Shown piece after piece: positions 1-64,000 of a stretch of DNA of 64,000 nucleotides (position 1 is the first letter of the stretch; every line of letters starts with the position of its first letter). Source of the DNA: Piedraia hortae CBS 480.64. Lineage: Eukaryota. Below the pieces are notes generated by a model. That model worked only from the letters and a program-made list of their open reading frames with translations, was not told where the DNA came from and did not search any database. The DNA lies in NCBI GenBank assembly GCA_010093745.1, contig MU005967.1, positions 124,001 to 188,000 of the forward strand. Direction: 5' to 3'. Made by a program: the position numbers and the translations under genes.

Positions 1-634
1 GGGTGTGCGGAAGACGGAGATGAAGGGCGGCAAGGAAGTTCAGGTCATGTATGACCTTGAAAACCCCATCAACTTTTCCGTCTTCCCCGGTCACCAAGGC
101 GGGCCGCATAACCACACCATTGCTGCCCTCGCCGTAGCTTTGAAGCAGGCCCAATCGCCAGAATTCAAACAGTACCAGCAGCAAGTCATCAAGAACGCAA
201 AGCAGCTGGAGAAGTCGTTTACCAACATGGGCTATACGCTCGTCACAGGTGGAACAGACAACCACATGGTTTTGTTAGACCTGAAGCCTCTAGGCCTAGA
301 CGGTGCTCGTGTCGAGGCTGTCCTCGAAGAAGTCAACATCACCTGCAACAAGAACACCACGCCCGGTGATAAATCAGCCTTGACGCCATGCGGCATTCGC
401 ATCGGAGCCCCAGCTATGACCTCCCGCGGCATGGGCGAGAAGGACTTTGATCGCATTGCGGGGTATATCAAACGTTGCATCGAGCTGACGCAAGATATCC
501 AGAAGAGTCTCCCCAAGGATGCGAACAAGCTCAAGGATTTCAAAGCGACGGTTTCCCAAGGGAACAGTGAGGAGCTGAAGAAGCTCAAGGATGATATTGC
601 GGCGTGGGCGGGGACGTTCCCTCTGCCGGTTTAG
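1..634 (+). CDS. Serine hydroxymethyltransferase, 3' part (5' end outside window)
   Basis: Motifs FSVFPGHQGGPHNH, GGTDNH, NKNTTPGD and GIRIGAPAMTSRG; stop TAG at 632-634. Cytosolic versus mitochondrial isoform cannot be resolved. Confidence 0.95.
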   Translation, partial: GVRKTEMKGGKEVQVMYDLENPINFSVFPGHQGGPHNHTIAALAVALKQAQSPEFKQYQQQVIKNAKQLEKSFTNMGYTLVTGGTDNHMVLLDLKPLGLDGARVEAVLEEVNITCNKNTTPGDKSALTPCGIRIGAPAMTSRGMGEKDFDRIAGYIKRCIELTQDIQKSLPKDANKLKDFKATVSQGNSEELKKLKDDIAAWAGTFPLPV

Positions 635-884
635 AAAAGTTTTTGAGTGGAGTTTTCAACATGTAACGATAGCCATGTAGTGTACGAGGAGCTTAACCTC
701 CTTGAAGGGGATATCATCAAACCAAAATTGTACGTTCGGTAGAAGATCTACATAACTGTGGATGGATGTCAACCACGCGGGGAACCATATCAGTCCTAAC
801 CCTAAGAACCATCCCCCGTTGGCGGACATCAGGTCAAGTGCGGTCACTTGTCATCGACCCATCCATCAGGAAAGAAGAGGAAAA

Positions 885-2288
885 ATGCCTCCTCGGTTGC
901 TTTACATTGCATCAAAACCACCAATCTCGATCTCCCAACCACAATGTTGTCTCTACCTCCTCTCAACTACTTCCAAAGGCCCCAAGAACCGCATTTCCAG
1001 ATTTAGAGCCTCACTAGGACCCAGAACGGTGCACTCCGCGAAATTCTCATCCATCACATCCAAACTAAATCCCGGGATATCTCCCAGAAAAAACACCAAT
1101 GCACCACAACCCGGAAAACCCCTCCCCTCAAGAGATGTAGAGGAAGAATACACCCCCAAATCCGCCCTCCTCTACACCACTCACTCTTCATCCCTCCCCC
1201 CCTCCGCAGACGTAAATCCTCCGAGGAGTTTATATCCTCCACCCCTCGTCCTCCCCCGTGAGGGCGGCAGCCGGATCATCCGATTATATGGACTTGGAAG
1301 GGCATACGCGAAATTCTACGTCCTGGGGGTGAAAGCTGTTTGGTTTAATTGGAAGGCTGCGAAGGTTATTAGGGAACGGTTGAGGGGGAAGGGCGGGCCA
1401 AGCGGTAGCAAGCTTAGGGAGAGCAGACGTCAAACGGGACGGGAGGACGGATCCCAAAAAACTCCATCGCTAAAACCCTCCATCAACAGCAAAAGACCCA
1501 ATCAACAAAAAGGGATAAAAGAGACTCCTCACTTTCCTCGCAGCATGGATGTGATGCCCGGCGGATCCCTCCCCCAAAGGTTGAACCTAACCCGCAGCGA
1601 AAACCTCATCCTCACCCTCTCTGCGCGGGATGTGGGTAAACTTCCCCTCTTCGCCCTCCTGGCATTAATATTCGGGGAATGGCTCGCCTTAATTGCGCCC
1701 TTCATAACCGGCCTCGTGCCGTCAACCTGTCTCTTACCCGCACAAATAAACTCCATCCGGGAGAAGAACCGGTTGAGGAGGGTACATGCCTTTAGGGATG
1801 GGGTCGTTGAACCTACGATATCTGTGGGACCTGATGAGGTTGCGGAGGTTGCGGAGCTGAGGGGGCCTGCAGCATCCGATCCTCCGCGGAAAGATTGGGC
1901 GACCACAGAACGCTCGGTTCTGCAAAAGCTGGTTTCGGAGATGAATAGAGAGCAGCTGTATTTTCTGTCACGGGTCCTGGCACTACACGGCCATTCCTGG
2001 GAGAGATGTGGTCTGATCCCGCCGCGTTGGCTTTTGAGGAGGCGGGTTAGTAAGAGATTGTATGAGGTTGGGGTTGATGATTTTTTGATGGTGAGAAGTG
2101 GGGATATAAATTTGTTGGAAGAGAGGGAGGTTGAGGGGGCTTGTGAGGAACGAGGAATTGAATTGGGATATCTGGGGATGTGGGTGGATCTGCAGAGGAG
2201 GGATCGGGGAAGGGGGGGCGCGATGGTGAAGATGTTGTTTAGACGGGGGAGGGTTTGGGGGGATATTGGGATTGAGGGGGAGGGCTAG
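885..2288 (+). CDS. LETM1-like mitochondrial inner-membrane protein
   Basis: Basic Ser/Pro-rich presequence-like N-terminus from ATG 885. Segments GRAYAKFYVLGVKAVW, DVGKLPLFALLALIFGEW, VPSTC and ACEERGI match my recollection of fungal LETM1-like proteins. Start codon uncertain. Confidence 0.65.
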   Translation: MPPRLLYIASKPPISISQPQCCLYLLSTTSKGPKNRISRFRASLGPRTVHSAKFSSITSKLNPGISPRKNTNAPQPGKPLPSRDVEEEYTPKSALLYTTHSSSLPPSADVNPPRSLYPPPLVLPREGGSRIIRLYGLGRAYAKFYVLGVKAVWFNWKAAKVIRERLRGKGGPSGSKLRESRRQTGREDGSQKTPSLKPSINSKRPNQQKGIKETPHFPRSMDVMPGGSLPQRLNLTRSENLILTLSARDVGKLPLFALLALIFGEWLALIAPFITGLVPSTCLLPAQINSIREKNRLRRVHAFRDGVVEPTISVGPDEVAEVAELRGPAASDPPRKDWATTERSVLQKLVSEMNREQLYFLSRVLALHGHSWERCGLIPPRWLLRRRVSKRLYEVGVDDFLMVRSGDINLLEEREVEGACEERGIELGYLGMWVDLQRRDRGRGGAMVKMLFRRGRVWGDIGIEGEG

Positions 2289-2462
2289 GGGTGAGTTAGA
2301 TACTCTGTGGGTTCGACTTTTCGAGGGAGGTTGGTTTGCAAGAGCTGAGAGTGGAATACAATGACTAAAAGGAGAACGCTGGCTGGGATACGGTGAATGC
2401 TGATTGTGAACATAATGGACGCTGACTGGGATACAAGGAAGCCGACTGAATACACGGCTACT

Positions 2463-4025
2463 CTACTTTCTCTCGAGAAGACTGCTCCCGCCCATTTCCT
2501 TGGGTTTATCAATGCCCATTGCATCCAGGACGGTCGGCGCAACATCGCCTAGCACACCATCCTTCTTCTTCAAACTCCACTCTTTAGGCGCATTGGCCAT
2601 GACAAACGGAACAAGATTCGTCGTGTGACTCGTCTTGGGCGTTTTCTCAGGCGTCAGCATTTCCTCGGCGTTGCCGTGATCGGCAGTGATGAAGAGTACG
2701 TAGCCGTGCTTACGACACGCTTCATATACCTTGCCAATAGCGGCGTCGGTCTCCTCGCAAGCCTTTACAGCTGCCTCGTACACTCCCGTATGTCCAACCA
2801 TGTCTGGAGGTGCGAAATTGTTCATGACAAACTCGTACTTCCCTTCTGCAATGCGCTCGCACATGCGATCTGCGACGCCCATGGCGGACATGGTTGGCTG
2901 CTTGTCGTATGTTGCCACCTTGGGCGAAGGGATCATGTCTCGGTCTTCGTTCTTGAACTGGACCTCTCGGCCTCCGTTGAAGAAGAACGTAACATGGGCA
3001 TATTTCTCAGTCTCGGCAATGTGGCACTGGTGGACTCCCTTTTGTGACAGCCAGTCTGCGAGGACATTGTCCATGACCTGCGGAGCGAATGCAATGGGAA
3101 AGTTGTAGTCTGTCTTGTACCGCGTCATGGTGGTGATGGCAAGGTTCTTGGGATAGGGAAAATCGGGCTTGGGTGAGCGGTCTTGGTCTCCAAGCAACTG
3201 GGTGATTTCACGCATACGATCGGAGCGATAATTGAAGCAGAACAAGGTGTCGTTATCATTGATGCGGGCTTCCTTGCCATTGACAATGATGGGTTTCAGA
3301 AACTCGTCTGTTTCGTCCGCATCGTAGCGTTGCTGGACAGTCTTGACTGGATCGTCACTGGCCTCGCCGTCTCCACAAACCATGGCCTTCATGGCCACTT
3401 CGATACGGTCCCAGCGCTTATCGCGGTCCATCGCGTAGTAACGACCGACAATGGTAGCCAACTCGCCAACGCCCTCTTCCTTGCAAAAAGCAAGCAGATC
3501 CTCCAAATGGCCCTTACCACTGTGAGGATCCGTATCACGCCCATCGCCGAAGAAATGGATATACACGTGCGGCACTTTCATCTCCTTGGCCACCTTTAGG
3601 AGGCTCTTGAGGTGGTTAATGTGGGAGTGAACCCCGCCGTCGCTAACCAAGCCCGCCAAATGCAGCCTCCCATCGCCCTCTTTGGCATGATTAAAGCACT
3701 TGACAACGTTTTCCACCTTGTTCATCTCACCCTTCTTGATGGTCTGGTCGATGCGGACAACATCCTGCCAGACAACACGGCCAGCCCCGATATTGAGATG
3801 TCCAACCTCGGAGTTACCCATCAGCCCTTCGGGAAGACCGACGGCGAGCGACGAGGCCTCGAGCTCCGTGTAGCCCTGAGCTGTATCGCTGCCCTTCTTC
3901 GCAAAGCCGTCCATCCAAGGAGTCTTGGCGTTGAGGATCGCGTTGCCATCGGCAGGACTCCGGTCCGAGGGAATCCCCCAGCCGTCGATGCAGATGAGAG
4001 CTACCTTTTGCTGGACTTGAACCAT
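2463..4025 (-). CDS. gpmI: 2,3-bisphosphoglycerate-independent phosphoglycerate mutase
   Basis: Motifs IDGWG, MGNSEVGH (catalytic Ser), DGGVHSH, GRYYAMDRD, AETEKYAHVTFFFNGG, PDMVGHTG and TADHGNAE; intronless 520 aa. Confidence 0.97.
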   Translation of the reverse strand: MVQVQQKVALICIDGWGIPSDRSPADGNAILNAKTPWMDGFAKKGSDTAQGYTELEASSLAVGLPEGLMGNSEVGHLNIGAGRVVWQDVVRIDQTIKKGEMNKVENVVKCFNHAKEGDGRLHLAGLVSDGGVHSHINHLKSLLKVAKEMKVPHVYIHFFGDGRDTDPHSGKGHLEDLLAFCKEEGVGELATIVGRYYAMDRDKRWDRIEVAMKAMVCGDGEASDDPVKTVQQRYDADETDEFLKPIIVNGKEARINDNDTLFCFNYRSDRMREITQLLGDQDRSPKPDFPYPKNLAITTMTRYKTDYNFPIAFAPQVMDNVLADWLSQKGVHQCHIAETEKYAHVTFFFNGGREVQFKNEDRDMIPSPKVATYDKQPTMSAMGVADRMCERIAEGKYEFVMNNFAPPDMVGHTGVYEAAVKACEETDAAIGKVYEACRKHGYVLFITADHGNAEEMLTPEKTPKTSHTTNLVPFVMANAPKEWSLKKKDGVLGDVAPTVLDAMGIDKPKEMGGSSLLERK

Positions 4026-4550
4026 TGTGGAATCTTGTCAGTGTCTTTTCCTTTGCCCCTCCATGATAATGAGGTGGGGCTTGCGTTACGTCATTGAAGG
4101 TCGTGTGAAAACGGCTGCCTTTGCCCGTCTGGTGTTCTTCAGTCCCTGTCCCTACAGCTGAGCTCCCAACCTCACAATACTACTTATTGTAGAGGTGTCA
4201 GTGCCAAGCGTTTCTACTACCATTCGGTGGCATTAGTACATTCGCCACAACGTGAGCAGATCTTTCAAAGAGGCGTTTCAACGCAACCGCCGACATCTTC
4301 CGCTCGGGTCTGTCACCTGTCATGTGAGTGTGCATCTACGAGTCATATGCGGGCCAAAGGCCAGCAGCATGAAACTCCATACTGGCACAGCCATTTATAC
4401 ATAGGTAGACTGTTAGCACACGAACAGCGAAAACCCGCCGTGTGTACATTTCCTCCAACCCCTCTTCCCTGGATGATGGTCCCTCAAGTGGAAGTTCCCC
4501 ATGCCTCAGGCACCCACCTGACTCCATCACCTCACATCACTCCTAGCATC

Positions 4551-5054
4551 ATGAACCAACCTCCCAAGATGGCGCGCAAAGACGCATCCACCACCCCAGC
4601 CGAAGCCGCAACCCCTCCGGAAGAGAATTATACCCTCCCACCCGCCGACCTGTTCGACATTCTCCCGCGCTTACACGAGATCCTGGCGCGGATAGAACCC
4701 CTTCCGGACTCAATCCTTTCAACCCCCGACCATCCCGATAATGACCAAGATATCGGAGCGGATTATATGAGCATCGTCCCCTTAGAGCCGAAAGACATGC
4801 CGGGCGCGGTGCTGGGAATGAAATCGCAACTGCGCAGGGCAGCCAAGGCCGTCGAGCAGCTGCCTGATATGGATTGTAGTGTTGAAGAGCTGGAAAAGGA
4901 GGTGGAGGCATTAGAAGCTAAACAGAAAAGGCAGAGAGAGGCCAGGAGTGCCCTTGGCCGAAAAGCCGCTGCTGCGTTGAAGGTGCTGGATGATGCTATG
5001 ATATGTAGTCCTAATGACGATACAGTAATTCGTTTCGACATACCCTCTATGTAA
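4551..5054 (+). CDS. Probable Mediator subunit 9 (Med9/Cse2-like)
   Basis: LPPADLFDILPRLHEILAR followed by LPDMDCSVEELEKEVEALE and a coiled coil, typical of fungal Med9. Start at ATG 4551 or 4569. Confidence 0.55.
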   Translation: MNQPPKMARKDASTTPAEAATPPEENYTLPPADLFDILPRLHEILARIEPLPDSILSTPDHPDNDQDIGADYMSIVPLEPKDMPGAVLGMKSQLRRAAKAVEQLPDMDCSVEELEKEVEALEAKQKRQREARSALGRKAAAALKVLDDAMICSPNDDTVIRFDIPSM

Positions 5055-5079
5055 TGTAATCTTTCAAATACGGCTTGCT

Positions 5080-6450
5080 TCAGCCAAAATGCTCCCCCCC
5101 AACCAAAGCCTCATCATCCCTCCCCAACTCATCAATCCTCTCACTCAACTCCCCCGCATCCGTAAAAACGTGCCACAAGCGTCTATCAAGCCCACGAAAC
5201 GCCTCCTCAAATCTTTCCTGCTTAACCTTCTCCGCATTCGTACCCACCCTTCGGATGAAAATCGCCCTGATCCAACCAGGAAACCTCCTCGCCGCTTCCC
5301 CGTACGCTTCGGGGTCCGACTGCAACGAATCCCCCACACAGACGAACCTACGATGAGGTAACCACGCGTGGATTTTTACCAACCTGTCGACTTTATACTT
5401 CTCCACACCCTCCTGCAAACTCGCGACCAGCCCTCCTAAATTCTGCCAGCTCGCGTCGCGGAGGATGATCGTTCCTTGGGGGTAATGAGCCCGCTCGAAG
5501 TCGCGGAGGAAGGGGTAGAGAGGGTAGGGTGATGCAGAGAGGTAGAACGTAGCTGGGTTTCTTAAAGTTTTGGAGATGTGTGCGTATAGTTCTGGCATGC
5601 CGGTTACGGGTTCAGGCTCCGCGACGGCGAAGGTGGTGTGGAGGACGGAGACGGGATCGTTGGAACCGGTGACTTTGATGGTATCGTCGATATCGGAAAT
5701 TAGACCCCAGCCGGTTTCGCCAGCGAAGACGGTTGTGCTGGACATGCCGAATGGTGGGGGGAGGTCTAGGGGGGTGGATTGGACGGTTTTGTTGTCGGGT
5801 GGTTGGATGTGTAGCTCGTGGAGTTCGGAGCTGACGCCTGCTAGGGAGGAGGGGCCCAGGGTTTGTTCTTCCATGCTGGCGATGGAGATTCTCAAGGTGC
5901 GATGGGCGAGAATTTTGCTGGCGAAGGGTTCCAGGCGGCTGGCGATGAGTTTTTTGGTGGCAATGTCTTCGCGCCCGATGTTGAGGGCTTTGACTAGTTT
6001 AGCTACTGCTTGGGATAGGTCGTTTTGGCTGTCTTTGACGAAGTAGGCGGCGACGAATTCAACTTCCCAGCCGCTGCCGCCTCGTGTGGGTTTGCCATTG
6101 CTGGTGGGTTGTGTGGTTTGGGGATTAGCTAGTTTGGCTAGGTCGGGGCGGTGGTCTCCTGCTTGGGGGGTGCGGAATGCCGTGTTGTCAAAGATCCAGA
6201 CGTTGTGGAGAGCTGGATCGACGGGTTCTGCTCGGGCCTGGGTTTTTTTAGTTTTAGGTATATTCGTCTCCTGGAATTGTCTTACCCATGGAAGGACGAC
6301 GGGAAAACGATCGAATAGGTCCGGTAGCCACTCCCGCAGATCGTCAGGTACGTCCGGAGAGAATGGCGCATCGTGCTCGATGGAGGCGCCGTTCAGAGCC
6401 TGCACGACTGCTCGGCGACCTTGTTGGAGGACATCGTATAGGAAAGTCAT
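5080..6450 (-). CDS. App1-like phosphatidate phosphatase
   Basis: WGLISDIDDTIK (DxDxT motif), FYLSASPY, VGDSLQSDPEAYGE, IFIRRV. Confidence 0.85.
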   Translation of the reverse strand: MTFLYDVLQQGRRAVVQALNGASIEHDAPFSPDVPDDLREWLPDLFDRFPVVLPWVRQFQETNIPKTKKTQARAEPVDPALHNVWIFDNTAFRTPQAGDHRPDLAKLANPQTTQPTSNGKPTRGGSGWEVEFVAAYFVKDSQNDLSQAVAKLVKALNIGREDIATKKLIASRLEPFASKILAHRTLRISIASMEEQTLGPSSLAGVSSELHELHIQPPDNKTVQSTPLDLPPPFGMSSTTVFAGETGWGLISDIDDTIKVTGSNDPVSVLHTTFAVAEPEPVTGMPELYAHISKTLRNPATFYLSASPYPLYPFLRDFERAHYPQGTIILRDASWQNLGGLVASLQEGVEKYKVDRLVKIHAWLPHRRFVCVGDSLQSDPEAYGEAARRFPGWIRAIFIRRVGTNAEKVKQERFEEAFRGLDRRLWHVFTDAGELSERIDELGRDDEALVGGEHFG

Positions 6451-6606
6451 TGCGTATGATAGGTGTGGATCGTATGTATGGATGAGTGTTGTTCGAAGGC
6501 TTGGATGAACGCGTGTGTTGAAGACTGAGGCGGATTGGTTGGTCTATTCTGCACAAATTGGTTGGCCGGGTTATATTTTGGCTTTGCCACCATACCTAAC
6601 AAGAAG

Positions 6607-6712
6607 CTCTCCTTAGCTCAGTTGGAAGAGCGTAAGACTGTAATGGATGTTGTGGGTTTGACTCGCGCGCAGAATCATCTTAAGGTCCCTGGTTCGAACC
6701 CGGGAGGGGAGA
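6607..6712 (+). tRNA. tRNA-Tyr(GTA) with 33-nt intron (6644-6676)
   Basis: Acceptor stem CTCTCCT/AGGGGAG plus discriminator A; D arm TAGCTCAGTTGGAAGAGC; anticodon stem TAAGA/TCTTA with GTA at 6640-6642; intron one base 3' of the anticodon; T arm GGTTCGAACC. Confidence 0.95.
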
Positions 6713-6713
6713 C

Positions 6714-6722
6714 TTTTTTTTT
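6714..6722 (+). terminator. RNA polymerase III oligo-T terminator
   Basis: T9 run directly downstream of the tRNA-Tyr gene. Confidence 0.8.
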
Positions 6723-7113
6723 CTCTCTCCATCGAGAGAGCCCTTGCCAGATGAGAAGTTGAAATGGGATGGAGTCAAGTTCGGGGATGAATCAATCTTT
6801 GTCCAATTTTTTTTCTCTCTTAACAACTCTCTACAGAACGAACAATGAACTGACACAGACAACATGGGTATCGATCAGTGATATTTGTGGCTATGTACTT
6901 GAGCGAAAATATGGAAAATGCTCTTCCTTGACGGTGGGATGAACTGATATCAATGCCTGAGGCATATATGCAGCTGTGACGCGGGCGGAAAGTTTGCCGA
7001 GACTAGAAATTTCGTGTAGTGCTGGTCGCCTTGCACGCGGTTGTGACGACACCACCCTCTCTGCCCGCTGATTCAAACCGTTAAGAGCAAAAACAGGTGT
7101 ACCAGAACACACA

Positions 7114-8790
7114 ATGTCGTTTGGCGGCCAGACGCCGACTATCATCGTACTGAAAGAAGGCACCGATCAATCGCAAGGTCGAGGTCAGATCGTGTCCAAC
7201 ATCAACGCGTGTTGTGCTGTGCAGAATACGATCAAGACGACGCTGGGACCCTATGGCGGTGACTTGTTGATTGTTGATGAGAATGGGAAACAGACCATAA
7301 CCAATGATGGGGCTACGGTCATGAAGCTGCTGGACATTGTCCACCCGGCCGCTCGTATATTGGTGGATATTGCGCGGTCTCAGGACGCAGAAGTTGGGGA
7401 TGGGACGACGTCTGTTGTTGTTTTGGCGGGTGAGATTTTAAGGGAGGTTAAGGAATATGTGGAACAGGGTGTGAGCAGTCAGACGATTATCAAGGGACTG
7501 CGGCGAGCGGGAGCGATGGCTGTTAACAAGGTGCAGGAGATGGCTGTTAGCACGCACGAGGGGAATCAAGAGGAAACGCTGCAGAAGCTTGCAGCTACGG
7601 CGATGAACAGCAAACTCATCCACCGTAACTCGGACTTCTTTACCAAGATGGCCGTTGATGCCGTGCTCTCGTTGGATCAGGATGATCTCAATGAGAAGCT
7701 TATTGGCATCAAGATGATCACTGGAGGTGCGTTGCAGGATTCGATATTTGTCAATGGCGTTGCTTTCAAGAAGACGTTTGCCTACGCTGGCTTCGAACAA
7801 CAGCCCAAGTCGTTCAGAAACCCGTCCATTGTCTGCTTAAACGTAGAGCTCGAGCTCAAGAGCGAAAAGGACAATGCAGAGGTGCGTGTAGAACAAGTAC
7901 GCGAGTATCAGGCCATTGTCGACGCCGAGTGGAAGATTATTTCAGACAAGATGGAGGCGCTCTACAAAACGGGGGCCAAGGTTGTTCTTTCCAAGCTGCC
8001 CATTGGCGATTTGGCCACGCAGTACTTTGCTGACCGCGACATCTTCTGTGCCGGCCGCGTCTCGTCCGAGGACATGGAACGTGTCTGCCAGGCTACGGGC
8101 GCCAGCGTTCAGTCCACGTGCTCTGATATTCAGGAGCAACATCTGGGCACCTGTGAGCGTTTCGAGGAGCGGCAGGTCGGTGGCGAGAGGTTCAATTTCT
8201 TTGAGGGCTGCCCCAAGGCAAAGACATGCACGTTGGTGCTTCGCGGCGGCGCTGAGCAGTTCATTGCCGAGGTGGAACGGTCGCTTCACGACGCCATCAT
8301 GATCGTCAAGCGTGCAATCAAGAATCACACCATCGTTGCGGGCGGTGGAGCGTGTGAGATGGAAGTTTCTGCCTATCTCCACGGCTTTGCAGACCGCAAT
8401 GTGCCCCACAAGCAACAGAGCATTATCAAGGCTTTTGCGAAAGCGCTCGAGGTGATCCCCCGCCAACTCTGTGACAATGCAGGTTTCGATGCCACCGACA
8501 TGCTTAACCGACTGCGGGTTGAGCACCGCAAAGGCCACACATGGGCCGGCATCGACTTTGATCACGAGGGAATCCGCGATAACCTCGAGGCGTTTGTCTG
8601 GGAACCAGCACTGGTAAAGATCAACGCCATCCAGGCTGCTGTTGAGGCCAGTTGTCTGATCCTTTCGGTCGACGAGACGATTAAAAACCAAGAAAGCCAA
8701 CAGCCACAGGCGCCCACGCGGGGATTGCCGCCTGGGGCTGCGCAGCGGGCAATGAGAGGAAGAGGAAGAGGAATGCCAAGAGGGAGGTGA
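7114..8790 (+). CDS. CCT7: T-complex protein 1 subunit eta (CCT7)
   Basis: [53 protein letters not shown] and a C-terminal RGRGRG tail typical of the eta subunit; intronless. Confidence 0.95.
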
Positions 8791-9072
8791 GAGACCGGTG
8801 TGGCTTGTTTTTGATGCCTTGCTTTTTCTGGCAGAGTGGCTTAGGCCATGCCAGGTAATACAGACGAAACTGTTTCCATTTAGCGATACAAGGCTAAGCT
8901 AGCTACAAGTGGACTGAATGCTAACGTCCCGTCAAGCCCTCGATCGTCTTTGCGTCTTGCGCGTGACGTGTCCATGACTGTGGCCTTGGGCTAGACCGAG
9001 ATGCAATGTAACACCGATAGGACCGTCTGTCTGATCCCGCATGTATCACATATAACAGGCTTTCGTGTCTAT

Positions 9073-9275
9073 TGTTGTAAGGGTGGCCCCCAAGGCCGGT
9101 TCAATCCAGCAGGGTGCATGCTGGGCCAGCGGCTCCGGCCGAGCCCGGACCTTTTGGAATGGGCAACCCTTGGGTGGGAAGCGTGACCTCGAACGAATCA
9201 TGGGCCACGTTATGTAGGAAAGCGTTCTGTGGAGGAACACTCTGTGCAACACACATCGGCTTTCCCCTTCCACAA
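9073..9275 (-). ncRNA. Candidate structured RNA with H/ACA-like layout; strand and ends tentative
   Basis: Complementary pairs GGAAAGC 9217-9223/GCTTTCC 9259-9265 and GTGGCCC 9083-9089/GGGCCAC 9202-9208, with inner helices. On the minus strand ACATAA (ANANNA, 9215-9210) lies between the hairpins and ACA follows at 9078-9076. Confidence 0.3.
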
Positions 9276-9581
9276 GGAAATAGGGAACGGCCCTAAAATT
9301 AGGACGGTGAGATCTCTGTAGCCAATCAGACGGCGCATACGGCCTCAGATCGGACCCGCCGCGACCCGATCTGGTCTAGCGCAACGTCCACGTCACCGCC
9401 ACGATCGTATCGAGATTCCGCCACGTGCTTCTACAGAGATGGCGCACGTCTGAGAAAAGTTGCGCCCGATTTGTCAACGTTTGAACGCGTGTTAAGGGAG
9501 GGGGGGAGGGGTTGCAGTCTTCTTTCCCTTCAAGCATCTTTAAGTCCCACTTAGACCTTGCATCTTTGCATCTTCGACGCC

Positions 9582-11668
9582 ATGCCCCAGCAACACAAGA
9601 AGCGTGGCAGGCGCATGAAGCGCACTGCATCTGAGCGCGGTGAGGATGCATCTCCTGTCGCCGATGGACACCGCGATGTCAAGCGGCGCAAGTCCAGCAT
9701 CGATCCCCGCTATCTGCCTGACCGAAGGCTCGTTGAATTCGAACAGAATCAAGATGTGGTCCAAGAAGATGAAGCTCCAGAGCAGGAAGTGGCCTTCTTT
9801 GGCCAGCTAGATGCGGATGAGATTGAGTTTTTCCAACGTGCCGACGAGGAGCTGGCTGAAAGCTCATTCGAAAATGACGAGGACAAGCAAGCATACCTGG
9901 AGCGGGTGCACAAAGACATGGAGGGCAAGGAGCTCAAAATTGCACAGAGCCAGTCTTGTTCCCGCTTCATGGAACGCATAATCCAGCTTTCAAACGTTGT
10001 CCAGGTCAAGAGCCTTTTCCAGGCTTTCAGTGAAAAGTAAGTTGACATTGCTCTTGACATGTACAGACTCGTGCTGACGGTAAAAGCTTTGCAAAGTTGG
10101 TCACTCACAGGTCAGCGTCTCACTGCTGCGAGACTTTGTTCCGCCGAGCAAATGACCTCCTAGCCGAGGACGAGGGTGAATCCTCGATAGAACAACTGCT
10201 TGTGACAACAATGGAGGAGTTGGAAAAGAGCATCGGCTATCTCATAACCGACCAATACGCTTCTCATACTTTGAGACTGCTACTGCTGATATTCGCCGGC
10301 GAGTCATTAGACTCCCCCAAGTACATGTCACAGAGCGGTCGAAAGGAACACATGGCGGTAGCAAGATCGAACGGGCCAGAGGCGGAACCCAAGTCCAAAA
10401 CCGTTTCAAAGTCGTTTGATGGGGCATTGGAAAAGCTCCTGGCAACCAGCGCCGCCAGCTTCGACACCCCCAAGCTCCGAGCTCTGGCCACGCATACGCA
10501 CGGAGGCCCAACTCTATCTCTACTGCTTCGCCTGGAGCTGGCTCATTTTGGCAAACAAAGAGGCCGCCAGGAAGATTCCATTCTCCGCAAGCTCCTGCCG
10601 GATGATGCGGCCCAGGCAGAAGACGACAGCGCAACCTTTGTCGGCAGTCTTGTCTACGATCCCATCGGATCGTTCCTCATCGAGGAAATAATCCAACAAG
10701 CGCCCGCCAAAACATTTAAAAGCCTTTACAAGTCCGTCTTCAAGAGTCGATTAGTATCTTGGGCTCGTAACGAAACAGCCGGCTACGTTGTGTGCCGGAT
10801 CCTGGAGCGACTAGGCAAAGACGACCTCCACGAGGCCCATGAAATGCTCATTGGCTCTCTAGCCCAGCTCCTCAACCTCAACCGCGTCATGGTCATTCGC
10901 ACCCTCATCGATCGCTGCATCGCGCGAGAAATCGAGACGCAAGCAATCGCAGCCGCCATCACCGAAGCCATCCAAGGCCCCGACGACACCTTCGACCTAA
11001 ACAGATTTCTCAAATTCAACCAGGAAAGCGCCGAACCCACCCCCGACGTTGTCAAGGTCCACTTCAACCTCCTCGCCCAAGCCATGCTTTTGGCACCTGG
11101 GTCTCTAAATCGGATCATCCTCGACGCACTAAGCCACACGAACAACAAAACCATGCTCGCCATGGCCGCCGACCCCATCGTCAGCCGCACCATCCAAGTC
11201 GCTCTCTCGACCAAACATGCATCCATCATCGAACGCAGAAAACTCATCCAGCACTTTTACGGCCAAATCGGCGAGATGGCTCTTGGGAAATACTCCTCTC
11301 ACGTTGTCGACCGTATCTGGGATGGGACCTACGGTCTCGCATTCATCCGTGAACGAATCGCAGAAGAGATGGCTGAGAACGAGGATGCAATGAGGGATTC
11401 CCCGAGTGGTTCCGCCGTCTGGCATAATTGGAAGATGGATCTTTATCAGAAGAGGAGGAAAGAGTGGCTTGTTCAGAGTAAGAAGCAAGCGGGGAATGAT
11501 GGGTTTCAGTCTTTTTCGGAGATGGAGAAGAAGAAGACTCCCCTGGATTTGGCGAGGGAGAGGAGTGCGAAGAAGAAGGAGGGGGATAACGAGAATAAGA
11601 AGGGGAGGAGGAGGAAGGCTAAATCTGTGGAGACGAAGCAGACGGTGGCTGGTGCGGCTTCTACGTAG
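9582..11668 (+). CDS. NOP9: Nucleolar protein 9 (Pumilio-like repeats); exons 9582-10036, 10087-11668
   Basis: GKELKIAQSQSCSRFME, HRSASHCCETLF, YASHTLR, YSSHVVD, RERIAEEM. A 50-nt GTAAGT...CTGAC...AAG intron joins the two ORFs in frame. Confidence 0.9.
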
Positions 11669-11841
11669 CGTTGATCCATGGTGTTGAAGGTTTTGCATCG
11701 AGTCATCACAGCATTGATTTAACTTCAAAGTATAGGTAAAAATACCTGACAAGTAGCTGTCAAGGCGGCTCCCATCGGCCGAGTCCCCACAGTAAACACG
11801 ATCCACCCAAAATCTTCTACCCACACCCCAAAATCTCCAAC

Positions 11842-13278
11842 ATGTCTTCGATAATAGAAGAAACCACCTCTCTCCTCACCTCCGTCCAATCCTCCATCCT
11901 CTCCTTCATCCAATCCGCCTCCGACCCAAACCCCAAGAGCCTAATCGACCCCCACCCCCCGGCGGAACTAGACTCTCTCCTCAACCTCAACTTCCCCGAC
12001 CACGGTCTTGGAAAACCTGGCTTTCTCGCCCTAATGTCGCACCTCCACCGCTACAGCGTCAACACCTTCCACCAAGGCTTCCTTGATAAGCTCTACTCCT
12101 CCAACAACCCGGTGGGTCTAGCCTCTGACCTCCTCCTCAGCAGCCTAAACACGAATCTGCACGTCTACCAGGTCTCGCCCGCGCTGACTGTGGTCGAGAA
12201 ACGCACCGCGCGGGCGCTAGCGGAGATGTTTGGGTTTAAGGGACAGCATGCCGGAGGGGTGAGTCAACCGGGCGGGAGCGCGGCTAATCAGATGAGTATT
12301 GTTGTGGCGAGGAATGTGCTCTTTCCGGAGACGAAAAGAAAAGGGTTAGGGGGGAGGAGGTTTGTGGTTTTCACGAGTAGACATGGACATTATAGTCTTG
12401 AGAAGGCGGCGCAGATGTTTGGATTTGGGGCTGAGGCGGTCAGGGGGGTTGAGATTGACAAGGGGGGGAGGATGAGAATTGATGTGTTGGAGAGGATGGT
12501 GATTGAGAGCAAGGAGAGCGGGGAGACGCCTTTTTATGTTAATGCGACGGCCGGGACGACGGTGTTGGGGTCATATGATCCCTTGGAGGAAATTGCGGGG
12601 GTTTGTAGGAGACATGGCCTGTGGATGCATGTTGATGCGTCGTGGGGTGGACCGGTGGTTTTTAGTGATAGAGGGAAGGAAAAGTTAAAGGGAGTTGAGC
12701 TGGCGGACTCGCTGACGATTTGTCCGCATAAGATGCTCGGCATTCCGGTTACGTGCTCGTTTTTGTTGAGTAAGGATTTGAGGGAGGTGCATCAGGGTAT
12801 GACTCTCCCGGCGGGGTACCTTTTTCATGAGATGGAGGGGGAGGAGGTTTGGGATCTAGCGGATCTTACGCCGCAGTGTGGAAGACGGGGTGATGCGCTT
12901 AAGCTTGCGCTCGCGTGGATTTATCATGGGTCTGAGGGGTTTGGGAAGGCGGTTGACCAGGCTTTTGATACGGCTGCTTACCTTGCGGAATTGGTGAAGG
13001 CGAGGGAGGGCTTTACGCTGGTTTCACCTGACCCTCCACCGTGTTTGCAGGTGTGTTTCTACTATCGCAAGCGTACGGCACAGGCGGGTTCGGGCTGGCA
13101 GGACTTGAATAGTCGGGCTACCGAGGGGATTTGTAAAGGGCTGGTGTCAAAGGGGTTTATGGTGGATTATGCACCGGGTGAAGATGGTAGGTTTTTAAGA
13201 GTGGTGGTGAATATATTGACTACAAGGGAGACGGTAGAAAGACTGGTGGATGCTGTTGCGGAATGTTGTACAGTCTAG
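11842..13278 (+). CDS. Group II PLP-dependent decarboxylase (glutamate/aspartate/cysteine-sulfinate decarboxylase-like)
   Basis: GFLDKLY, PGGSAAN, HYSLEKAA, ATAGTTVLGSYDP, HVDASWGG, PHKML (PLP lysine), QCGRRGD. Confidence 0.9.
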   Translation: MSSIIEETTSLLTSVQSSILSFIQSASDPNPKSLIDPHPPAELDSLLNLNFPDHGLGKPGFLALMSHLHRYSVNTFHQGFLDKLYSSNNPVGLASDLLLSSLNTNLHVYQVSPALTVVEKRTARALAEMFGFKGQHAGGVSQPGGSAANQMSIVVARNVLFPETKRKGLGGRRFVVFTSRHGHYSLEKAAQMFGFGAEAVRGVEIDKGGRMRIDVLERMVIESKESGETPFYVNATAGTTVLGSYDPLEEIAGVCRRHGLWMHVDASWGGPVVFSDRGKEKLKGVELADSLTICPHKMLGIPVTCSFLLSKDLREVHQGMTLPAGYLFHEMEGEEVWDLADLTPQCGRRGDALKLALAWIYHGSEGFGKAVDQAFDTAAYLAELVKAREGFTLVSPDPPPCLQVCFYYRKRTAQAGSGWQDLNSRATEGICKGLVSKGFMVDYAPGEDGRFLRVVVNILTTRETVERLVDAVAECCTV

Positions 13279-13467
13279 CCTGGATATAGCGGATATGGCA
13301 GATATCTACAGGTGCGTGGAGGCCAGATTTGTGGTGCTGCCCCGCCGTCCAGGTTCGATGGTGGTCGACCCCACCTAACCCCACCACCCCACCTTATCAC
13401 GCTCGTCATCCGACGTCACTCAAACGTCAATCCACCAACAGACTCTTGGCTCTCCAACATCAGCAAG

Positions 13468-14514
13468 ATGTCTCGTGTCCTTCTCACTGGCGGTAGTGGC
13501 TTCATCGCTGCACATATACTGGAGTGCCTTCTCCAGCGTGGCCACCGTGTTGTGACCACTGTCCGCACCCAGCAAAAGGCGCAGAAGATTGCCGAGCGAT
13601 ACTCAAATTACGGCAAAGACAAGCTCGATTTTGCCTTTGTGGAGGATATAGCCGCTCCCAATGCCTTTGATAAAGCTGTTGTTTCTGACCCTCCATTCGA
13701 TACCGTCATCCATACAGCCTCTCCCTTTCACTATAATGTGACGGACATCAAAAAGGACCTTTTAGATCCAGCCATCAATGGTACTAAGGGGATGCTGCAA
13801 GCCATCTATTCTCATGCCCCCACTGTCAGACGCGTCGTGATTCTTTCCAGCTTTGCCGCCGTCATAAACCCCACAAAAGGCAATTGGCCCGAACACACGT
13901 ACACCGAGGCTGACTGGAACCCCGTAACACTGGAAGAGGCCATGCAGAGAGATGCCTCTACGGGCTACCGCGCAAGCAAAACCTTTGCCGAAAAGGCGGC
14001 CTGGGACTTTGTCCACGAAATGAGTCCAAGGTTCAGCGTTACGACCATCTGCCCACCAATGGTCTTTGGCCCGCCAATCCACTACATGGCTTCTCCTCTC
14101 AAGGATCTCAACACGAGCAACTGCCTTATCCGGGATATGATGCAAGGCAAACACAAAACTGAAATCCCTCAAAACGGAACCTTCATCTACGTCGATGTGC
14201 GATATCTCGCCCTCTGCATCGTCATCGCCATGGAGAGGCCCGACCTGGTCGGTAACAAGAGACTGCTCGTCATCCAAGGTTATTTCAGCAACAAGGAAAT
14301 TGCCGACATTTTGCGTTCTAGCTTCCCACAGCATAAGGATGTCCTCCCCGCCGCAGACGCAAAAGGGGGCAATTATCCGCCCGAGGGACCGTACAAGTAC
14401 GACTCTTCGAGGATGAAGCAGTTAATGGGCAATCAGGGAAGTAATCTGCTTGTCAATGGGAAGGCTATAAAGGACACGGCACAGTGGCTTGACACGGTGG
14501 GGGTTTGGCCTTAG
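13468..14514 (+). CDS. NAD(P)-dependent epimerase/ketoreductase (Gre2/aldehyde reductase II-like extended SDR)
   Basis: VLLTGGSGFIA, VIHTASP, LSSFAA, YRASK (YxxxK); ATG at 13468. Confidence 0.9.
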   Translation: MSRVLLTGGSGFIAAHILECLLQRGHRVVTTVRTQQKAQKIAERYSNYGKDKLDFAFVEDIAAPNAFDKAVVSDPPFDTVIHTASPFHYNVTDIKKDLLDPAINGTKGMLQAIYSHAPTVRRVVILSSFAAVINPTKGNWPEHTYTEADWNPVTLEEAMQRDASTGYRASKTFAEKAAWDFVHEMSPRFSVTTICPPMVFGPPIHYMASPLKDLNTSNCLIRDMMQGKHKTEIPQNGTFIYVDVRYLALCIVIAMERPDLVGNKRLLVIQGYFSNKEIADILRSSFPQHKDVLPAADAKGGNYPPEGPYKYDSSRMKQLMGNQGSNLLVNGKAIKDTAQWLDTVGVWP

Positions 14515-15655
14515 ACTTTGCTGCTGTCGTGTACGCGAGAGAACCGGCCCAAGCCGTATGATATCGTATGAAATTTTTCTATCCAAGTAGCCATCTTATT
14601 TGTTGCTGTATTCTTCTGATTTAGGTTTGCAGGGGGTGTCAAATTTTTGTCAGGACTCGTGAGATTGTAGTGCCTAGATCCAGATAGGGGTTCTGGATCG
14701 TCGTGTCTAGACATCTCGAGCACATGTCCAAATAAGCTCTGTGCGATGTTCATCTTATCTGAATCGCAGGGGAATATATTTCACAAGATCCAGATAATCT
14801 TTTCTTTGGAAAACCCGAAGGTGAGCTGAGTCAGTCATGATGATCACACAATGGAAATCGTAAGATCAAAGCAATCCATGGAGACATGATACATAAAGTT
14901 CCAATAACCTCGCCTCCTTGCAATCCTAACTCTGCCCAGCTTCATTCCCAAAATCTTCTTCCATACCTAAAAAACGAAACAGGTGTGAGTGAGGGTATGA
15001 GGAAAATGATGGGGAGTGCTTATTGTTTTTTGGATATGCGATCAGTAGTTGACGGTGCTTGATGGATTCATGCCACTTTCTGGGTAGGCTGATTCCGTCT
15101 AGTGTAAAAGTCATGAGCAGGGAGAAATTCGAGTAGATTGAAAGCTACAGTCCTTTGGCACAACCACCAAAGTAACGTCACCGGAGCGTTTAAAGTTTTC
15201 TTGAGTCTTAGCATTCACGCATCAGTGTAACCTAGAACGTCATTCCTTTTTAGCTTTCCAACGCCCATTACTTCCCTCCGCTGCCGTGTTACCCGCCATG
15301 TTCTTTCCTTTTGGCAGGAGACATGCATAAGGCACTCCTACAAATGCTTTTCTTTCCTCGGCTAGGTTTCATGTTTTCCGATGAAGTGATGTCATGTGGC
15401 AGTGCTAGACGGTGGCACTCGGTTCCTCCCGCACGGACTACACGAATATCGCATCTTGGCGCACTTAGAAAAAATAACATCATGTCGAAACTTTCCTCCT
15501 GTCTGTTGGAAACATAAACAAAGAAACTATCATGATATCTCAGAACGATTACATTAGCTGTACATATTTTGATTTGAACATATGCCACCGCATCGGGGTA
15601 TCTTCGCGCATTACCAGTTTTTCCCTTTCGCACGCCTCATCAATGTTGTCTCTCC

Positions 15656-17920
15656 TTAAAAGCATATTTGCATCTCACAGCCCCCTGATTCCGCATCGGT
15701 AAAGGAAACGGTCATATCCTGCCCCTCTGCCATCTCTTTCACACAATCCTCGTCGAAGAGGATGGGTAACCCGTTTGCACTCGTGCGCACGACCCTTTGC
15801 ACCTTTGCTGCATCGTAATCGCACTTGTCCGTGACTGCGCGGATGAATTCCCCCAGATTACGTTGGTGCAGGTAGACTGCACGATAGTAGTGCCCGCTTG
15901 TCTGCGGTCGCACATATATACATGCTGCTGCTTTATCTGGCCGCTCGGGCGCACGGTAGGAAGTATCGATGCCGACTGCTTCTATACAACCGGTGACTCT
16001 TCCGCTGTGCGGAGAGTGTGTCTGGACTTTGATGACAGTCTGCTCCGGCGGACTGGCAAGTTGTTGCGGCGCAGCAGCTGGGGCAGTCGAGCCGCGGCGT
16101 CCTCGACCCATTGATGTCGGACTTGGAGTAGGCGAGACAAGAGATGACGGCGGGCCGCCTGCGCCTTCCCATGTGGATCCTTCAGGGGCTGATTCCGCAC
16201 GACCCATTGCCAACCGAACCGGAAACAAATCGGGATCATCTTGTTCTTCGCCGCGCAGATACAACACGCTTGCAGGCTTTGTGGACGTGAACATGTCTTG
16301 CAGAGCCATCAGCTTCATATGAAGATCTTCTTCGGCGCTCCCTCGGCACCCGTTGGATGTGACAGAAGTAACAGACCAAGTTCGTCGTTGCTTGGCAATC
16401 TTTCCAGGTCGCTCCTCGGGGCAAGTTTGACCATTTTTGCCCAGAGATGCTGATCCACGCTTGCGCTTGCCAAGTTCCCGTACACCAGACTCGATTTGTG
16501 CAATTTGGTGATTCAGTTTCTCTATGGTCTTCTTGACGTGCGCAATGTCATTGGACAATTTGCGCTCCGCCCCATGGTCCCGGAATAGCTTCACCTTGCC
16601 ATAGCAGACTTCTTGTGTACCCGGCTCGCCGAGCCTCTCAGTCTTGGCGCATAATCGTACCGGAATGCCTTTCACACCTTTGGAGTGGCTAAAATCAGTC
16701 GATAGGAAATTGAAGCGCACAGGAATCCATGACTCGGCCACACCGGCCGAAGCGCTCCACACAACGCAGAAGCCATCAAAAGATGTGCTTTCCACTTCTA
16801 TCGGCGGCCGTCCAAACTCATCGGTGCCCGAATTGGTATTATTGGCGCCGCCCTCAACGTATTCTACCGCCTGCAATCGGCCACCACGATGATGAGCCTC
16901 GTTGCTGCCCCGGCCCTCTTTCCACAATTGCCAACATGCCGCAGGTTTTTGCCTTTGCTGCTCGTCCTCAAACGACACACGCACAAATGTGCGATATTTG
17001 CCAGGCGCTCCAGATGCTTGTGTGTCGACAACATGGAGGTTGTAAGTCTGCCCCTTGTTCAGATAGGTGACAGGAATTTCGTCTGCGTGCTTGACCATTG
17101 CAGTTGGTGCGCTAAGCGTCGCGTGAAAGCGGAATCTAGAACAATCAGCATTCCATCGCCAATGTATTAATGACACTAACTTGTCGCCGCTTGGATGATA
17201 CGCTACTGGTTGCATTGCCGGTTGAGAGGATTGGTGATAATGCGCATTGGGAGAGTTGCGCATTGGCACCATGTCTATGGCCATGTTTTCTGGGGGGGAC
17301 TGGTGCATCGCGTTGTCCGGCGTTTGGTGGTCCAACGCGCCATCCATACCGTCAAAATTTTGATGCGAAAAGTGCTGGGGCGCAAAGCCTGTCTGGTGAT
17401 GCATATGAAAATTAAGATTAGAAAAAGGAGCGTGCATCTGAGCTCCGGAAGTGGGCAAAGAAAGAGGAGTATTCAACCCAGTCGCAAAGTTCGACCCGTG
17501 GAGATCACCCGCTTGACTGCGATAGTGAGTTGTGGATCCTCCTGGAGTTGGGGTGTAGTAGCCGAGGTGATTTGCAAAGATGTTAAACTGTTGGCTATTC
17601 GGGTCCATGAGAGAAGGAGTAAGACCAGACCCGGTAAACGTCCAAGGCTCAATTTCGCCTTCCTCCTTGAGTTCGCCTTCCATGGGGCTGGCTAAATATT
17701 AGCGAAGGTCTTCAAAGTTGTCAATCGTACATACCGTGGAGGCTCGTTTGGTTCGCTCTGCGAGGCTGAATCGGCGGAATTAGATGTATAAGGAGAGACG
17801 TGAGGAAATTTCTTCTGAAAATCGCATAGCATCTGATCAGTCGGACGCTGGCTGTGTCTGGGAACGTCAGGCCAAGCAGAGTAGGAGAAGAGAAAGGTCG
17901 ATTTACCGCCGGTTGAACAT
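15656..17920 (-). CDS. Grainyhead/CP2-family transcription factor; exons 17920-17907, 17857-17735, 17687-17181, 17135-15656
   Basis: CP2 domain (IPVTYLNKGQTY, RFNFLSTDFSHSKGVKGIPVRLC, KLFRDHGAERK). Three GT-AG introns of 49, 47 and 45 nt give an in-frame MFNRRHSQRPTDQML N-terminus. Confidence 0.9.
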
Positions 17921-20327
17921 GATTAGGCGTTAGGCCAGAGCATTAAGCCGCGAGCATCGTATAAATTTTTTGGAAGAAAAAAAAAATTGGAACAGGAATT
18001 AGTGGCGATGAATGCGACTCGGGGTTTCCAAGGGGTTGAACTCCAGGGTGTAGTTCGCGAAAAGGTAGAGAAAGCAACAAGGAAGAGTTGATGGGGATGA
18101 GATTAGAGACGACGCCACAGCGTGGCGCAGCTAGCAATAAAGTGAACGTGGGGGAATGATCGTGTGGCGAGTGGCCCTGCACGGAGGCTAATGAAGAGGC
18201 TAATGAGAGGCGGTGCCGACTCGCGGGGAGAATCCCGGTGGGGGAGAGTGGCTGGCTTGTGGCGGAGATGGAGCGAGCGGTGCAGTAGTGATGGTCAGAG
18301 TCGAAGTGCGGGAAACAGCGGAACTGCTGATCGCGCAAACTTGGCTGTATTGCGATCTTCTGAAGGTTTTGATACAATGGCAGAGGAACAGACGAGGACA
18401 GTTGAAAATCGCGAAAATCCACAATTAACTCTGGATGATCGCATAGTGCACGCATCGGACGAGCCAACGAAATTCAAGCATTCGAAAATTCGGGCGGTGC
18501 TGGGCCGGGGGCCAAGTGGCACGGGTGGGTTGACCGTTGCAAAGCAAAAAGGACGGATGACGGGAGCGCCTGCCGCCCGTGTCGCCCTTTGACTCGGCAC
18601 ATGAAACGGCGGCCAGACGGTTAATCCGACATCACGTGATGGCGGTGTGTGTAGCATGTGTGCATGCGGGGGACATCCTCGTGGGTGGGACGGTGACACA
18701 TGTCGTCAGTCTCACCCCGAGACAGTCGTTTTTCCCCTCCACCAGCCACAAGTCTTTCCCCGGTCAATATGTACTGTCACCGAACGGCATATTATACTCC
18801 CGGTTCCTATAAAGGCGCACGGTCTCCTGTCACCTTGTCATCGTCGCATTTTTTCTTTTACGTCTGCGCCACGCTCTGCGCACAGCTCGCATTTGAACGC
18901 GCATTCCGGGCGTTGGCCCACGTGCGCCCGTTGACTGTGACATGTGTATCTGATTCGCTCATCGCTTGCACGTCGAAATGCTCGTCGTGAACGTTTCATC
19001 TGCGCCGCACTGGCCGACTTGCCACATCATGCCCGTGCCCATCCTCACCCGTTCCCCACCTCGGCTCATTCCGACGTCGTCCTCCGTTGTTTGACATGCA
19101 GGGCAATAACGCTAACACACAGACCGCATCAATGCCCAAGGCCGCGTCAGCGCGGCCATCAGTAACCTCCGCATACGTCATTTATTTCCTTTTTGGTAAT
19201 TGTCGCCCTCTAGCGCCGCTCCCAGTAAGTTCGTCATCGATGCGCCTTTCACCCAATCAAACCCATCATCCGTTCCAAGCGCATATCACAGCTACCATGC
19301 AGCAGGCCAGACAATTCCCCACTCCACCCCCACCTCACTTATTGCCCTCCAAGGATGGGCGGCACCGTTTACCGGCACATCATGACCTTTAGTGCTCGTG
19401 GCTCAATGGTCCATGCAGTGGAAGGGTCTACATGTAACGTCATGCAGTTTCTGTGGCGTACATCCGCAACGTAGGAGCGCACATTGACGTTTCGTCGCGG
19501 GAACACTTGCCAGTAGCCAACAACGTATACTTGGATCTCCTGAGCGACAATGCAGCTGGTTAACCCCAGGGCAGGTGACCTCATGTGAAGAATATGTCGA
19601 TCAACAATGGCCAGACGCTTCTTCTGATCATCTGACGTAGAGTCCACGGTCTGTTCCACGGCCTGTGCTGATAAAAATGGCTGGGATCTTGTCGCAACAA
19701 CCTATATATGCAGTGCGAGCATTGTCTCTTACGTCATTCTGAGTATGGCAATTTTCTGCAAAATCAGTAACAACCGGTCATTTTCTGTGAGCTTGAGATG
19801 ACGTGCTGTCGAGTACTCAGTGTTCGCTTTATCATGTGTTGACTGCACTTGAGATGGAAGGCTTCCGCAGTGTACAACGGATCCCTTTTTATAGCGGACT
19901 GTCAGCACGCCCATTTTGATCTCCACGCACCTGTAGGCATCTGCATACAGCGCAAACTTGATAGAGAGGATGTGCCAGATTGATACTCTGTATACAGGTT
20001 CACCTGCGTATGATTCCTTGCCCTCGACTCTGCAGTTTTATGGCAGCCTTCTAAGTTCCAGATTCGAGCGCAGGCCGCTACCTTTCTCGGGGCTGTGCTG
20101 CAGATGTCGAGACCAATCGGATTTTCGAGAGATTGTTTCATTAAGGAGACAGGCGCTCGCTGCCCAGATCCGTTGTAAGTCAGTCGACAGGACAAACCAA
20201 GTGAGGGATATGTAAGCCTCTCTCGCCATCGATGCTTAATGGAGCAGTGTTTTCGATGCATAACTCACTGAATGGGTTTCATTTTCACACCAAGAAAGGC
20301 AAATTTTAGTGTTGTGTCACCCAACAC

Positions 20328-20900
20328 TCAAGCATCGTCTTCGTTGACTTTGGACCTTTCGCGACCAGCAGTGCTGGCAATATCCTCTTCTGCCGCAAGG
20401 TGCTGCACACCAACCGCGTAATCAGGGACTTTTCTTGATGCTCCTTGTGAACTATCCATGCCATCTTGCATCAAACGCTGTGCCTTTGCCCGGCGCATGT
20501 ATGTCCACCAGTAGCAAAGGTTGGGACACCTATTATGCTGATGCTGAATCTTCACACGGTAAGAGGGCCATGCAACATTTGGGGTTGTTGGTCATGCGGC
20601 TGATTTCGAGGTGCCTTGGATCTCAGATCTTTTCAATACTAGTTGTACAAAACTGTCTAGAATCAAGGCGAGCTGTCCTATATCAACACTCCCAGGCGAT
20701 TCCAGTTTGGGCACTGCACCGCAATTACAATCAATAAGTCTCTAGAATAGAAAGGCGGTGCCCAACCATGGTTTAGATATCATAGACCTCAGTCAGTCTT
20801 GCTTCTTTAAGATATCAGCCTTGCAGGGCACTTGGGTATATCGAAAATTGCCGTCCTGCAGCAGCCACAAAATTTATCGATTGGTTGGCTAGGGTCAATT
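20328..20900 (-). pseudogene. Possible decayed amino-acid permease (Mup1/LAT-like) 3' fragment
   Basis: Colinear fragments in different frames, separated by stops: INFVAAAG (~20878-20855), GWAPPFYS (~20767-20744), FSISIIGVPT, then CYWWTY and a hydrophilic tail. Confidence 0.3.
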
Positions 20901-22333
20901 GATATCGTCGTAGACACTGAAGTTTGAAATCACTAGACTTTGAACCTGCTCCTAACTTCCAACCTCGTGAAGGAAACCGCAGGTGACGTCGTTCAAGAAT
21001 GCCTGGGTTCACTTATGTTGTCCGCGTCTTTGAGTTATTTGTCTAGGAAAGTCATGTCCATCTGTGCGCATAATATCCTCACCATCCTAGGACTACTGCA
21101 TCGAAATAACGCTACAGATCAACTCCAAAGGCCGGTCCCCTGCAGATGGCACCTCTGTCATTTTACCCGCCAAATGGCCCCCTCCGCTTCACTCAAACGC
21201 CCGATTTTCCAGAGCGGCAAACGACCCCTTATTCGTTTCAAGGATCTCACCACGGGGAGTCAGCACAACATACCTGAGAATTCCGGCCTCAACTTACATT
21301 TTTTAGACAACTATGATATACTTTGCCAAGAAAACTTTCCATCACGGACATGATCGTAAAAAGTAGTGATCACAACCCCACACTCATCACAAAGTTCTCC
21401 TCGTACATGAAATGCACCATGTCCCAGCTTCATCACCAATCCAATGTGAAAACAAGCCCCCTCGCGCCCGACAGTGAGAGGAAAGTCCACTCCAAGCATT
21501 CCCCCTCCCTTCCTTTTGCCCAACGCCATTTTGTTAAAGAACACCCCATTGGTACAAAAGTACCATCTTCCTCCCTACCCGCCTCCCTTCTCCCATATCC
21601 CCGCTCAAATATTGCTCGTCTATTACTCTTTGTCAATTTCCCTGGCAGAAAGTTGGACCTTCTTCCACCACAGGGAATCCTACAGACATCTAAAAATATA
21701 GAAGCAAGTTAAGGTCCATGATCTTCTTTTTCAATAGACAGTTGGAGTCTCTTTCGCAAGGAAAAATCCTGCCCTGTCGGAGATTACACGGAAAAGTATG
21801 GCGGGAATCGCGTTCCTTCACAGTTTGCCTGCTCGCCGGATGAGTTGTTCTGGCTAGACTGTCCGTTACATTGTTCTATCCGCGGGATCATCAAATTGTT
21901 CCTCAATCTCATGGACCTGGGAACTCGCTTTCACAAACAATCAAAGGGAGGGTTGCAGCCATCAGGTATTGAACAGATTCACGGTGACGGTCAGGTTACT
22001 TGGAATTTGCCCCAGATCACAGGATCAGAATCCCGGTGGAAGTATGGATTGATAGTTGGGGTTTACACACACTTGGTAAACTGATTCACTCGATCTCCCA
22101 TCTTCATGAAGCTCAAGAACCGCTTTGCCAATGCATTAGAAATATTTTCTCTCTGGCAAGTCATATTTATATCATTCACCGCTGAACATTTTCCCAGCGT
22201 CCAAGAGAAGGGAAAAAAGCCACCACCTTTCCAGTGCCACAAAATGCCACAACCCATTGAACATTGGTACAGAATACATAGGAATACACCCCCTCCCATG
22301 AAATATACATCCCCTTTTCACAAGACATTACCT

Positions 22334-23227
22334 CTACAAACTCCTCCCAACCAACTCCGTCCGCGAACAAGACGCATGCCGTCCAGCCGCAGGGATGGTA
22401 CAAACCGACACCGTCGTGGGAGCACGTAGGTTCCCCTGCCTCGGCCTCGCCAACAAACCGCACGTATAGACGACACTATCACCATCATCCACCTCATCCA
22501 CCTCATCCGACGTCGCAGTCATGGTAACGAGATCATCCGAAGAGGTCATCCGATGGAAAAAACCAGAGGCTTTCGAGATGAAAGCATGTTTTGTTCCCTG
22601 GTCCTGTACAGGGCGGTAAGATCCTCGTTCATACTCATCCTTTAGACCTTCTTCTATAAACCGCCCCTGGCGAGGTGGCAAAGGTTTCCTAGGTCTTAGA
22701 TACGCCCTCTGCCCGTTCCAGAGTCTGTCACTTCGGCGGAGGCGGTCAATGATTCGCATTAGCTGGTCGATTTCGTCTTCATCGTTGACGACCTTGGGTT
22801 CGGGTATAACAGGGGACTCTACTACTTCGGTTTTTTCGTTGTCTTCGGGAACAAAGCTCTGCTCATCGGCAGTTGTACCAGAAAGATAATTACTGCACTC
22901 GTTACTGCATTCTTTGTACTCTAGTTTCGCCTTCAACGCTTGGATGTCGGCTTCTTTCTCTTCAAGAGTCGATTCGAGGGCTACGATTTCTCCATCTTTG
23001 TCGAAAATGGCTTGGTTCAGACGTTCAACTTGGTCACTCATGACATGATACTCTTCGAGAATGCGTAGCAGAACACCGTTGAAGTTCAGTTCTAGTGGGC
23101 GGTGGGGTGCGGTCATGAGACGGCGTTTAAGACCATCAACCAACGTCGCGGTAGAGGAGCTCCAACACGTATCATAGTCGACGGGTTCAGAAGAGGGAAG
23201 GAAGAGGTCAAGGCGGGAGAATGCCAT
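22334..23227 (-). CDS. Hypothetical coiled-coil protein
   Basis: 297-aa ORF with a heptad-rich acidic segment (VERLNQAIFDKDGEIVALESTLEEKEADIQALKAKLE). The 3' end may be spliced. Confidence 0.6.
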   Translation of the reverse strand: MAFSRLDLFLPSSEPVDYDTCWSSSTATLVDGLKRRLMTAPHRPLELNFNGVLLRILEEYHVMSDQVERLNQAIFDKDGEIVALESTLEEKEADIQALKAKLEYKECSNECSNYLSGTTADEQSFVPEDNEKTEVVESPVIPEPKVVNDEDEIDQLMRIIDRLRRSDRLWNGQRAYLRPRKPLPPRQGRFIEEGLKDEYERGSYRPVQDQGTKHAFISKASGFFHRMTSSDDLVTMTATSDEVDEVDDGDSVVYTCGLLARPRQGNLRAPTTVSVCTIPAAGRHASCSRTELVGRSL

Positions 23228-23934
23228 GATACAAGTCGACCGTTGGGCTCGCGGAATTATGGTAGTGTGCGGTCTTTGGGCTTATTTTTGGCACAAGATA
23301 TTCGACAGATGCGGAAGGAGCGAACCAGGGTGGCATGTTCACAAATCCAATTTTCGAGCCAAGTGACGAGGATGCCGCGCAGGGGTTCGAGCAAAATCAT
23401 CATTAACGTATGAATGGATGTTGCGAATACAAAACCCCAACATCGAGTCTGAAACGGCAAGTGGATGGTTCGTGGTGTCAGATTGTGGGTTGACTGATGC
23501 AGTCGACGGATCAAAGGGATTCCTGCGTAGTCAATTGCAAACGGCATTGATCACTTACATTGACCTCGTACATCATAGCGATGTTTTCGAAGAGATGTAG
23601 CCACATCTTCATGCACAGCCGTATATCGAATTTAGACATGGCCATGCTTGGTAATAGAGGGGCAGTCAATTTTGGCAAAGTTCTATCCTTCAGTCCAACG
23701 CTCGCATGGAATAGGCGAGGGGCTGTACACACTGTTGCCGTTTCACGGTCCACACAAAATGACAGATGAACCAAGAAGGGAGAAAGGGAAGAAGATTTCA
23801 TGACCGTTACAGCACGCTCGAAAAGCAGGCTTGGGGTGATCGCATTTATAACGTACGCGGGATGCAGGCCAGAAAGGTAAAGGCTCGCGACGCCTCCCTA
23901 GACTTGAATCGTACCTTGTCCACAACCGCCATGC

Positions 23935-24272
23935 TTATACGACCTCCCTCTTGCCCTCCTTGGCTTCTTTCTGTCACATAGTCAGGCCATGAACCGGCAT
24001 GCGTGTGCGGCTGTACTAACCAGAGCCCTCATGGTGCCGTGGAGCGCATGACGGTGGTTACGCCTGAACTTGGGGTCGGTTCCTTTAAGAGAGGGGTAGC
24101 GGTGCGTCTTGGGCTTCTTGATACCGTTCTTGTGGTTCTTCTTGCTCTGGTTGTGTTGGGACGAATTCTTCGATTCTGTAAAGAGCGGCTTCGTTAGAGT
24201 TATGCGCGCAAAAGGAAAGCGGAGAGCGACAGAAACGCTGTACGCTGACCGGAAGAAAGACATACTGGCCAT
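23935..24272 (-). CDS. RPL29: 60S ribosomal protein L29 (eL29), 65 aa; exons 24272-24266, 24175-24021, 23970-23935
   Basis: Spliced product [71 protein letters not shown] and GTTAGT donors with CAG acceptors. Confidence 0.95.
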
Positions 24273-24418
24273 TGTGTATGGTGAGGTGTACGTGCGATGT
24301 GTATGTGCGGTAGTTTACGCGGCCGACGTCGATTTCGGTGTGGAGCGCGCCAAGACTGTGCCTGAGGCAGAAACATCACATTGACTGCATATGACTGATT
24401 GACCAGACGCTTACCTAG

Positions 24419-25615
24419 CTATCTACCTCGATCAATGGCTCCGACTATTGCTCCAACCATAACTGCTGCCTCTCTCTCCCAGTTCCCTCCCTCCTTTGCA
24501 CCGTCGCCCGGTAACCTCGACCCGCGATGAATACAGTCCCGGATTGCTTCCCTGACCTTGGCCTTGCTACTCCTCAGCGTCCTCGCGCTCACCCCTCCGC
24601 GCGCCAGAATCTCGCCAACTCTCGGCGCCATCTGATCCGACATTGAGCGCCAGAAGTAAGACGGCAACGACTGGGTATCTAGATGTTGAAGGAGTGGCTG
24701 GAGCAGGTTATTCGAGGAAGAGGTAGAGTCTGGAGGAGAGGTGGACTCGAGCAGAGCTTCCAGCGCCACAACATTTTGACACCTCGCCGAAATCTCCAGA
24801 AGTGTCTTGTCTAGAGTTGGTAGCGTTGCAAGGGCGCGAGTGAGGGCTGCGAGGGAAGCCGTCAGTGCCGTGTTGATGTAGCCTTGCAGTGCCGTTGTGA
24901 CCAGTTTTGGTGAGAGGAAATGCAGCGCCTGTAGAGCATCCGTAGTGCGCGCCTTAGTTCCCTCTACCTGTGCAAACGTCTGTCCACTCGCAGTGACCAG
25001 GTTGGACATGCTGAACTCGCGCACAATCTGTTGGGCGCGCGCGAGGAGAGATCGCTCTGCCGGGCTGACGACTTCTTCTCGCAGTGCCTTGGCTAAGTGT
25101 ACGCCTTCCAGCCCCGGTGCGAGCTGCTTGAACTCCACCAGGGCGCGTGCGGCAGGTAGCATGTTCCCTTCGCCCACGTGGCCGTCCAGCCGCTTGGCAA
25201 GCTGGAGGCCACGCTGGATGTTGCGTCCAAGACGTAGCGTAGCCACCATGCGCTCTGCTGCGAGCCGAGAGCGTTCAGCTGCTTCGTGTCGTTCAATCAC
25301 ATCGCGCTCCAGTCGCGCATAGCTTTCCTTTAGTTCCGCAATCTGACGCTCCGCCTCCGATACTATCCGTTGGCCAGCTTCATTCTGGGCCTTGGTCTCG
25401 GTGATGAGTGGCAGAGCGTGGGTAGTCGTCAGCGTGTCTATCAGAGTGTCGACTTCTTGCACGTCAAAGAGAACGCGCGAGAGCGGAGTGGAGAGATCCA
25501 CCGTCGCATCTTGTGCATTGTTTGTTTGGAGCACAAGGCGATTCGCGTAGGCCGAGGGAGAGAAGTCTGGCGACGTAAAGGTTGCGTAGTCTATGTATTG
25601 TTGTTCGGACGCCAT
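24419..25615 (-). CDS. COG5: Conserved oligomeric Golgi complex subunit 5
   Basis: YIDYATFTSPDFSPSAYAN, DLSTPLSRVLFDVQEVD, SLPSYFWRS, RGGVSARTLR, WEREAAVMV. Confidence 0.85.
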   Translation of the reverse strand: MASEQQYIDYATFTSPDFSPSAYANRLVLQTNNAQDATVDLSTPLSRVLFDVQEVDTLIDTLTTTHALPLITETKAQNEAGQRIVSEAERQIAELKESYARLERDVIERHEAAERSRLAAERMVATLRLGRNIQRGLQLAKRLDGHVGEGNMLPAARALVEFKQLAPGLEGVHLAKALREEVVSPAERSLLARAQQIVREFSMSNLVTASGQTFAQVEGTKARTTDALQALHFLSPKLVTTALQGYINTALTASLAALTRALATLPTLDKTLLEISARCQNVVALEALLESTSPPDSTSSSNNLLQPLLQHLDTQSLPSYFWRSMSDQMAPRVGEILARGGVSARTLRSSKAKVREAIRDCIHRGSRLPGDGAKEGGNWEREAAVMVGAIVGAIDRGR

Positions 25616-25767
25616 TGGTGTGTGGGTGTGACGAAGTATCTGAAGACTCAAGATATCTGCAGGAACTACTGGAAACCGGGTATCTAAACCATCCCCAACA
25701 CCAACAAGGCCCTTACCGTCTACGCCGTCCCATGGCTGGACCCTCTACCCTTTGCCTCTTTCAGCTG

Positions 25768-27464
25768 CTACGTCGAAGCCTTTCGAAAAAGTGCCAAACG
25801 AGCCTTTGTTAGCAAGGGTGGAGGTTGATCCTCTGGTTTTTTGTCAGATTCTGTTAGAGGTGGACTGTGGCCATTCTCTTTCTTCAACGATTCCTCTTCA
25901 CCTGATTGCTTGACTCGCTTTGAGATTCGACGGACAAGACCACTAGGCTCTGTCAATTACCTTTCAGCTATTACTGACGCGCTAAAACTCACCTGGGCCG
26001 TAACTCCTTGCGAGAGCCTGTCAATGGACGCGGAGCCTCCACTTGTTTGGGAGAGTCCTTAGCGTTGTCAACTTTTCCCGTCTGCCGAGCACCGTGGTGT
26101 GTCTGTGATCTTGTGATGGGTGGAGCCGTTGACATGTCTTGCTCAGGATCGATTGCTGTTCCATAGCTTCGAGATCGCGACGTCTTTCCCATCTGGACAA
26201 CCTGGCCGTTCGCCTCATCTGGTGGATTGCTCCTCAACGGGTCGACGTGCTGCAGAAAATCCACCAGCTCAGCTGTATTTCCTCGAGCAGATCGTGGTCC
26301 GCGAGGCACACCCGGCGATCCTCTACCTTTGCTGTTTGGCCTTGCTCCAGTATTCTGGGGTGGAGGCGAAACAGACTGCTCCTGCTTCTCTGCGACAGGT
26401 CCAGACTGCTTTTCCGAAGCCTCCGTGCTCTTCTTTTTCTTTGGTTGCTTTGGCAAAGGCTTGTTGAGCGCCAGCCGTTCCGCAGTGGACGGTGAAGGTA
26501 GTTCGCGAGAATATTTTGACCGCACCGTTGGCTGTGTCTTGAATGCAGAGCCACGCCAAGGTTGATCAACACCCTCCTCCACCGCAGTCGCTATCTTGGA
26601 CATCTCTCCCAGTATGGCGCTTAGTTGGAGCAGAGCGTCGCTTAGATGCTGCCCTTTGGTCAAAAGCTCGAAGAGATAATCCGACCAGCCTTGTTCATTG
26701 CCACGCATCTCTTCGTATGCTACGGTACTTTTTCGATATCCACCTGGCCACACGCTCTCTACGCTGTCTAAGTACTTGCCCAACTCCCTGTTCGCACGGA
26801 GCCCCTCCTGAATGTCAATTACCGAAGCAGACAGAGCGGCGCCCGTCCGGGCTATGATGTGCTCAATCTTCTTGTGTCCATTTTGCAGTTGGGAACGGAA
26901 ATTTTCGTCAGCCAGCATGGCGGCGAAGACTTCCATGTGTCGCATCGGCTGGCGCAGATGGCGTGTGCGCTGCTTAATGTCTGCAATAGCAAGATCCAAG
27001 TCATCGCTCGTCCGCTCCATGAAGTTGTCCATGTCAATGACATGTGTCTGCAGAATCCTGAGGACTTCTTTGGTAGATTTCGCTTGTTCTTGCTGCAACA
27101 AGTGTAAGCCGAAGATGATTTGGGACATGAGCTTCAACAGAGGGTGATGCTTCGCATCTGGCCCTTGGCTCCAGCGTGCTACCCATCCTTCATCGTAGCG
27201 TTCAGCGTCAAGCAGTCGTTTCCTGCGGACCTCGGCAGTAACGCTGACTTCGCTTGCCTCTGATTTCATGGTCTTTTGTTCCGTCGAATCGAAAAAGCTC
27301 TCCTCAAATGCAGATTGCATGGCAGGCACCGGGTGCACAGGCAGGTCCAGCGCATCAGCTTTGCCACCTCCACCCTCTGATGTGGAATGATAGTCATCCT
27401 CATCCTCATCCGTTGCCTTTTCGACCGACTCACGGTCCTCTGTGTGCCCAGGCGATGCAGTCAT
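25768..27464 (-). CDS. Hypothetical protein; exons 27464-25993, 25942-25768
   Basis: 491-aa ORF with a helical core (HPLLKLMSQIIFGLHLL, MRGNEQGW). A 50-nt GTGAGT...TAG intron joins it in frame to the 25768 ORF. Confidence 0.7.
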
Positions 27465-28299
27465 ACTACGGCAAGTGCCTCATCATGTGCGTCGTTTCCA
27501 GCAAGTTGCATTTGCTAAATACGAGGCGCTTAAGCGCCTTCGGCATGAGACTCGCGATGGCGAGATTTCACACGAGGCTGAGTGAAACGCCCAATTTCCC
27601 ACAGGCTTACGGATCCTTTGACCACTCCAGTCACGCGACTTCCTTTGGGCGGTGAGCGCCATCCACTGTGCCATTGCAAGTTTCGCATGTAAGACACACG
27701 TGCGGCGCACAGCCGTTGGGTGCTGATCCTGGTAGCCTGGACCAGGGAGCGTTTCAGTCTGGAGTCTGGAGTGTCCCACGATAATGCATCTTGGGGCGCA
27801 AAGGAAATCCGATTGGCCAGCGGCTTGTCAGGGTCCATTTAAAATCCAGCCTTCTGGGCCATCCAAGCGGAGGAAGATGTTATGTTGATGTTTAAACGGT
27901 TTTGGGGGTGCGATGGCACCACCCCAACAATGCTATGCTCATGCATCGCTGCTGAGAATGGGCTTCGCAATGTGGGAGCCTGTTTGGGACGCCAGACAGT
28001 TGTGAACCTTTCGCTTGTCAGAACAGGTCCGCATAAGACTTGTACTGTAATCATGGAGAAAATGTAGAAATGTTTTGGCCGAACTCGAACACCATTCGGT
28101 GGCAACTGGAAGGCTCTGGCGCCTTGCACTGTGAACTCATCCCCAATTGAGCCCCACCTGTCTCTGCCATCATGTATACTATCATTAACCTCTTTGCTAG
28201 ACTCTGGGTGTTATGTGGATCGTTTGTTTAACCCAAGGTGTTGACATAAAATTATCAAAAACTCGTATGATCACGAGTTGGTAATCCCATATTTGATAC

Positions 28300-29723
28300 C
28301 TACCAGCCCCTCCAGCGCACCCAAACATCCACAACCTTGTCAGGCTTGGCGCTCTTGCTGTCCACAACTAGATACCACCCGAAGCCCGCCCCAGCGATGC
28401 AAGCGTGGTTTGGCCAAATTAGCAGTTTATCCCCTATTTTCAGCTCTCTCATATGATCCATCGAGCCTTCCCAAGTGAGAACGCCATGTTCCTGGCTGAT
28501 ACGACCAACAATCCATCCCGTTCGGGATTGCTCAGGATCATAGTGTGGTGACGCCAGACCCTCGGGCCACGGAGATACAACTCCCCATCCTGGATAGCTT
28601 TTGCATGGTTCCCGGCCCAAAGCGAGTGAGCCTGCAGCGACCAAAGCCTCTGGTTTCTTGTCTCTGTCGGCATAGACGCTTACCACTTCGACCAATGTAC
28701 GTGCGCCCAGATCGGAAAACGACAACAGGCTCGAATCAGGCTCGGATATGCTGTGGGAAGGGCGAGCGCGCGTGGCAAGTTGCTGCATATCAAGTAACGG
28801 ATAGACTCCGGCATGCAGCTCGACGTCAAATGTTTCCTGGACACGACTGATCGTCTTTCGTAAATTTCCAGCCGTTTCATGGTAGTCAAAAAGGTTCTGA
28901 ACTGACGTGGCAGTCGGTGTAGCACCCAGTGACAGTACAATTTTGGAAGCCTTTGAGAAGTGCATACCAACCATCTTCAGAAACTCAAGAGCTCCCTGCT
29001 CGAGGCCTTCGATTTCATCACGCAGATATTCAAGTGCTTCACCTGGATTACTTGAGCTGTACGAATTGCCCATGTGGGTGTAGAAGCCCGCGACGCGAAC
29101 GCGTTGGGAAAACTTTAGCTTGTTAGCAAGATCTGCTAATTGTTTCGACCCAACCATGGCCCCTTCGCGATGGTAACCAACATCGATAAAAACCCATATG
29201 GGTATCGGCCCAGGCCAAGAGTATTTATCGACGTGGTCCAACATTTCAACATGAGTCACATGGTCAACAAACACACCAACTGTGTCTACGCCCAATGTGC
29301 TGGCAACATTAGCTAGCCTCGGGATTGAGGACCGAGATATTGGAAGCCCATAGAGCACCTGACATGGGTTAAAGGAGAGCACCAACTCCAGGTAGGTCAT
29401 ACATTAACCGTCTTCCCTTCTGTTTTGCTCTTCATCAACCATGGCAGGAGATTTTCTACTTCGGACACGGTTGAAGTGACTAGCTTGACTGGTCCTGTGC
29501 CGACCTGTAACTTGGTGACCTCCGTAGTCTTGTGAGTTTTTACATGAGCTCGAAAGCCAAGCTGAAGTTCATCACATGCATCCAACATCACCTGACAATT
29601 GCGCTGCACTATGGCTCGGTCGAGGACCAGAGCAGGGGTCTGCACATCCTGCAGACTCTTCCCCACGTATTCGAGGTAGAGAGCGGATGTCGAGGGAACC
29701 GGATAGTTGAATGGAGCGCTCAT
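28300..29723 (-). CDS. D-serine dehydratase-like PLP enzyme (alanine racemase fold); exons 29723-29403, 29358-28300
   Basis: FRAHVKTHK (PLP lysine), IDVGYHREG, YTHMGNSY, GATPT, SQEHG, PNHAC; 44-nt GTATGA...CAG intron. Confidence 0.88.
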
Positions 29724-29804
29724 TGCGTTGTTTTCGAAGTGCCCCGCCAAGACTTTCCTTAGCACCGCACCGTGACATCACACACATACATCAACGCTGT
29801 AGAC

Positions 29805-30869
29805 ATGGACGCGCCGGGAAAGAGGAAGCGAGACAATGAACACAGTGGTAATCAAAAAAAACGAACCATAGTATGTCCAAACGGTGCGGGATGCTGATCA
29901 TAACTGACCAATTTTGAGACTAAAAAGCAATGGAGAGTACTTCGCAAGAATGAATACCCTGCCAAGCAATCAGCGACGATACAGCCGGGCGATAGCGGTA
30001 TCTGGGCCACTTGCAACAAGGGAAAAGAGGGCAAGTGCGTTACAGAGCTGCGAGAGTTGTTCAATGTCTACGCCGAAAAACTATATCCCACCGCAGCTAC
30101 TCAGCAGACCAGTGCCGCGTCCCAGGAATTAATCGCAGATGATGAAGACATTGAGCAAGCGATTCAACGCGAAGTTGCAGAGATTCGTAAGCCCTCAACC
30201 CCCCAGTTGTTCACTCATGTGCACATAAATATGCCGTGCGGTAGGTCGCCTTATATGGATACAGCTCGGTCCAATCTGACAAGATAACAGTGGTTTTCTT
30301 CAAGACTATAGCTCCCGTGGACCCCGTGTCGCTTGTGAGGCAAATTTGTGAAGATGTCTTGGAGCATCGCGAATTAAAGCGCACCCACTTCGTAATGCGG
30401 CTCTCTCCGATGACAATGATAAGACGTGCATCCACCGAGGGGCTGGAAAAAGTAGCTCGGGAGGTATTGTATACGCACTTTCATCAAGGCCCTGCATCTC
30501 CCAAGAAGGTATGCTAGATGATCAATATTATCAGCAATTGCAGTTCTGACAAACAAAGTTTGCAATTCGTCCGACGATCCGCAACCACGACACGCTTACT
30601 CGGGAGGAAGTAATCAAGCAAGTTGCGTCTATTGTCGGGCCGAACCACAGCGTGGACCTCAAATATTATGACCTGCTCATCATCGTGGAAATATACAAGG
30701 TGCGCCCCGCTTGACGCAAGCCACCGGGTGGCTGCAGCTGACGGGTTCACAGAACGTGTGCGGCATGGCTGTCGTCGACGGCAGCTTTGAAAGGCTTAAA
30801 CGCTACAACGTAAGCGAGCTTTTGGGCCCTACGCCCAAAGATGCCATTGGCCAAATGGCAGCTGCTTAA
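29805..30869 (+). CDS. THUMP-domain protein (Tan1-like tRNA acetylation adaptor), 5 exons
   Basis: Spliced frame gives IQPGDSGIWATCNKGKEGKC, VFFKT, RLSPMT, FAIRPTIRNH, HSVDLK, NVCGMAVV, LKRYNV. Introns at 29871-29918 or 29927, 30241-30290, 30509-30558 and 30700-30752. Confidence 0.85.
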
Positions 30870-31840
30870 AAGCCCAATCAGCCATGAGGGCAGCAATGTG
30901 TCGGAGAAGCCGACAGGCAAAGAGGTATACACCTACAGATTTCAACTTTCCATCCACACGTGGCCGTCATCACAGCAAAGTTGCTATTATCTCAAATATT
31001 GCATTTGAGAGCACGTGAGAGCGCATCTGGTGGCAGTCACGACGAGATCATGTCATTAAGTTGTAGATCTTGGGTGGCTTGCGGCGGACCGCGTGCTGTT
31101 CCTTGTTCGAAAAATTCCCCGAGACATTCTGGAGAAAAAAAATGGTGGAAATGGAGCAACATATTGACGAATAGGACCAACAGAGTGGTCAAAAAGGAAC
31201 ATTCCAAAATGTGTGTGGACAGCGGCCCGACGTCCGCGAAGATTAAGCTTATCCACCAACCGGGGTCTATACGTCCCGACAGGGTGGGACCAACGTTTGG
31301 CTGTCATGGGAGGAGCCGCCCAGATCTCGGGCTAACCCAGAACAAACATCCGGCCGGGCTAGGATCTCGCATCCCAACCCATGGCGTCCAGAGGCAGTTT
31401 GACGCCGCAGGCTCGATTAGCGAACGGAAAGTTCCCTGGTTGCCCTACCCATAGCCACGCTACCCTGAGGCTGCCATCAACAATAGTCTCACGCCAACAC
31501 TTGGCGGACCAATGGTGGGAAGTGCAATATCTTTAAAGGCGACTGATCCACAGCCACCAGCACCGTACATGTTTCGCCCGATGCCGGTGTTGCTGTTGGG
31601 CGGCTTCCGGGATGATGTTCCCCCGATCCACACACATCAATCCGTGTGGACGACGGCGCAAGTGCCGAAAATGACAGCTGAGATTAATTTCCATCGGCCA
31701 GCCCACCGCCGAGTAGGCGGCCGAGTTCGGGTGTGTTGGTAGCATGAGCAAATCGTCGGTCTCCCTGAGCGTCTCCTGGGCCAGACTTAAATTGACCATG
31801 GCTCCTCGCGAACATTCCTCAATGAATGGCTGTTCACAAA

Positions 31841-32844
31841 ATGTCAAGCAATCCATCCTCGCCAAACGTTGCGTCCATCATTCGGATAGCTGCTGGTGCT
31901 TTGCAATCCAGATCAGTTTCAGTCGAGCCTCTCATGGGCTATCACTATCCAACTTATCGCGTTACCACGGCGAGCACGGCAAGACAGTTCTTCTACATCT
32001 GTAAAGCCCGACCAAGCAACCAAAACACGTCTTTACGTCATGAGGGCAATTGCCTAGATCGCGAGATCTGTGTGCTACAAGGACTGAACAATCGGCCATT
32101 GATAGTACCACCCAAAGTCGTCCACTACCACAGCAGCCCATCTTCTTCTGGATGCCAATATCTCATCACAGGCCCCTTTTCCGGATCAATACTGGCGCAG
32201 GTTGAGCCTAACTTGTCGCGATCGGATTTAGCCCTCATTGATCAGAGCCTTGGAAGGTACATCAATCGGATGGCAAACGTGGTAGGGCCAGGCTTTGGTC
32301 GTGTCGGTCAGGCACCTGGGCAGGAGTCCTCATCATGGGCCAAGGTATTTTCAGGTCTTTTGGAGACGGTCATGGCTGACGGCGAGAATGCCGCCCTTAA
32401 TCTACCATTCAAAACCATGCGTGAGCTGCTCCACAAACATCGAGGTTCACTGGACAAGATCACCCAGCCGCGATTGACCCTGCTTGAGCTGTCGGGGGAT
32501 AAGAACATTATGGTTGGTCAGTCGGACCACGTAGTGCACAGCTTACTAGATTACTCAACCGCGGTGTGGGGTGATCCGTTCATGTGCGATTGCTTTGTCA
32601 AGCCAACCACATGGTTTGTTGAAGGGTTTGGTCGACTGCCTAACAAGACCAAAGATGAGATAATACGACAGTATTTGTAAGTTCGATGGCCTCAATCGTG
32701 GTCGTTAACTGACCAGACAGCTATGTTCTATATCATGCAATGGTTGTGATTATTAGGTGTCACTACGCGACCTCGTCAAGCAGTGGGTTAACGGAGGCAC
32801 GACAAAATCTCTCCGCTTCAATGCACCATCTAGCAGTGATATGA
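31841..32844 (+). CDS. Aminoglycoside phosphotransferase/kinase-like fold protein; exons 31841-32676, 32721-32844
   Basis: SLRHEGNCLDRE, IDQSLG, PRLTLLELSGDKNIMV, LLDYSTAVWGDPF; 44-nt GTAAGT...CAG intron. Alternative start at 31826. Confidence 0.7.
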
Positions 32845-33646
32845 ATTTCCAAAGAACGTTCACGTCTGACTCGTCGATGGCTCCGGCTCACCGACGTCCT
32901 AACATTTTCACGTGCGGCCAGTCATCGATGCCGCTGAACAAGCCACTAGAATACGATGAGGTATTTTTATCAAATCTCATTGTTCTTTCTCGTTATGGCA
33001 AAACATGTTCTGTCATGCGAGATTGAATTGTCGGAGGACAGGTCCTACCTTCCGTCAAACCTCCGACACAAAACGGGCCTCGGGTGGCTGGATGATCATA
33101 TTGTTTTACCAATTTTTTTTTGGTGCTTCGCTACTTTGTCCCATACCCATATTTCATTGCAAAAGATTGGAAGTAGATGAAAGCCGAGAAAAAGATGGGT
33201 GAATTTATTACAACTCTTCCCAGATATCTATGCAGGTCGAAACCACTCAATCTGGCTGAGGTTGATCTGCAGTAGTCCACAAAAGGTCTCCATCAAATCT
33301 GCCAGAAATTCTGCATGTGCCGAGTGGCGTCATTGAACGTGAAAGACAGGGTTGCTGCAGGGGACCAATGAGAGGCGTTCTTGGCCCGTTTAACAAAGAT
33401 CCAACACAAAACGTGTCTACAACTTCAGCCTTATTTGAGCTGACGTAATTGTGCTTGCTAGGAACCCGAATGAGGCATGATCAGGTCGAAATATCAAACA
33501 AAAAAGGTGAAGCGTGTAATAATTTCAGGCCAGCTTGCGGTTGAACCCCGCACCAACACTTTCAGATCGGGGCGGACACAAGATCACCAGAACGTTCCCG
33601 AAACCGATTGCTAAACATTGTTTCATATAGAACAACAGTTGCAATC

Positions 33647-35298
33647 ATGAGATATTCGTACGGGCTGTTGGGCCTTGCGGCTTTGGCTGCCGCGAGCGAT
33701 GTTCACGACCTCACGCAATCTTCGTTTGACGGTTTCATCAAGGAACATGACCTGGTTCTTGCAGAGTGTGAGTGCTTGTAACAAGATTAGAGATGAAAAA
33801 CTAACCTGTGACAGTCTTCGCCCCCTGGTGTGGCCACTGCAAGGCATTGGCGCCGGAATACGAAGACGCAGCAACGACGCTAAAGGACAAGAACATTGCG
33901 CTCGCAAAGGTTGACTGCACGGTCGAGCAGGATCTGTGCCAAAAGTACGGTATTGAAGGATACCCGACTCTCAAGGTCTTCCGTGGGCTGGATGTCGTTA
34001 CGCCGTACGCGGGCGCCCGAAAGGCCCCGGCTATTGTGTCTTATATGACCAAGCAGAGCATGCCTGCGGTCACGCAACTGCAAACAGCGACTGAGCTGGA
34101 GGCTTTCAAGACAGCCGACAAGGTGGTTCTCGTGGGATTCTTCGATAAGGGCGATAAGACCAGCAACGCAACATTTGGCGAGGTTGCTGAGGAGCAGCGC
34201 GACAGCTTTATGTTTGCTGCCACGTCGGACGCCGAGCTGGCCAAGGCTGAGGGCGTCAAGCAACCGGCTATCGTGCTCTACAAGGCATTTGATGAGGGAA
34301 AGAACACGTTTGAGAAGAAGTTCACCAAGGAGGCTATCACCGAGTTCGCCCAGGTGGCATCAATGCCGCTTATTGGAGAGGTGTCGCCTGAGACTTATGC
34401 CAACTACATGGCCGGTGGACTTCCTCTGGCTTACATTTTTGCAGAGACTCCCGAGGAGCGTGAGTCGTTGGCCAAGACGCTCAAGCCCGCGGCCGAAAAG
34501 CACAGGGGCAAGGTCAACGTTGCAACTATTGATGCCCAGGCGTTTGGACAGCATGGCCAGAATCTCAATCTCGAGGTGGGCAAGTGGCCGGCTTTTGCCA
34601 TCCAGGACACCAAGAACCACCAAAAATATCCGTATCCGTCGCAAGGCAACGTCAAGGACTTGTCGGAGAAGAAAATTGGCCAATTCCTGGACGACTTTGT
34701 CGCCGGTAAGTTAGAGCCATCGATCAAATCGGAGCCTATCCCAGACAAGCAGGACGGACCGGTGACGATTGTCGTGGCGAAGAACTACCAGGATGTTGTC
34801 ATCAAGAACGACAAGGACGTCTTGGTAGAGTTCTACGCACCGTGGTGTGGTCACTGCAAGGCGTTGGCTCCCAAGTACGACGAACTAGGACAGCTCTTCA
34901 AGGCGCACTCGGACAAGGTGGTGATTGCCAAGGTGGATGCCACAGCGAACGATGTTCCCGACGAGATCGAAGGCTTCCCGACGATCAAACTGTTCCCCGC
35001 AGGTTCCAAGGACTCCCCGGTGGACTACGCCGGCAGCCGGTCAGTTGAAGATCTGGCAGCGTTTGTACGGGACAACGGCGCTCACAAGGTGGATGTCATG
35101 GGTGAGGGCTCCAGTCCAGCAGTTGAAATGGAAACAGACCATATGCCGCGCCAAGCCCCGGCCGCAACGCCCTCACCCGCTTCGGAGCCAGCCAGCGCCA
35201 GCGGCGAATCCGTGGCCGAAAAGGTCAAGGACGCGGCGGGCAAGGTCAAGGACATGATTTTGGAAGACGACGACATGGAAGAACATGACGAGTTGTAG
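33647..35298 (+). CDS. PDI1: Protein disulfide isomerase; exons 33647-33767, 33815-35298
   Basis: Signal peptide MRYSYGLLGLAALAAA, two APWCGHCK active sites and C-terminal HDEL; 47-nt GTGAGT...CTAAC...CAG intron. Confidence 0.97.
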
Positions 35299-35379
35299 TG
35301 AATTCGGTTTTTGTTCTTTGTTATCATTATCTGTACCTGGTAACCCCTATCCATTCCATCCAATCCCAGGGTATCATCC

Positions 35380-36885
35380 TTACATTACCGCACACTTGTG
35401 CTCATCATGATGCTCAACAACCGCACTAGACCTCCCCTCATCAGCACCCTCAAACTCCTTCTCCCTCTTCCTAACCTCCAACCTAAAATACTTTAGCATA
35501 AACTCCAGTGCCTCAAAATCAATATTCCTCCCATTCGCCTTCATCACACTTTCCGCATCACAAACCACACAGTGACTCCTCCCTTTCGCCTGCAGCTCAA
35601 CCACACAACCCACGCAAAACCTCTTATCACAGCATCCCAATCTCACCGGCTTCCACGCAAGCTTCCCACAAACAGGACACATCCAGTCCTGCGGTTGTGG
35701 CGTAATCGACAACACCTTCGACGCAAGTTCCGCGTACAAATCCCTCGCAATGGATGCGACCAAACCATCTTTGATAAAAACCTGCCGTGGAACGACGAGA
35801 TTTGTCCTCTTCGTAAATTTTTTTAGGATTTTCCTTGTTGCACGGATGTTCACTTCCTGGAAGTGCATGTATTTCAGTATTTCGAGGTTAAGGTCAAGGA
35901 ATTTTTGGGTTGCGAGCTTTGCGGCGGGGGTGCGGAGTTTACTGTAGAAGCCCACAGTGCGGAGTTTGGTGTCGAAGTCTGCGAGGCGCGACTTGGAGTC
36001 GGTGAAGGAGAAGGGGATCATGGATCCTCCAGACCCCTTGGAGGTAGTCGAGGGGCCTCTGGGACCCCTAAGAGGATAAAAAACATCTTCATCGGTATAG
36101 ATGCGGAACATCTCCCGCCAGAAGTAGAGGTCGCGGTAGCTGACGCTGCGTTTTGCTTCATAGCCTTCGCGGACGGGCTCGATGATGTCCTCTACCGCTG
36201 CGCTGAGTTCGAGGATTTCGTTGGCGAGACGGTCTTTTTCCGCATGGCGGAGGGCGCGGAGTTGGGATATCTTTGGGGATAAAGAGGAGAAGAAACTTCG
36301 GGCGGAGTGGAGGGGCATGAGGATCCATTTCCCTTCTTCGCTGCCATCGGGGTCTTGGGGTTCTGCTTCGCCTGTGGTGGCGGCTGCGGGTGGATCAGGG
36401 TTTGCCGGTGCGTCTGGTGCTATGGTCTCTGCGGCGTCTGCTTCCGCGTCTGCTGCTTTAGCTGCTGCTTTCGCTGCTTCTTTTTCTGCGTCGATGTCTG
36501 CCGCTCCTGCATCTATGATTGTCGCTATCGTGTCTTTCTCCGCCTTCGCTTCCCCTTCTCCTTTCCCTTCCCCTTCCAGAGCCCCTCTTCCCTCTTCCCT
36601 CCCAGCATCAGTACTCCCCCCACCCCTTCCTCCTCTTATTTCCACCGCAAGTGCCGCATCAAGAGGGACACCCGTCTTCCTATCCACGAGGACCCTAATT
36701 TGCGGCTCATCCGTCTGTTCCGCAAACAGCGAGGCCTCTGAGCCGTTCAGTCCCAGCGAATCAACCTCCTGCTGCACTTTCTTGATACATTTCTTCAATC
36801 TCTTATAATCAATCGCGCTATTGAGCCATGTTTGGGGAAACGGCTCGGTCGAGAGGGTGGTTTGGTACTCGTGGCCGAATTTCAT
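35380..36885 (-). CDS. SPX plus RING domain protein
   Basis: SPX motifs MKFG, IDYKRLKKCIKK and RKILKKFTK; C-terminal RING-like CPVC...CCDKRFCVGC...CVVC. Confidence 0.85.
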   Translation of the reverse strand: MKFGHEYQTTLSTEPFPQTWLNSAIDYKRLKKCIKKVQQEVDSLGLNGSEASLFAEQTDEPQIRVLVDRKTGVPLDAALAVEIRGGRGGGSTDAGREEGRGALEGEGKGEGEAKAEKDTIATIIDAGAADIDAEKEAAKAAAKAADAEADAAETIAPDAPANPDPPAAATTGEAEPQDPDGSEEGKWILMPLHSARSFFSSLSPKISQLRALRHAEKDRLANEILELSAAVEDIIEPVREGYEAKRSVSYRDLYFWREMFRIYTDEDVFYPLRGPRGPSTTSKGSGGSMIPFSFTDSKSRLADFDTKLRTVGFYSKLRTPAAKLATQKFLDLNLEILKYMHFQEVNIRATRKILKKFTKRTNLVVPRQVFIKDGLVASIARDLYAELASKVLSITPQPQDWMCPVCGKLAWKPVRLGCCDKRFCVGCVVELQAKGRSHCVVCDAESVMKANGRNIDFEALEFMLKYFRLEVRKREKEFEGADEGRSSAVVEHHDEHKCAVM

Positions 36886-37031
36886 GCTTGTTTCATATTT
36901 GAATGTTTCTTTTTATAGATTCATAGAGGTTGAGAAAACATGTGGGGGACGCTAGCGGGGAGTTCTTTGAACTCACACAAAGGTTTGTAGACTACACGAT
37001 GGGAGACATGATGGAAGAGAGGTGATGAGGA

Positions 37032-37686
37032 TTACTCAACCTTCACCCCACGGAGGTAGTGATTCAGCATATCCTGCACCAGTTCATTCGCGAAGCGATT
37101 CTCCTCCTTTCTCACCCACCAAAACAGCACCTCCACCCCCCTCCTATTCAACACATCCACCAACCCCTCCAACTCCCCAAATCAATTCTCATTCACCACA
37201 GTTTCCTTCTTCGCAGTCCTAAACCCATTCTCGTTCCACGTAAAGATCCACTCTGTCATTCCCTTGACAAGATACTCCGAATCAGATTTAATCACAACCT
37301 GCTTCACCTCCCTCCCTTTCTCAAGGAACCTATCCACGAGCATCTGATGCGCGGTTTCCAGCCCCAGAATCCCCGGCTTTGAGCTCAGCGATTTGGTTTG
37401 TCACCCTATTGCGAGGTGGAGTGGGAAATATCACCCGCGCGGTGTTGTAGGGCGAGGAGGGACCTATGTAGACGGAAACTGCTGCGGTGGGTTTGGCGTC
37501 TTTCCGACCGTTGTTCCGACAGGCCCCGTCTACGGCGAGGATAATGCTATCGGAGCGTGCTGCGGAAGGGTGAGTGGGGTGGACGACGCCATCGTCGCGG
37601 TTGCTACCTTCGATGTTCGGATCGAATTTGCGGTTCGGATGATTGGTTGGGCGGCATGGGCTTTGGGGAGGGAAGTTGGATATCAT
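37032..37686 (-). pseudogene. RNase H (RNase HI-like) pseudogene
   Basis: AVDGACRNNG and TNQIAEL in one frame; after a one-base shift at the G4 run (37371-37374) it continues VIKSDSEYLVKGMTEW...VLFWWVRKEEN. In-frame TGA at 37184-37182; terminal TAA at 37034-37032. Confidence 0.8.
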
Positions 37687-37783
37687 TTGGATTGTGGGAG
37701 GAGGGGAGGGGAAGGGTGTAAAAAGCAGTCATGCAGCTGCAGCACCCCACGGGAGCCCAACGTGATTGAAATGGGATTGTACA

Positions 37784-38955
37784 CTACTGATCATCAAGAA
37801 CATGCAGATACTTCTTCTCTTCTCTCCTCTCCCGTTCAGACATCGGCGGGAGGTCGAAGTAGCTGGAGCTGCGGTATCCTTGCTGATGACATGGTTAGCT
37901 AGGGTGTTCGTTGTGATGGTGATGTCAAGGCTTACCAGGTACTTGTAGGTAAAATGTGAAATATCCCCGGCCTCGAGGTCGAGGTCGCTAAACGTCTTGG
38001 CGTCCTTGTCGATTATCTGGTTGATATACTCCCGAATGACCTGGTCACGACACCCGACCGGCCACCAGAGAGTTCTGTTCATGATTCCGCGAATGGGAGC
38101 CAAGATGAATTTCGGGAGGTTGATGTGACGACGCTTTTTCATGATTTCGCCTTCGACGAGTTCATTGATCTCCGCTAAGCTGTACTCCTTTGGTCCGTAG
38201 AGCTCATAGGTTTGGCCGGCGGTGGAATCGTCAAGAGCTATTTTTTCAAGGGCGCGACCGACGTCGATGGCGTGAACTGGCCGGAAACGCTCCTGCATCC
38301 AGTTGCAGGTCAAGTGGATGCGTGCGCGCGCTAGACGGTGGAGGAGCCTGTCCTCGAAACCGAACATGGGCGCTGGCCGCACGATTGTCGTCTCAGGGAA
38401 GATCTCCCGTGCGATTTGCTCGCTCCAGTATTTCATTCGGTAGAATTCGGAAGGTGAATTTGGGCTCACAGAGTGCGACGAGACATGGATGAAGCGGTCT
38501 ACGTCGTATTTGGCAACGGCATCTGCGATGCGATGCGTGCCCTCGACCATGACGTCTCCGAGTTTGAAGTTTTTGGTGGGATAGTCCCTTCCGATGAGGT
38601 TGAAGACGATGTCCGAGTGCCGGACGCTTTCTTCGATTGAATCGATGTTGCGGAGGTCGTACTCTATGAAGCTCACGCGACCCAAGTCTCCGGTTACTTT
38701 GAGGTGTCGCTTGGTTATTTCCTCGCGAAAGGGGACAACTACGGTGCAGCCTGAGCGAGCGAGCCGATTCACGATGTACCGGCCGAGGAATCCCGTAGCT
38801 CCGAATACCGTAGCGGTATGGCCACCCAAGCTGCTCCGGCCGCCGGCGACGCGGAGAACGGGCTTGCCAGTCCGGGTGATGGCGACATCTTGCAGGCTCC
38901 GCGTCTGCGCTTTGGGAAACAGACGGGCGGCTCGGGCTGCCATAGGGGTAGTCAT
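37784..38955 (-). CDS. NADH:ubiquinone oxidoreductase 40 kDa subunit (NDUFA9); exons 38955-37936, 37882-37784
   Basis: GGRSSLGGHTATVFGATGFLGRYIV, HLKVTGDLG, IGRDYPTKNF. A 53-nt GTAAGC...CAG intron gives the C-terminus QGYRSSSYFDLPP...LHVLDDQ. Start at 38955 or 38943. Confidence 0.93.
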
Positions 38956-38981
38956 TGGCGGAGTGGAGAGGTGAGGTCGTG

Positions 38982-39051
38982 GATGTGATGTGATCTGTGA
39001 CGTGTGATGTGATGTGATGTGATGTGACAACGATGGATGTGACATTGTGAC
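38982..39051. repeat. (GATGT)n/TGTGAC pentamer array in the NDUFA9-RPN9 divergent promoter
   Basis: gatgtgatgtgatctgtgacgtgtgatgtgatgtgatgtgatgtgac...gatgtgacattgtgac read directly. Confidence 0.8.
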
Positions 39052-39069
39052 TCTCTCCAACATCAACCA

Positions 39070-40260
39070 ATGGACAACGAAAAGATCAGCTCCTTCCTGG
39101 CCGAACAGCGCGATAACGCGCCACAGGAGCTGCAGCATTACTTCCTTACATTTGAAGACTGCTGGGAGCGGAAGTTATGGCATGAGCTGACGGCCGTCCT
39201 GCTCCGCTACTACCAAGAAGCGCAGAGCGTGCGCCAGCGGATTCCCGTGTATGAGAACTTTGTCAAGACGTTTGGCGACAAGCTGAATCAGCTGAAGCTT
39301 GTGGAGATTGGTCTCAAAGCGGCATCACAGTTGCAGGGTAAGTAGTTGGCAAACATGCGCTTGATCAGACTAACAGCAGTAGGAGAGCAACGGCTGGCTT
39401 TTCTGCGCCAACTGACGGCCCGAGTGAACAAGCCTGCATCTCAGGATGCCTACGTCTTCGCTCTCACCCATGTGGCCCGCACTCTGCTGCAGTTGGGCCA
39501 GAAGAAGGAGGCACGTGCTGAACTGGACGAGTGCGAGCGCATCCTGGACTCATTCGACTCTGTAGAGGCCATTGTGCACGCTGCATTCTACAAGACCAGC
39601 GCAGACTACCACAAAGTATCTGCCGAATTCACCAGCTACTACCACACCACTTTGCTCTACCTTGCGTGCATCTCGATTGACAGCCTGGCAACGGAAGAGA
39701 AGCAGCGGATCGCGTACGATCTCAGTCTCGCCGCGCTTCTAAGCGATCAGCTGTACAACTTTGGCGAGCTCCTACTGCACCCGATCCTGGCGTCTTTGAA
39801 CAAAACCCAGCACGCCTGGCTCCGCGAACTCCTCTTTGCATTCAACCGTGGCGATCTCCAAGCCTACACCATCCTCCAGCAGCATCTCCAAGCCAACCCA
39901 CTCTTCCAACAGCACGAGGCATTCCTGTACCAAAAAATCAGCCTCTCAGCACTCACGCAACTCGTCTTCTCCCGTCCGCCTCACGACCGCAGCATGACCT
40001 TCGCCACCATCAGCGCCGAAACGCGCGTTCAGCACAACGAAATCGAGCATTTGCTAATGAAAGCCCTCTCTCTAGGCCTCCTAAAGGGCAAAATCGACCA
40101 AGTTGCCGAAGTAGCACGGATCAGCTGGGTTCAGCCCAAAGTCCTCGACCGCGACGGCGTCCGCGGGATGCAAAAACGTCTACGCGAATGGGACGAAAGC
40201 GTCGAAAAACTAGGTACATGGGTCGAGAGATCCGGCCAAGACGTCTGGGCCGCCTCATAG
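39070..40260 (+). CDS. RPN9: 26S proteasome lid subunit Rpn9; intron from 39338 to 39376, 39379 or 39382
   Basis: WERKLWHELT, YNFGELLLHPIL, EIEHLLMKALSLGLLKGKIDQV, WVQPKVL (PCI domain). Confidence 0.93.
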
Positions 40261-40285
40261 TCATATCAAAACCCCCCTCAACTAA

Positions 40286-41785
40286 TCAAATTGACGAAAA
40301 CACACACGTCGCCCCTCGTCCACAATGTACCCTCTGCTCCATCTCCCTCCCCCGTGGCGCGAGATGAAATCTATTCACCACTCCCCCTTCATCCCCACCC
40401 AACGGCGCAAGGTACATCGGAACGGGGACGTTATTCCTCTTCCCCGTCCCCAGCTGGAAAGAGCCATTCCCTCCCCAAAACAGCACATCCCTCCCCCCTC
40501 CCCCATCCATCGTCTGGGTAATATTATCCAACACAGCAGCAGCATGCGTCCCCCCCACCACCAATTCCGCCAATCTTATCGGAACCGTAACGCCCCGAAC
40601 CTCATCATACTCACGCAAACCCGACAACCCCGGAATTCTGGTCGGGGTATGCTGGGCGTGCGTCCAGCGGTTATTTCCCAGCCCGCCGTGGATGCCTTGT
40701 CCGAAAGCCAGAGTATCCGCTACGAGGCGGTTTGATGTTTCGACGTCGACTGTGATGTAGGAGTTGTTTCCCCCCGCCGCAACGCGGGTTGCTTTCCACG
40801 GTCCCTCGCGATAGAGTTTTTGGAGGGGGAGTAGGCATGGTTCGGTGATGATTGGGGTTTCGGAGGTAAATTCTAGGCCCAGCTGTCCGCTCGCGTTGGA
40901 GCCCCAGACATAGACCCGGCCGGATTGGGCGAGGGCGAGGTTGTGCGCATCCCCGCAGGCGATTTGGGTTATGGAACGGAGGGTGGTTAGTTCGTAGGGA
41001 GGCGTTGGGGGGAGGGGGCTAACGCCCAGTTGGCCTTGGGTGGGGGGTGTATTTGATGTGGAGGCGGAGAAGACTCGTCCTTTGTTCGTGCATAAGAGGA
41101 TATGGTCTAGTCCTGTGGCGATGGAGGAGACTTTTTCGCTGTAGTTGAGGCTGTTTGGTGTGATGAGTTTGTAGGAGATGGGGCTTTGGGGGTTCCAAAG
41201 GGGAAGCCATGATGATTCGTGCGGTTTGGGGCCGGAAGCTTGTTCGGTGGCGGAGACGGGGAGGTTGTATACCGCTCCGCTGCGGGAGAGGGCGAGGATT
41301 CTATCCTTGGACAGGCTGATGGAGATGATGTTTTTTCCTGTCAGGGTTGGGACGGGGTTGGTGTTGTCTGTGGAGTAGCCGGCGCCCCATTGTAATAAGT
41401 CGCCATGTTGGTCAACAGCCGCTCCGAAGTTCTGATCGAGCTTGATGTCCCGGAGGAGTTTGCCGTCAAAGTAGGGGATTCGTCGGGGGGTCTTTATGAC
41501 TGGTTCTGTACTGTCCGGGGCTACTACCCTACCGCTATTATTCCCCCAAGCGTAGACACCAGGTTCCTCCCTTGACTGCGTGATCTGACGGTGTTGACTT
41601 GAGATGAGATTGCGGTACTCTTCTTTGGATGGTGGAACCTCGGCGAGAGATTTTTTGGACGAAAGCGTCGCGACAGCTCCACCTGCAATTCCAACGACTA
41701 ATAGAGAGCGGTAGAAATGCTGCTTCTTCCGCTGCAGCCGTGAAGACGTGGCAGCCACCGTTCGGTACACTCGTCTGGAATTCAT
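40286..41785 (-). CDS. Mitochondrial RCC1-repeat protein (Fmp25-like)
   Basis: Presequence plus TM segment, then PGVYAWGNNSGRVVAP, IATGLDH, IACGDAH, WGSNASGQLG, FQLGTGKRNN. Confidence 0.8.
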   Translation of the reverse strand: MNSRRVYRTVAATSSRLQRKKQHFYRSLLVVGIAGGAVATLSSKKSLAEVPPSKEEYRNLISSQHRQITQSREEPGVYAWGNNSGRVVAPDSTEPVIKTPRRIPYFDGKLLRDIKLDQNFGAAVDQHGDLLQWGAGYSTDNTNPVPTLTGKNIISISLSKDRILALSRSGAVYNLPVSATEQASGPKPHESSWLPLWNPQSPISYKLITPNSLNYSEKVSSIATGLDHILLCTNKGRVFSASTSNTPPTQGQLGVSPLPPTPPYELTTLRSITQIACGDAHNLALAQSGRVYVWGSNASGQLGLEFTSETPIITEPCLLPLQKLYREGPWKATRVAAGGNNSYITVDVETSNRLVADTLAFGQGIHGGLGNNRWTHAQHTPTRIPGLSGLREYDEVRGVTVPIRLAELVVGGTHAAAVLDNITQTMDGGGGRDVLFWGGNGSFQLGTGKRNNVPVPMYLAPLGGDEGGVVNRFHLAPRGREMEQRVHCGRGATCVFSSI

Positions 41786-41873
41786 GGTCGCTGGAACGCT
41801 AATACCTTCTGGGGTAACAGCTCCACATTTTGTGGAGAAGGTTCGGCCCGCAGCCGCTTAACTCTTCCACACC

Positions 41874-43310
41874 ATGACGTCAACTCGGAGGAGCAGGCGG
41901 ATGAAGCGCGCCGTTACAAGTATGACGCCGACGGCGGTAAAGCGATGGAGTATCCTGAATAAGTCGCTTCCGCCTGTTCAGCGGGTTAAATCCATCCACG
42001 TCTACGATTTTGATAATACCCTTTTTGCCACGCCGCTACCCAATAAGCAGGTCTGGCATACGTCGACGATTGGCACAATCCAAAATGAGGATGGCTTCGT
42101 GGACGGCGGCTGGTGGCATCAGCCGCGTTTTCTGGAGAAGATGGGCGCGGGGGTCGAAGTGGAAGAGAAGCGCGCGTGGGATGGACATTGGAATGAGAAG
42201 GTTGTCGAGCTCGCGCGCATGTCTGCTGATGATGCGGAGACGCTCAGCGTCTGTCTGACGGGTAGAGGGGAAAGGAGATTCACCGATATCTTGAAGCGCA
42301 TCCTTGGGTCTAAGAATCTGGGGTTCGATATGGTCTGCTTGAAGCCGACAGTATCTCCCCTAGGCGAGGCGATTAAGTCGACGATGAGGTTCAAACAGGC
42401 CTTTCTGAAGGATTTAATCACAACATATAACCAGGCGACTGAGGTTACCATCTACGAGGACAGGATAATGCACGTCCAGGGCTTCCGCGAGTTCTTGCAG
42501 ACGATCCCCGGCATCAATGGCAAGGTGGTGCATGTTACGGACGTGGAAAGCGTCATGGATCCTGTTGTGGAAGTGGAGGAAGTGCAGCGCTCGGTTAATG
42601 ATCATAATCAGGCGGTGTTGGATGGCACAGCGCCATCCGGTACCGTCCCTCTAGCCATCAAACGCTTGGTCTACTACACAGGCTACATGCTCAACGCAGC
42701 AGACGCAGAGGAGATGAAGAGCCTCGTTCCGGGTAGAGCTGAGAACCTCAGGGTTTTAGCCAACAACGTTCTCATCGCCCCCCGACCAGCTACGAAATCC
42801 ATGTTGCACAAAGTCGGCGGAGTGGGCGCCAAGATGCGCTGGCGAATCACAGGCATTGGGTCGCTTCAGGACCGCCTCTGGGCTGCGAGAGTCGCTCCCG
42901 TCCCTCCAGATGCACAAATCTATACCGATAACAAAACCCCCGTCATTGTCCTCGCCACCAAGAGAAACGTCAAACCTGTGGAGGTGACGAAGATTTCTTC
43001 TTGGGGCCCAGTTCCGTCAGAGTACAAAGACTGGACCTTTGTGACGACGGTTGAGGAGAAGGCTCTGCTTCGGGTAGAGGAGGAGGTGGCTAATGAGGAT
43101 GTCTACGAGGCTAGTTTTCCAAAGAACGTGCTTTCGGAAGATGGCAGGAAGCAGCCATTGAACATACACAAAGTTTTCACTGGTAGAGTGACGAAGCCGA
43201 ACAGGGGGGCTAGGGGTAGAGGCAGAGGGACGTCTAATCGTCGGGGACGGGGCACGGGTGGTTGTTACCGGAGGACGATAGACATGGACAGCGATGGAGA
43301 TAGGCGGTAG
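41874..43310 (+). CDS. HAD-superfamily protein of the Swiss-Army-Knife RNA-repair type (HAD_SAK_1-like) with an Arg/Gly-rich tail
   Basis: HAD motifs VYDFDNTLF, LTGR, LKP and IYEDR; C-terminal RGARGRGRG. Confidence 0.8.
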   Translation: MTSTRRSRRMKRAVTSMTPTAVKRWSILNKSLPPVQRVKSIHVYDFDNTLFATPLPNKQVWHTSTIGTIQNEDGFVDGGWWHQPRFLEKMGAGVEVEEKRAWDGHWNEKVVELARMSADDAETLSVCLTGRGERRFTDILKRILGSKNLGFDMVCLKPTVSPLGEAIKSTMRFKQAFLKDLITTYNQATEVTIYEDRIMHVQGFREFLQTIPGINGKVVHVTDVESVMDPVVEVEEVQRSVNDHNQAVLDGTAPSGTVPLAIKRLVYYTGYMLNAADAEEMKSLVPGRAENLRVLANNVLIAPRPATKSMLHKVGGVGAKMRWRITGIGSLQDRLWAARVAPVPPDAQIYTDNKTPVIVLATKRNVKPVEVTKISSWGPVPSEYKDWTFVTTVEEKALLRVEEEVANEDVYEASFPKNVLSEDGRKQPLNIHKVFTGRVTKPNRGARGRGRGTSNRRGRGTGGCYRRTIDMDSDGDRR

Positions 43311-43459
43311 TCTTGACGTAACAGTGCTCTGGTATCTAAGAGTTGTTCAGTAGCTACAGTACACGAGTGTCATCAGACGGGTGACGGTCAAAATTCAGTG
43401 CGCACTCCTAAACAGGAAATTTTCCACCCACCCCACAGACACCACCAAGATCGCAGGAA

Positions 43460-44323
43460 ATGCGCTACCGTCCGCGCAGTAGGGAAACATATAAACGGCG
43501 CTCTCCCTCCGACGATAGTCGGGACCGCAGCCGTCGAAGGGGCAGATCCCCATCTAGCTCGCCCCGGAGGAAAAGAAGCCTTTCGCCCCCGAGGAAGAGA
43601 TCTCTCTCCCCCAGAAGAAAGCGAAACCTCTCAAGGGAAAGATCTCTCTCCCCCCAAAGAACATCAAGATCACCTCTCCGCAGCCGCGCATACTCCCCTA
43701 CACGAAACCGCACTCGACGAGACCGATTGCGCTCCCCAAGAAGAACCTACAGACGAACAGCATCGCGCTCTCCATCCTACTCCCCTCCTCGACGAAATCC
43801 TCCATCTCAACGAAGACCCGGATCCCCATCCCGATCAACCCCTCCTCCCCCCATAACCAAACAAAAACCCAACTACCTCCCCACCGGCCTCCTCGCGCAG
43901 CATTCCAACCGCGTGGCGGGCACACGCTCCATCCGCCGCTATCACCCACCCCCCTCGTCCCTCCCCCCCTCGCACCCCCGCTGGCGTGCCTACCTCTTCT
44001 GTTCATCCGGAGAAATCACACAAACCCTCGACCTCAACACCCGCTCGAGCTGGGTTTTTGGGTCGGATGTTAATCTTGCGGATTGTGTGATTAAAGGGGT
44101 GGAGGGGGAACATGCTGTGTTGCAGTGGAGGGATGTTAGAGGGAAGAGGGGTTGGTGGGTTATGGATCTTGAGAGTAGAACGGGGACGAGGTTGGGGAGG
44201 GAGGCTTTGCAGGGGGCGAGGTATGTTGAGGTTAGGGGTAGGGATAGGGTAAGACTGGGGGATTGGGAGGGTGAGATTGTTGTTGTTTGTGAAGCTTCGC
44301 AGGGCGGAGTTGGGGTTCATTGA
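43460..44323 (+). CDS. RS-rich FHA-domain protein (SNIP1/Pml1-like), divergent
   Basis: Long RS/SP N-terminus, KPNYLPTGLLA, YHPP, WRAYLF, EHAVLQWR, MDLESRTGT, RYVEVRGRD. The 3' end abuts an assembly gap. Confidence 0.7.
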   Translation: MRYRPRSRETYKRRSPSDDSRDRSRRRGRSPSSSPRRKRSLSPPRKRSLSPRRKRNLSRERSLSPQRTSRSPLRSRAYSPTRNRTRRDRLRSPRRTYRRTASRSPSYSPPRRNPPSQRRPGSPSRSTPPPPITKQKPNYLPTGLLAQHSNRVAGTRSIRRYHPPPSSLPPSHPRWRAYLFCSSGEITQTLDLNTRSSWVFGSDVNLADCVIKGVEGEHAVLQWRDVRGKRGWWVMDLESRTGTRLGREALQGARYVEVRGRDRVRLGDWEGEIVVVCEASQGGVGVH

Positions 44324-44431
44324 TGNNNNNNNNNNGGTTAGGGGTAGGGATAGGGTAAGACTGGGGGATGGGAAGGGGAGGGGAGTAGGTGGTAGGCAAG
44401 CTTCGCAGGGCGGAGTTGGGGTTCATTGATG
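44230..44431. repeat. About 96-bp near-duplicate flanking a 10-N gap (44326-44335); probable assembly artefact
   Basis: 44230-44325 is repeated with mismatches at 44336-44431. Confidence 0.75.
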
Positions 44432-44569
44432 TGGGGTATAGGAGAATGAGAGGATCCCGGGTTAAGAGGGTTACAGATCGAGAAGGCGAGAGGACGAGGA
44501 TCGAATTAATGGGGAAAAAGGATCGAATGCGAGGTAGATGGATGGACTGAACAAACGAGGACTTCTAAG

Positions 44570-46483
44570 CTACTGTATACCCCTCCAAAGCGCAATCCCA
44601 CAAACAACCCACGCAGGCCACCATAGCGCCCAGATGATGACCGCAGTGTAGACGCCCTGCACTGCCCAGCCCCTCACCACCTCGGTCAAGACCCATTGAA
44701 TACTCTTGTCCATGTACCAGCTCACTGCGTAGGGGAGTAGAGCCGGTGAGATGACGCTATGAATCACCAGACATGTAATGTCTCCCACGCGCCCTGTGCG
44801 GCGATGCAGCATTGCGATAAGACTTAGCGGTGCGCAAACCACGCCAATCCCAAACGCTAAGCTGAAATTCAGCGTTGCGAGGGTCGAAAGCGCCGCGCCC
44901 AGGACGAGGAGGGAAAAGGATTGCATCAGTTGCAGCTGCTGAGGTGTTACCCTGAGACGGAGGAGGATGGATGCTGCGAGGAGGGGGACTGCTAAGCCCA
45001 GTGCTGTTAGGTTATGCTGTAGCGTTTCGAGGTTCTGTGGTTATCAGATTGTGTGATTTTGGGAAGGGGTGGACTCACAGATTTGGGCGTGATGCTGAGG
45101 AGGTAAACGGGCAGGAAGCCGGATAGGGTCACCGCCAAGACGACGGCTGCGGGTAGGAAGATTTCCCTCTCAACGGTTTCAAGTTCCTCTTTGGGGACCA
45201 ATGCCTTATTTTTCCCGTCCTTGATGATTTCTAGTTTGGTGGGTTTCTGAGCTGACTTGCCGCTTTGTAACCACAATGCCAGAGCGGCGATGGTGAAGTT
45301 GCCTGCGATGAGCATCGCCGCGGGAAGGTAATTCCCGATGCTGATGAACCGTCTGGAGTTTAGCAAGATGTAAAAGAAGAAGGACTGGTGAAAGTGTTCG
45401 AGGAGGTTGTTGATGCTGCGGAATATACTCTCCGTTGTTCGACCGAGACTCATTTCGTCCTGCCAACCATCACCGACTGTTTTGAGGGTGATTGCATCAA
45501 CGTGGTAGGGTACGAATGCTGAATGAGGTCCCGTGGCTTGACCGACTGATTGTGTGACGAGACCTCGGACCATTGTTCTGAGACGGTCCGTGTAGCTGTC
45601 TGAATGGGTCTGCATGCCATGCAGGATGCAGTCGATGCCCATCTGGCCGCTGGCGATTTCTATAGCGGTGTTGAGTAGATCTAGGTTCGGCAGGGCACCG
45701 TTGATTCCATCGTAGAGGATATCTAATTTGTCGAAGCGATGGCCCCATGGTCCAGCTGGGTAGTCCAGTGCAACTGCCCCCTGCAGTGCGCCCGCTTTGA
45801 GCGTCAGCGCACTGATGTTGCGATGGTTCGTTGCCTCCAGCGCTGTACTGTGGTACGCAGACGCCCACGCCTCGGGTCCGTGGGTGCTATCAGCCGGGAT
45901 CAAGATGATAATGTCTTTGCTCCAGATCGAGAATCTCTTGAAGAAACGGGCCAGTGTCAAGGCCAGGGCGACCCCAGAGTAGTTGATATCACCGTCAAAA
46001 TTCCGCCAGGCAGCCATCAACACCATGGATTCGGTAGCATCAGCCCTGGGACCCTGCAGCAGACCATAGACGTTCTCCCCCCCGATTACGTCTCCTGCCA
46101 CTGCAAACCGATAATGCTGTCTGGCCACTTTCAATCCCATCTCTTTAATCAGCTCCTCTACTCCCTCAGCTCTCCCGAGGTCATCTTTGTGTGCAAGCTG
46201 GAAGACTTCCTGACGATATGCCCGGAATATGTTGTGCTCGCTGCCTCCAAAGTAGGCGGTAACTTGGCCCGGCAGGATAGCATTCTCAGAGACATATGTG
46301 TGTCTAGAGTACAGGTCCAGAGGCAAGATGAAGAGCCATGCTATCCCAATTACGAGACACAGCGTTGACAGATACGGCGGGAGTTTCAGCAGAACCGGCG
46401 ACGAGCGCAGCAGAAGAAGACGGGAAGCTGCCTCTGGTCAGTCTCCGAGCTTTGGCTTCAACGTGACACGCACTCAGCGGCAT
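44570..46483 (-). CDS. GAA1: GPI transamidase subunit Gaa1; exons 46483-46474, 46427-45079, 45034-44570
   Basis: TYVSENAILPGQV, PRADATES, WSKDII, NGALPNLDL, RSINNLLEHFHQSFFFY and C-terminal TM segments; two GT-AG introns (46 and 44 nt) keep the frame. Confidence 0.92.
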
Positions 46484-46598
46484 CTTCTGCTCAGATTCAT
46501 GGTCGAATGAGACTGATCTCAGATTTGATTAATCCACCAAAGTGCCCATCAAAGTCGAGGTTGCCCCATCAAACCTCCATGTCACGTCACCTTCCTAC

Positions 46599-47443
46599 AT
46601 GGCAGCTGTCAACCTGCCAGACGCGCGACGGCTCAAGTCTTATCTGTTTCGAATCCCGCTGGCGACGCGGCTAATAATTCTTCTCATCACCGTTTTCTAC
46701 ATTGCGACGGTATTTGTGCCATGGCTAAGGCAGTGGGGAGCCTTGGTTCCGCACGAAATCAGCCTCTCTACCCGTACGTCTGTCGGCCAAAACCATTTAA
46801 TCTAAGCTACTAATGTCGCCCAGTCTACCGTCTTAATACTTTTCCTCTGCTGCACCGGGATTTCGTTCATTTTCTGTCCAACATCCTCGTTCTAGTTCCC
46901 CTCCTCGACCGGTTCGAGCAGGAACATGGAACCATGGTGACGCTTGCCCTTTTTACGGGCCAATTTGGCCTGCTGCCCGGAGGCCTTTACACTCTGCTTG
47001 AGCGCCATGTCTTTCGACTCGACAGCTCGGCCATCGGGGCCAGCGTCTGGGTTTTTCTCTTGCTCAGCTATGAAGCGGTGCGTACGAGCAAGACGCATCC
47101 GCACCTTGTCATTATGAACTACAAAATCCCTACCTGGATCACACCCCTTGCTCCGCTCCTGCTTATCAGCTTTTTGATACCGCACAGCAGCTTTCTCGGC
47201 CACTCCTGCGGAGCCGTGGTGGGCTACGTTTGGGGTTTAGGATATATTCGATTCCTAGCACCGCCGGACAAGGTGCTGAGGTGGCTAGAGGCAAGGCTCA
47301 ACCTGCTGGGGAGGTTGCCTCGTTACGTCAGTGTAGATCAGAAGACTTACGGGCGATATGGCGTGCTGCCGACTTCCAGCAATGGGAGGCCTGGTACTGC
47401 CAATGGTAGCAAACCCGGGCAGAGACTTGGCCTCGACGTATAA
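46599..47443 (+). CDS. Rhomboid protease (Rbd2-like); exons 46599-46773, 46824-47443
   Basis: YRLNTFPLLH, HFLSN, IGASVW (catalytic Ser), SFLGHSCG (catalytic His); 50-nt GTACGT...CAG intron. Confidence 0.88.
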
Positions 47444-47548
47444 TGCAGTTTTTTTCCGTAAAGTTTGTTGTATATTCCAAAGTGCAAACCATCAGCTGCA
47501 CGGAACGGCCCGGCAACCGCAAGACTTCGCGCAACACGCCAAGACTGC

Positions 47549-49966
47549 ATGCTGAGGTGGACCCATCGAGGCATTCTCCGTGGCCTCGCTGTTCCGCAAC
47601 CAGTCAGCTGCGTATATAGGACGTTTGCGGCCATGGTCCCGCCCGTAGAAGCTGATAAACGGCCACTGGAGCTGACTCCTCCTCCGTCCTTTTTCCAAAC
47701 GCGTATCGACCTGTTCGAGAAGCGCAAGGCCGAAAGGAAAGCATGGGTTGATCAGCAGCCCCGCGAAGACATCAAGATCGAATTGCTCGACGGCAAAGTC
47801 AAAGACGGCACGAGCTGGGAGACATCGCCCGCCGACATTGCCAAGGCCATCTCAAAGGCTCTCTACAAAAAGACGGTAATAGCGCGTGTAGATGGCGAGC
47901 TTTGGGACCTGGACCGACCGCTGGAGAAATCCTGTCGCTTGGAACTGTTGGATTTTAACGATCCAGAGGGAAAGAAGGTGTTTTGGCACAGTAGCGCCCA
48001 TATCTTGGGTGAAGCGGCCGAGAGACGATGGGGATGTTCGCTGTGCATCGGCCCGCCGGTTGACAATGGCTTCTACTACGAAATGGCGCTGCCAGACGGT
48101 GGTGCGGTGACGCAGGCCGACTATGAGCCGCTGAAGCAGATAGCACAAAAGGCAATCAACGAGAAGCAGCCGTTTGAGCGGCTGGAACTGTCAAAGGAAG
48201 ACTTGCTGTCCATGTTCTCCTACAACAAGTACAAGCAGCACATTATCAACGACAAGATCCCCGACGGCACCAGCACCACCGTCTACCGATGCGGGCCGTT
48301 GATTGATCTCTGTCGAGGGCCGCATGTACCGCATACTGGCCACATCACGGTGCTGGAGGTGATGAAGAACTCGTCCAGCTACTTTCTGGGTGATTCCAAG
48401 AACGACAGCCTGCAGCGGCTCTACGGCGTCTCATTTCCGGAGAAGGATATGATGAAGAAGCATAAGCATATGCTGGAGGAGGCGGCAAAACGAGACCACC
48501 GCAAGGTAGGTCAGGACCAGGAACTGTTTTTCTTCGACCAGCTGTCTCCTGGTTCGGCATTTTTCCAAAAGCACGGCGTCGTCATTTACAACGCCCTGCA
48601 GTCGTTTGTGCGCGAGGAATACTGGAAACGCAACTACGAGGAAGTCATCTCGCCCAACATGTACAACTCGGCCCTGTGGAAACAGTCGGGCCATTGGCAG
48701 CACTACAAGGACGACATGTTCACCTTTGACGTGGAAAAGGAGCAATGGGCACTGAAACCCATGAATTGTCCCGGCCACTGCGTCATCTATGGTCATCGTG
48801 AGCGCAGCTACCGAGAACTGCCGATTCGCATGGCCGAGTTTGGCATCTTGCACCGCAATGAAGCGTCTGGTGCTCTCAGCGGTCTCACGCGTGTCAGGCG
48901 CTTCGTGCAGGATGACTCGCACATTTTCTGCACCGAGGCCCAGATAGAGCAGGAGATCAAAGGACTGTTTGATTTCATCAAAACCATCTACGGCACCTTC
49001 GGCCTCAGCTTCAAGATGAAGCTATCCACCATGCCCGAGGACCATCTCGGCGACGAGGCAACCTGGCAGCGAGCCGAGGCCCAGCTGACCAAGGCACTTG
49101 AAGAGTTCGAAGCGGAGACAGGGACCAAGTGGGAATTGAATCCCGGTGATGGAGCTTTCTATGGTCCTAAGATTGACGTTACCATTTCTGATGCTTTGAA
49201 CCGGGAGTTCCAGTCTGCCACTATCCAGTTGGACTTTCAGCTTCCGCAGCAGTTTAACTTGGAGTATCGCACTGAGGAGCAGGCGGGCGGCGAGGGAAAG
49301 AAGTCTGAGGAGAAGAGGGCTGACAGGAAGGGTGATGAAAAAGCAGAGAAGAAAGCTGATCAAAACACAGAAAAGAAGGTTGATGAAAGAGCAGAAAGGA
49401 AGAGTGATCAAAAGACAGACAAGAGTGATGAAACCGTCAAGGAGCTTCCGTTGCGCAGCGCTGATGGCGGAACAGCCAAGGACGTAGCTTCGTACCGCCG
49501 CGAGCTCACTCCCGGTTGTGCGCGTCCCGTCATGATTCACCGAGCTCTCTATGGCTCCTTTGAACGCTTTATTGGCATCTTGACAGAACACTTTGGGGGT
49601 AAATGGCCCTTTTGGCTGTCTCCACGCCAGGTTCTGATCGTTCCCGTCATGCTTGGCGCCTACGATTATTGCGTCGAGGTACAGCGACGTCTCCGTAAGG
49701 AACGCATCCACGCAGATGTCGACCTCAGCGGTAACACCATGTCGAGGAAAGTCCGCACCGGCCAGCTGCAACAATACAACTTCATCTTCGTTGTCGGCGC
49801 CAAAGAAATGGAAACAAATTCCGTCAATGTGCGGAACCGTGACTTGCCCGGGACGCAAAAGGAAGGACTTCCCGTCCCCGTCGAGGAAATCGTCTCCGTC
49901 TTGAAGAATCTGCGAGATGAAAGGGTTCTGAAAAACAATTACGGGGAACAGTCGGTAGGAAAGTAG
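47549..49966 (+). CDS. THS1: Threonyl-tRNA synthetase
   Basis: [75 protein letters not shown]. In-frame ATGs at 47549 and 47633. Confidence 0.97.
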
Positions 49967-50034
49967 CTAGTCTCATGAACAGTTTTATTCTCTACATGCC
50001 AGCACGAAAGCGCATTCAGTCCACATCCAACTGC

Positions 50035-51528
50035 CTAGCTGCCAATTTCCCTGACTCCTTTCAAATTCACCACTCCTCCCAAGACCTGCACCGGTGCCTC
50101 TGTAGTCCTCCACCCAGGAACTCGTATCCTATGCTCTCCCTCAGCCTTCTTAACCATAACGCTCCACGGCTCCGGAAACCCTGCTCGTAACGCATCACCA
50201 TCATGTTTCTGCACTCCCGTAATACAAAACTTCCTGTGCCTATGCGCAATAAAGCCCCTCACCAACCCTTGATCAATCAAAGACGCAAGCTTCGACTCAA
50301 CCGCCTCATCCCCTTCCCCATCCATGTCCTCAGCCCCCGCCAACCTAAATGCAACACCCAATTCCTCCAACCCAACCTGCGGCGTAATCTTACTCTCCGG
50401 CGGTGGTCTCGTCCCAACAGCCAACCACGTCCTCCTCACAATACTCCTCCACGCGAGGACCTCACACCGACTCCTCAACTGAAACAAAATCCTAAACCTC
50501 AAAAACCACTGCGCCAGCGGTCCTTTCAAATCCAAATGTCCCCTCAAAGCGCTCACATTCCCCCTCCTAACCGCCTCACAAATCGGCCCAAAATATTCCC
50601 CTAAACCCACACATTCCTCCCTCCCCAACATCTCCCTTGACGGAAACCTCCCCAACAGCAAATTCGCCGTAACAAGATAAACAACAATCAACCTCCTCTG
50701 CTTGGTACACGCCTCATGCGCGGGAGCGGAGCCATACGCGCCCTCCAACGCCCTCGCTGCGTGAATATAATGTCCCGTCTGCAAGTGAAACCTGCCTAGA
50801 TAATACAAAAACGTAACCCTATCGCTTTTCGAATACCCCCGCAACCCCGGCGCGAGGGCGTTGATTTTCTCGAAAATCTGAAATGCGCTGCGCGCTTCCG
50901 TTCGGATGAGGATTCTCAAGCAGATGTTCGCTAAGCGATAGATTGCTCTTTTTTTAGCTTGAGCTGGGGAGAGGCCTGCTTCGCGGGTGGTAAGGCAAGT
51001 CACGACTGCCCCGCGGATGGTATTCGCTGCTTTCTCCGCCAGGGTTTCGCGCTTGGGGTCATCAGGTGGTGCCGGGGGACGGAGTTGGAGGATCAATTCC
51101 GGACGGGCATCGAGTCCGATTGCCAGCCGGGAGAGGAGTTGTGCTGTTGTGATTACTGTAGGGAGGATGAGCCAGCCTTGCGCTTCGTGTGCGAGTGCAA
51201 CGTTGGCGCGGGACTGGAGGTCCAGGAGTAAAGCGTAAGTTGAGAGGTACTCGCTCGCATCCGCGGAGACGTCGCGGAGGTAGTGCAGCCAGGTTTGGAG
51301 GAATTTGAGGAGGGAGGGGTTCGCTTGTGGGACGGTGCGTTCAACTTTTTTGTCGAGGTTGGTGTCGTTGGTGGGGGGGAAGTGAGTGCGCAGCTCCGCG
51401 ATGAGTTGGTTGTAGGTTGGATTGAAGGGGGGCTCGAGGACGAGATACTCGGTTAGGGAGGTGCTGTTGTTGACTGAGATAAAGCCGTTGATGGCAACGA
51501 GGAATTGGCCAAGGAGGGGCGTGCCCAT
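50035..51528 (-). CDS. PCI-domain protein (Csn12/Thp1/PCID2-like)
   Basis: KKRAIYRLAN, RVTFLYYLGRF, NLLLGRFP, LASLIDQGLVRGFIAH, FP. Confidence 0.8.
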   Translation of the reverse strand: MGTPLLGQFLVAINGFISVNNSTSLTEYLVLEPPFNPTYNQLIAELRTHFPPTNDTNLDKKVERTVPQANPSLLKFLQTWLHYLRDVSADASEYLSTYALLLDLQSRANVALAHEAQGWLILPTVITTAQLLSRLAIGLDARPELILQLRPPAPPDDPKRETLAEKAANTIRGAVVTCLTTREAGLSPAQAKKRAIYRLANICLRILIRTEARSAFQIFEKINALAPGLRGYSKSDRVTFLYYLGRFHLQTGHYIHAARALEGAYGSAPAHEACTKQRRLIVVYLVTANLLLGRFPSREMLGREECVGLGEYFGPICEAVRRGNVSALRGHLDLKGPLAQWFLRFRILFQLRSRCEVLAWRSIVRRTWLAVGTRPPPESKITPQVGLEELGVAFRLAGAEDMDGEGDEAVESKLASLIDQGLVRGFIAHRHRKFCITGVQKHDGDALRAGFPEPWSVMVKKAEGEHRIRVPGWRTTEAPVQVLGGVVNLKGVREIGS

Positions 51529-51893
51529 GGTATATACTTTGTTGTGGTGTTTGAGTTATGTCTGTGCCTTGATGTCATGTTGCATTCTTGCGAAAATCCG
51601 CATATCAATTGACTTGGGTTAAGTTTTTGCATGACAGGTGAGTGGTTGGTTGAGGTACAGCTGCTTAGGGTTAGGTTTGACGCGGTCTGGTGTCGTCCTG
51701 GCAGGGATAATATCGGTGGAAAGTGGGGTAGTTGCTTCCAATTAGAGTTCGAGGCGCTACGTTAACCTGTTGATTTTTTCAGTGGAAATTGACTACCCAG
51801 GATGATGACAAAGACCACGCACCTTCTTAAAATGAAAGAACAAACTGGAGCGAACCATGCTAACATCTCCCAAAATTCTTCAATCTTATCAAT

Positions 51894-53312
51894 ATGCAGG
51901 AGGACGATTCCATCTGTCCATGCTCTGACTGCATCTACGGCATTAGTGCAAAATTGGCCTTGAATGATCACGACGCTCACCAGCATCAATCCTCTCAAGC
52001 GAATGGCGTTCATGAAAACCAGCCTGCAATTAGCAATTCACCAAAGCCTGGTTTATCGACAAATAAAACCTTGTGGGCCGTTAATGTTCCTATATGCTAC
52101 TTCCACTGCCCACGCTGCACCTTTGAAAGCGAAAACATGTTGACAGTGGCCGAGCATGTCAAGCATTTACACGAACCAATGCGGTTACATATTGGCTGTC
52201 TGTTCTGCAGCTATCACAGTTTTGACGAAGATACAATGAATGTACACGTGAGGCACTCCCATGGGAGCACCGAGCTACTGTTTCGCTGTCTTGTCTGCGC
52301 GTTCCAAGGATCAGCAACGGCTGTGCAAGCTCATACCAAGGATGAGCATGGCGAGCCGTTGGTTATCTTTCGATGTCCTTTCTGTGAGTACAAAGCATCA
52401 TCCGAGCTTTTGTTTTGGCATTCCATGAGTGCGCACCCTGAGTCAGAATTTGACCTTCGCTGTTGCCTTTGCAACTATACCGGATCAAAGATTGAAGTGA
52501 CCTCTCACACTAATCTCACACATGAAAAACCCATGCCAAAATTTTCCTGTTGCGACTGCGACTTTACAGGAACCGAAGCTGACGTAGCTGATCATTACAC
52601 CAGCGCACACGCGCCAAAGACGAAGTACTTTTGTCCGCTTTGCAAGTTCGACAGCACCTCTCTGTCGGCTGCGGTCAGACATGTCCATGGCTCGCATGAG
52701 CTACCAGTGCAGTTCTACCACTGTCCACTCTGCAGCTTCAGGCACGAATCGAAAGCAAATGTGGTTGAGCATATGAAGTATCGACACTATCCTAGCTCAT
52801 CAACTGAATCCGGCTATTACTGCGGCATTTGCTCATTCACGGGGGTGTCGGAATTATCGATGCGTCAGCACATGGAAGATGAGCATGATGCTTTCATCGG
52901 ACTGAATGTAGGATATGGAATGTTTGGCCCGACATCCGCATTCGAGTTCTGCTGCCTACTGTGCTCATTCGACAGCGCCGAAGAAGCGGAGGCTGTGGAG
53001 CACCTTAGTTGCCATCATTCAGGGATTGTTAATGTGCGTGTTATGTTCTGTTGTCTGTACTGTACCTTTACGCACAGGGCGTCTGATGTGGTCCGGAAAC
53101 ATATTCTCAAGCGTCATCCCTCAACTGGCTTGTCTGCGTTGAGGCCACCGCAATGTACCGAAGAACAAGCCCCATTGTACTTTGACGAGTTTGAGGGAAG
53201 AAGAGGCGACGTTGATGGAAGGAGCAACAGCGATGGTCATGACGGTGAAGATGCAGACACGGGCGAACTTGTAGTATATTGGGGAGTTGAAGACCAGAGT
53301 GTAACGGCCTAG
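51894..53312 (+). CDS. Multi C2H2-type zinc-finger protein (about 11 CxxCxF/Y...HxxxxH units)
   Basis: Repeated units such as CPRCTF...HVKHLH, CLFCSY...HVRHSH, CPLCKF...HVHGSH, CPLCSF...HMKYRH and CLYCTF...HILKRH; acidic tail. Confidence 0.8.
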   Translation: MQEDDSICPCSDCIYGISAKLALNDHDAHQHQSSQANGVHENQPAISNSPKPGLSTNKTLWAVNVPICYFHCPRCTFESENMLTVAEHVKHLHEPMRLHIGCLFCSYHSFDEDTMNVHVRHSHGSTELLFRCLVCAFQGSATAVQAHTKDEHGEPLVIFRCPFCEYKASSELLFWHSMSAHPESEFDLRCCLCNYTGSKIEVTSHTNLTHEKPMPKFSCCDCDFTGTEADVADHYTSAHAPKTKYFCPLCKFDSTSLSAAVRHVHGSHELPVQFYHCPLCSFRHESKANVVEHMKYRHYPSSSTESGYYCGICSFTGVSELSMRQHMEDEHDAFIGLNVGYGMFGPTSAFEFCCLLCSFDSAEEAEAVEHLSCHHSGIVNVRVMFCCLYCTFTHRASDVVRKHILKRHPSTGLSALRPPQCTEEQAPLYFDEFEGRRGDVDGRSNSDGHDGEDADTGELVVYWGVEDQSVTA

Positions 53313-53795
53313 TCTAGTAGCATAGCTCTTGTCTTGATACGCTTTGGCGTTCTATAAGTTTCATTGGTTCCCCGCCAACCAAGTAGACATCTGTATCTCG
53401 AGTCATGAAAGCCACCAGCCAAAAACCCGCTCTTACGCTCTACTTACCATAAGAATGCCAAAGACTCACCTCCGAAAACACTACAAACACTTCACCAACT
53501 TATAGCTATATCGACACCTTAGAAATCCACCACACTCCCCGCCATTGGAAATCAAGCAACAACGATAACCTATATAGTCATCCACCATCCCTCCTACCCA
53601 AGCCAGCCTCCCCATCCCTCCAAAAAAAAAACCCTCCCATCAACCTGACACCGAACAGCACCATCCAACCACGAATACACAATACATCACACCAAGCACA
53701 CAACCACAAACGCACACCAACCCACAACCTCAACCATGCAAAACAAACCACCCCCCACCCCTCCCGTCCAACCTTCTCTCCCAAACACCCACCCC

Positions 53796-54095
53796 CGCCC
53801 TCGCTGCGCCTCCCAAGCCCCCACATCCCGGGCCCTCGTGTCCCACACGCGCCTGATCCACAAATCGTGCCCTCAACAACAGCCCCTCTCCTAAGCGGCT
53901 AATGCAACACTTACCCTCCTCTACTCCCCCACGCAGGCTATGGCCTGTTCTATCTGCGAGTTTGAAACGCACTCTGAATCGGAAGCGGTGCGGCATGTGC
54001 AGGAGCAGCATGGCGAGGGGGTTGGGGGATACGGGTGTACGGAGTGTGAGTTTTTGGGGAATGGGGCGTTGGTGAGGGCGCATGGAAGGTGAGGT
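53796..54095 (+). pseudogene. Degenerate zinc-finger fragment, probable decayed paralogue of the upstream gene
   Basis: One frame reads RPRCASQAPTSRALVSHTRLIH, stop at 53892, then MACSICEFETHSESEAVRHVQEQHGEGVGGYGCTECEFLGNGALVRAHGR and stop. A 35-N gap follows (54127-54161). Confidence 0.6.
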
Positions 54096-55178
54096 GGAGG
54101 GAATGCGTTGGGAGGAGGGGGAGGGGNNNNNNNNNNNNNNNNNNNNNNNNNNNNNNNNNNNGATTGAGGGAGCTTTTGGGATGGGGGATTCTACGGAGGG
54201 GTTTGGTGGGACTTCTTTTGGGATGGGGGGTTTCGTTGATGTTACTGTGGGGCATGGGGGAACTTCTGTTGGGATGGGGAAAACGGGGGGGATGTTTGGG
54301 ATGAAGGAGTTTGGTAATGTTACTAGGGGATTGTGGTACGAGGTTGATGAGCTGATGGAAGTGATGGAAAATATTCAGAGGGAGGACAAGAAGAGGCAGC
54401 ATGTTGAGAGAGTTTGAGCACCGAGAGGCCGGTTAGGAGGGTTAAGGAGGGTGAACAGGGAGGGGAGAGTGATGGATTCGCTGCTGTCGGAGAAGGCGGC
54501 AAGGAAGACAAGGGGGGAAGTGAAGAGGGGATGGATGGAAAAGAAATTGAGCGTGGGGAATGAAGGCTTCAAGGTGAGTTGTTTTAGCGGGTTATTGCAT
54601 CAATCTTTGGTTTCGGGCGGCTGTTTCGCATAGTTGAACAGGTACCTGATAGAGCGAAAGCAATGTTCTACGAGCGAATAGTTGCTCCAAGGCCTACGAA
54701 AAATTTCAGAGTTTTAATTAGGAAGGTTCTTTGTGCGTGTGCCACGGCCCCGCAATTTTCCTACAGGTGGAGAAAGCCTTCCCAGTAGCGCAGCTGACAT
54801 CCTCCAATTAGCTGTCCGCTGGCCAGGAGACGCTACAAAAAGCCTCCGCATCTCTACATCCAGTTTTGAGAGGCTGCAATACGGATGAAAAAAACGTACG
54901 CAAAACCTTTTACGGAGAGACGGTGAAATACACTCGAGCTATACACGCCAAACGACAACAGTGGCGAGGAGTTGCAGCCGTCCAGCAGCGCCGCAAAACT
55001 CGTCCACTGCGCCTTTCTTGAAACAGGCCAATCCCATGCGGGGCGATACCCTGCCGTAACACGAGATGGTGAGAAAGGAAGATGCTGTAAGCCCTCTTAC
55101 ACAAACAGAAAAGACAAAGTCGATGCGCAGATGTTCGTAGTAACTGCATGTCGGGTCGTCACGAGAGCGGCGTCAACA

Positions 55179-56408
55179 TTACGGCGAGGAGGCAGCCGAC
55201 GAGCGATTTGACCCGGTGGAGCCGTCGCGGGATTTGACGGGCTGCTTCGACAAACAGGTGCGAGGAGCGACACCTTGCTGGCTACGATCCATACGAATGC
55301 AAAGAGCCTAAAGAGTCAGTGTGAGGAACAAAAGTGAAAAGGATTAACTTACCCATCCATCATCGTATTCGTGAAGAATGCGAACCAGCTGGCCAGAGGT
55401 AAGCTCCAACTCGTCATCCATAGAAGGCTTGAAATCAAGCTGGACACGATGGACATTGTTGGGCTTGGCACTCTTGATAGACGCCTTTTCGTCAATCTCT
55501 TCCGCATTCTGGCCATCGGCAAATGGATCATTAGTAGAACGACGCTCCCACATGCTCTTGGGTTTCTTAGAGTCCGTTGAGCCGGCGCTGGAGCGCTTAT
55601 CGTTGACATTTGGCAGGAACTGGGCATTGGGACGAAGGGCGAGACGAGGAGCGGTAGAAGCCGCGTGTGACGAGACCATTTTGGAGCCACCGTCCTTCTC
55701 CGACATGTCAGCGCCAACCGAGTCAATGGAGTTGACTTTGTTATCAGCCATTTCACGGTGGCCGGCCGGGTTCCTCTTTCTGCGCCAGCAAAAGAACAAA
55801 ACGCCGGCAACAAGAGCGAAGCCAAAGATGATTCCCAAGGCCATTCCAGCCATGGCACCACCCGTCATGCCAGCGTTGGACTCTGGTCCGCGAGTCGCCG
55901 AGAGAGGCGTGCCAACGACGGCCTGAGGGCTGTGGCTGAGCGGAGTACCAACAATGGCATTGGAACCGCTGCTAGTGGTCGGCAAAGCAGCGCTCGTAGG
56001 CGGATTAAGGAAACGATTCTTGTTATCGTGACCTGGAGGGAGGGTGGGACCGGCGTGGGCTGCAGATTTGGCCGCACGATACGAAGCCTCGGCATCGCTG
56101 ATGGAAGAAGAGGCGGCATTGTCAGCCACGCGGGAACCATCCTGGTACTTGTTTGGCGTGTTGTGCTTGGCCAAGATGGAGTCGATCTGAGCACGGTCCG
56201 CCGGACGAGCTGCAGCTTGCTTGTAGTGAGCCTTCTGGGCAGGATCGGCCGGACGAGCGGCGGCAGCTTTCTGATGGGCTGGGTGATCCTTTGGAATGTT
56301 CATTTTGATTTCAGTGCCGTGACTATCGCGCTTGCGCTCACGGAGATGCTGACGCGCCTCAGCGCCGTGGAAGACGCGTCCATGGTTGAGCTGGTGGTGA
56401 AGACCCAT
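55179..56408 (-). CDS. Single-pass membrane protein with C-terminal SH3 domain; exons 56408-55353, 55307-55179
   Basis: TM segment GAMAGMALGIIFGFALVAGVLFFCW-RRKR; SH3 VHRVQLDFKPSMDDELEL...HEYDDGW|ALCIRMDRSQQGVAPRTCL; 45-nt GTAAGT...CTGAC...TAG intron. Confidence 0.85.
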
Positions 56409-57105
56409 GATGCTCTCGTTTTATTTTACCAGATGAATTGGTGGAATGTGTTGCAGAAGGGGGCGCCGGCGCGAGGGTAAAACAAACCCTCAGTACGGCC
56501 AGCAGTACGGCGAATAGAGAATGAGCGAACGCGAGCTAGCCGCCGGTAAAAGAAGGTCGGCGGGGAGCTCAGGAAAAAAAAGAAGTGGTGGTTGAAGAAT
56601 TGATAGGGAGAAGAAAGGTGGGCGCGTGGGCGGAGCGGAAGAGAAACCGCTGAAAGCACGGGTCACGTTTGCTCATTTCCGATTCACCCTCTTCAGGCTA
56701 AGCGCCAGGCACGTGGCTTGAAACGCCCGCGAGGCGACCAATAGGGGCATTAGATATGGGCGGGGGATCGTCTACAATAACCAAAGTTTGCGCTTGGGCC
56801 TGACCGCCCATAATTGGCACCCATCAATCACCCATTGATTGCGCCAGCGACGTTTAATCAAAATAGGTGCATTCCACGCGAGCCTTGCGCGCCCAGCCTT
56901 TATCCCCAATAACGTGTGCAAGCCAATAAGATAGCGTCCATGCAGCCGCTGGGGACGGTGGTACAGCCGTAGCTAGTGACCGCTGTGCCGCCATACGCTG
57001 TAACAGCTGCGACATGTGAGACTGGCTATCTTTGGTCTGACAGAGCAGTCGCAAGTGGGTCACCGGGGTCTGTCTTGGCACGAGTGAACACGAGAATTTG
57101 TTAAA

Positions 57106-57894
57106 CTACATTTTGGACGGCATTCTCGTGGCGCCGTCGAGGCGTATGCACACCCCATTCAACATTGGGTTCTCAATGCAGTACCTCACCATGTCTGCAA
57201 AGTCTTGTCCCGAGCCTGGCCTCTTGGGGAATTCAAACACTCGCTGCAAACTCTTGCGTACCTTGTCACTCATCTGGGCAGTCATGTTGCTGTCAAAGAA
57301 GCTGGGAGCGATGGCAACGGCTCTGATGCCCAAATTTGCCAGATCGCGAGCCAAAACCAACGTCATTGACCGTATAGCTCCCTTGGTAGCTGCATAGGCG
57401 GCCTGACCAGGTTGGCCGTCGTAGGCGGCCGCAGAAGAAACCATGACAATGACCCCCCTTTCCCCGTCAGGCGAGGTCGGCTGGGCTTTGGCCACGTAGG
57501 GCAGGCAGAGTCTGATTAAATCCAGCACACCACGGAGGTTGATGTCGATAACAAAATCCAAGTGCTCTCTAGCAATTGGCTCGTTGTGACGGTCAATCAG
57601 CTTTCCCGGCAAGCCCACTCCAGCCGCTGGAACGATGCCAGCCATTGCTTTGCCCGTTTCCGCAATCCATTTGCCAACCCCGTCAACAGCCTTTTCCACT
57701 GACTTGGTGTCCGCAACATCAACTTCCCAAAACTTTGCCCTTTCGCCGAGTTCTGCAGTCACGGCGGCACCGTTGGCGGCATTGAGGTCTAGAATAGCCA
57801 CGTAGCCGCCACGAGAGTGTAGATCACGTACGGTAGCAAGCCCCAGACCTGAAGCGCCGCCCGATACGACAAAGGTGTGATCTTTAATCTGCAT
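57106..57894 (-). CDS. Short-chain dehydrogenase (3-hydroxyacyl-CoA dehydrogenase type 2/HSD17B10-like)
   Basis: SGGASGLG, DGERGVI, DGQPGQAAYAATK, IENPMLNG, IRLDGA. Confidence 0.9.
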   Translation of the reverse strand: MQIKDHTFVVSGGASGLGLATVRDLHSRGGYVAILDLNAANGAAVTAELGERAKFWEVDVADTKSVEKAVDGVGKWIAETGKAMAGIVPAAGVGLPGKLIDRHNEPIAREHLDFVIDINLRGVLDLIRLCLPYVAKAQPTSPDGERGVIVMVSSAAAYDGQPGQAAYAATKGAIRSMTLVLARDLANLGIRAVAIAPSFFDSNMTAQMSDKVRKSLQRVFEFPKRPGSGQDFADMVRYCIENPMLNGVCIRLDGATRMPSKM

Positions 57895-58100
57895 GTTGTT
57901 GTCGTTGTAGGGATCCTCACATGCCTCGGCTTAGGCGCCACTGGTTTCATCCGACAAAGGCTCTAAAGACATTCATGGACAAGTGAAATCAAAGCAATGC
58001 GGTGAATTCAGGGCAATGCGTGAAGGCAGAGCGTGAAAACAGAACAATGTGTCTCTGTGTGACCTCCCAAATCGGTTAACCAACCTCACCTGCCCAGGTC

Positions 58101-59715
58101 ATGACCAAACAAAACGATTCTCTCAAAGCATCAGCTCAAGGAGCAACATATCTTGTATTACTAACCATCCTCTCGCGAGGCCTAACATTCTCCCTAAACC
58201 AACTCCTCTTAAGATACCTATCCCCATCCCTCCTAGGCATCGCCGTCCAACTAGAACTATACCTCATCTCAACCCTCTACTTCTCCCGTGAAAGCCTCCG
58301 CATAGCTACCCAGAGAAGATCCGATGGCGGGATCCAAGCAGCCATCAACCTCTCCTACCTGGCCATATTGGCCGGGTTTCCCATCGGAGCTCTTCTGGCC
58401 GAAGGCTACTTAAAATCAGCCCCAACAGAGGTCCCATACCTCCACCTCGCCGTGCGAATCACCCATCTAGCCGCTATAATCGAACTCATATCCGAACCAA
58501 GCTTCGTCGCTGTCCAGCAGAACATGCTCTACAAAACCCGAGCTCGAGCCGAAGCATCAGCCGTAGTCGTCAAAACAGCCGTCACTGCAGGAGCAGTTCT
58601 CTTCGGCGTAAGACGAGGTCTGAACTCGGGCGTATTACCCTTTGCACTCGGTGAACTAGCGTATACTGCCACCTTGGCAATGGTATATCTCACTCACACA
58701 AGCATCCACACCCTCCTCCCCAAAAAACTACCCTCAAGGTGCGTAGCACCCTAATTTCCCAAGGCTCATTAACCCCATCCAGCCCCTCAAACCCCTACAT
58801 CTCCCTGCCCCTCCTTACCCTCTCCGCTTCCCTCTACCTCCAAACCGGGCTCAAATACCTCCTCACCGAAGGCGACAAACTGCTAGTCAGCACACTCACC
58901 ACCCTCCCCGAGCAGGGAAAATACGCGCTAGCATCCAACTACGGCGGTCTAATCGCAAGGATGCTCTTCCGTCCTATCGAAGATACTTCACGCAACCTCT
59001 TCGCCCAACTCTGCTCCTCAACAAAAAACACCCCCGAAATCTCCCGCGCAGCAGCCATCCTCCATGATATGTTAAAACTCTACAGCACGTTTTCGCTCAT
59101 CGCTCTCTCTCTGGGTCCGCACGCTGCTCCGCTACTTCTGCATCTAGCTGCGGGGGCGAAATGGTCGTCGTCCGGTGCAGGAGATGTGCTGGCTACGTAC
59201 TCGTATTGTATTCCCCTCATGGCGCTGAATGGGGTTAGTGAGGCTTTCGTTGCTGCTGCTGCTTCGACAAAGGAGTTGAGGACGCAGAGTTTTGCGATGG
59301 CAGGGTTTTCGGTCGTGTTTGCGGTTAGTGCCGTTGTCTTTTTGAGGGTTGGGGAGCTTGGGGCGAGGGGGCTGGTATACGCGAATTGTGTGAATTTGGC
59401 GTTGAGGGTGTGCTTTAATGTTTGGTTTGCGAGGGTTTTTTTTGGGAGGAATGGGGTTGGGTTTGAGGCGGTGGGGTGTTTGCCCAGTGCGAGTGCGGTA
59501 GCAGGCGCGGTTGTTGCTGCTGGGGTTATGGGTAGGTGGGAGGGTGGACTGGGGTTGTTTGGGGAGTTGGGGAAGGTGGGTGGTGTGGGAGTGGGCTTGG
59601 TTGGGTTCGTGTGAGTATCGAATCTGGGACTTTGATGGGGGCTTGACTGATTGTTTGCAGGTTGTTTACGGAGAGGGACTTTTTGAAGAGATGTGTGCAA
59701 CGATTGAGGGGTTGA
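58101..59715 (+). CDS. RFT1: Rft1 lipid-linked oligosaccharide translocation protein; exons 58101-58738, 58783-59610, 59661-59715
   Basis: SRGLTFSLNQ, LYFSRESLR, KYLLTEGDK, YALASNYGGLIARMLFRPIED, ALNGVSEAF; two GT-AG introns (44 and 50 nt). Confidence 0.92.
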
Positions 59716-59929
59716 TAAAAAAAAAAGTCCCATGCTCAAACAGTATAGGATTCAGTCGGGAAGTGCTAGAGCATATAGTGTGTGACCCAGGCGAAGCTGC
59801 TTTCCGCCACCGAGGGAGCAGAGGAGCTCGAAGGCTTTGGACAGCGGTGGAGAGTCCACATGTAAGCCCACGCAGCCTCGGCACTTATAAATCCATGACC
59901 TACATAGACATGCCATAACTTACACGACG

Positions 59930-60922
59930 ATGCTCGAATTCCGCACAGCGGGCATCAACCCATACAACGTCAAATACTCTCCCTTTTTCGACAACCGACT
60001 GGCAGTAGGCGGAGGGGCAAACTACGGCATCGTTGGCAACGGAAGACTATATATACTCAGTCTCACACCCAAGGGCGTGGTATGCGACCGCATCTTCGAA
60101 ACCCAAGACTGTCTCTTCGACATTGCATGGTCAGAGCAGCATGAAAACCAGGTACTGACGGCAGGAGGCGACGGCAAGATCAAGCTGTTTGACTTTGGAG
60201 TGCCAGACTTTCCAGTTGCAGCATGGCAAGCCCATGGAAGAGAAATCTTTGCAGTCGATTGGAACATGGTCCAAAAGGACTGCTTTCTTTCATGCAGCTG
60301 GGATGGCATGACCAAGGCATGGTCGCCGGAACGGCAGGATCCCATCATCACCCTACCGGTGCACTCTTGCGTTTACTCTGCAGAGTTTAGCCCGCACCAT
60401 GCCAATATCGTGACATGTGTCTCACAGGACTCGCACCTGAGGGTATTTGACCTCAGGACAAAGGATTTGCTGACACTCGCCATACCGATACATGGGAGAC
60501 CGGTTTCGGCAGGAGCTCTATCAGGTGTAGAACCGTCCGAGTGTTTGACCCACGACTGGAACAAGTACAATGACTCGATTATTGGGACGGGCAGCGTAGA
60601 TGGCAAGGTCAGGGTATTTGATCTCCGACAACCGGCTGGCCCGCTCCGTGTCATGGCGGGACACGAATATGCGGTGCGAAGGGTCAGTTGGAGCCCGCAC
60701 CTGAGCGACACGTTGCTGAGCGCAAGCTACGACATGAGCTGTCGGATATGGAACGACGGAAGCAACGGCATGCACCCAGCGAGGGAGGTGGGACGCATGG
60801 ACCGCCACACCGAGTTCGCCATGGGGACGGACTGGTGTCTGTTTGGGGCCGAGGGCTGGTGCGCAACGTGTGCGTGGGACGAACGCGTGCTGATATGGGA
60901 TGTGCGTGAGTTTATGAAATGA
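59930..60922 (+). CDS. PEX7: Peroxisomal targeting signal 2 receptor (WD40)
   Basis: VKYSPFFDNRLAV, NYGIVGNGRL, CLTHDWNKY, GHEYAVRR, SASYDMSCRIW, HTEF. Confidence 0.95.
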   Translation: MLEFRTAGINPYNVKYSPFFDNRLAVGGGANYGIVGNGRLYILSLTPKGVVCDRIFETQDCLFDIAWSEQHENQVLTAGGDGKIKLFDFGVPDFPVAAWQAHGREIFAVDWNMVQKDCFLSCSWDGMTKAWSPERQDPIITLPVHSCVYSAEFSPHHANIVTCVSQDSHLRVFDLRTKDLLTLAIPIHGRPVSAGALSGVEPSECLTHDWNKYNDSIIGTGSVDGKVRVFDLRQPAGPLRVMAGHEYAVRRVSWSPHLSDTLLSASYDMSCRIWNDGSNGMHPAREVGRMDRHTEFAMGTDWCLFGAEGWCATCAWDERVLIWDVREFMK

Positions 60923-60944
60923 AATCAAAACTGTCGTTATAAAA

Positions 60945-61617
60945 CTACACCAGGCCGTCGTAAAGGGACAGGGCCGAGATGATCGTCTCGTCCCGCTTGC
61001 TGCCTTCCTTGAATTCGTCCATGTCGAGCGAATTGTTCCTGTCCTTGTCCATCATGCGGAAGATCTTGCTGACGCGTTTCTCGGGCGTGTCCTCGTCCTC
61101 GGGCAGCTTGACCATGGAGCCGACCATTTTGTAAATTGCTGTAACAATGGCCAGCATTTCGTCGTAGCTGATCTTGCCGTCGTTGTCAATGTCGTACAGC
61201 TTAAAGGCCCAGTCCAACTTGTCCTCCATCTTTCCGCGGCTGGTGACGGAGAGGGCACATATGAACTCTTTGAAGTCGATGGAGCCCGACTTGTCGGCAT
61301 CAAAGACGTTGAAGACGTAGTCGGCAAAGGCGGACGGGTCGCCAAACGGGAAGAACTGGCGGTAAATTCGTTGGAATTCTTCTTTGCTGAGCGTTCCGTT
61401 GGGGCAGTCCTTGAGGAAGCCTTTGATGTAAGCGTCCAGACAAAGCAGCCAGCGGTTAGCGGTCAGCACATACCCTTGTACCAGTGCTGCAGCTCCTTCT
61501 TGTCAAAGTGCGTCGACTTCTGAAGGTCAACGAGCTCCTGCTGCGACAGTTTGCTCTGGCTGCGCCCATCAGCGCCGCCGTCCAACTGCTGCGCGCTTCC
61601 ACTTGCCTTTTGCCCAT
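60945..61617 (-). CDS. NCS1: Neuronal calcium sensor-1/frequenin; exons 61617-61607, 61559-61474, 61420-60945
   Basis: Spliced [13 protein letters not shown]...[18 protein letters not shown] hands [12 protein letters not shown] and [13 protein letters not shown]-terminus LSLYDGLV. The first intron is GC-AG. Confidence 0.93.
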
Positions 61618-61716
61618 GTCAATGGCGGCTGTCACGGCTGTCACGGCTGTCGCGGCGAAGCCAATGTGTGGAAGTCACCCGATGACGCTGTCGGCAACAC
61701 GAGACGCGTCACGCCC

Positions 61717-63579
61717 ATGGCCAGACAGACGGCGCTCCAGAATCGCGTGGCTTCGCTCCTTTCGGCCTCGTTTGCCGACTTGGACATTCGTGATGCGCTG
61801 GGCCTTCTGGATGCGCGCGGCGTGTCCAACTCGGCCGACACCCGCCGCCGACTGCGCCTCGACCTGCATGAGGAGCTGATTCAGTGCAACGGCGCTGTCA
61901 TAACCGACTTTGGCGCCGTCGCTGCGCAGCTACGACGTGTTGGAGCCGCCATCGATGGCCTCGGCCGCACCTGGGCCGCTGTTCGAAAGCACGTTGATGC
62001 AGCCAACCGCGAGACTGGGCCGATGTTAGGTGAGGCCGGCACCATCCTTGCCGAGAGAGACCAGGTCCAGACAAAGCGTCGTCTCCTAGACGCTGCCGCC
62101 GCCCACTTTGTCCTCTCCGACGCCGAGCAAGACACCCTCAGCGCCCATGGCATCGACGATGACTTCTTCCGCGTTGTCACCCGCCTCAAGCAAATACATA
62201 CCGACAGCCAGGTCCTACTGGGCGCTGAGAATCAGCGATTGGGCTTAGAGGTGCTGGAACAATCGTCTCGCCAGCTCAACTCGGCCTACCACAAGCTCTA
62301 CCGCTGGTTGAGCCGCGAATTTAAGAACCAGGTGGACCTAGAGAATGCACAGGTCAACGCTGCCATGCGTCGACCTCTCCGCGTCCTGGCTGAGCGGCCA
62401 GCTCTCTTCAATAGCATGCTCGACTCGATTGCCGAGTCTAGGGAAAGTAGCCTATCAACCAGCTTCTACACAGCCCTCACGGGGCCCAAGGCAATCGAAC
62501 TGACGGCCCACGACCCTCTACGCTACGTAAGCGATATGCTAGCCTGGACTCGCTCGGCCACTGTCTCCGAACGCGAAGCTCTTTATGCACTCTTGATCAC
62601 CGACAGCGACCAGCTCGCGGCGGCTCCTGGGCCCACAGAGCCCTGGGTGGAAGCTGAACATTTCAATCCAGACGAAATCCTCCAGAACGTTCTAACAAGG
62701 TCACTGGAAGGCGTATTCCGCCAAGTGCGAACACGCACAGATCAGGTCATTCAGGCCCATCAAGACGCGGTTCTGGCTTACAGCATAGCCAACCTCGTAC
62801 GCTTCTACATGGGCGTGTTCACGCCTCTCCTTGGCTCATCAGACCTCCTCTCAAAAAGCCTCCGTCCCATCATAGAATCTGCCATGCGCACTTTCAAAAG
62901 CGTCATGCTTGATCGGATCCAAGCATGCAGCAACAGCCTCGAAAGCACATCAGCTGATCTCGCTCCTCCAGAATTTCTCTACAATGCTTTGACGCTACTG
63001 AGACGACTCGTTGCCAGCTATGAAACAACGGTAGCCTTACCTAGTCACGACGAGCCTGTGAGAGGGCACGAAGAAGAAGATGGCCTCGAACCGATCCTCA
63101 CTCACGCACTATACCCATCCCTCGACCTTTGTGAAGACATATCGAAACACCTAACCTCGCCAAAGCGAGAAATCTTCCTCCTAAACTGCCTCCTCGCCAC
63201 GCGGGATGCAATCCCTCCACACCTCCTCTCACTCGAGCCCAAAATCTCATCCCTACAAAACCATCTCATCTCCAGCGTCTACGAATTCATGCTCGCAACT
63301 TCCGGGATCGGCGAACTCGTCGACGAACCTGGCGAATATCACAAACAAACCCTTAAGCGCATCGCAGAGAAACTAGACCTCTTCCTCCCCACCGCCTTCG
63401 AGGACGTCAGACTGCTACTCTCCCCCCTGCGCAGCGGAGGCAGAGAAGGCGACGAAGTCATAAGCAACGCAACCGACAAATTCTGCACGACCTTTGAACA
63501 ACTCGAATCCAAACTAACTGACGAAGAAAAAGAAATCTTTCCCCGAACCGGGGACGAGATTCGCGTATTATTAAGCTAG
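61717..63579 (+). CDS. COG6: Conserved oligomeric Golgi complex subunit 6
   Basis: LSASFADLDIRDAL, QRLGLE, LAERPALF, IELTAHDPLRYVSDMLAW, FPRTGDEIRVLLS. Confidence 0.9.
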   Translation: MARQTALQNRVASLLSASFADLDIRDALGLLDARGVSNSADTRRRLRLDLHEELIQCNGAVITDFGAVAAQLRRVGAAIDGLGRTWAAVRKHVDAANRETGPMLGEAGTILAERDQVQTKRRLLDAAAAHFVLSDAEQDTLSAHGIDDDFFRVVTRLKQIHTDSQVLLGAENQRLGLEVLEQSSRQLNSAYHKLYRWLSREFKNQVDLENAQVNAAMRRPLRVLAERPALFNSMLDSIAESRESSLSTSFYTALTGPKAIELTAHDPLRYVSDMLAWTRSATVSEREALYALLITDSDQLAAAPGPTEPWVEAEHFNPDEILQNVLTRSLEGVFRQVRTRTDQVIQAHQDAVLAYSIANLVRFYMGVFTPLLGSSDLLSKSLRPIIESAMRTFKSVMLDRIQACSNSLESTSADLAPPEFLYNALTLLRRLVASYETTVALPSHDEPVRGHEEEDGLEPILTHALYPSLDLCEDISKHLTSPKREIFLLNCLLATRDAIPPHLLSLEPKISSLQNHLISSVYEFMLATSGIGELVDEPGEYHKQTLKRIAEKLDLFLPTAFEDVRLLLSPLRSGGREGDEVISNATDKFCTTFEQLESKLTDEEKEIFPRTGDEIRVLLS

Positions 63580-63604
63580 ACAGTAGAGCAACCCTCCTAA
63601 GTGT

Positions 63605-63937
63605 CTACGTATCACCCGTCTTCTTCCTCTCCCACTCCTCGGGGGTAAAACACTTCGTCGACCAAGCGTGTATCGCCGCGATTTCGTCTTTGAGTTTCGA
63701 ATTAACGAGTCGATGTCTCTGTAAAGCCGTCTTTTTCTCGAATGCATTAGACACAATCGTTACGTTGTACATTTGTCCGCAGCCACCTTGGCACGATAGT
63801 CAGAATGTTTGGACGGCATTGTGGGTGGGTGGGTGGGAAAATGTACCAGAGAGATCGACGACTTCGAGGTGAGAGGGCTGGAGCTCGGTTTCTATCCGAG
63901 AACGGAGCTGGTCTGGCGTGATCGCCATCGCTGCCAT
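63605..63937 (-). CDS. BolA-family protein (BolA2/Fra2-like); exons 63937-63847, 63786-63605
   Basis: Spliced MAAMAITPDQLRSRIETELQPSHLEVVDLSG-GCGQMYNVTIVSNAFEKKTALQRHRLVNSKLKDEIAAIHAWSTKCFTPEEW; 60-nt GTACAT...CTGAC...AAG intron. Confidence 0.9.
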
Positions 63938-64000
63938 GTCGAGTTGTTGCAAATCTTTTTTATCTGCGATAATCTTATCTGCCGCCGGATCTTCGCGAGC

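Follow-up and report, generated by a model that had tools for sequence, protein, structure and literature searches.

Along the 64,000 bases of Piedraia hortae CBS 480.64 contig MU005967.1 analyzed here (positions 124,001 to 188,000, hereafter the window), the + strand of this black-yeast-like fungus repeatedly turns from strongly C-rich to strongly G-rich. What kind of process places such switches? A sequence-only reading had interpreted them as fixed sites of a bidirectional, strand-asymmetric process such as replication origins, break resection, recombination hotspots or R-loops. Based on one window and one orthologue family, we think it probable that the blocks represent a form of the "opposite GC skew" of fungal transcription units that is anchored to genes, unusually strong and step-like, and that they are not origin-like.

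Skew blocks and their junctions

Composition profiles and a three-state HMM assign 23.7% of the 64,000-base window to strongly C-rich or G-rich blocks. On the + strand, the HMM C-rich blocks total 7,863 bases with a composition of about A.27, C.40, G.13 and T.20; the G-rich blocks total 7,336 bases with about A.20, C.14, G.41 and T.26. Five shuffles within 2-kb blocks gave only 0-822 bases in blocks (0-1.3%), confirming that the alternation noticed earlier is real and very strong. Individual blocks are 81-1,177 nt long. The sharpest flips take the skew from about -0.6 to +0.7 across the flanking 100-nt windows. AT skew and GC skew are opposed (r=-0.24 in 200-nt windows), with A exceeding T in C blocks and T exceeding A in G blocks. 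DNA contigs from one run and RNA-derived contigs from another study match the window with no listed differences, so the blocks are not an assembly artefact. The RNA contigs are unstranded; where spliced, they delimit GT..AG introns of 45-50 nt.

Cumulative-skew minima and HMM junctions place the switches at 1257, 1757, 5452, 11269-11428, 12180, 35786, 37374, 40631-40810, 44046, 50848, 53932 and 59144. Twelve of the 13 switch points that had been picked out by eye were thereby recovered within about 50 bases; the remaining one, at 63800, received no HMM call. Ten of 13 C>G junctions lie inside a coding sequence (CDS), in a window that is 68% CDS. Of the five G>C junctions, three are outside CDSs, one is at a CDS edge and one is within a CDS; four of the five are intergenic or at the 5' edge of a gene. 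Junction positions by themselves leave the models considered below unseparated.

Fixed bidirectional origins at the C>G switches would account for the polarity, C/A-rich to the left and G/T-rich to the right. Such origins would have to number 13 in 64 kb, and the blocks (0.1-1.2 kb) are not of replicon scale: they stop at gene ends rather than reaching a terminus, and they leave the whole window without net skew (G 17,078 versus C 16,856). The position of the switch also varies among orthologues (see below). Moreover, the argument that the polarity is the same in + and - genes is void. A C-then-G pattern is its own reverse complement, and genes on both strands must therefore look alike on the + strand. 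We regard origins as a highly improbable explanation.

Break resection centred on the switch points does not fit either, since damage to resected 3' tails should give the reverse polarity. That polarity is seen at the G>C junctions: if recombination hotspots lay at the intergenic G>C junctions, loss of C from resected 3' tails would probably leave G-rich sequence to the left and C-rich sequence to the right, and the intragenic C>G switches would be the meeting points of tracts from two neighbouring hotspots. Blocks of 0.2-1.2 kb are also close to meiotic resection lengths in yeast. The effect of a hotspot should be symmetric, yet in tight convergent gene pairs it is one-sided, and at the Rpn9/RCC1 pair a C-rich block spans the intergenic gap without any junction. 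In addition, the gaps next to at least seven of the strongest terminal G blocks are convergent and contain terminators only, and gaps of this kind are recombination-cold in yeast. Hotspots thus seem very unlikely to us.

Anchoring of the blocks to genes

When read on the sense strand, the blocks follow the genes. Sequence is C-rich and then G-rich in all flipped genes, five on the + strand and five on the - strand, and the terminal sense-G block continues beyond the stop codon; the strand-independence claimed earlier is a logical artefact of the reverse-complement symmetry. Among the + strand genes, the LETM1-like gene (762..2408, CDS 762-2288; Pfam, HMM) switches at 1257 and at 1757: two sense C blocks (910-1257, 1451-1621) flank a small island of G (1258-1450), and the terminal G block (2026-2408) extends 120 nt beyond the stop. 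Its third-position skew ranges from -0.8 to +0.9 (permutation p=0.001). The NOP9 gene (9558..11695, stop 11668; Pfam, HMM, permutation T=7.1, p=0.001), with an intron at 10037-10086 in the RNA contigs, is neutral for its initial ~1.25 kb; its C block lies at 10855-11260 and its terminal G block at 11428-11695. Next to it, a gene for a PLP-dependent (glutamate/aspartate-type) decarboxylase (11696..13365, CDS 11842-13278; Pfam, HMM, permutation T=8.5, p=0.001) is divided between a C block at 11696-12188, with its onset 146 nt upstream of the ATG, and a G block of 1,177 nt at 12189-13365 that ends 87 nt beyond the stop, the switch falling at about codon 109-113. The FHA-domain gene (43460..44545, CDS 43460-44323; Pfam, HMM, permutation) combines a C block at 43602-44046 with a G block at 44047-44545, 222 nt beyond the stop, and has the sharpest switch of all, at 44046 (skew -0.60 in the left 100 nt and +0.73 in the right 100 nt). 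The RFT1 gene (58062..59714, the gene itself being read in two frames at 58101-59614; Pfam, HMM, permutation T=7.3, p=0.001) contains C blocks at 58062-58539 and 58689-59148 and a G block at 59149-59714, 100 nt beyond the stop.

On the - strand, the App1 phosphatidate phosphatase gene (5080..6450; Pfam, HMM) switches at 5452: the + strand C block 5084-5454 is its sense-G terminal block and the + strand G block 5455-6264 its sense-C body (in-frame permutation T=8.0, p=0.001). RNA contigs place a 48-nt - strand intron at 6237-6284. The RCC1-repeat gene (40250..41785; Pfam, HMM, permutation T=7.1, p=0.001), previously labelled Fmp25, has a terminal sense-G block (+ strand C, 40250-40631) and a sense-C block (+ strand G, 40810-41378), and here the + strand remains C-rich farther left, into the 3' half of Rpn9, the convergent neighbour. 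In the PCI/PSMD3-like gene (50021..51734, CDS 50035-51528; Pfam, HMM, permutation T=9.1, p=0.001) the terminal sense-G block is + strand C 50021-50698, and the sense-C block (+ strand G, 51042-51734) begins 206 nt upstream of the ATG. An unnamed gene (53412..54597; HMM) switches at 53932 between + strand C 53412-53935 and + strand G 53936-54597; it includes a run of N at 54127-54161.

The SPX-domain gene (35342..36885, - strand; Pfam, HMM; C>G p=0.001, G>C p=0.003) has the usual terminal sense-G block (+ strand C, 35342-35685) and a sense-C middle, and in addition an exceptional sense-G block across its first ~350 nt (+ strand C, 36534-36828). Between the start of this gene and the stop of an NmrA-like gene lies a pair of blocks outside the listed CDSs, C 37034-37374 adjoining G 37375-37719 (37034..37719, no strand assigned; HMM), representing either a long 3' UTR or an unannotated unit. 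The Gaa1 gene (3' end 44546..45129, - strand, stop 45007; HMM) stays sense C-rich past its stop to 44906 and becomes G-rich only in its presumed 3' UTR (+ strand C, 44546-44725), meeting the G block of the FHA gene at the G>C junction 44545/44546. The COG6 gene (3' end 63084..63900, + strand, stop 63579; composition profile, HMM) has a C block at 63084-63427, remains C-rich to its stop, and is followed by a weak G-rich patch at ~63700-63900 for which there is no HMM call.

The tendency is not confined to the genes with obvious flips. The final 150 nt of the CDS are sense-G-skewed in 28 of 31 genes (mean +0.30; sign test p=4.6e-6), and when codons were permuted, the third positions of 15 of 32 ORF pieces showed a sense C>G change at p<0.01, against four of 32 with G>C. 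G blocks overrun stop codons by 14-220 nt, and in the decarboxylase, PCI/PSMD3-like and RFT1 genes the C blocks begin 39-206 nt upstream of the ATG. Within this window, relative position in the gene therefore essentially accounts for the skew, and the pattern is tied to transcription units, contrary to the earlier view that simple transcription-coupled skew offers no explanation. That view had been founded on neighbouring genes without a flip, an observation that largely holds: PDI and ThrRS have none, iPGM has a small terminal rise only, and in CCT7 a G patch of reversed polarity lies close to the 5' end. Other departures are the opening sense-G block of the SPX gene, the internal G island of the LETM1-like gene, the C-richness of Rpn9, Gaa1 and COG6 up to the stop, and C blocks starting away from the 5' end in NOP9, RCC1 and App1.

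The switches are evolutionarily mobile and not fixed sites. Among 25 intron-free orthologous decarboxylase regions from metagenomes (one orthologue family), third-position skew is positive in the last 50 codons of 20 and negative in the first 50 codons of 22. Nine of the 25 have a strong change point, located at 0.33, 0.63 or 0.81-0.90 of the gene, compared with 0.23 in the window gene. The best named matches of the decarboxylase are from Dothideomycetes (Teratosphaeriaceae and allies), at 54-62% identity, in keeping with a fungal host.

If the flips were instead produced by protein-level or translational selection (domain composition or codon optimality gradients), the amino-acid composition should differ between blocks, and it does so strongly: from sense-C to sense-G blocks, Gly rises from 3.6% to 12.7% and Pro falls from 10.9% to 2.8%. 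The start of the FHA domain also coincides with the switch of the FHA gene. The skew, however, is larger at four-fold sites than at codon positions 1 and 2, and it extends into the UTRs. Four-fold sites have a composition of A.20, C.34, G.25 and T.21 in neutral sequence, A.22, C.55, G.11 and T.13 in sense-C blocks, and A.11, C.09, G.53 and T.27 in sense-G blocks, the last two being near mirror images. Because the blocks were defined by composition, the magnitude at four-fold sites is partly circular; the codon-permutation test is not. Far from vanishing at synonymous sites, the skew is strongest there. The decarboxylase switch falls within one conserved Pfam domain, and the protein departs from 120 homologues the way the nucleotide bias would push it, being more extreme than they are in both parts (N part -0.25 versus -0.075 +/- 0.076; C part +0.244 versus 0.123 +/- 0.037). 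We consider selection of this kind hardly credible. The pressure is on nucleotides, not on proteins or on codon choice for translation, and the skew is most easily read as the product of a nucleotide-level strand-asymmetric process. No dinucleotide context was detected in the blocks (CpG observed/expected 0.94-0.97), and runs or clusters of G in the blocks show no excess over base composition.

Mutation, selection and R-loops

In the gene-anchored pattern, the sense strand is C-rich and G-poor through part or most of the gene body, and a G-rich, C-poor block is anchored at the 3' end and crosses the stop codon into the 3' UTR. The likeliest mechanism within this reading, to which we give about even chances, is transcription-linked strand-asymmetric mutation. 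The non-template (sense) strand may be exposed as single-stranded DNA in the terminal zone, through pausing or R-loops near termination, and would there lose C and A and gain G and T. A large C-to-G component would be consistent with the bypass of abasic sites by Rev1/Pol zeta inserting C opposite the lesion, and the mirror-image composition upstream would imply that the other strand is exposed there. In budding yeast, Rev1 and Pol zeta are described as placing a C across from abasic sites, and yeast lacking RNase H as having more T>G mutations on the non-transcribed strand (PMC6063437). R-loop-type exposure, one of the options in the sequence-only reading, stays viable, and we infer both the mutational origin and the R-loop/Rev1 chemistry. 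Weighing against mutation, a four-fold G/C ratio of about 6 needs a rate asymmetry far above the known nuclear transcription-linked biases.

It is possible, if unlikely, that the blocks are two self-reinforcing states sustained by R-loop feedback. A G-rich sense strand would favour stable R-loops of sense RNA, leaving the sense strand exposed to lose C and gain G (by deamination, abasic sites and Rev1 C-insertion); over C-rich stretches of the sense strand, antisense RNA would act likewise on the other strand. Such feedback would yield mirror-image compositions, sharp and evolutionarily mobile boundaries, and a G state anchored at termination zones. Third-position skew has a second mode between +0.6 and +0.8, which suggests a discrete G state. 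If so, the species-average 5'/3' skew gradient of fungi would be the blur of per-gene step functions.

Rather than arising by mutation, the terminal G block may be selected: G-rich sense RNA would form R-loops that aid RNA polymerase II termination where genes are tightly packed, and upstream C-richness would disfavour R-loops in the gene body. Gene spacing may agree with this idea: strong terminal G blocks occur in nine of 16 genes lying within 340 nt of the next CDS and in one of 12 lying farther away (Fisher p=0.016, with thresholds chosen post hoc and in one window). All six tight convergent pairs carry the block on exactly one partner. R-loop-aided termination has been proposed for about 2,000 human genes, and the account in PMC3787257 describes terminal GC skew as enriched in closely arranged genes, with R-loops forming there (Ginno et al. 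2013). On the other hand, selection per synonymous site would need to be strong in seemingly ordinary, not highly expressed genes. G clusters are not in excess of base composition, block length runs from 180 to 1,177 nt and is mobile between orthologues, and the mirror-image C blocks are left unexplained. We therefore view selection for termination as rather improbable.

Similarly doubtful is a single rule by which the initial few hundred bases of any transcript turn C-rich on their own sense strand. The 3' G blocks would then be the C-rich starts of antisense transcripts, arising from 3' ends or from a neighbour's bidirectional promoter; G>C junctions would be divergent promoters, and C>G switches the places where two directions meet. 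This rule accounts for blocks that are mirror images, anchored at 3' ends and of variable length, and for the predominance of G>C junctions between genes or at 5' edges, and the intergenic FHA/Gaa1 junction would suit a bidirectional start. It needs, however, antisense promoters in convergent gaps of 26-82 nt, firing one way only. ThrRS, PDI and Rpn9 lack a matching block on their own side of the gap, and the C blocks of NOP9, RCC1 and App1 start far from the mRNA start.

Comparison with known systems

The pattern is one already described in fungi, of which this genome is an extreme case, tied to gene ends and not to replication origins. In our search of later literature on opposite 5'/3' skew, citing papers were few, and filamentous fungi were the subject of none of them. 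The effect is so strong that single genes become informative: the silent-site G/C ratio flips about 30-fold within one conserved enzyme domain, and the bias is strong enough to rewrite protein composition. This organism and environmental relatives such as loci L014 and L065 are good material for deciding between mutation and selection. In such fungi, origin prediction from skew, codon-usage statistics and gene finding that relies on composition can all be misled by the blocks.

McLean & Tirosh (2011, BMC Genomics 12:638; PMC3315797) described, for 64 fungal species, GC skews of opposite sign at the 5' and the 3' gene end. Shared with the window are a coding strand biased to C upstream and to G at the 3' end, the presence of the effect at four-fold sites, its extension into UTRs and the shift in amino-acid usage. 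In both cases the significant genes are a subset, 33% in C. albicans as given there and 15 of 32 ORF pieces here. Their description is of averaged, gradual gradients, whereas single genes of the window show steps within about 100 nt, with third-position skew going from about -0.8 to about +0.9, and have G blocks as long as 1.2 kb. At four-fold sites they report an effect that does not exceed that at the other codon positions, which it does in the window. They also report an AT skew that is uniform, positive and positively correlated with GC skew, in contrast to the opposed skews found here. In their account, uniform AT skew is a secondary property and not the definition of the pattern.

A C-rich sense bias near transcription starts is known from plants and fungi (2005, PMC555766); it shares with the blocks a sense strand rich in C and poor in G towards the 5' ends of transcription units. 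That bias, as described there, forms a start-site peak some 100-200 bp wide. The C blocks of the window, by contrast, reach 1.1 kb, in some cases start more than 1 kb into the gene, and give way to a G block of mirror-image composition. With the human genes forming 3' R-loops (Ginno et al. 2013, PMC3787257), the window has in common a positive sense GC skew at 3' ends. An association with tight gene spacing is reported for the human genes; the nine of 16 versus one of 12 genes of this one window, under post hoc thresholds, may point the same way. The human case concerns vertebrate sequence of CpG-island type in which R-loops were measured, whereas the fungal blocks are defined by base composition and, unlike the human skew as described, reach deep into coding sequence. 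Finally, the skew jumps at origins of bacterial chromosomes and of mammalian N-domains (cited in PMC3315797) have the same sign, from C/A-rich to G/T-rich in the 5' to 3' direction. They span tens to hundreds of kilobases; the blocks described here are of kilobase length and of different magnitude, are anchored at gene ends, and differ in position among orthologues.

Extent of the skewed blocks

With sliding windows and a three-state HMM, 20 C-rich blocks totalling 7,863 bases and 20 G-rich blocks totalling 7,336 bases were detected, each 81-1,177 bases long and together covering 23.7% of the window. After shuffling within 2-kb blocks, only 0-822 bases remain in such blocks, confirming that the skew noted in the sequence-only reading is stronger than in shuffled controls. 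Absolute third-position skew is at least 0.6 in 52 of 256 bins of 50 codons, whereas 0.4 bins would be expected with exchangeable third positions. The block pattern is thus real and far beyond chance. Twelve of the 13 switch points from C-rich to G-rich sequence that had been proposed are recovered within about 50 bases; the remaining one, at 63800, is only weak.

The blocks lie in a gene-dense fungal sequence with 30-odd genes whose products are supported by Pfam, including SHMT, iPGM, CCT7, NOP9, a PLP-dependent decarboxylase, PDI, an SPX protein, Rpn9, an RCC1-repeat protein, ThrRS, RFT1, COG5 and COG6. Among named homologues of the decarboxylase (CDS 11842-13278, + strand), the best matches come from Dothideomycetes of the Teratosphaeriaceae/Mycosphaerellales group and are only 54-62% identical, which places the organism in this class with no closely related sequenced species in the database used. 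Contigs of X2, an independent sequencing run that matches the window, omit five stretches of 45-50 nt bounded by GT..AG or CT..AC, the canonical intron ends, and a poly(A) tail is present on one contig, at 14589. The skipped introns and the tail indicate that X2 is RNA-derived, and gene strands and window sequence are thereby confirmed. The X2 contigs, which are unstranded and fuse adjacent genes, served solely to support introns and gene strands and to confirm the sequence. Single contigs span the convergent pairs LETM1-like/iPGM (869-4323) and Med9/App1 (4409-6486) as well as the tandem genes NOP9/decarboxylase/epimerase (11554-14024), so RNA coverage is unbroken over short intergenic gaps, which in unstranded contigs is not proof of single transcripts.

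Several local features deserve mention. A stretch of 12.8 kb (22509-35341), which contains COG5, a D-serine dehydratase-like gene and PDI among others, has no block at all, and its intergenic spacing of 0.3-2.4 kb is wider than in the block-rich parts. Runs of N at 44326-44335 (10 bases, just past the FHA stop) and 54127-54161 (35 bases, within an unnamed - strand gene at 53412-54597) each fall inside a G-rich block and may represent gaps in the assembly or masked sequence. The frame of RFT1 shifts at 58739-58754, between the overlapping ORFs 58101-58754 and 58739-59614, presumably through a short intron or a frameshift. Only short ORFs are found at 18500-22300, where three successive + strand ORFs (20937-22081) hint at a gene that is rich in introns or degraded; C-rich blocks occupy 19245-19352 and 21069-21642 of this stretch.

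Orientation of the blocks and gene ends

On the sense strand, C-rich sequence precedes G-rich sequence in every flipped gene, both in those on the + strand (LETM1-like, NOP9, decarboxylase, FHA and RFT1) and in those on the - strand (App1, SPX, RCC1, a PCI-like gene at 50021-51734 and the unnamed gene at 54 kb), and the third-position skew of these genes changes from about -0.7 to +0.8 or +0.9. The switches had been described as strand-independent, which is an artefact of symmetry, the order of C block and G block being identical on both strands. Since C-then-G is its own reverse complement, a gene-oriented pattern must have the same polarity in + and - genes, and this polarity does not speak against a connection with transcription. 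Permutation of codons within genes yields a significant sense C-to-G change point (p<0.01) in 15 of the 32 ORF pieces and a reversed one in four (CCT7, SPX, Rpn9 and Gaa1); App1, read in the correct frame, gives T=8.0 and p=0.001.

Sense skew in the final 150 nt of the CDS is positive in 28 of 31 genes (mean +0.30; sign test, 4.6e-6). G blocks overrun the stop codon by 14-220 nt, and in three genes C blocks start up to 206 nt 5' of the ATG. Within genes the switch lies anywhere from 0.23 to 0.85 of the CDS, and NOP9, RCC1 and App1 have a neutral 5' part. The constant feature is therefore a terminal G block of variable length with C-rich sequence before it. CCT7 is an exception to the general rule: 196 nt of sense-G sequence close to the 5' end of this gene (7355-7550) produce a reversed change point (p=0.001). 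The SPX-domain gene has a G-C-G layout inside one Pfam domain, its first ~350 nt (36534-36885) being sense-G, followed by C-rich and then G-rich sequence. Outside the listed ORFs, a complete pair of C and G blocks at 37034-37719, between the start of the SPX gene and the stop of an NmrA-like gene, is either a 3' UTR of about 700 nt or an unannotated small transcription unit.

Ten of 13 C-to-G junctions are in coding sequence, a count that is not significant given that 68% of the window is coding and the numbers are too small. The five G-to-C junctions are intergenic in three cases, at a gene's 5' edge in one and intragenic in one. Break hotspots at the intergenic G-to-C junctions would produce the polarity seen there, but the symmetric effects they predict are absent at ThrRS, PDI and Rpn9, and with effects this one-sided we regard hotspots as a very improbable source of the blocks.

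Strong terminal blocks accompany short gaps to the next gene (9/16 versus 1/12; p=0.016, post hoc). Each of the six tight convergent pairs has the terminal block on one partner only, namely LETM1-like (partner iPGM), App1 (Med9), SPX (PDI), RCC1 (Rpn9), the PCI-like gene (ThrRS) and the unnamed 54-kb gene (a zinc-finger gene). Both observations would fit terminal G blocks kept by selection for R-loop-aided termination; strong selection at each site is implausible, however, and we consider this explanation unlikely. A single rule, by which sequence is C-rich after every transcription start and antisense starts occur at 3' ends, accounts well for the symmetry, but requires promoters that fire in only one direction within gaps of 26-82 nt and is doubtful to a similar degree.

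Environmental orthologues of the decarboxylase

The statistical base is one 64-kb window and the 80 loci from environmental fungi, 79 of them distinct, that were obtained by scanning metagenomes with a decarboxylase alignment. The last 150 nt are G-skewed in all 64 distinct match regions (mean +0.33), part of which may be due to the conserved Gly/Val/Arg-rich C-terminus, and the first 150 nt are C-skewed in 55 of the 64. Third positions were analyzed in the 25 regions, out of 63 tested, that are free of introns: the final 50 codons have G skew in 20 of these regions, and the initial 50 have C skew in 22. Blocks make up 10% of the bases of the 79 distinct loci, and 47 loci have at least one. 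The pattern is widespread among related fungi.

Strong change points in nine regions lie at 0.33, 0.63 or 0.81-0.90, versus 0.23 in the window. The first two belong to decarboxylase orthologues (54% identity) in the metagenome loci L065 (1501-3006) and L014 (1501-2970), respectively, whose flips match that of the window in strength; in L014 the skew runs from -0.9 to +0.9, as extreme a change as in the window. A 3' G block is usually present and its upstream edge varies by lineage, so the switch points, which had been taken for fixed sites, are not conserved. As replication origins the C-to-G switches fail on the scale of the blocks, on their anchoring to genes and on conservation, and the origin interpretation that had been offered is highly improbable.

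Composition, candidate mechanism and known systems

Base composition at four-fold sites is A.20 C.34 G.25 T.21 in neutral regions, A.22 C.55 G.11 T.13 in sense-C blocks and A.11 C.09 G.53 T.27 in sense-G blocks, the two skewed states being near mirror images. The skew thus persists at synonymous sites, a point on which the sequence-only reading had been made to depend beforehand, and the bias there exceeds that at codon positions 1 and 2. Among two- and six-fold codon families, C blocks use NNC/NNA and CTC/TCC/CGC, and G blocks NNT/NNG and TTG/AGT/AGG. Amino-acid usage changes from C to G blocks as well (Gly 3.6 to 12.7%, Val 3.4 to 10.5%, Pro 10.9 to 2.8%), and compared with 120 homologues both halves of the decarboxylase are displaced toward the local nucleotide bias.

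GC content is not lowered in blocks, and the four-fold purine fraction changes from.45 in neutral DNA to.64 and.33, G effectively taking the place of C. This rules out a transition-only model (pure C-to-T deamination), and transversions or selection must contribute. A deaminase-type context (RIP-like or CpG-driven) is rejected as well, block dinucleotide ratios being close to those of neutral DNA (CpG observed/expected 0.94-0.97). Lengths of G runs equal those of shuffles, contrary to selection for G clusters or G-quadruplexes; G4 motifs are mostly within blocks, as explained by base composition. Nor do C and G arms form a long hairpin: RNAduplex energies of 250-nt arms are within 2 SD of shuffled arms at nine of ten switches, and the lone outlier (z=-4.2) has an arm containing an N run.

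Our best explanation, in which we place about even confidence once the anchoring to gene ends is granted, is that the blocks are products of a strand-asymmetric mutational process linked to transcription units. Several features suggest a mutational origin: the bias is strong at silent and non-coding sites, shows no sequence context and is mirror-symmetric, the edge is mobile, and strong selection at each site is implausible. The G state, in which the sense strand loses C and A and gains G and T, would be the expected outcome of exposure of the non-template strand, provided that Rev1/Pol zeta bypassed uracil and abasic sites by inserting C, a chemistry we infer; for the upstream C state, exposure would have to affect the opposite strand instead. 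In budding yeast, Rev1/Pol zeta bypass gives rise to mutations to G on the strand that carries the damage; when RNase H is lost, these become more frequent specifically on the non-transcribed strand (PMC6063437).

McLean & Tirosh (2011; PMC3315797) describe the same orientation across 64 fungal species, among them filamentous ascomycetes and two Dothideomycetes: the coding strand favours C at its 5' end and G at its 3' end, with four-fold sites, UTRs and amino-acid usage affected, and the skew reaches significance in one third of the genes of C. albicans. Two explanations are proposed there, namely that mutation follows different regimes during initiation, elongation and termination, or that C is avoided through selection connected with CTP supply. 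Closely packed human genes show terminal GC skew with R-loops (Ginno et al. 2013; PMC3787257). Our literature search, with few subscription journals in reach, found neither step-like intragenic flips in filamentous fungi nor a link between skew and antisense transcription. We conclude that the feature probably belongs to a known, as yet unexplained pattern of fungal genes, of which it is an extreme and step-like case. Compared with the description by McLean & Tirosh (2011), single genes here change in steps within ~100 nt and reach silent-site skews near +/-0.8, the effect at four-fold sites exceeds that at other codon positions, and AT skew is opposed to GC skew, whereas theirs is uniform.
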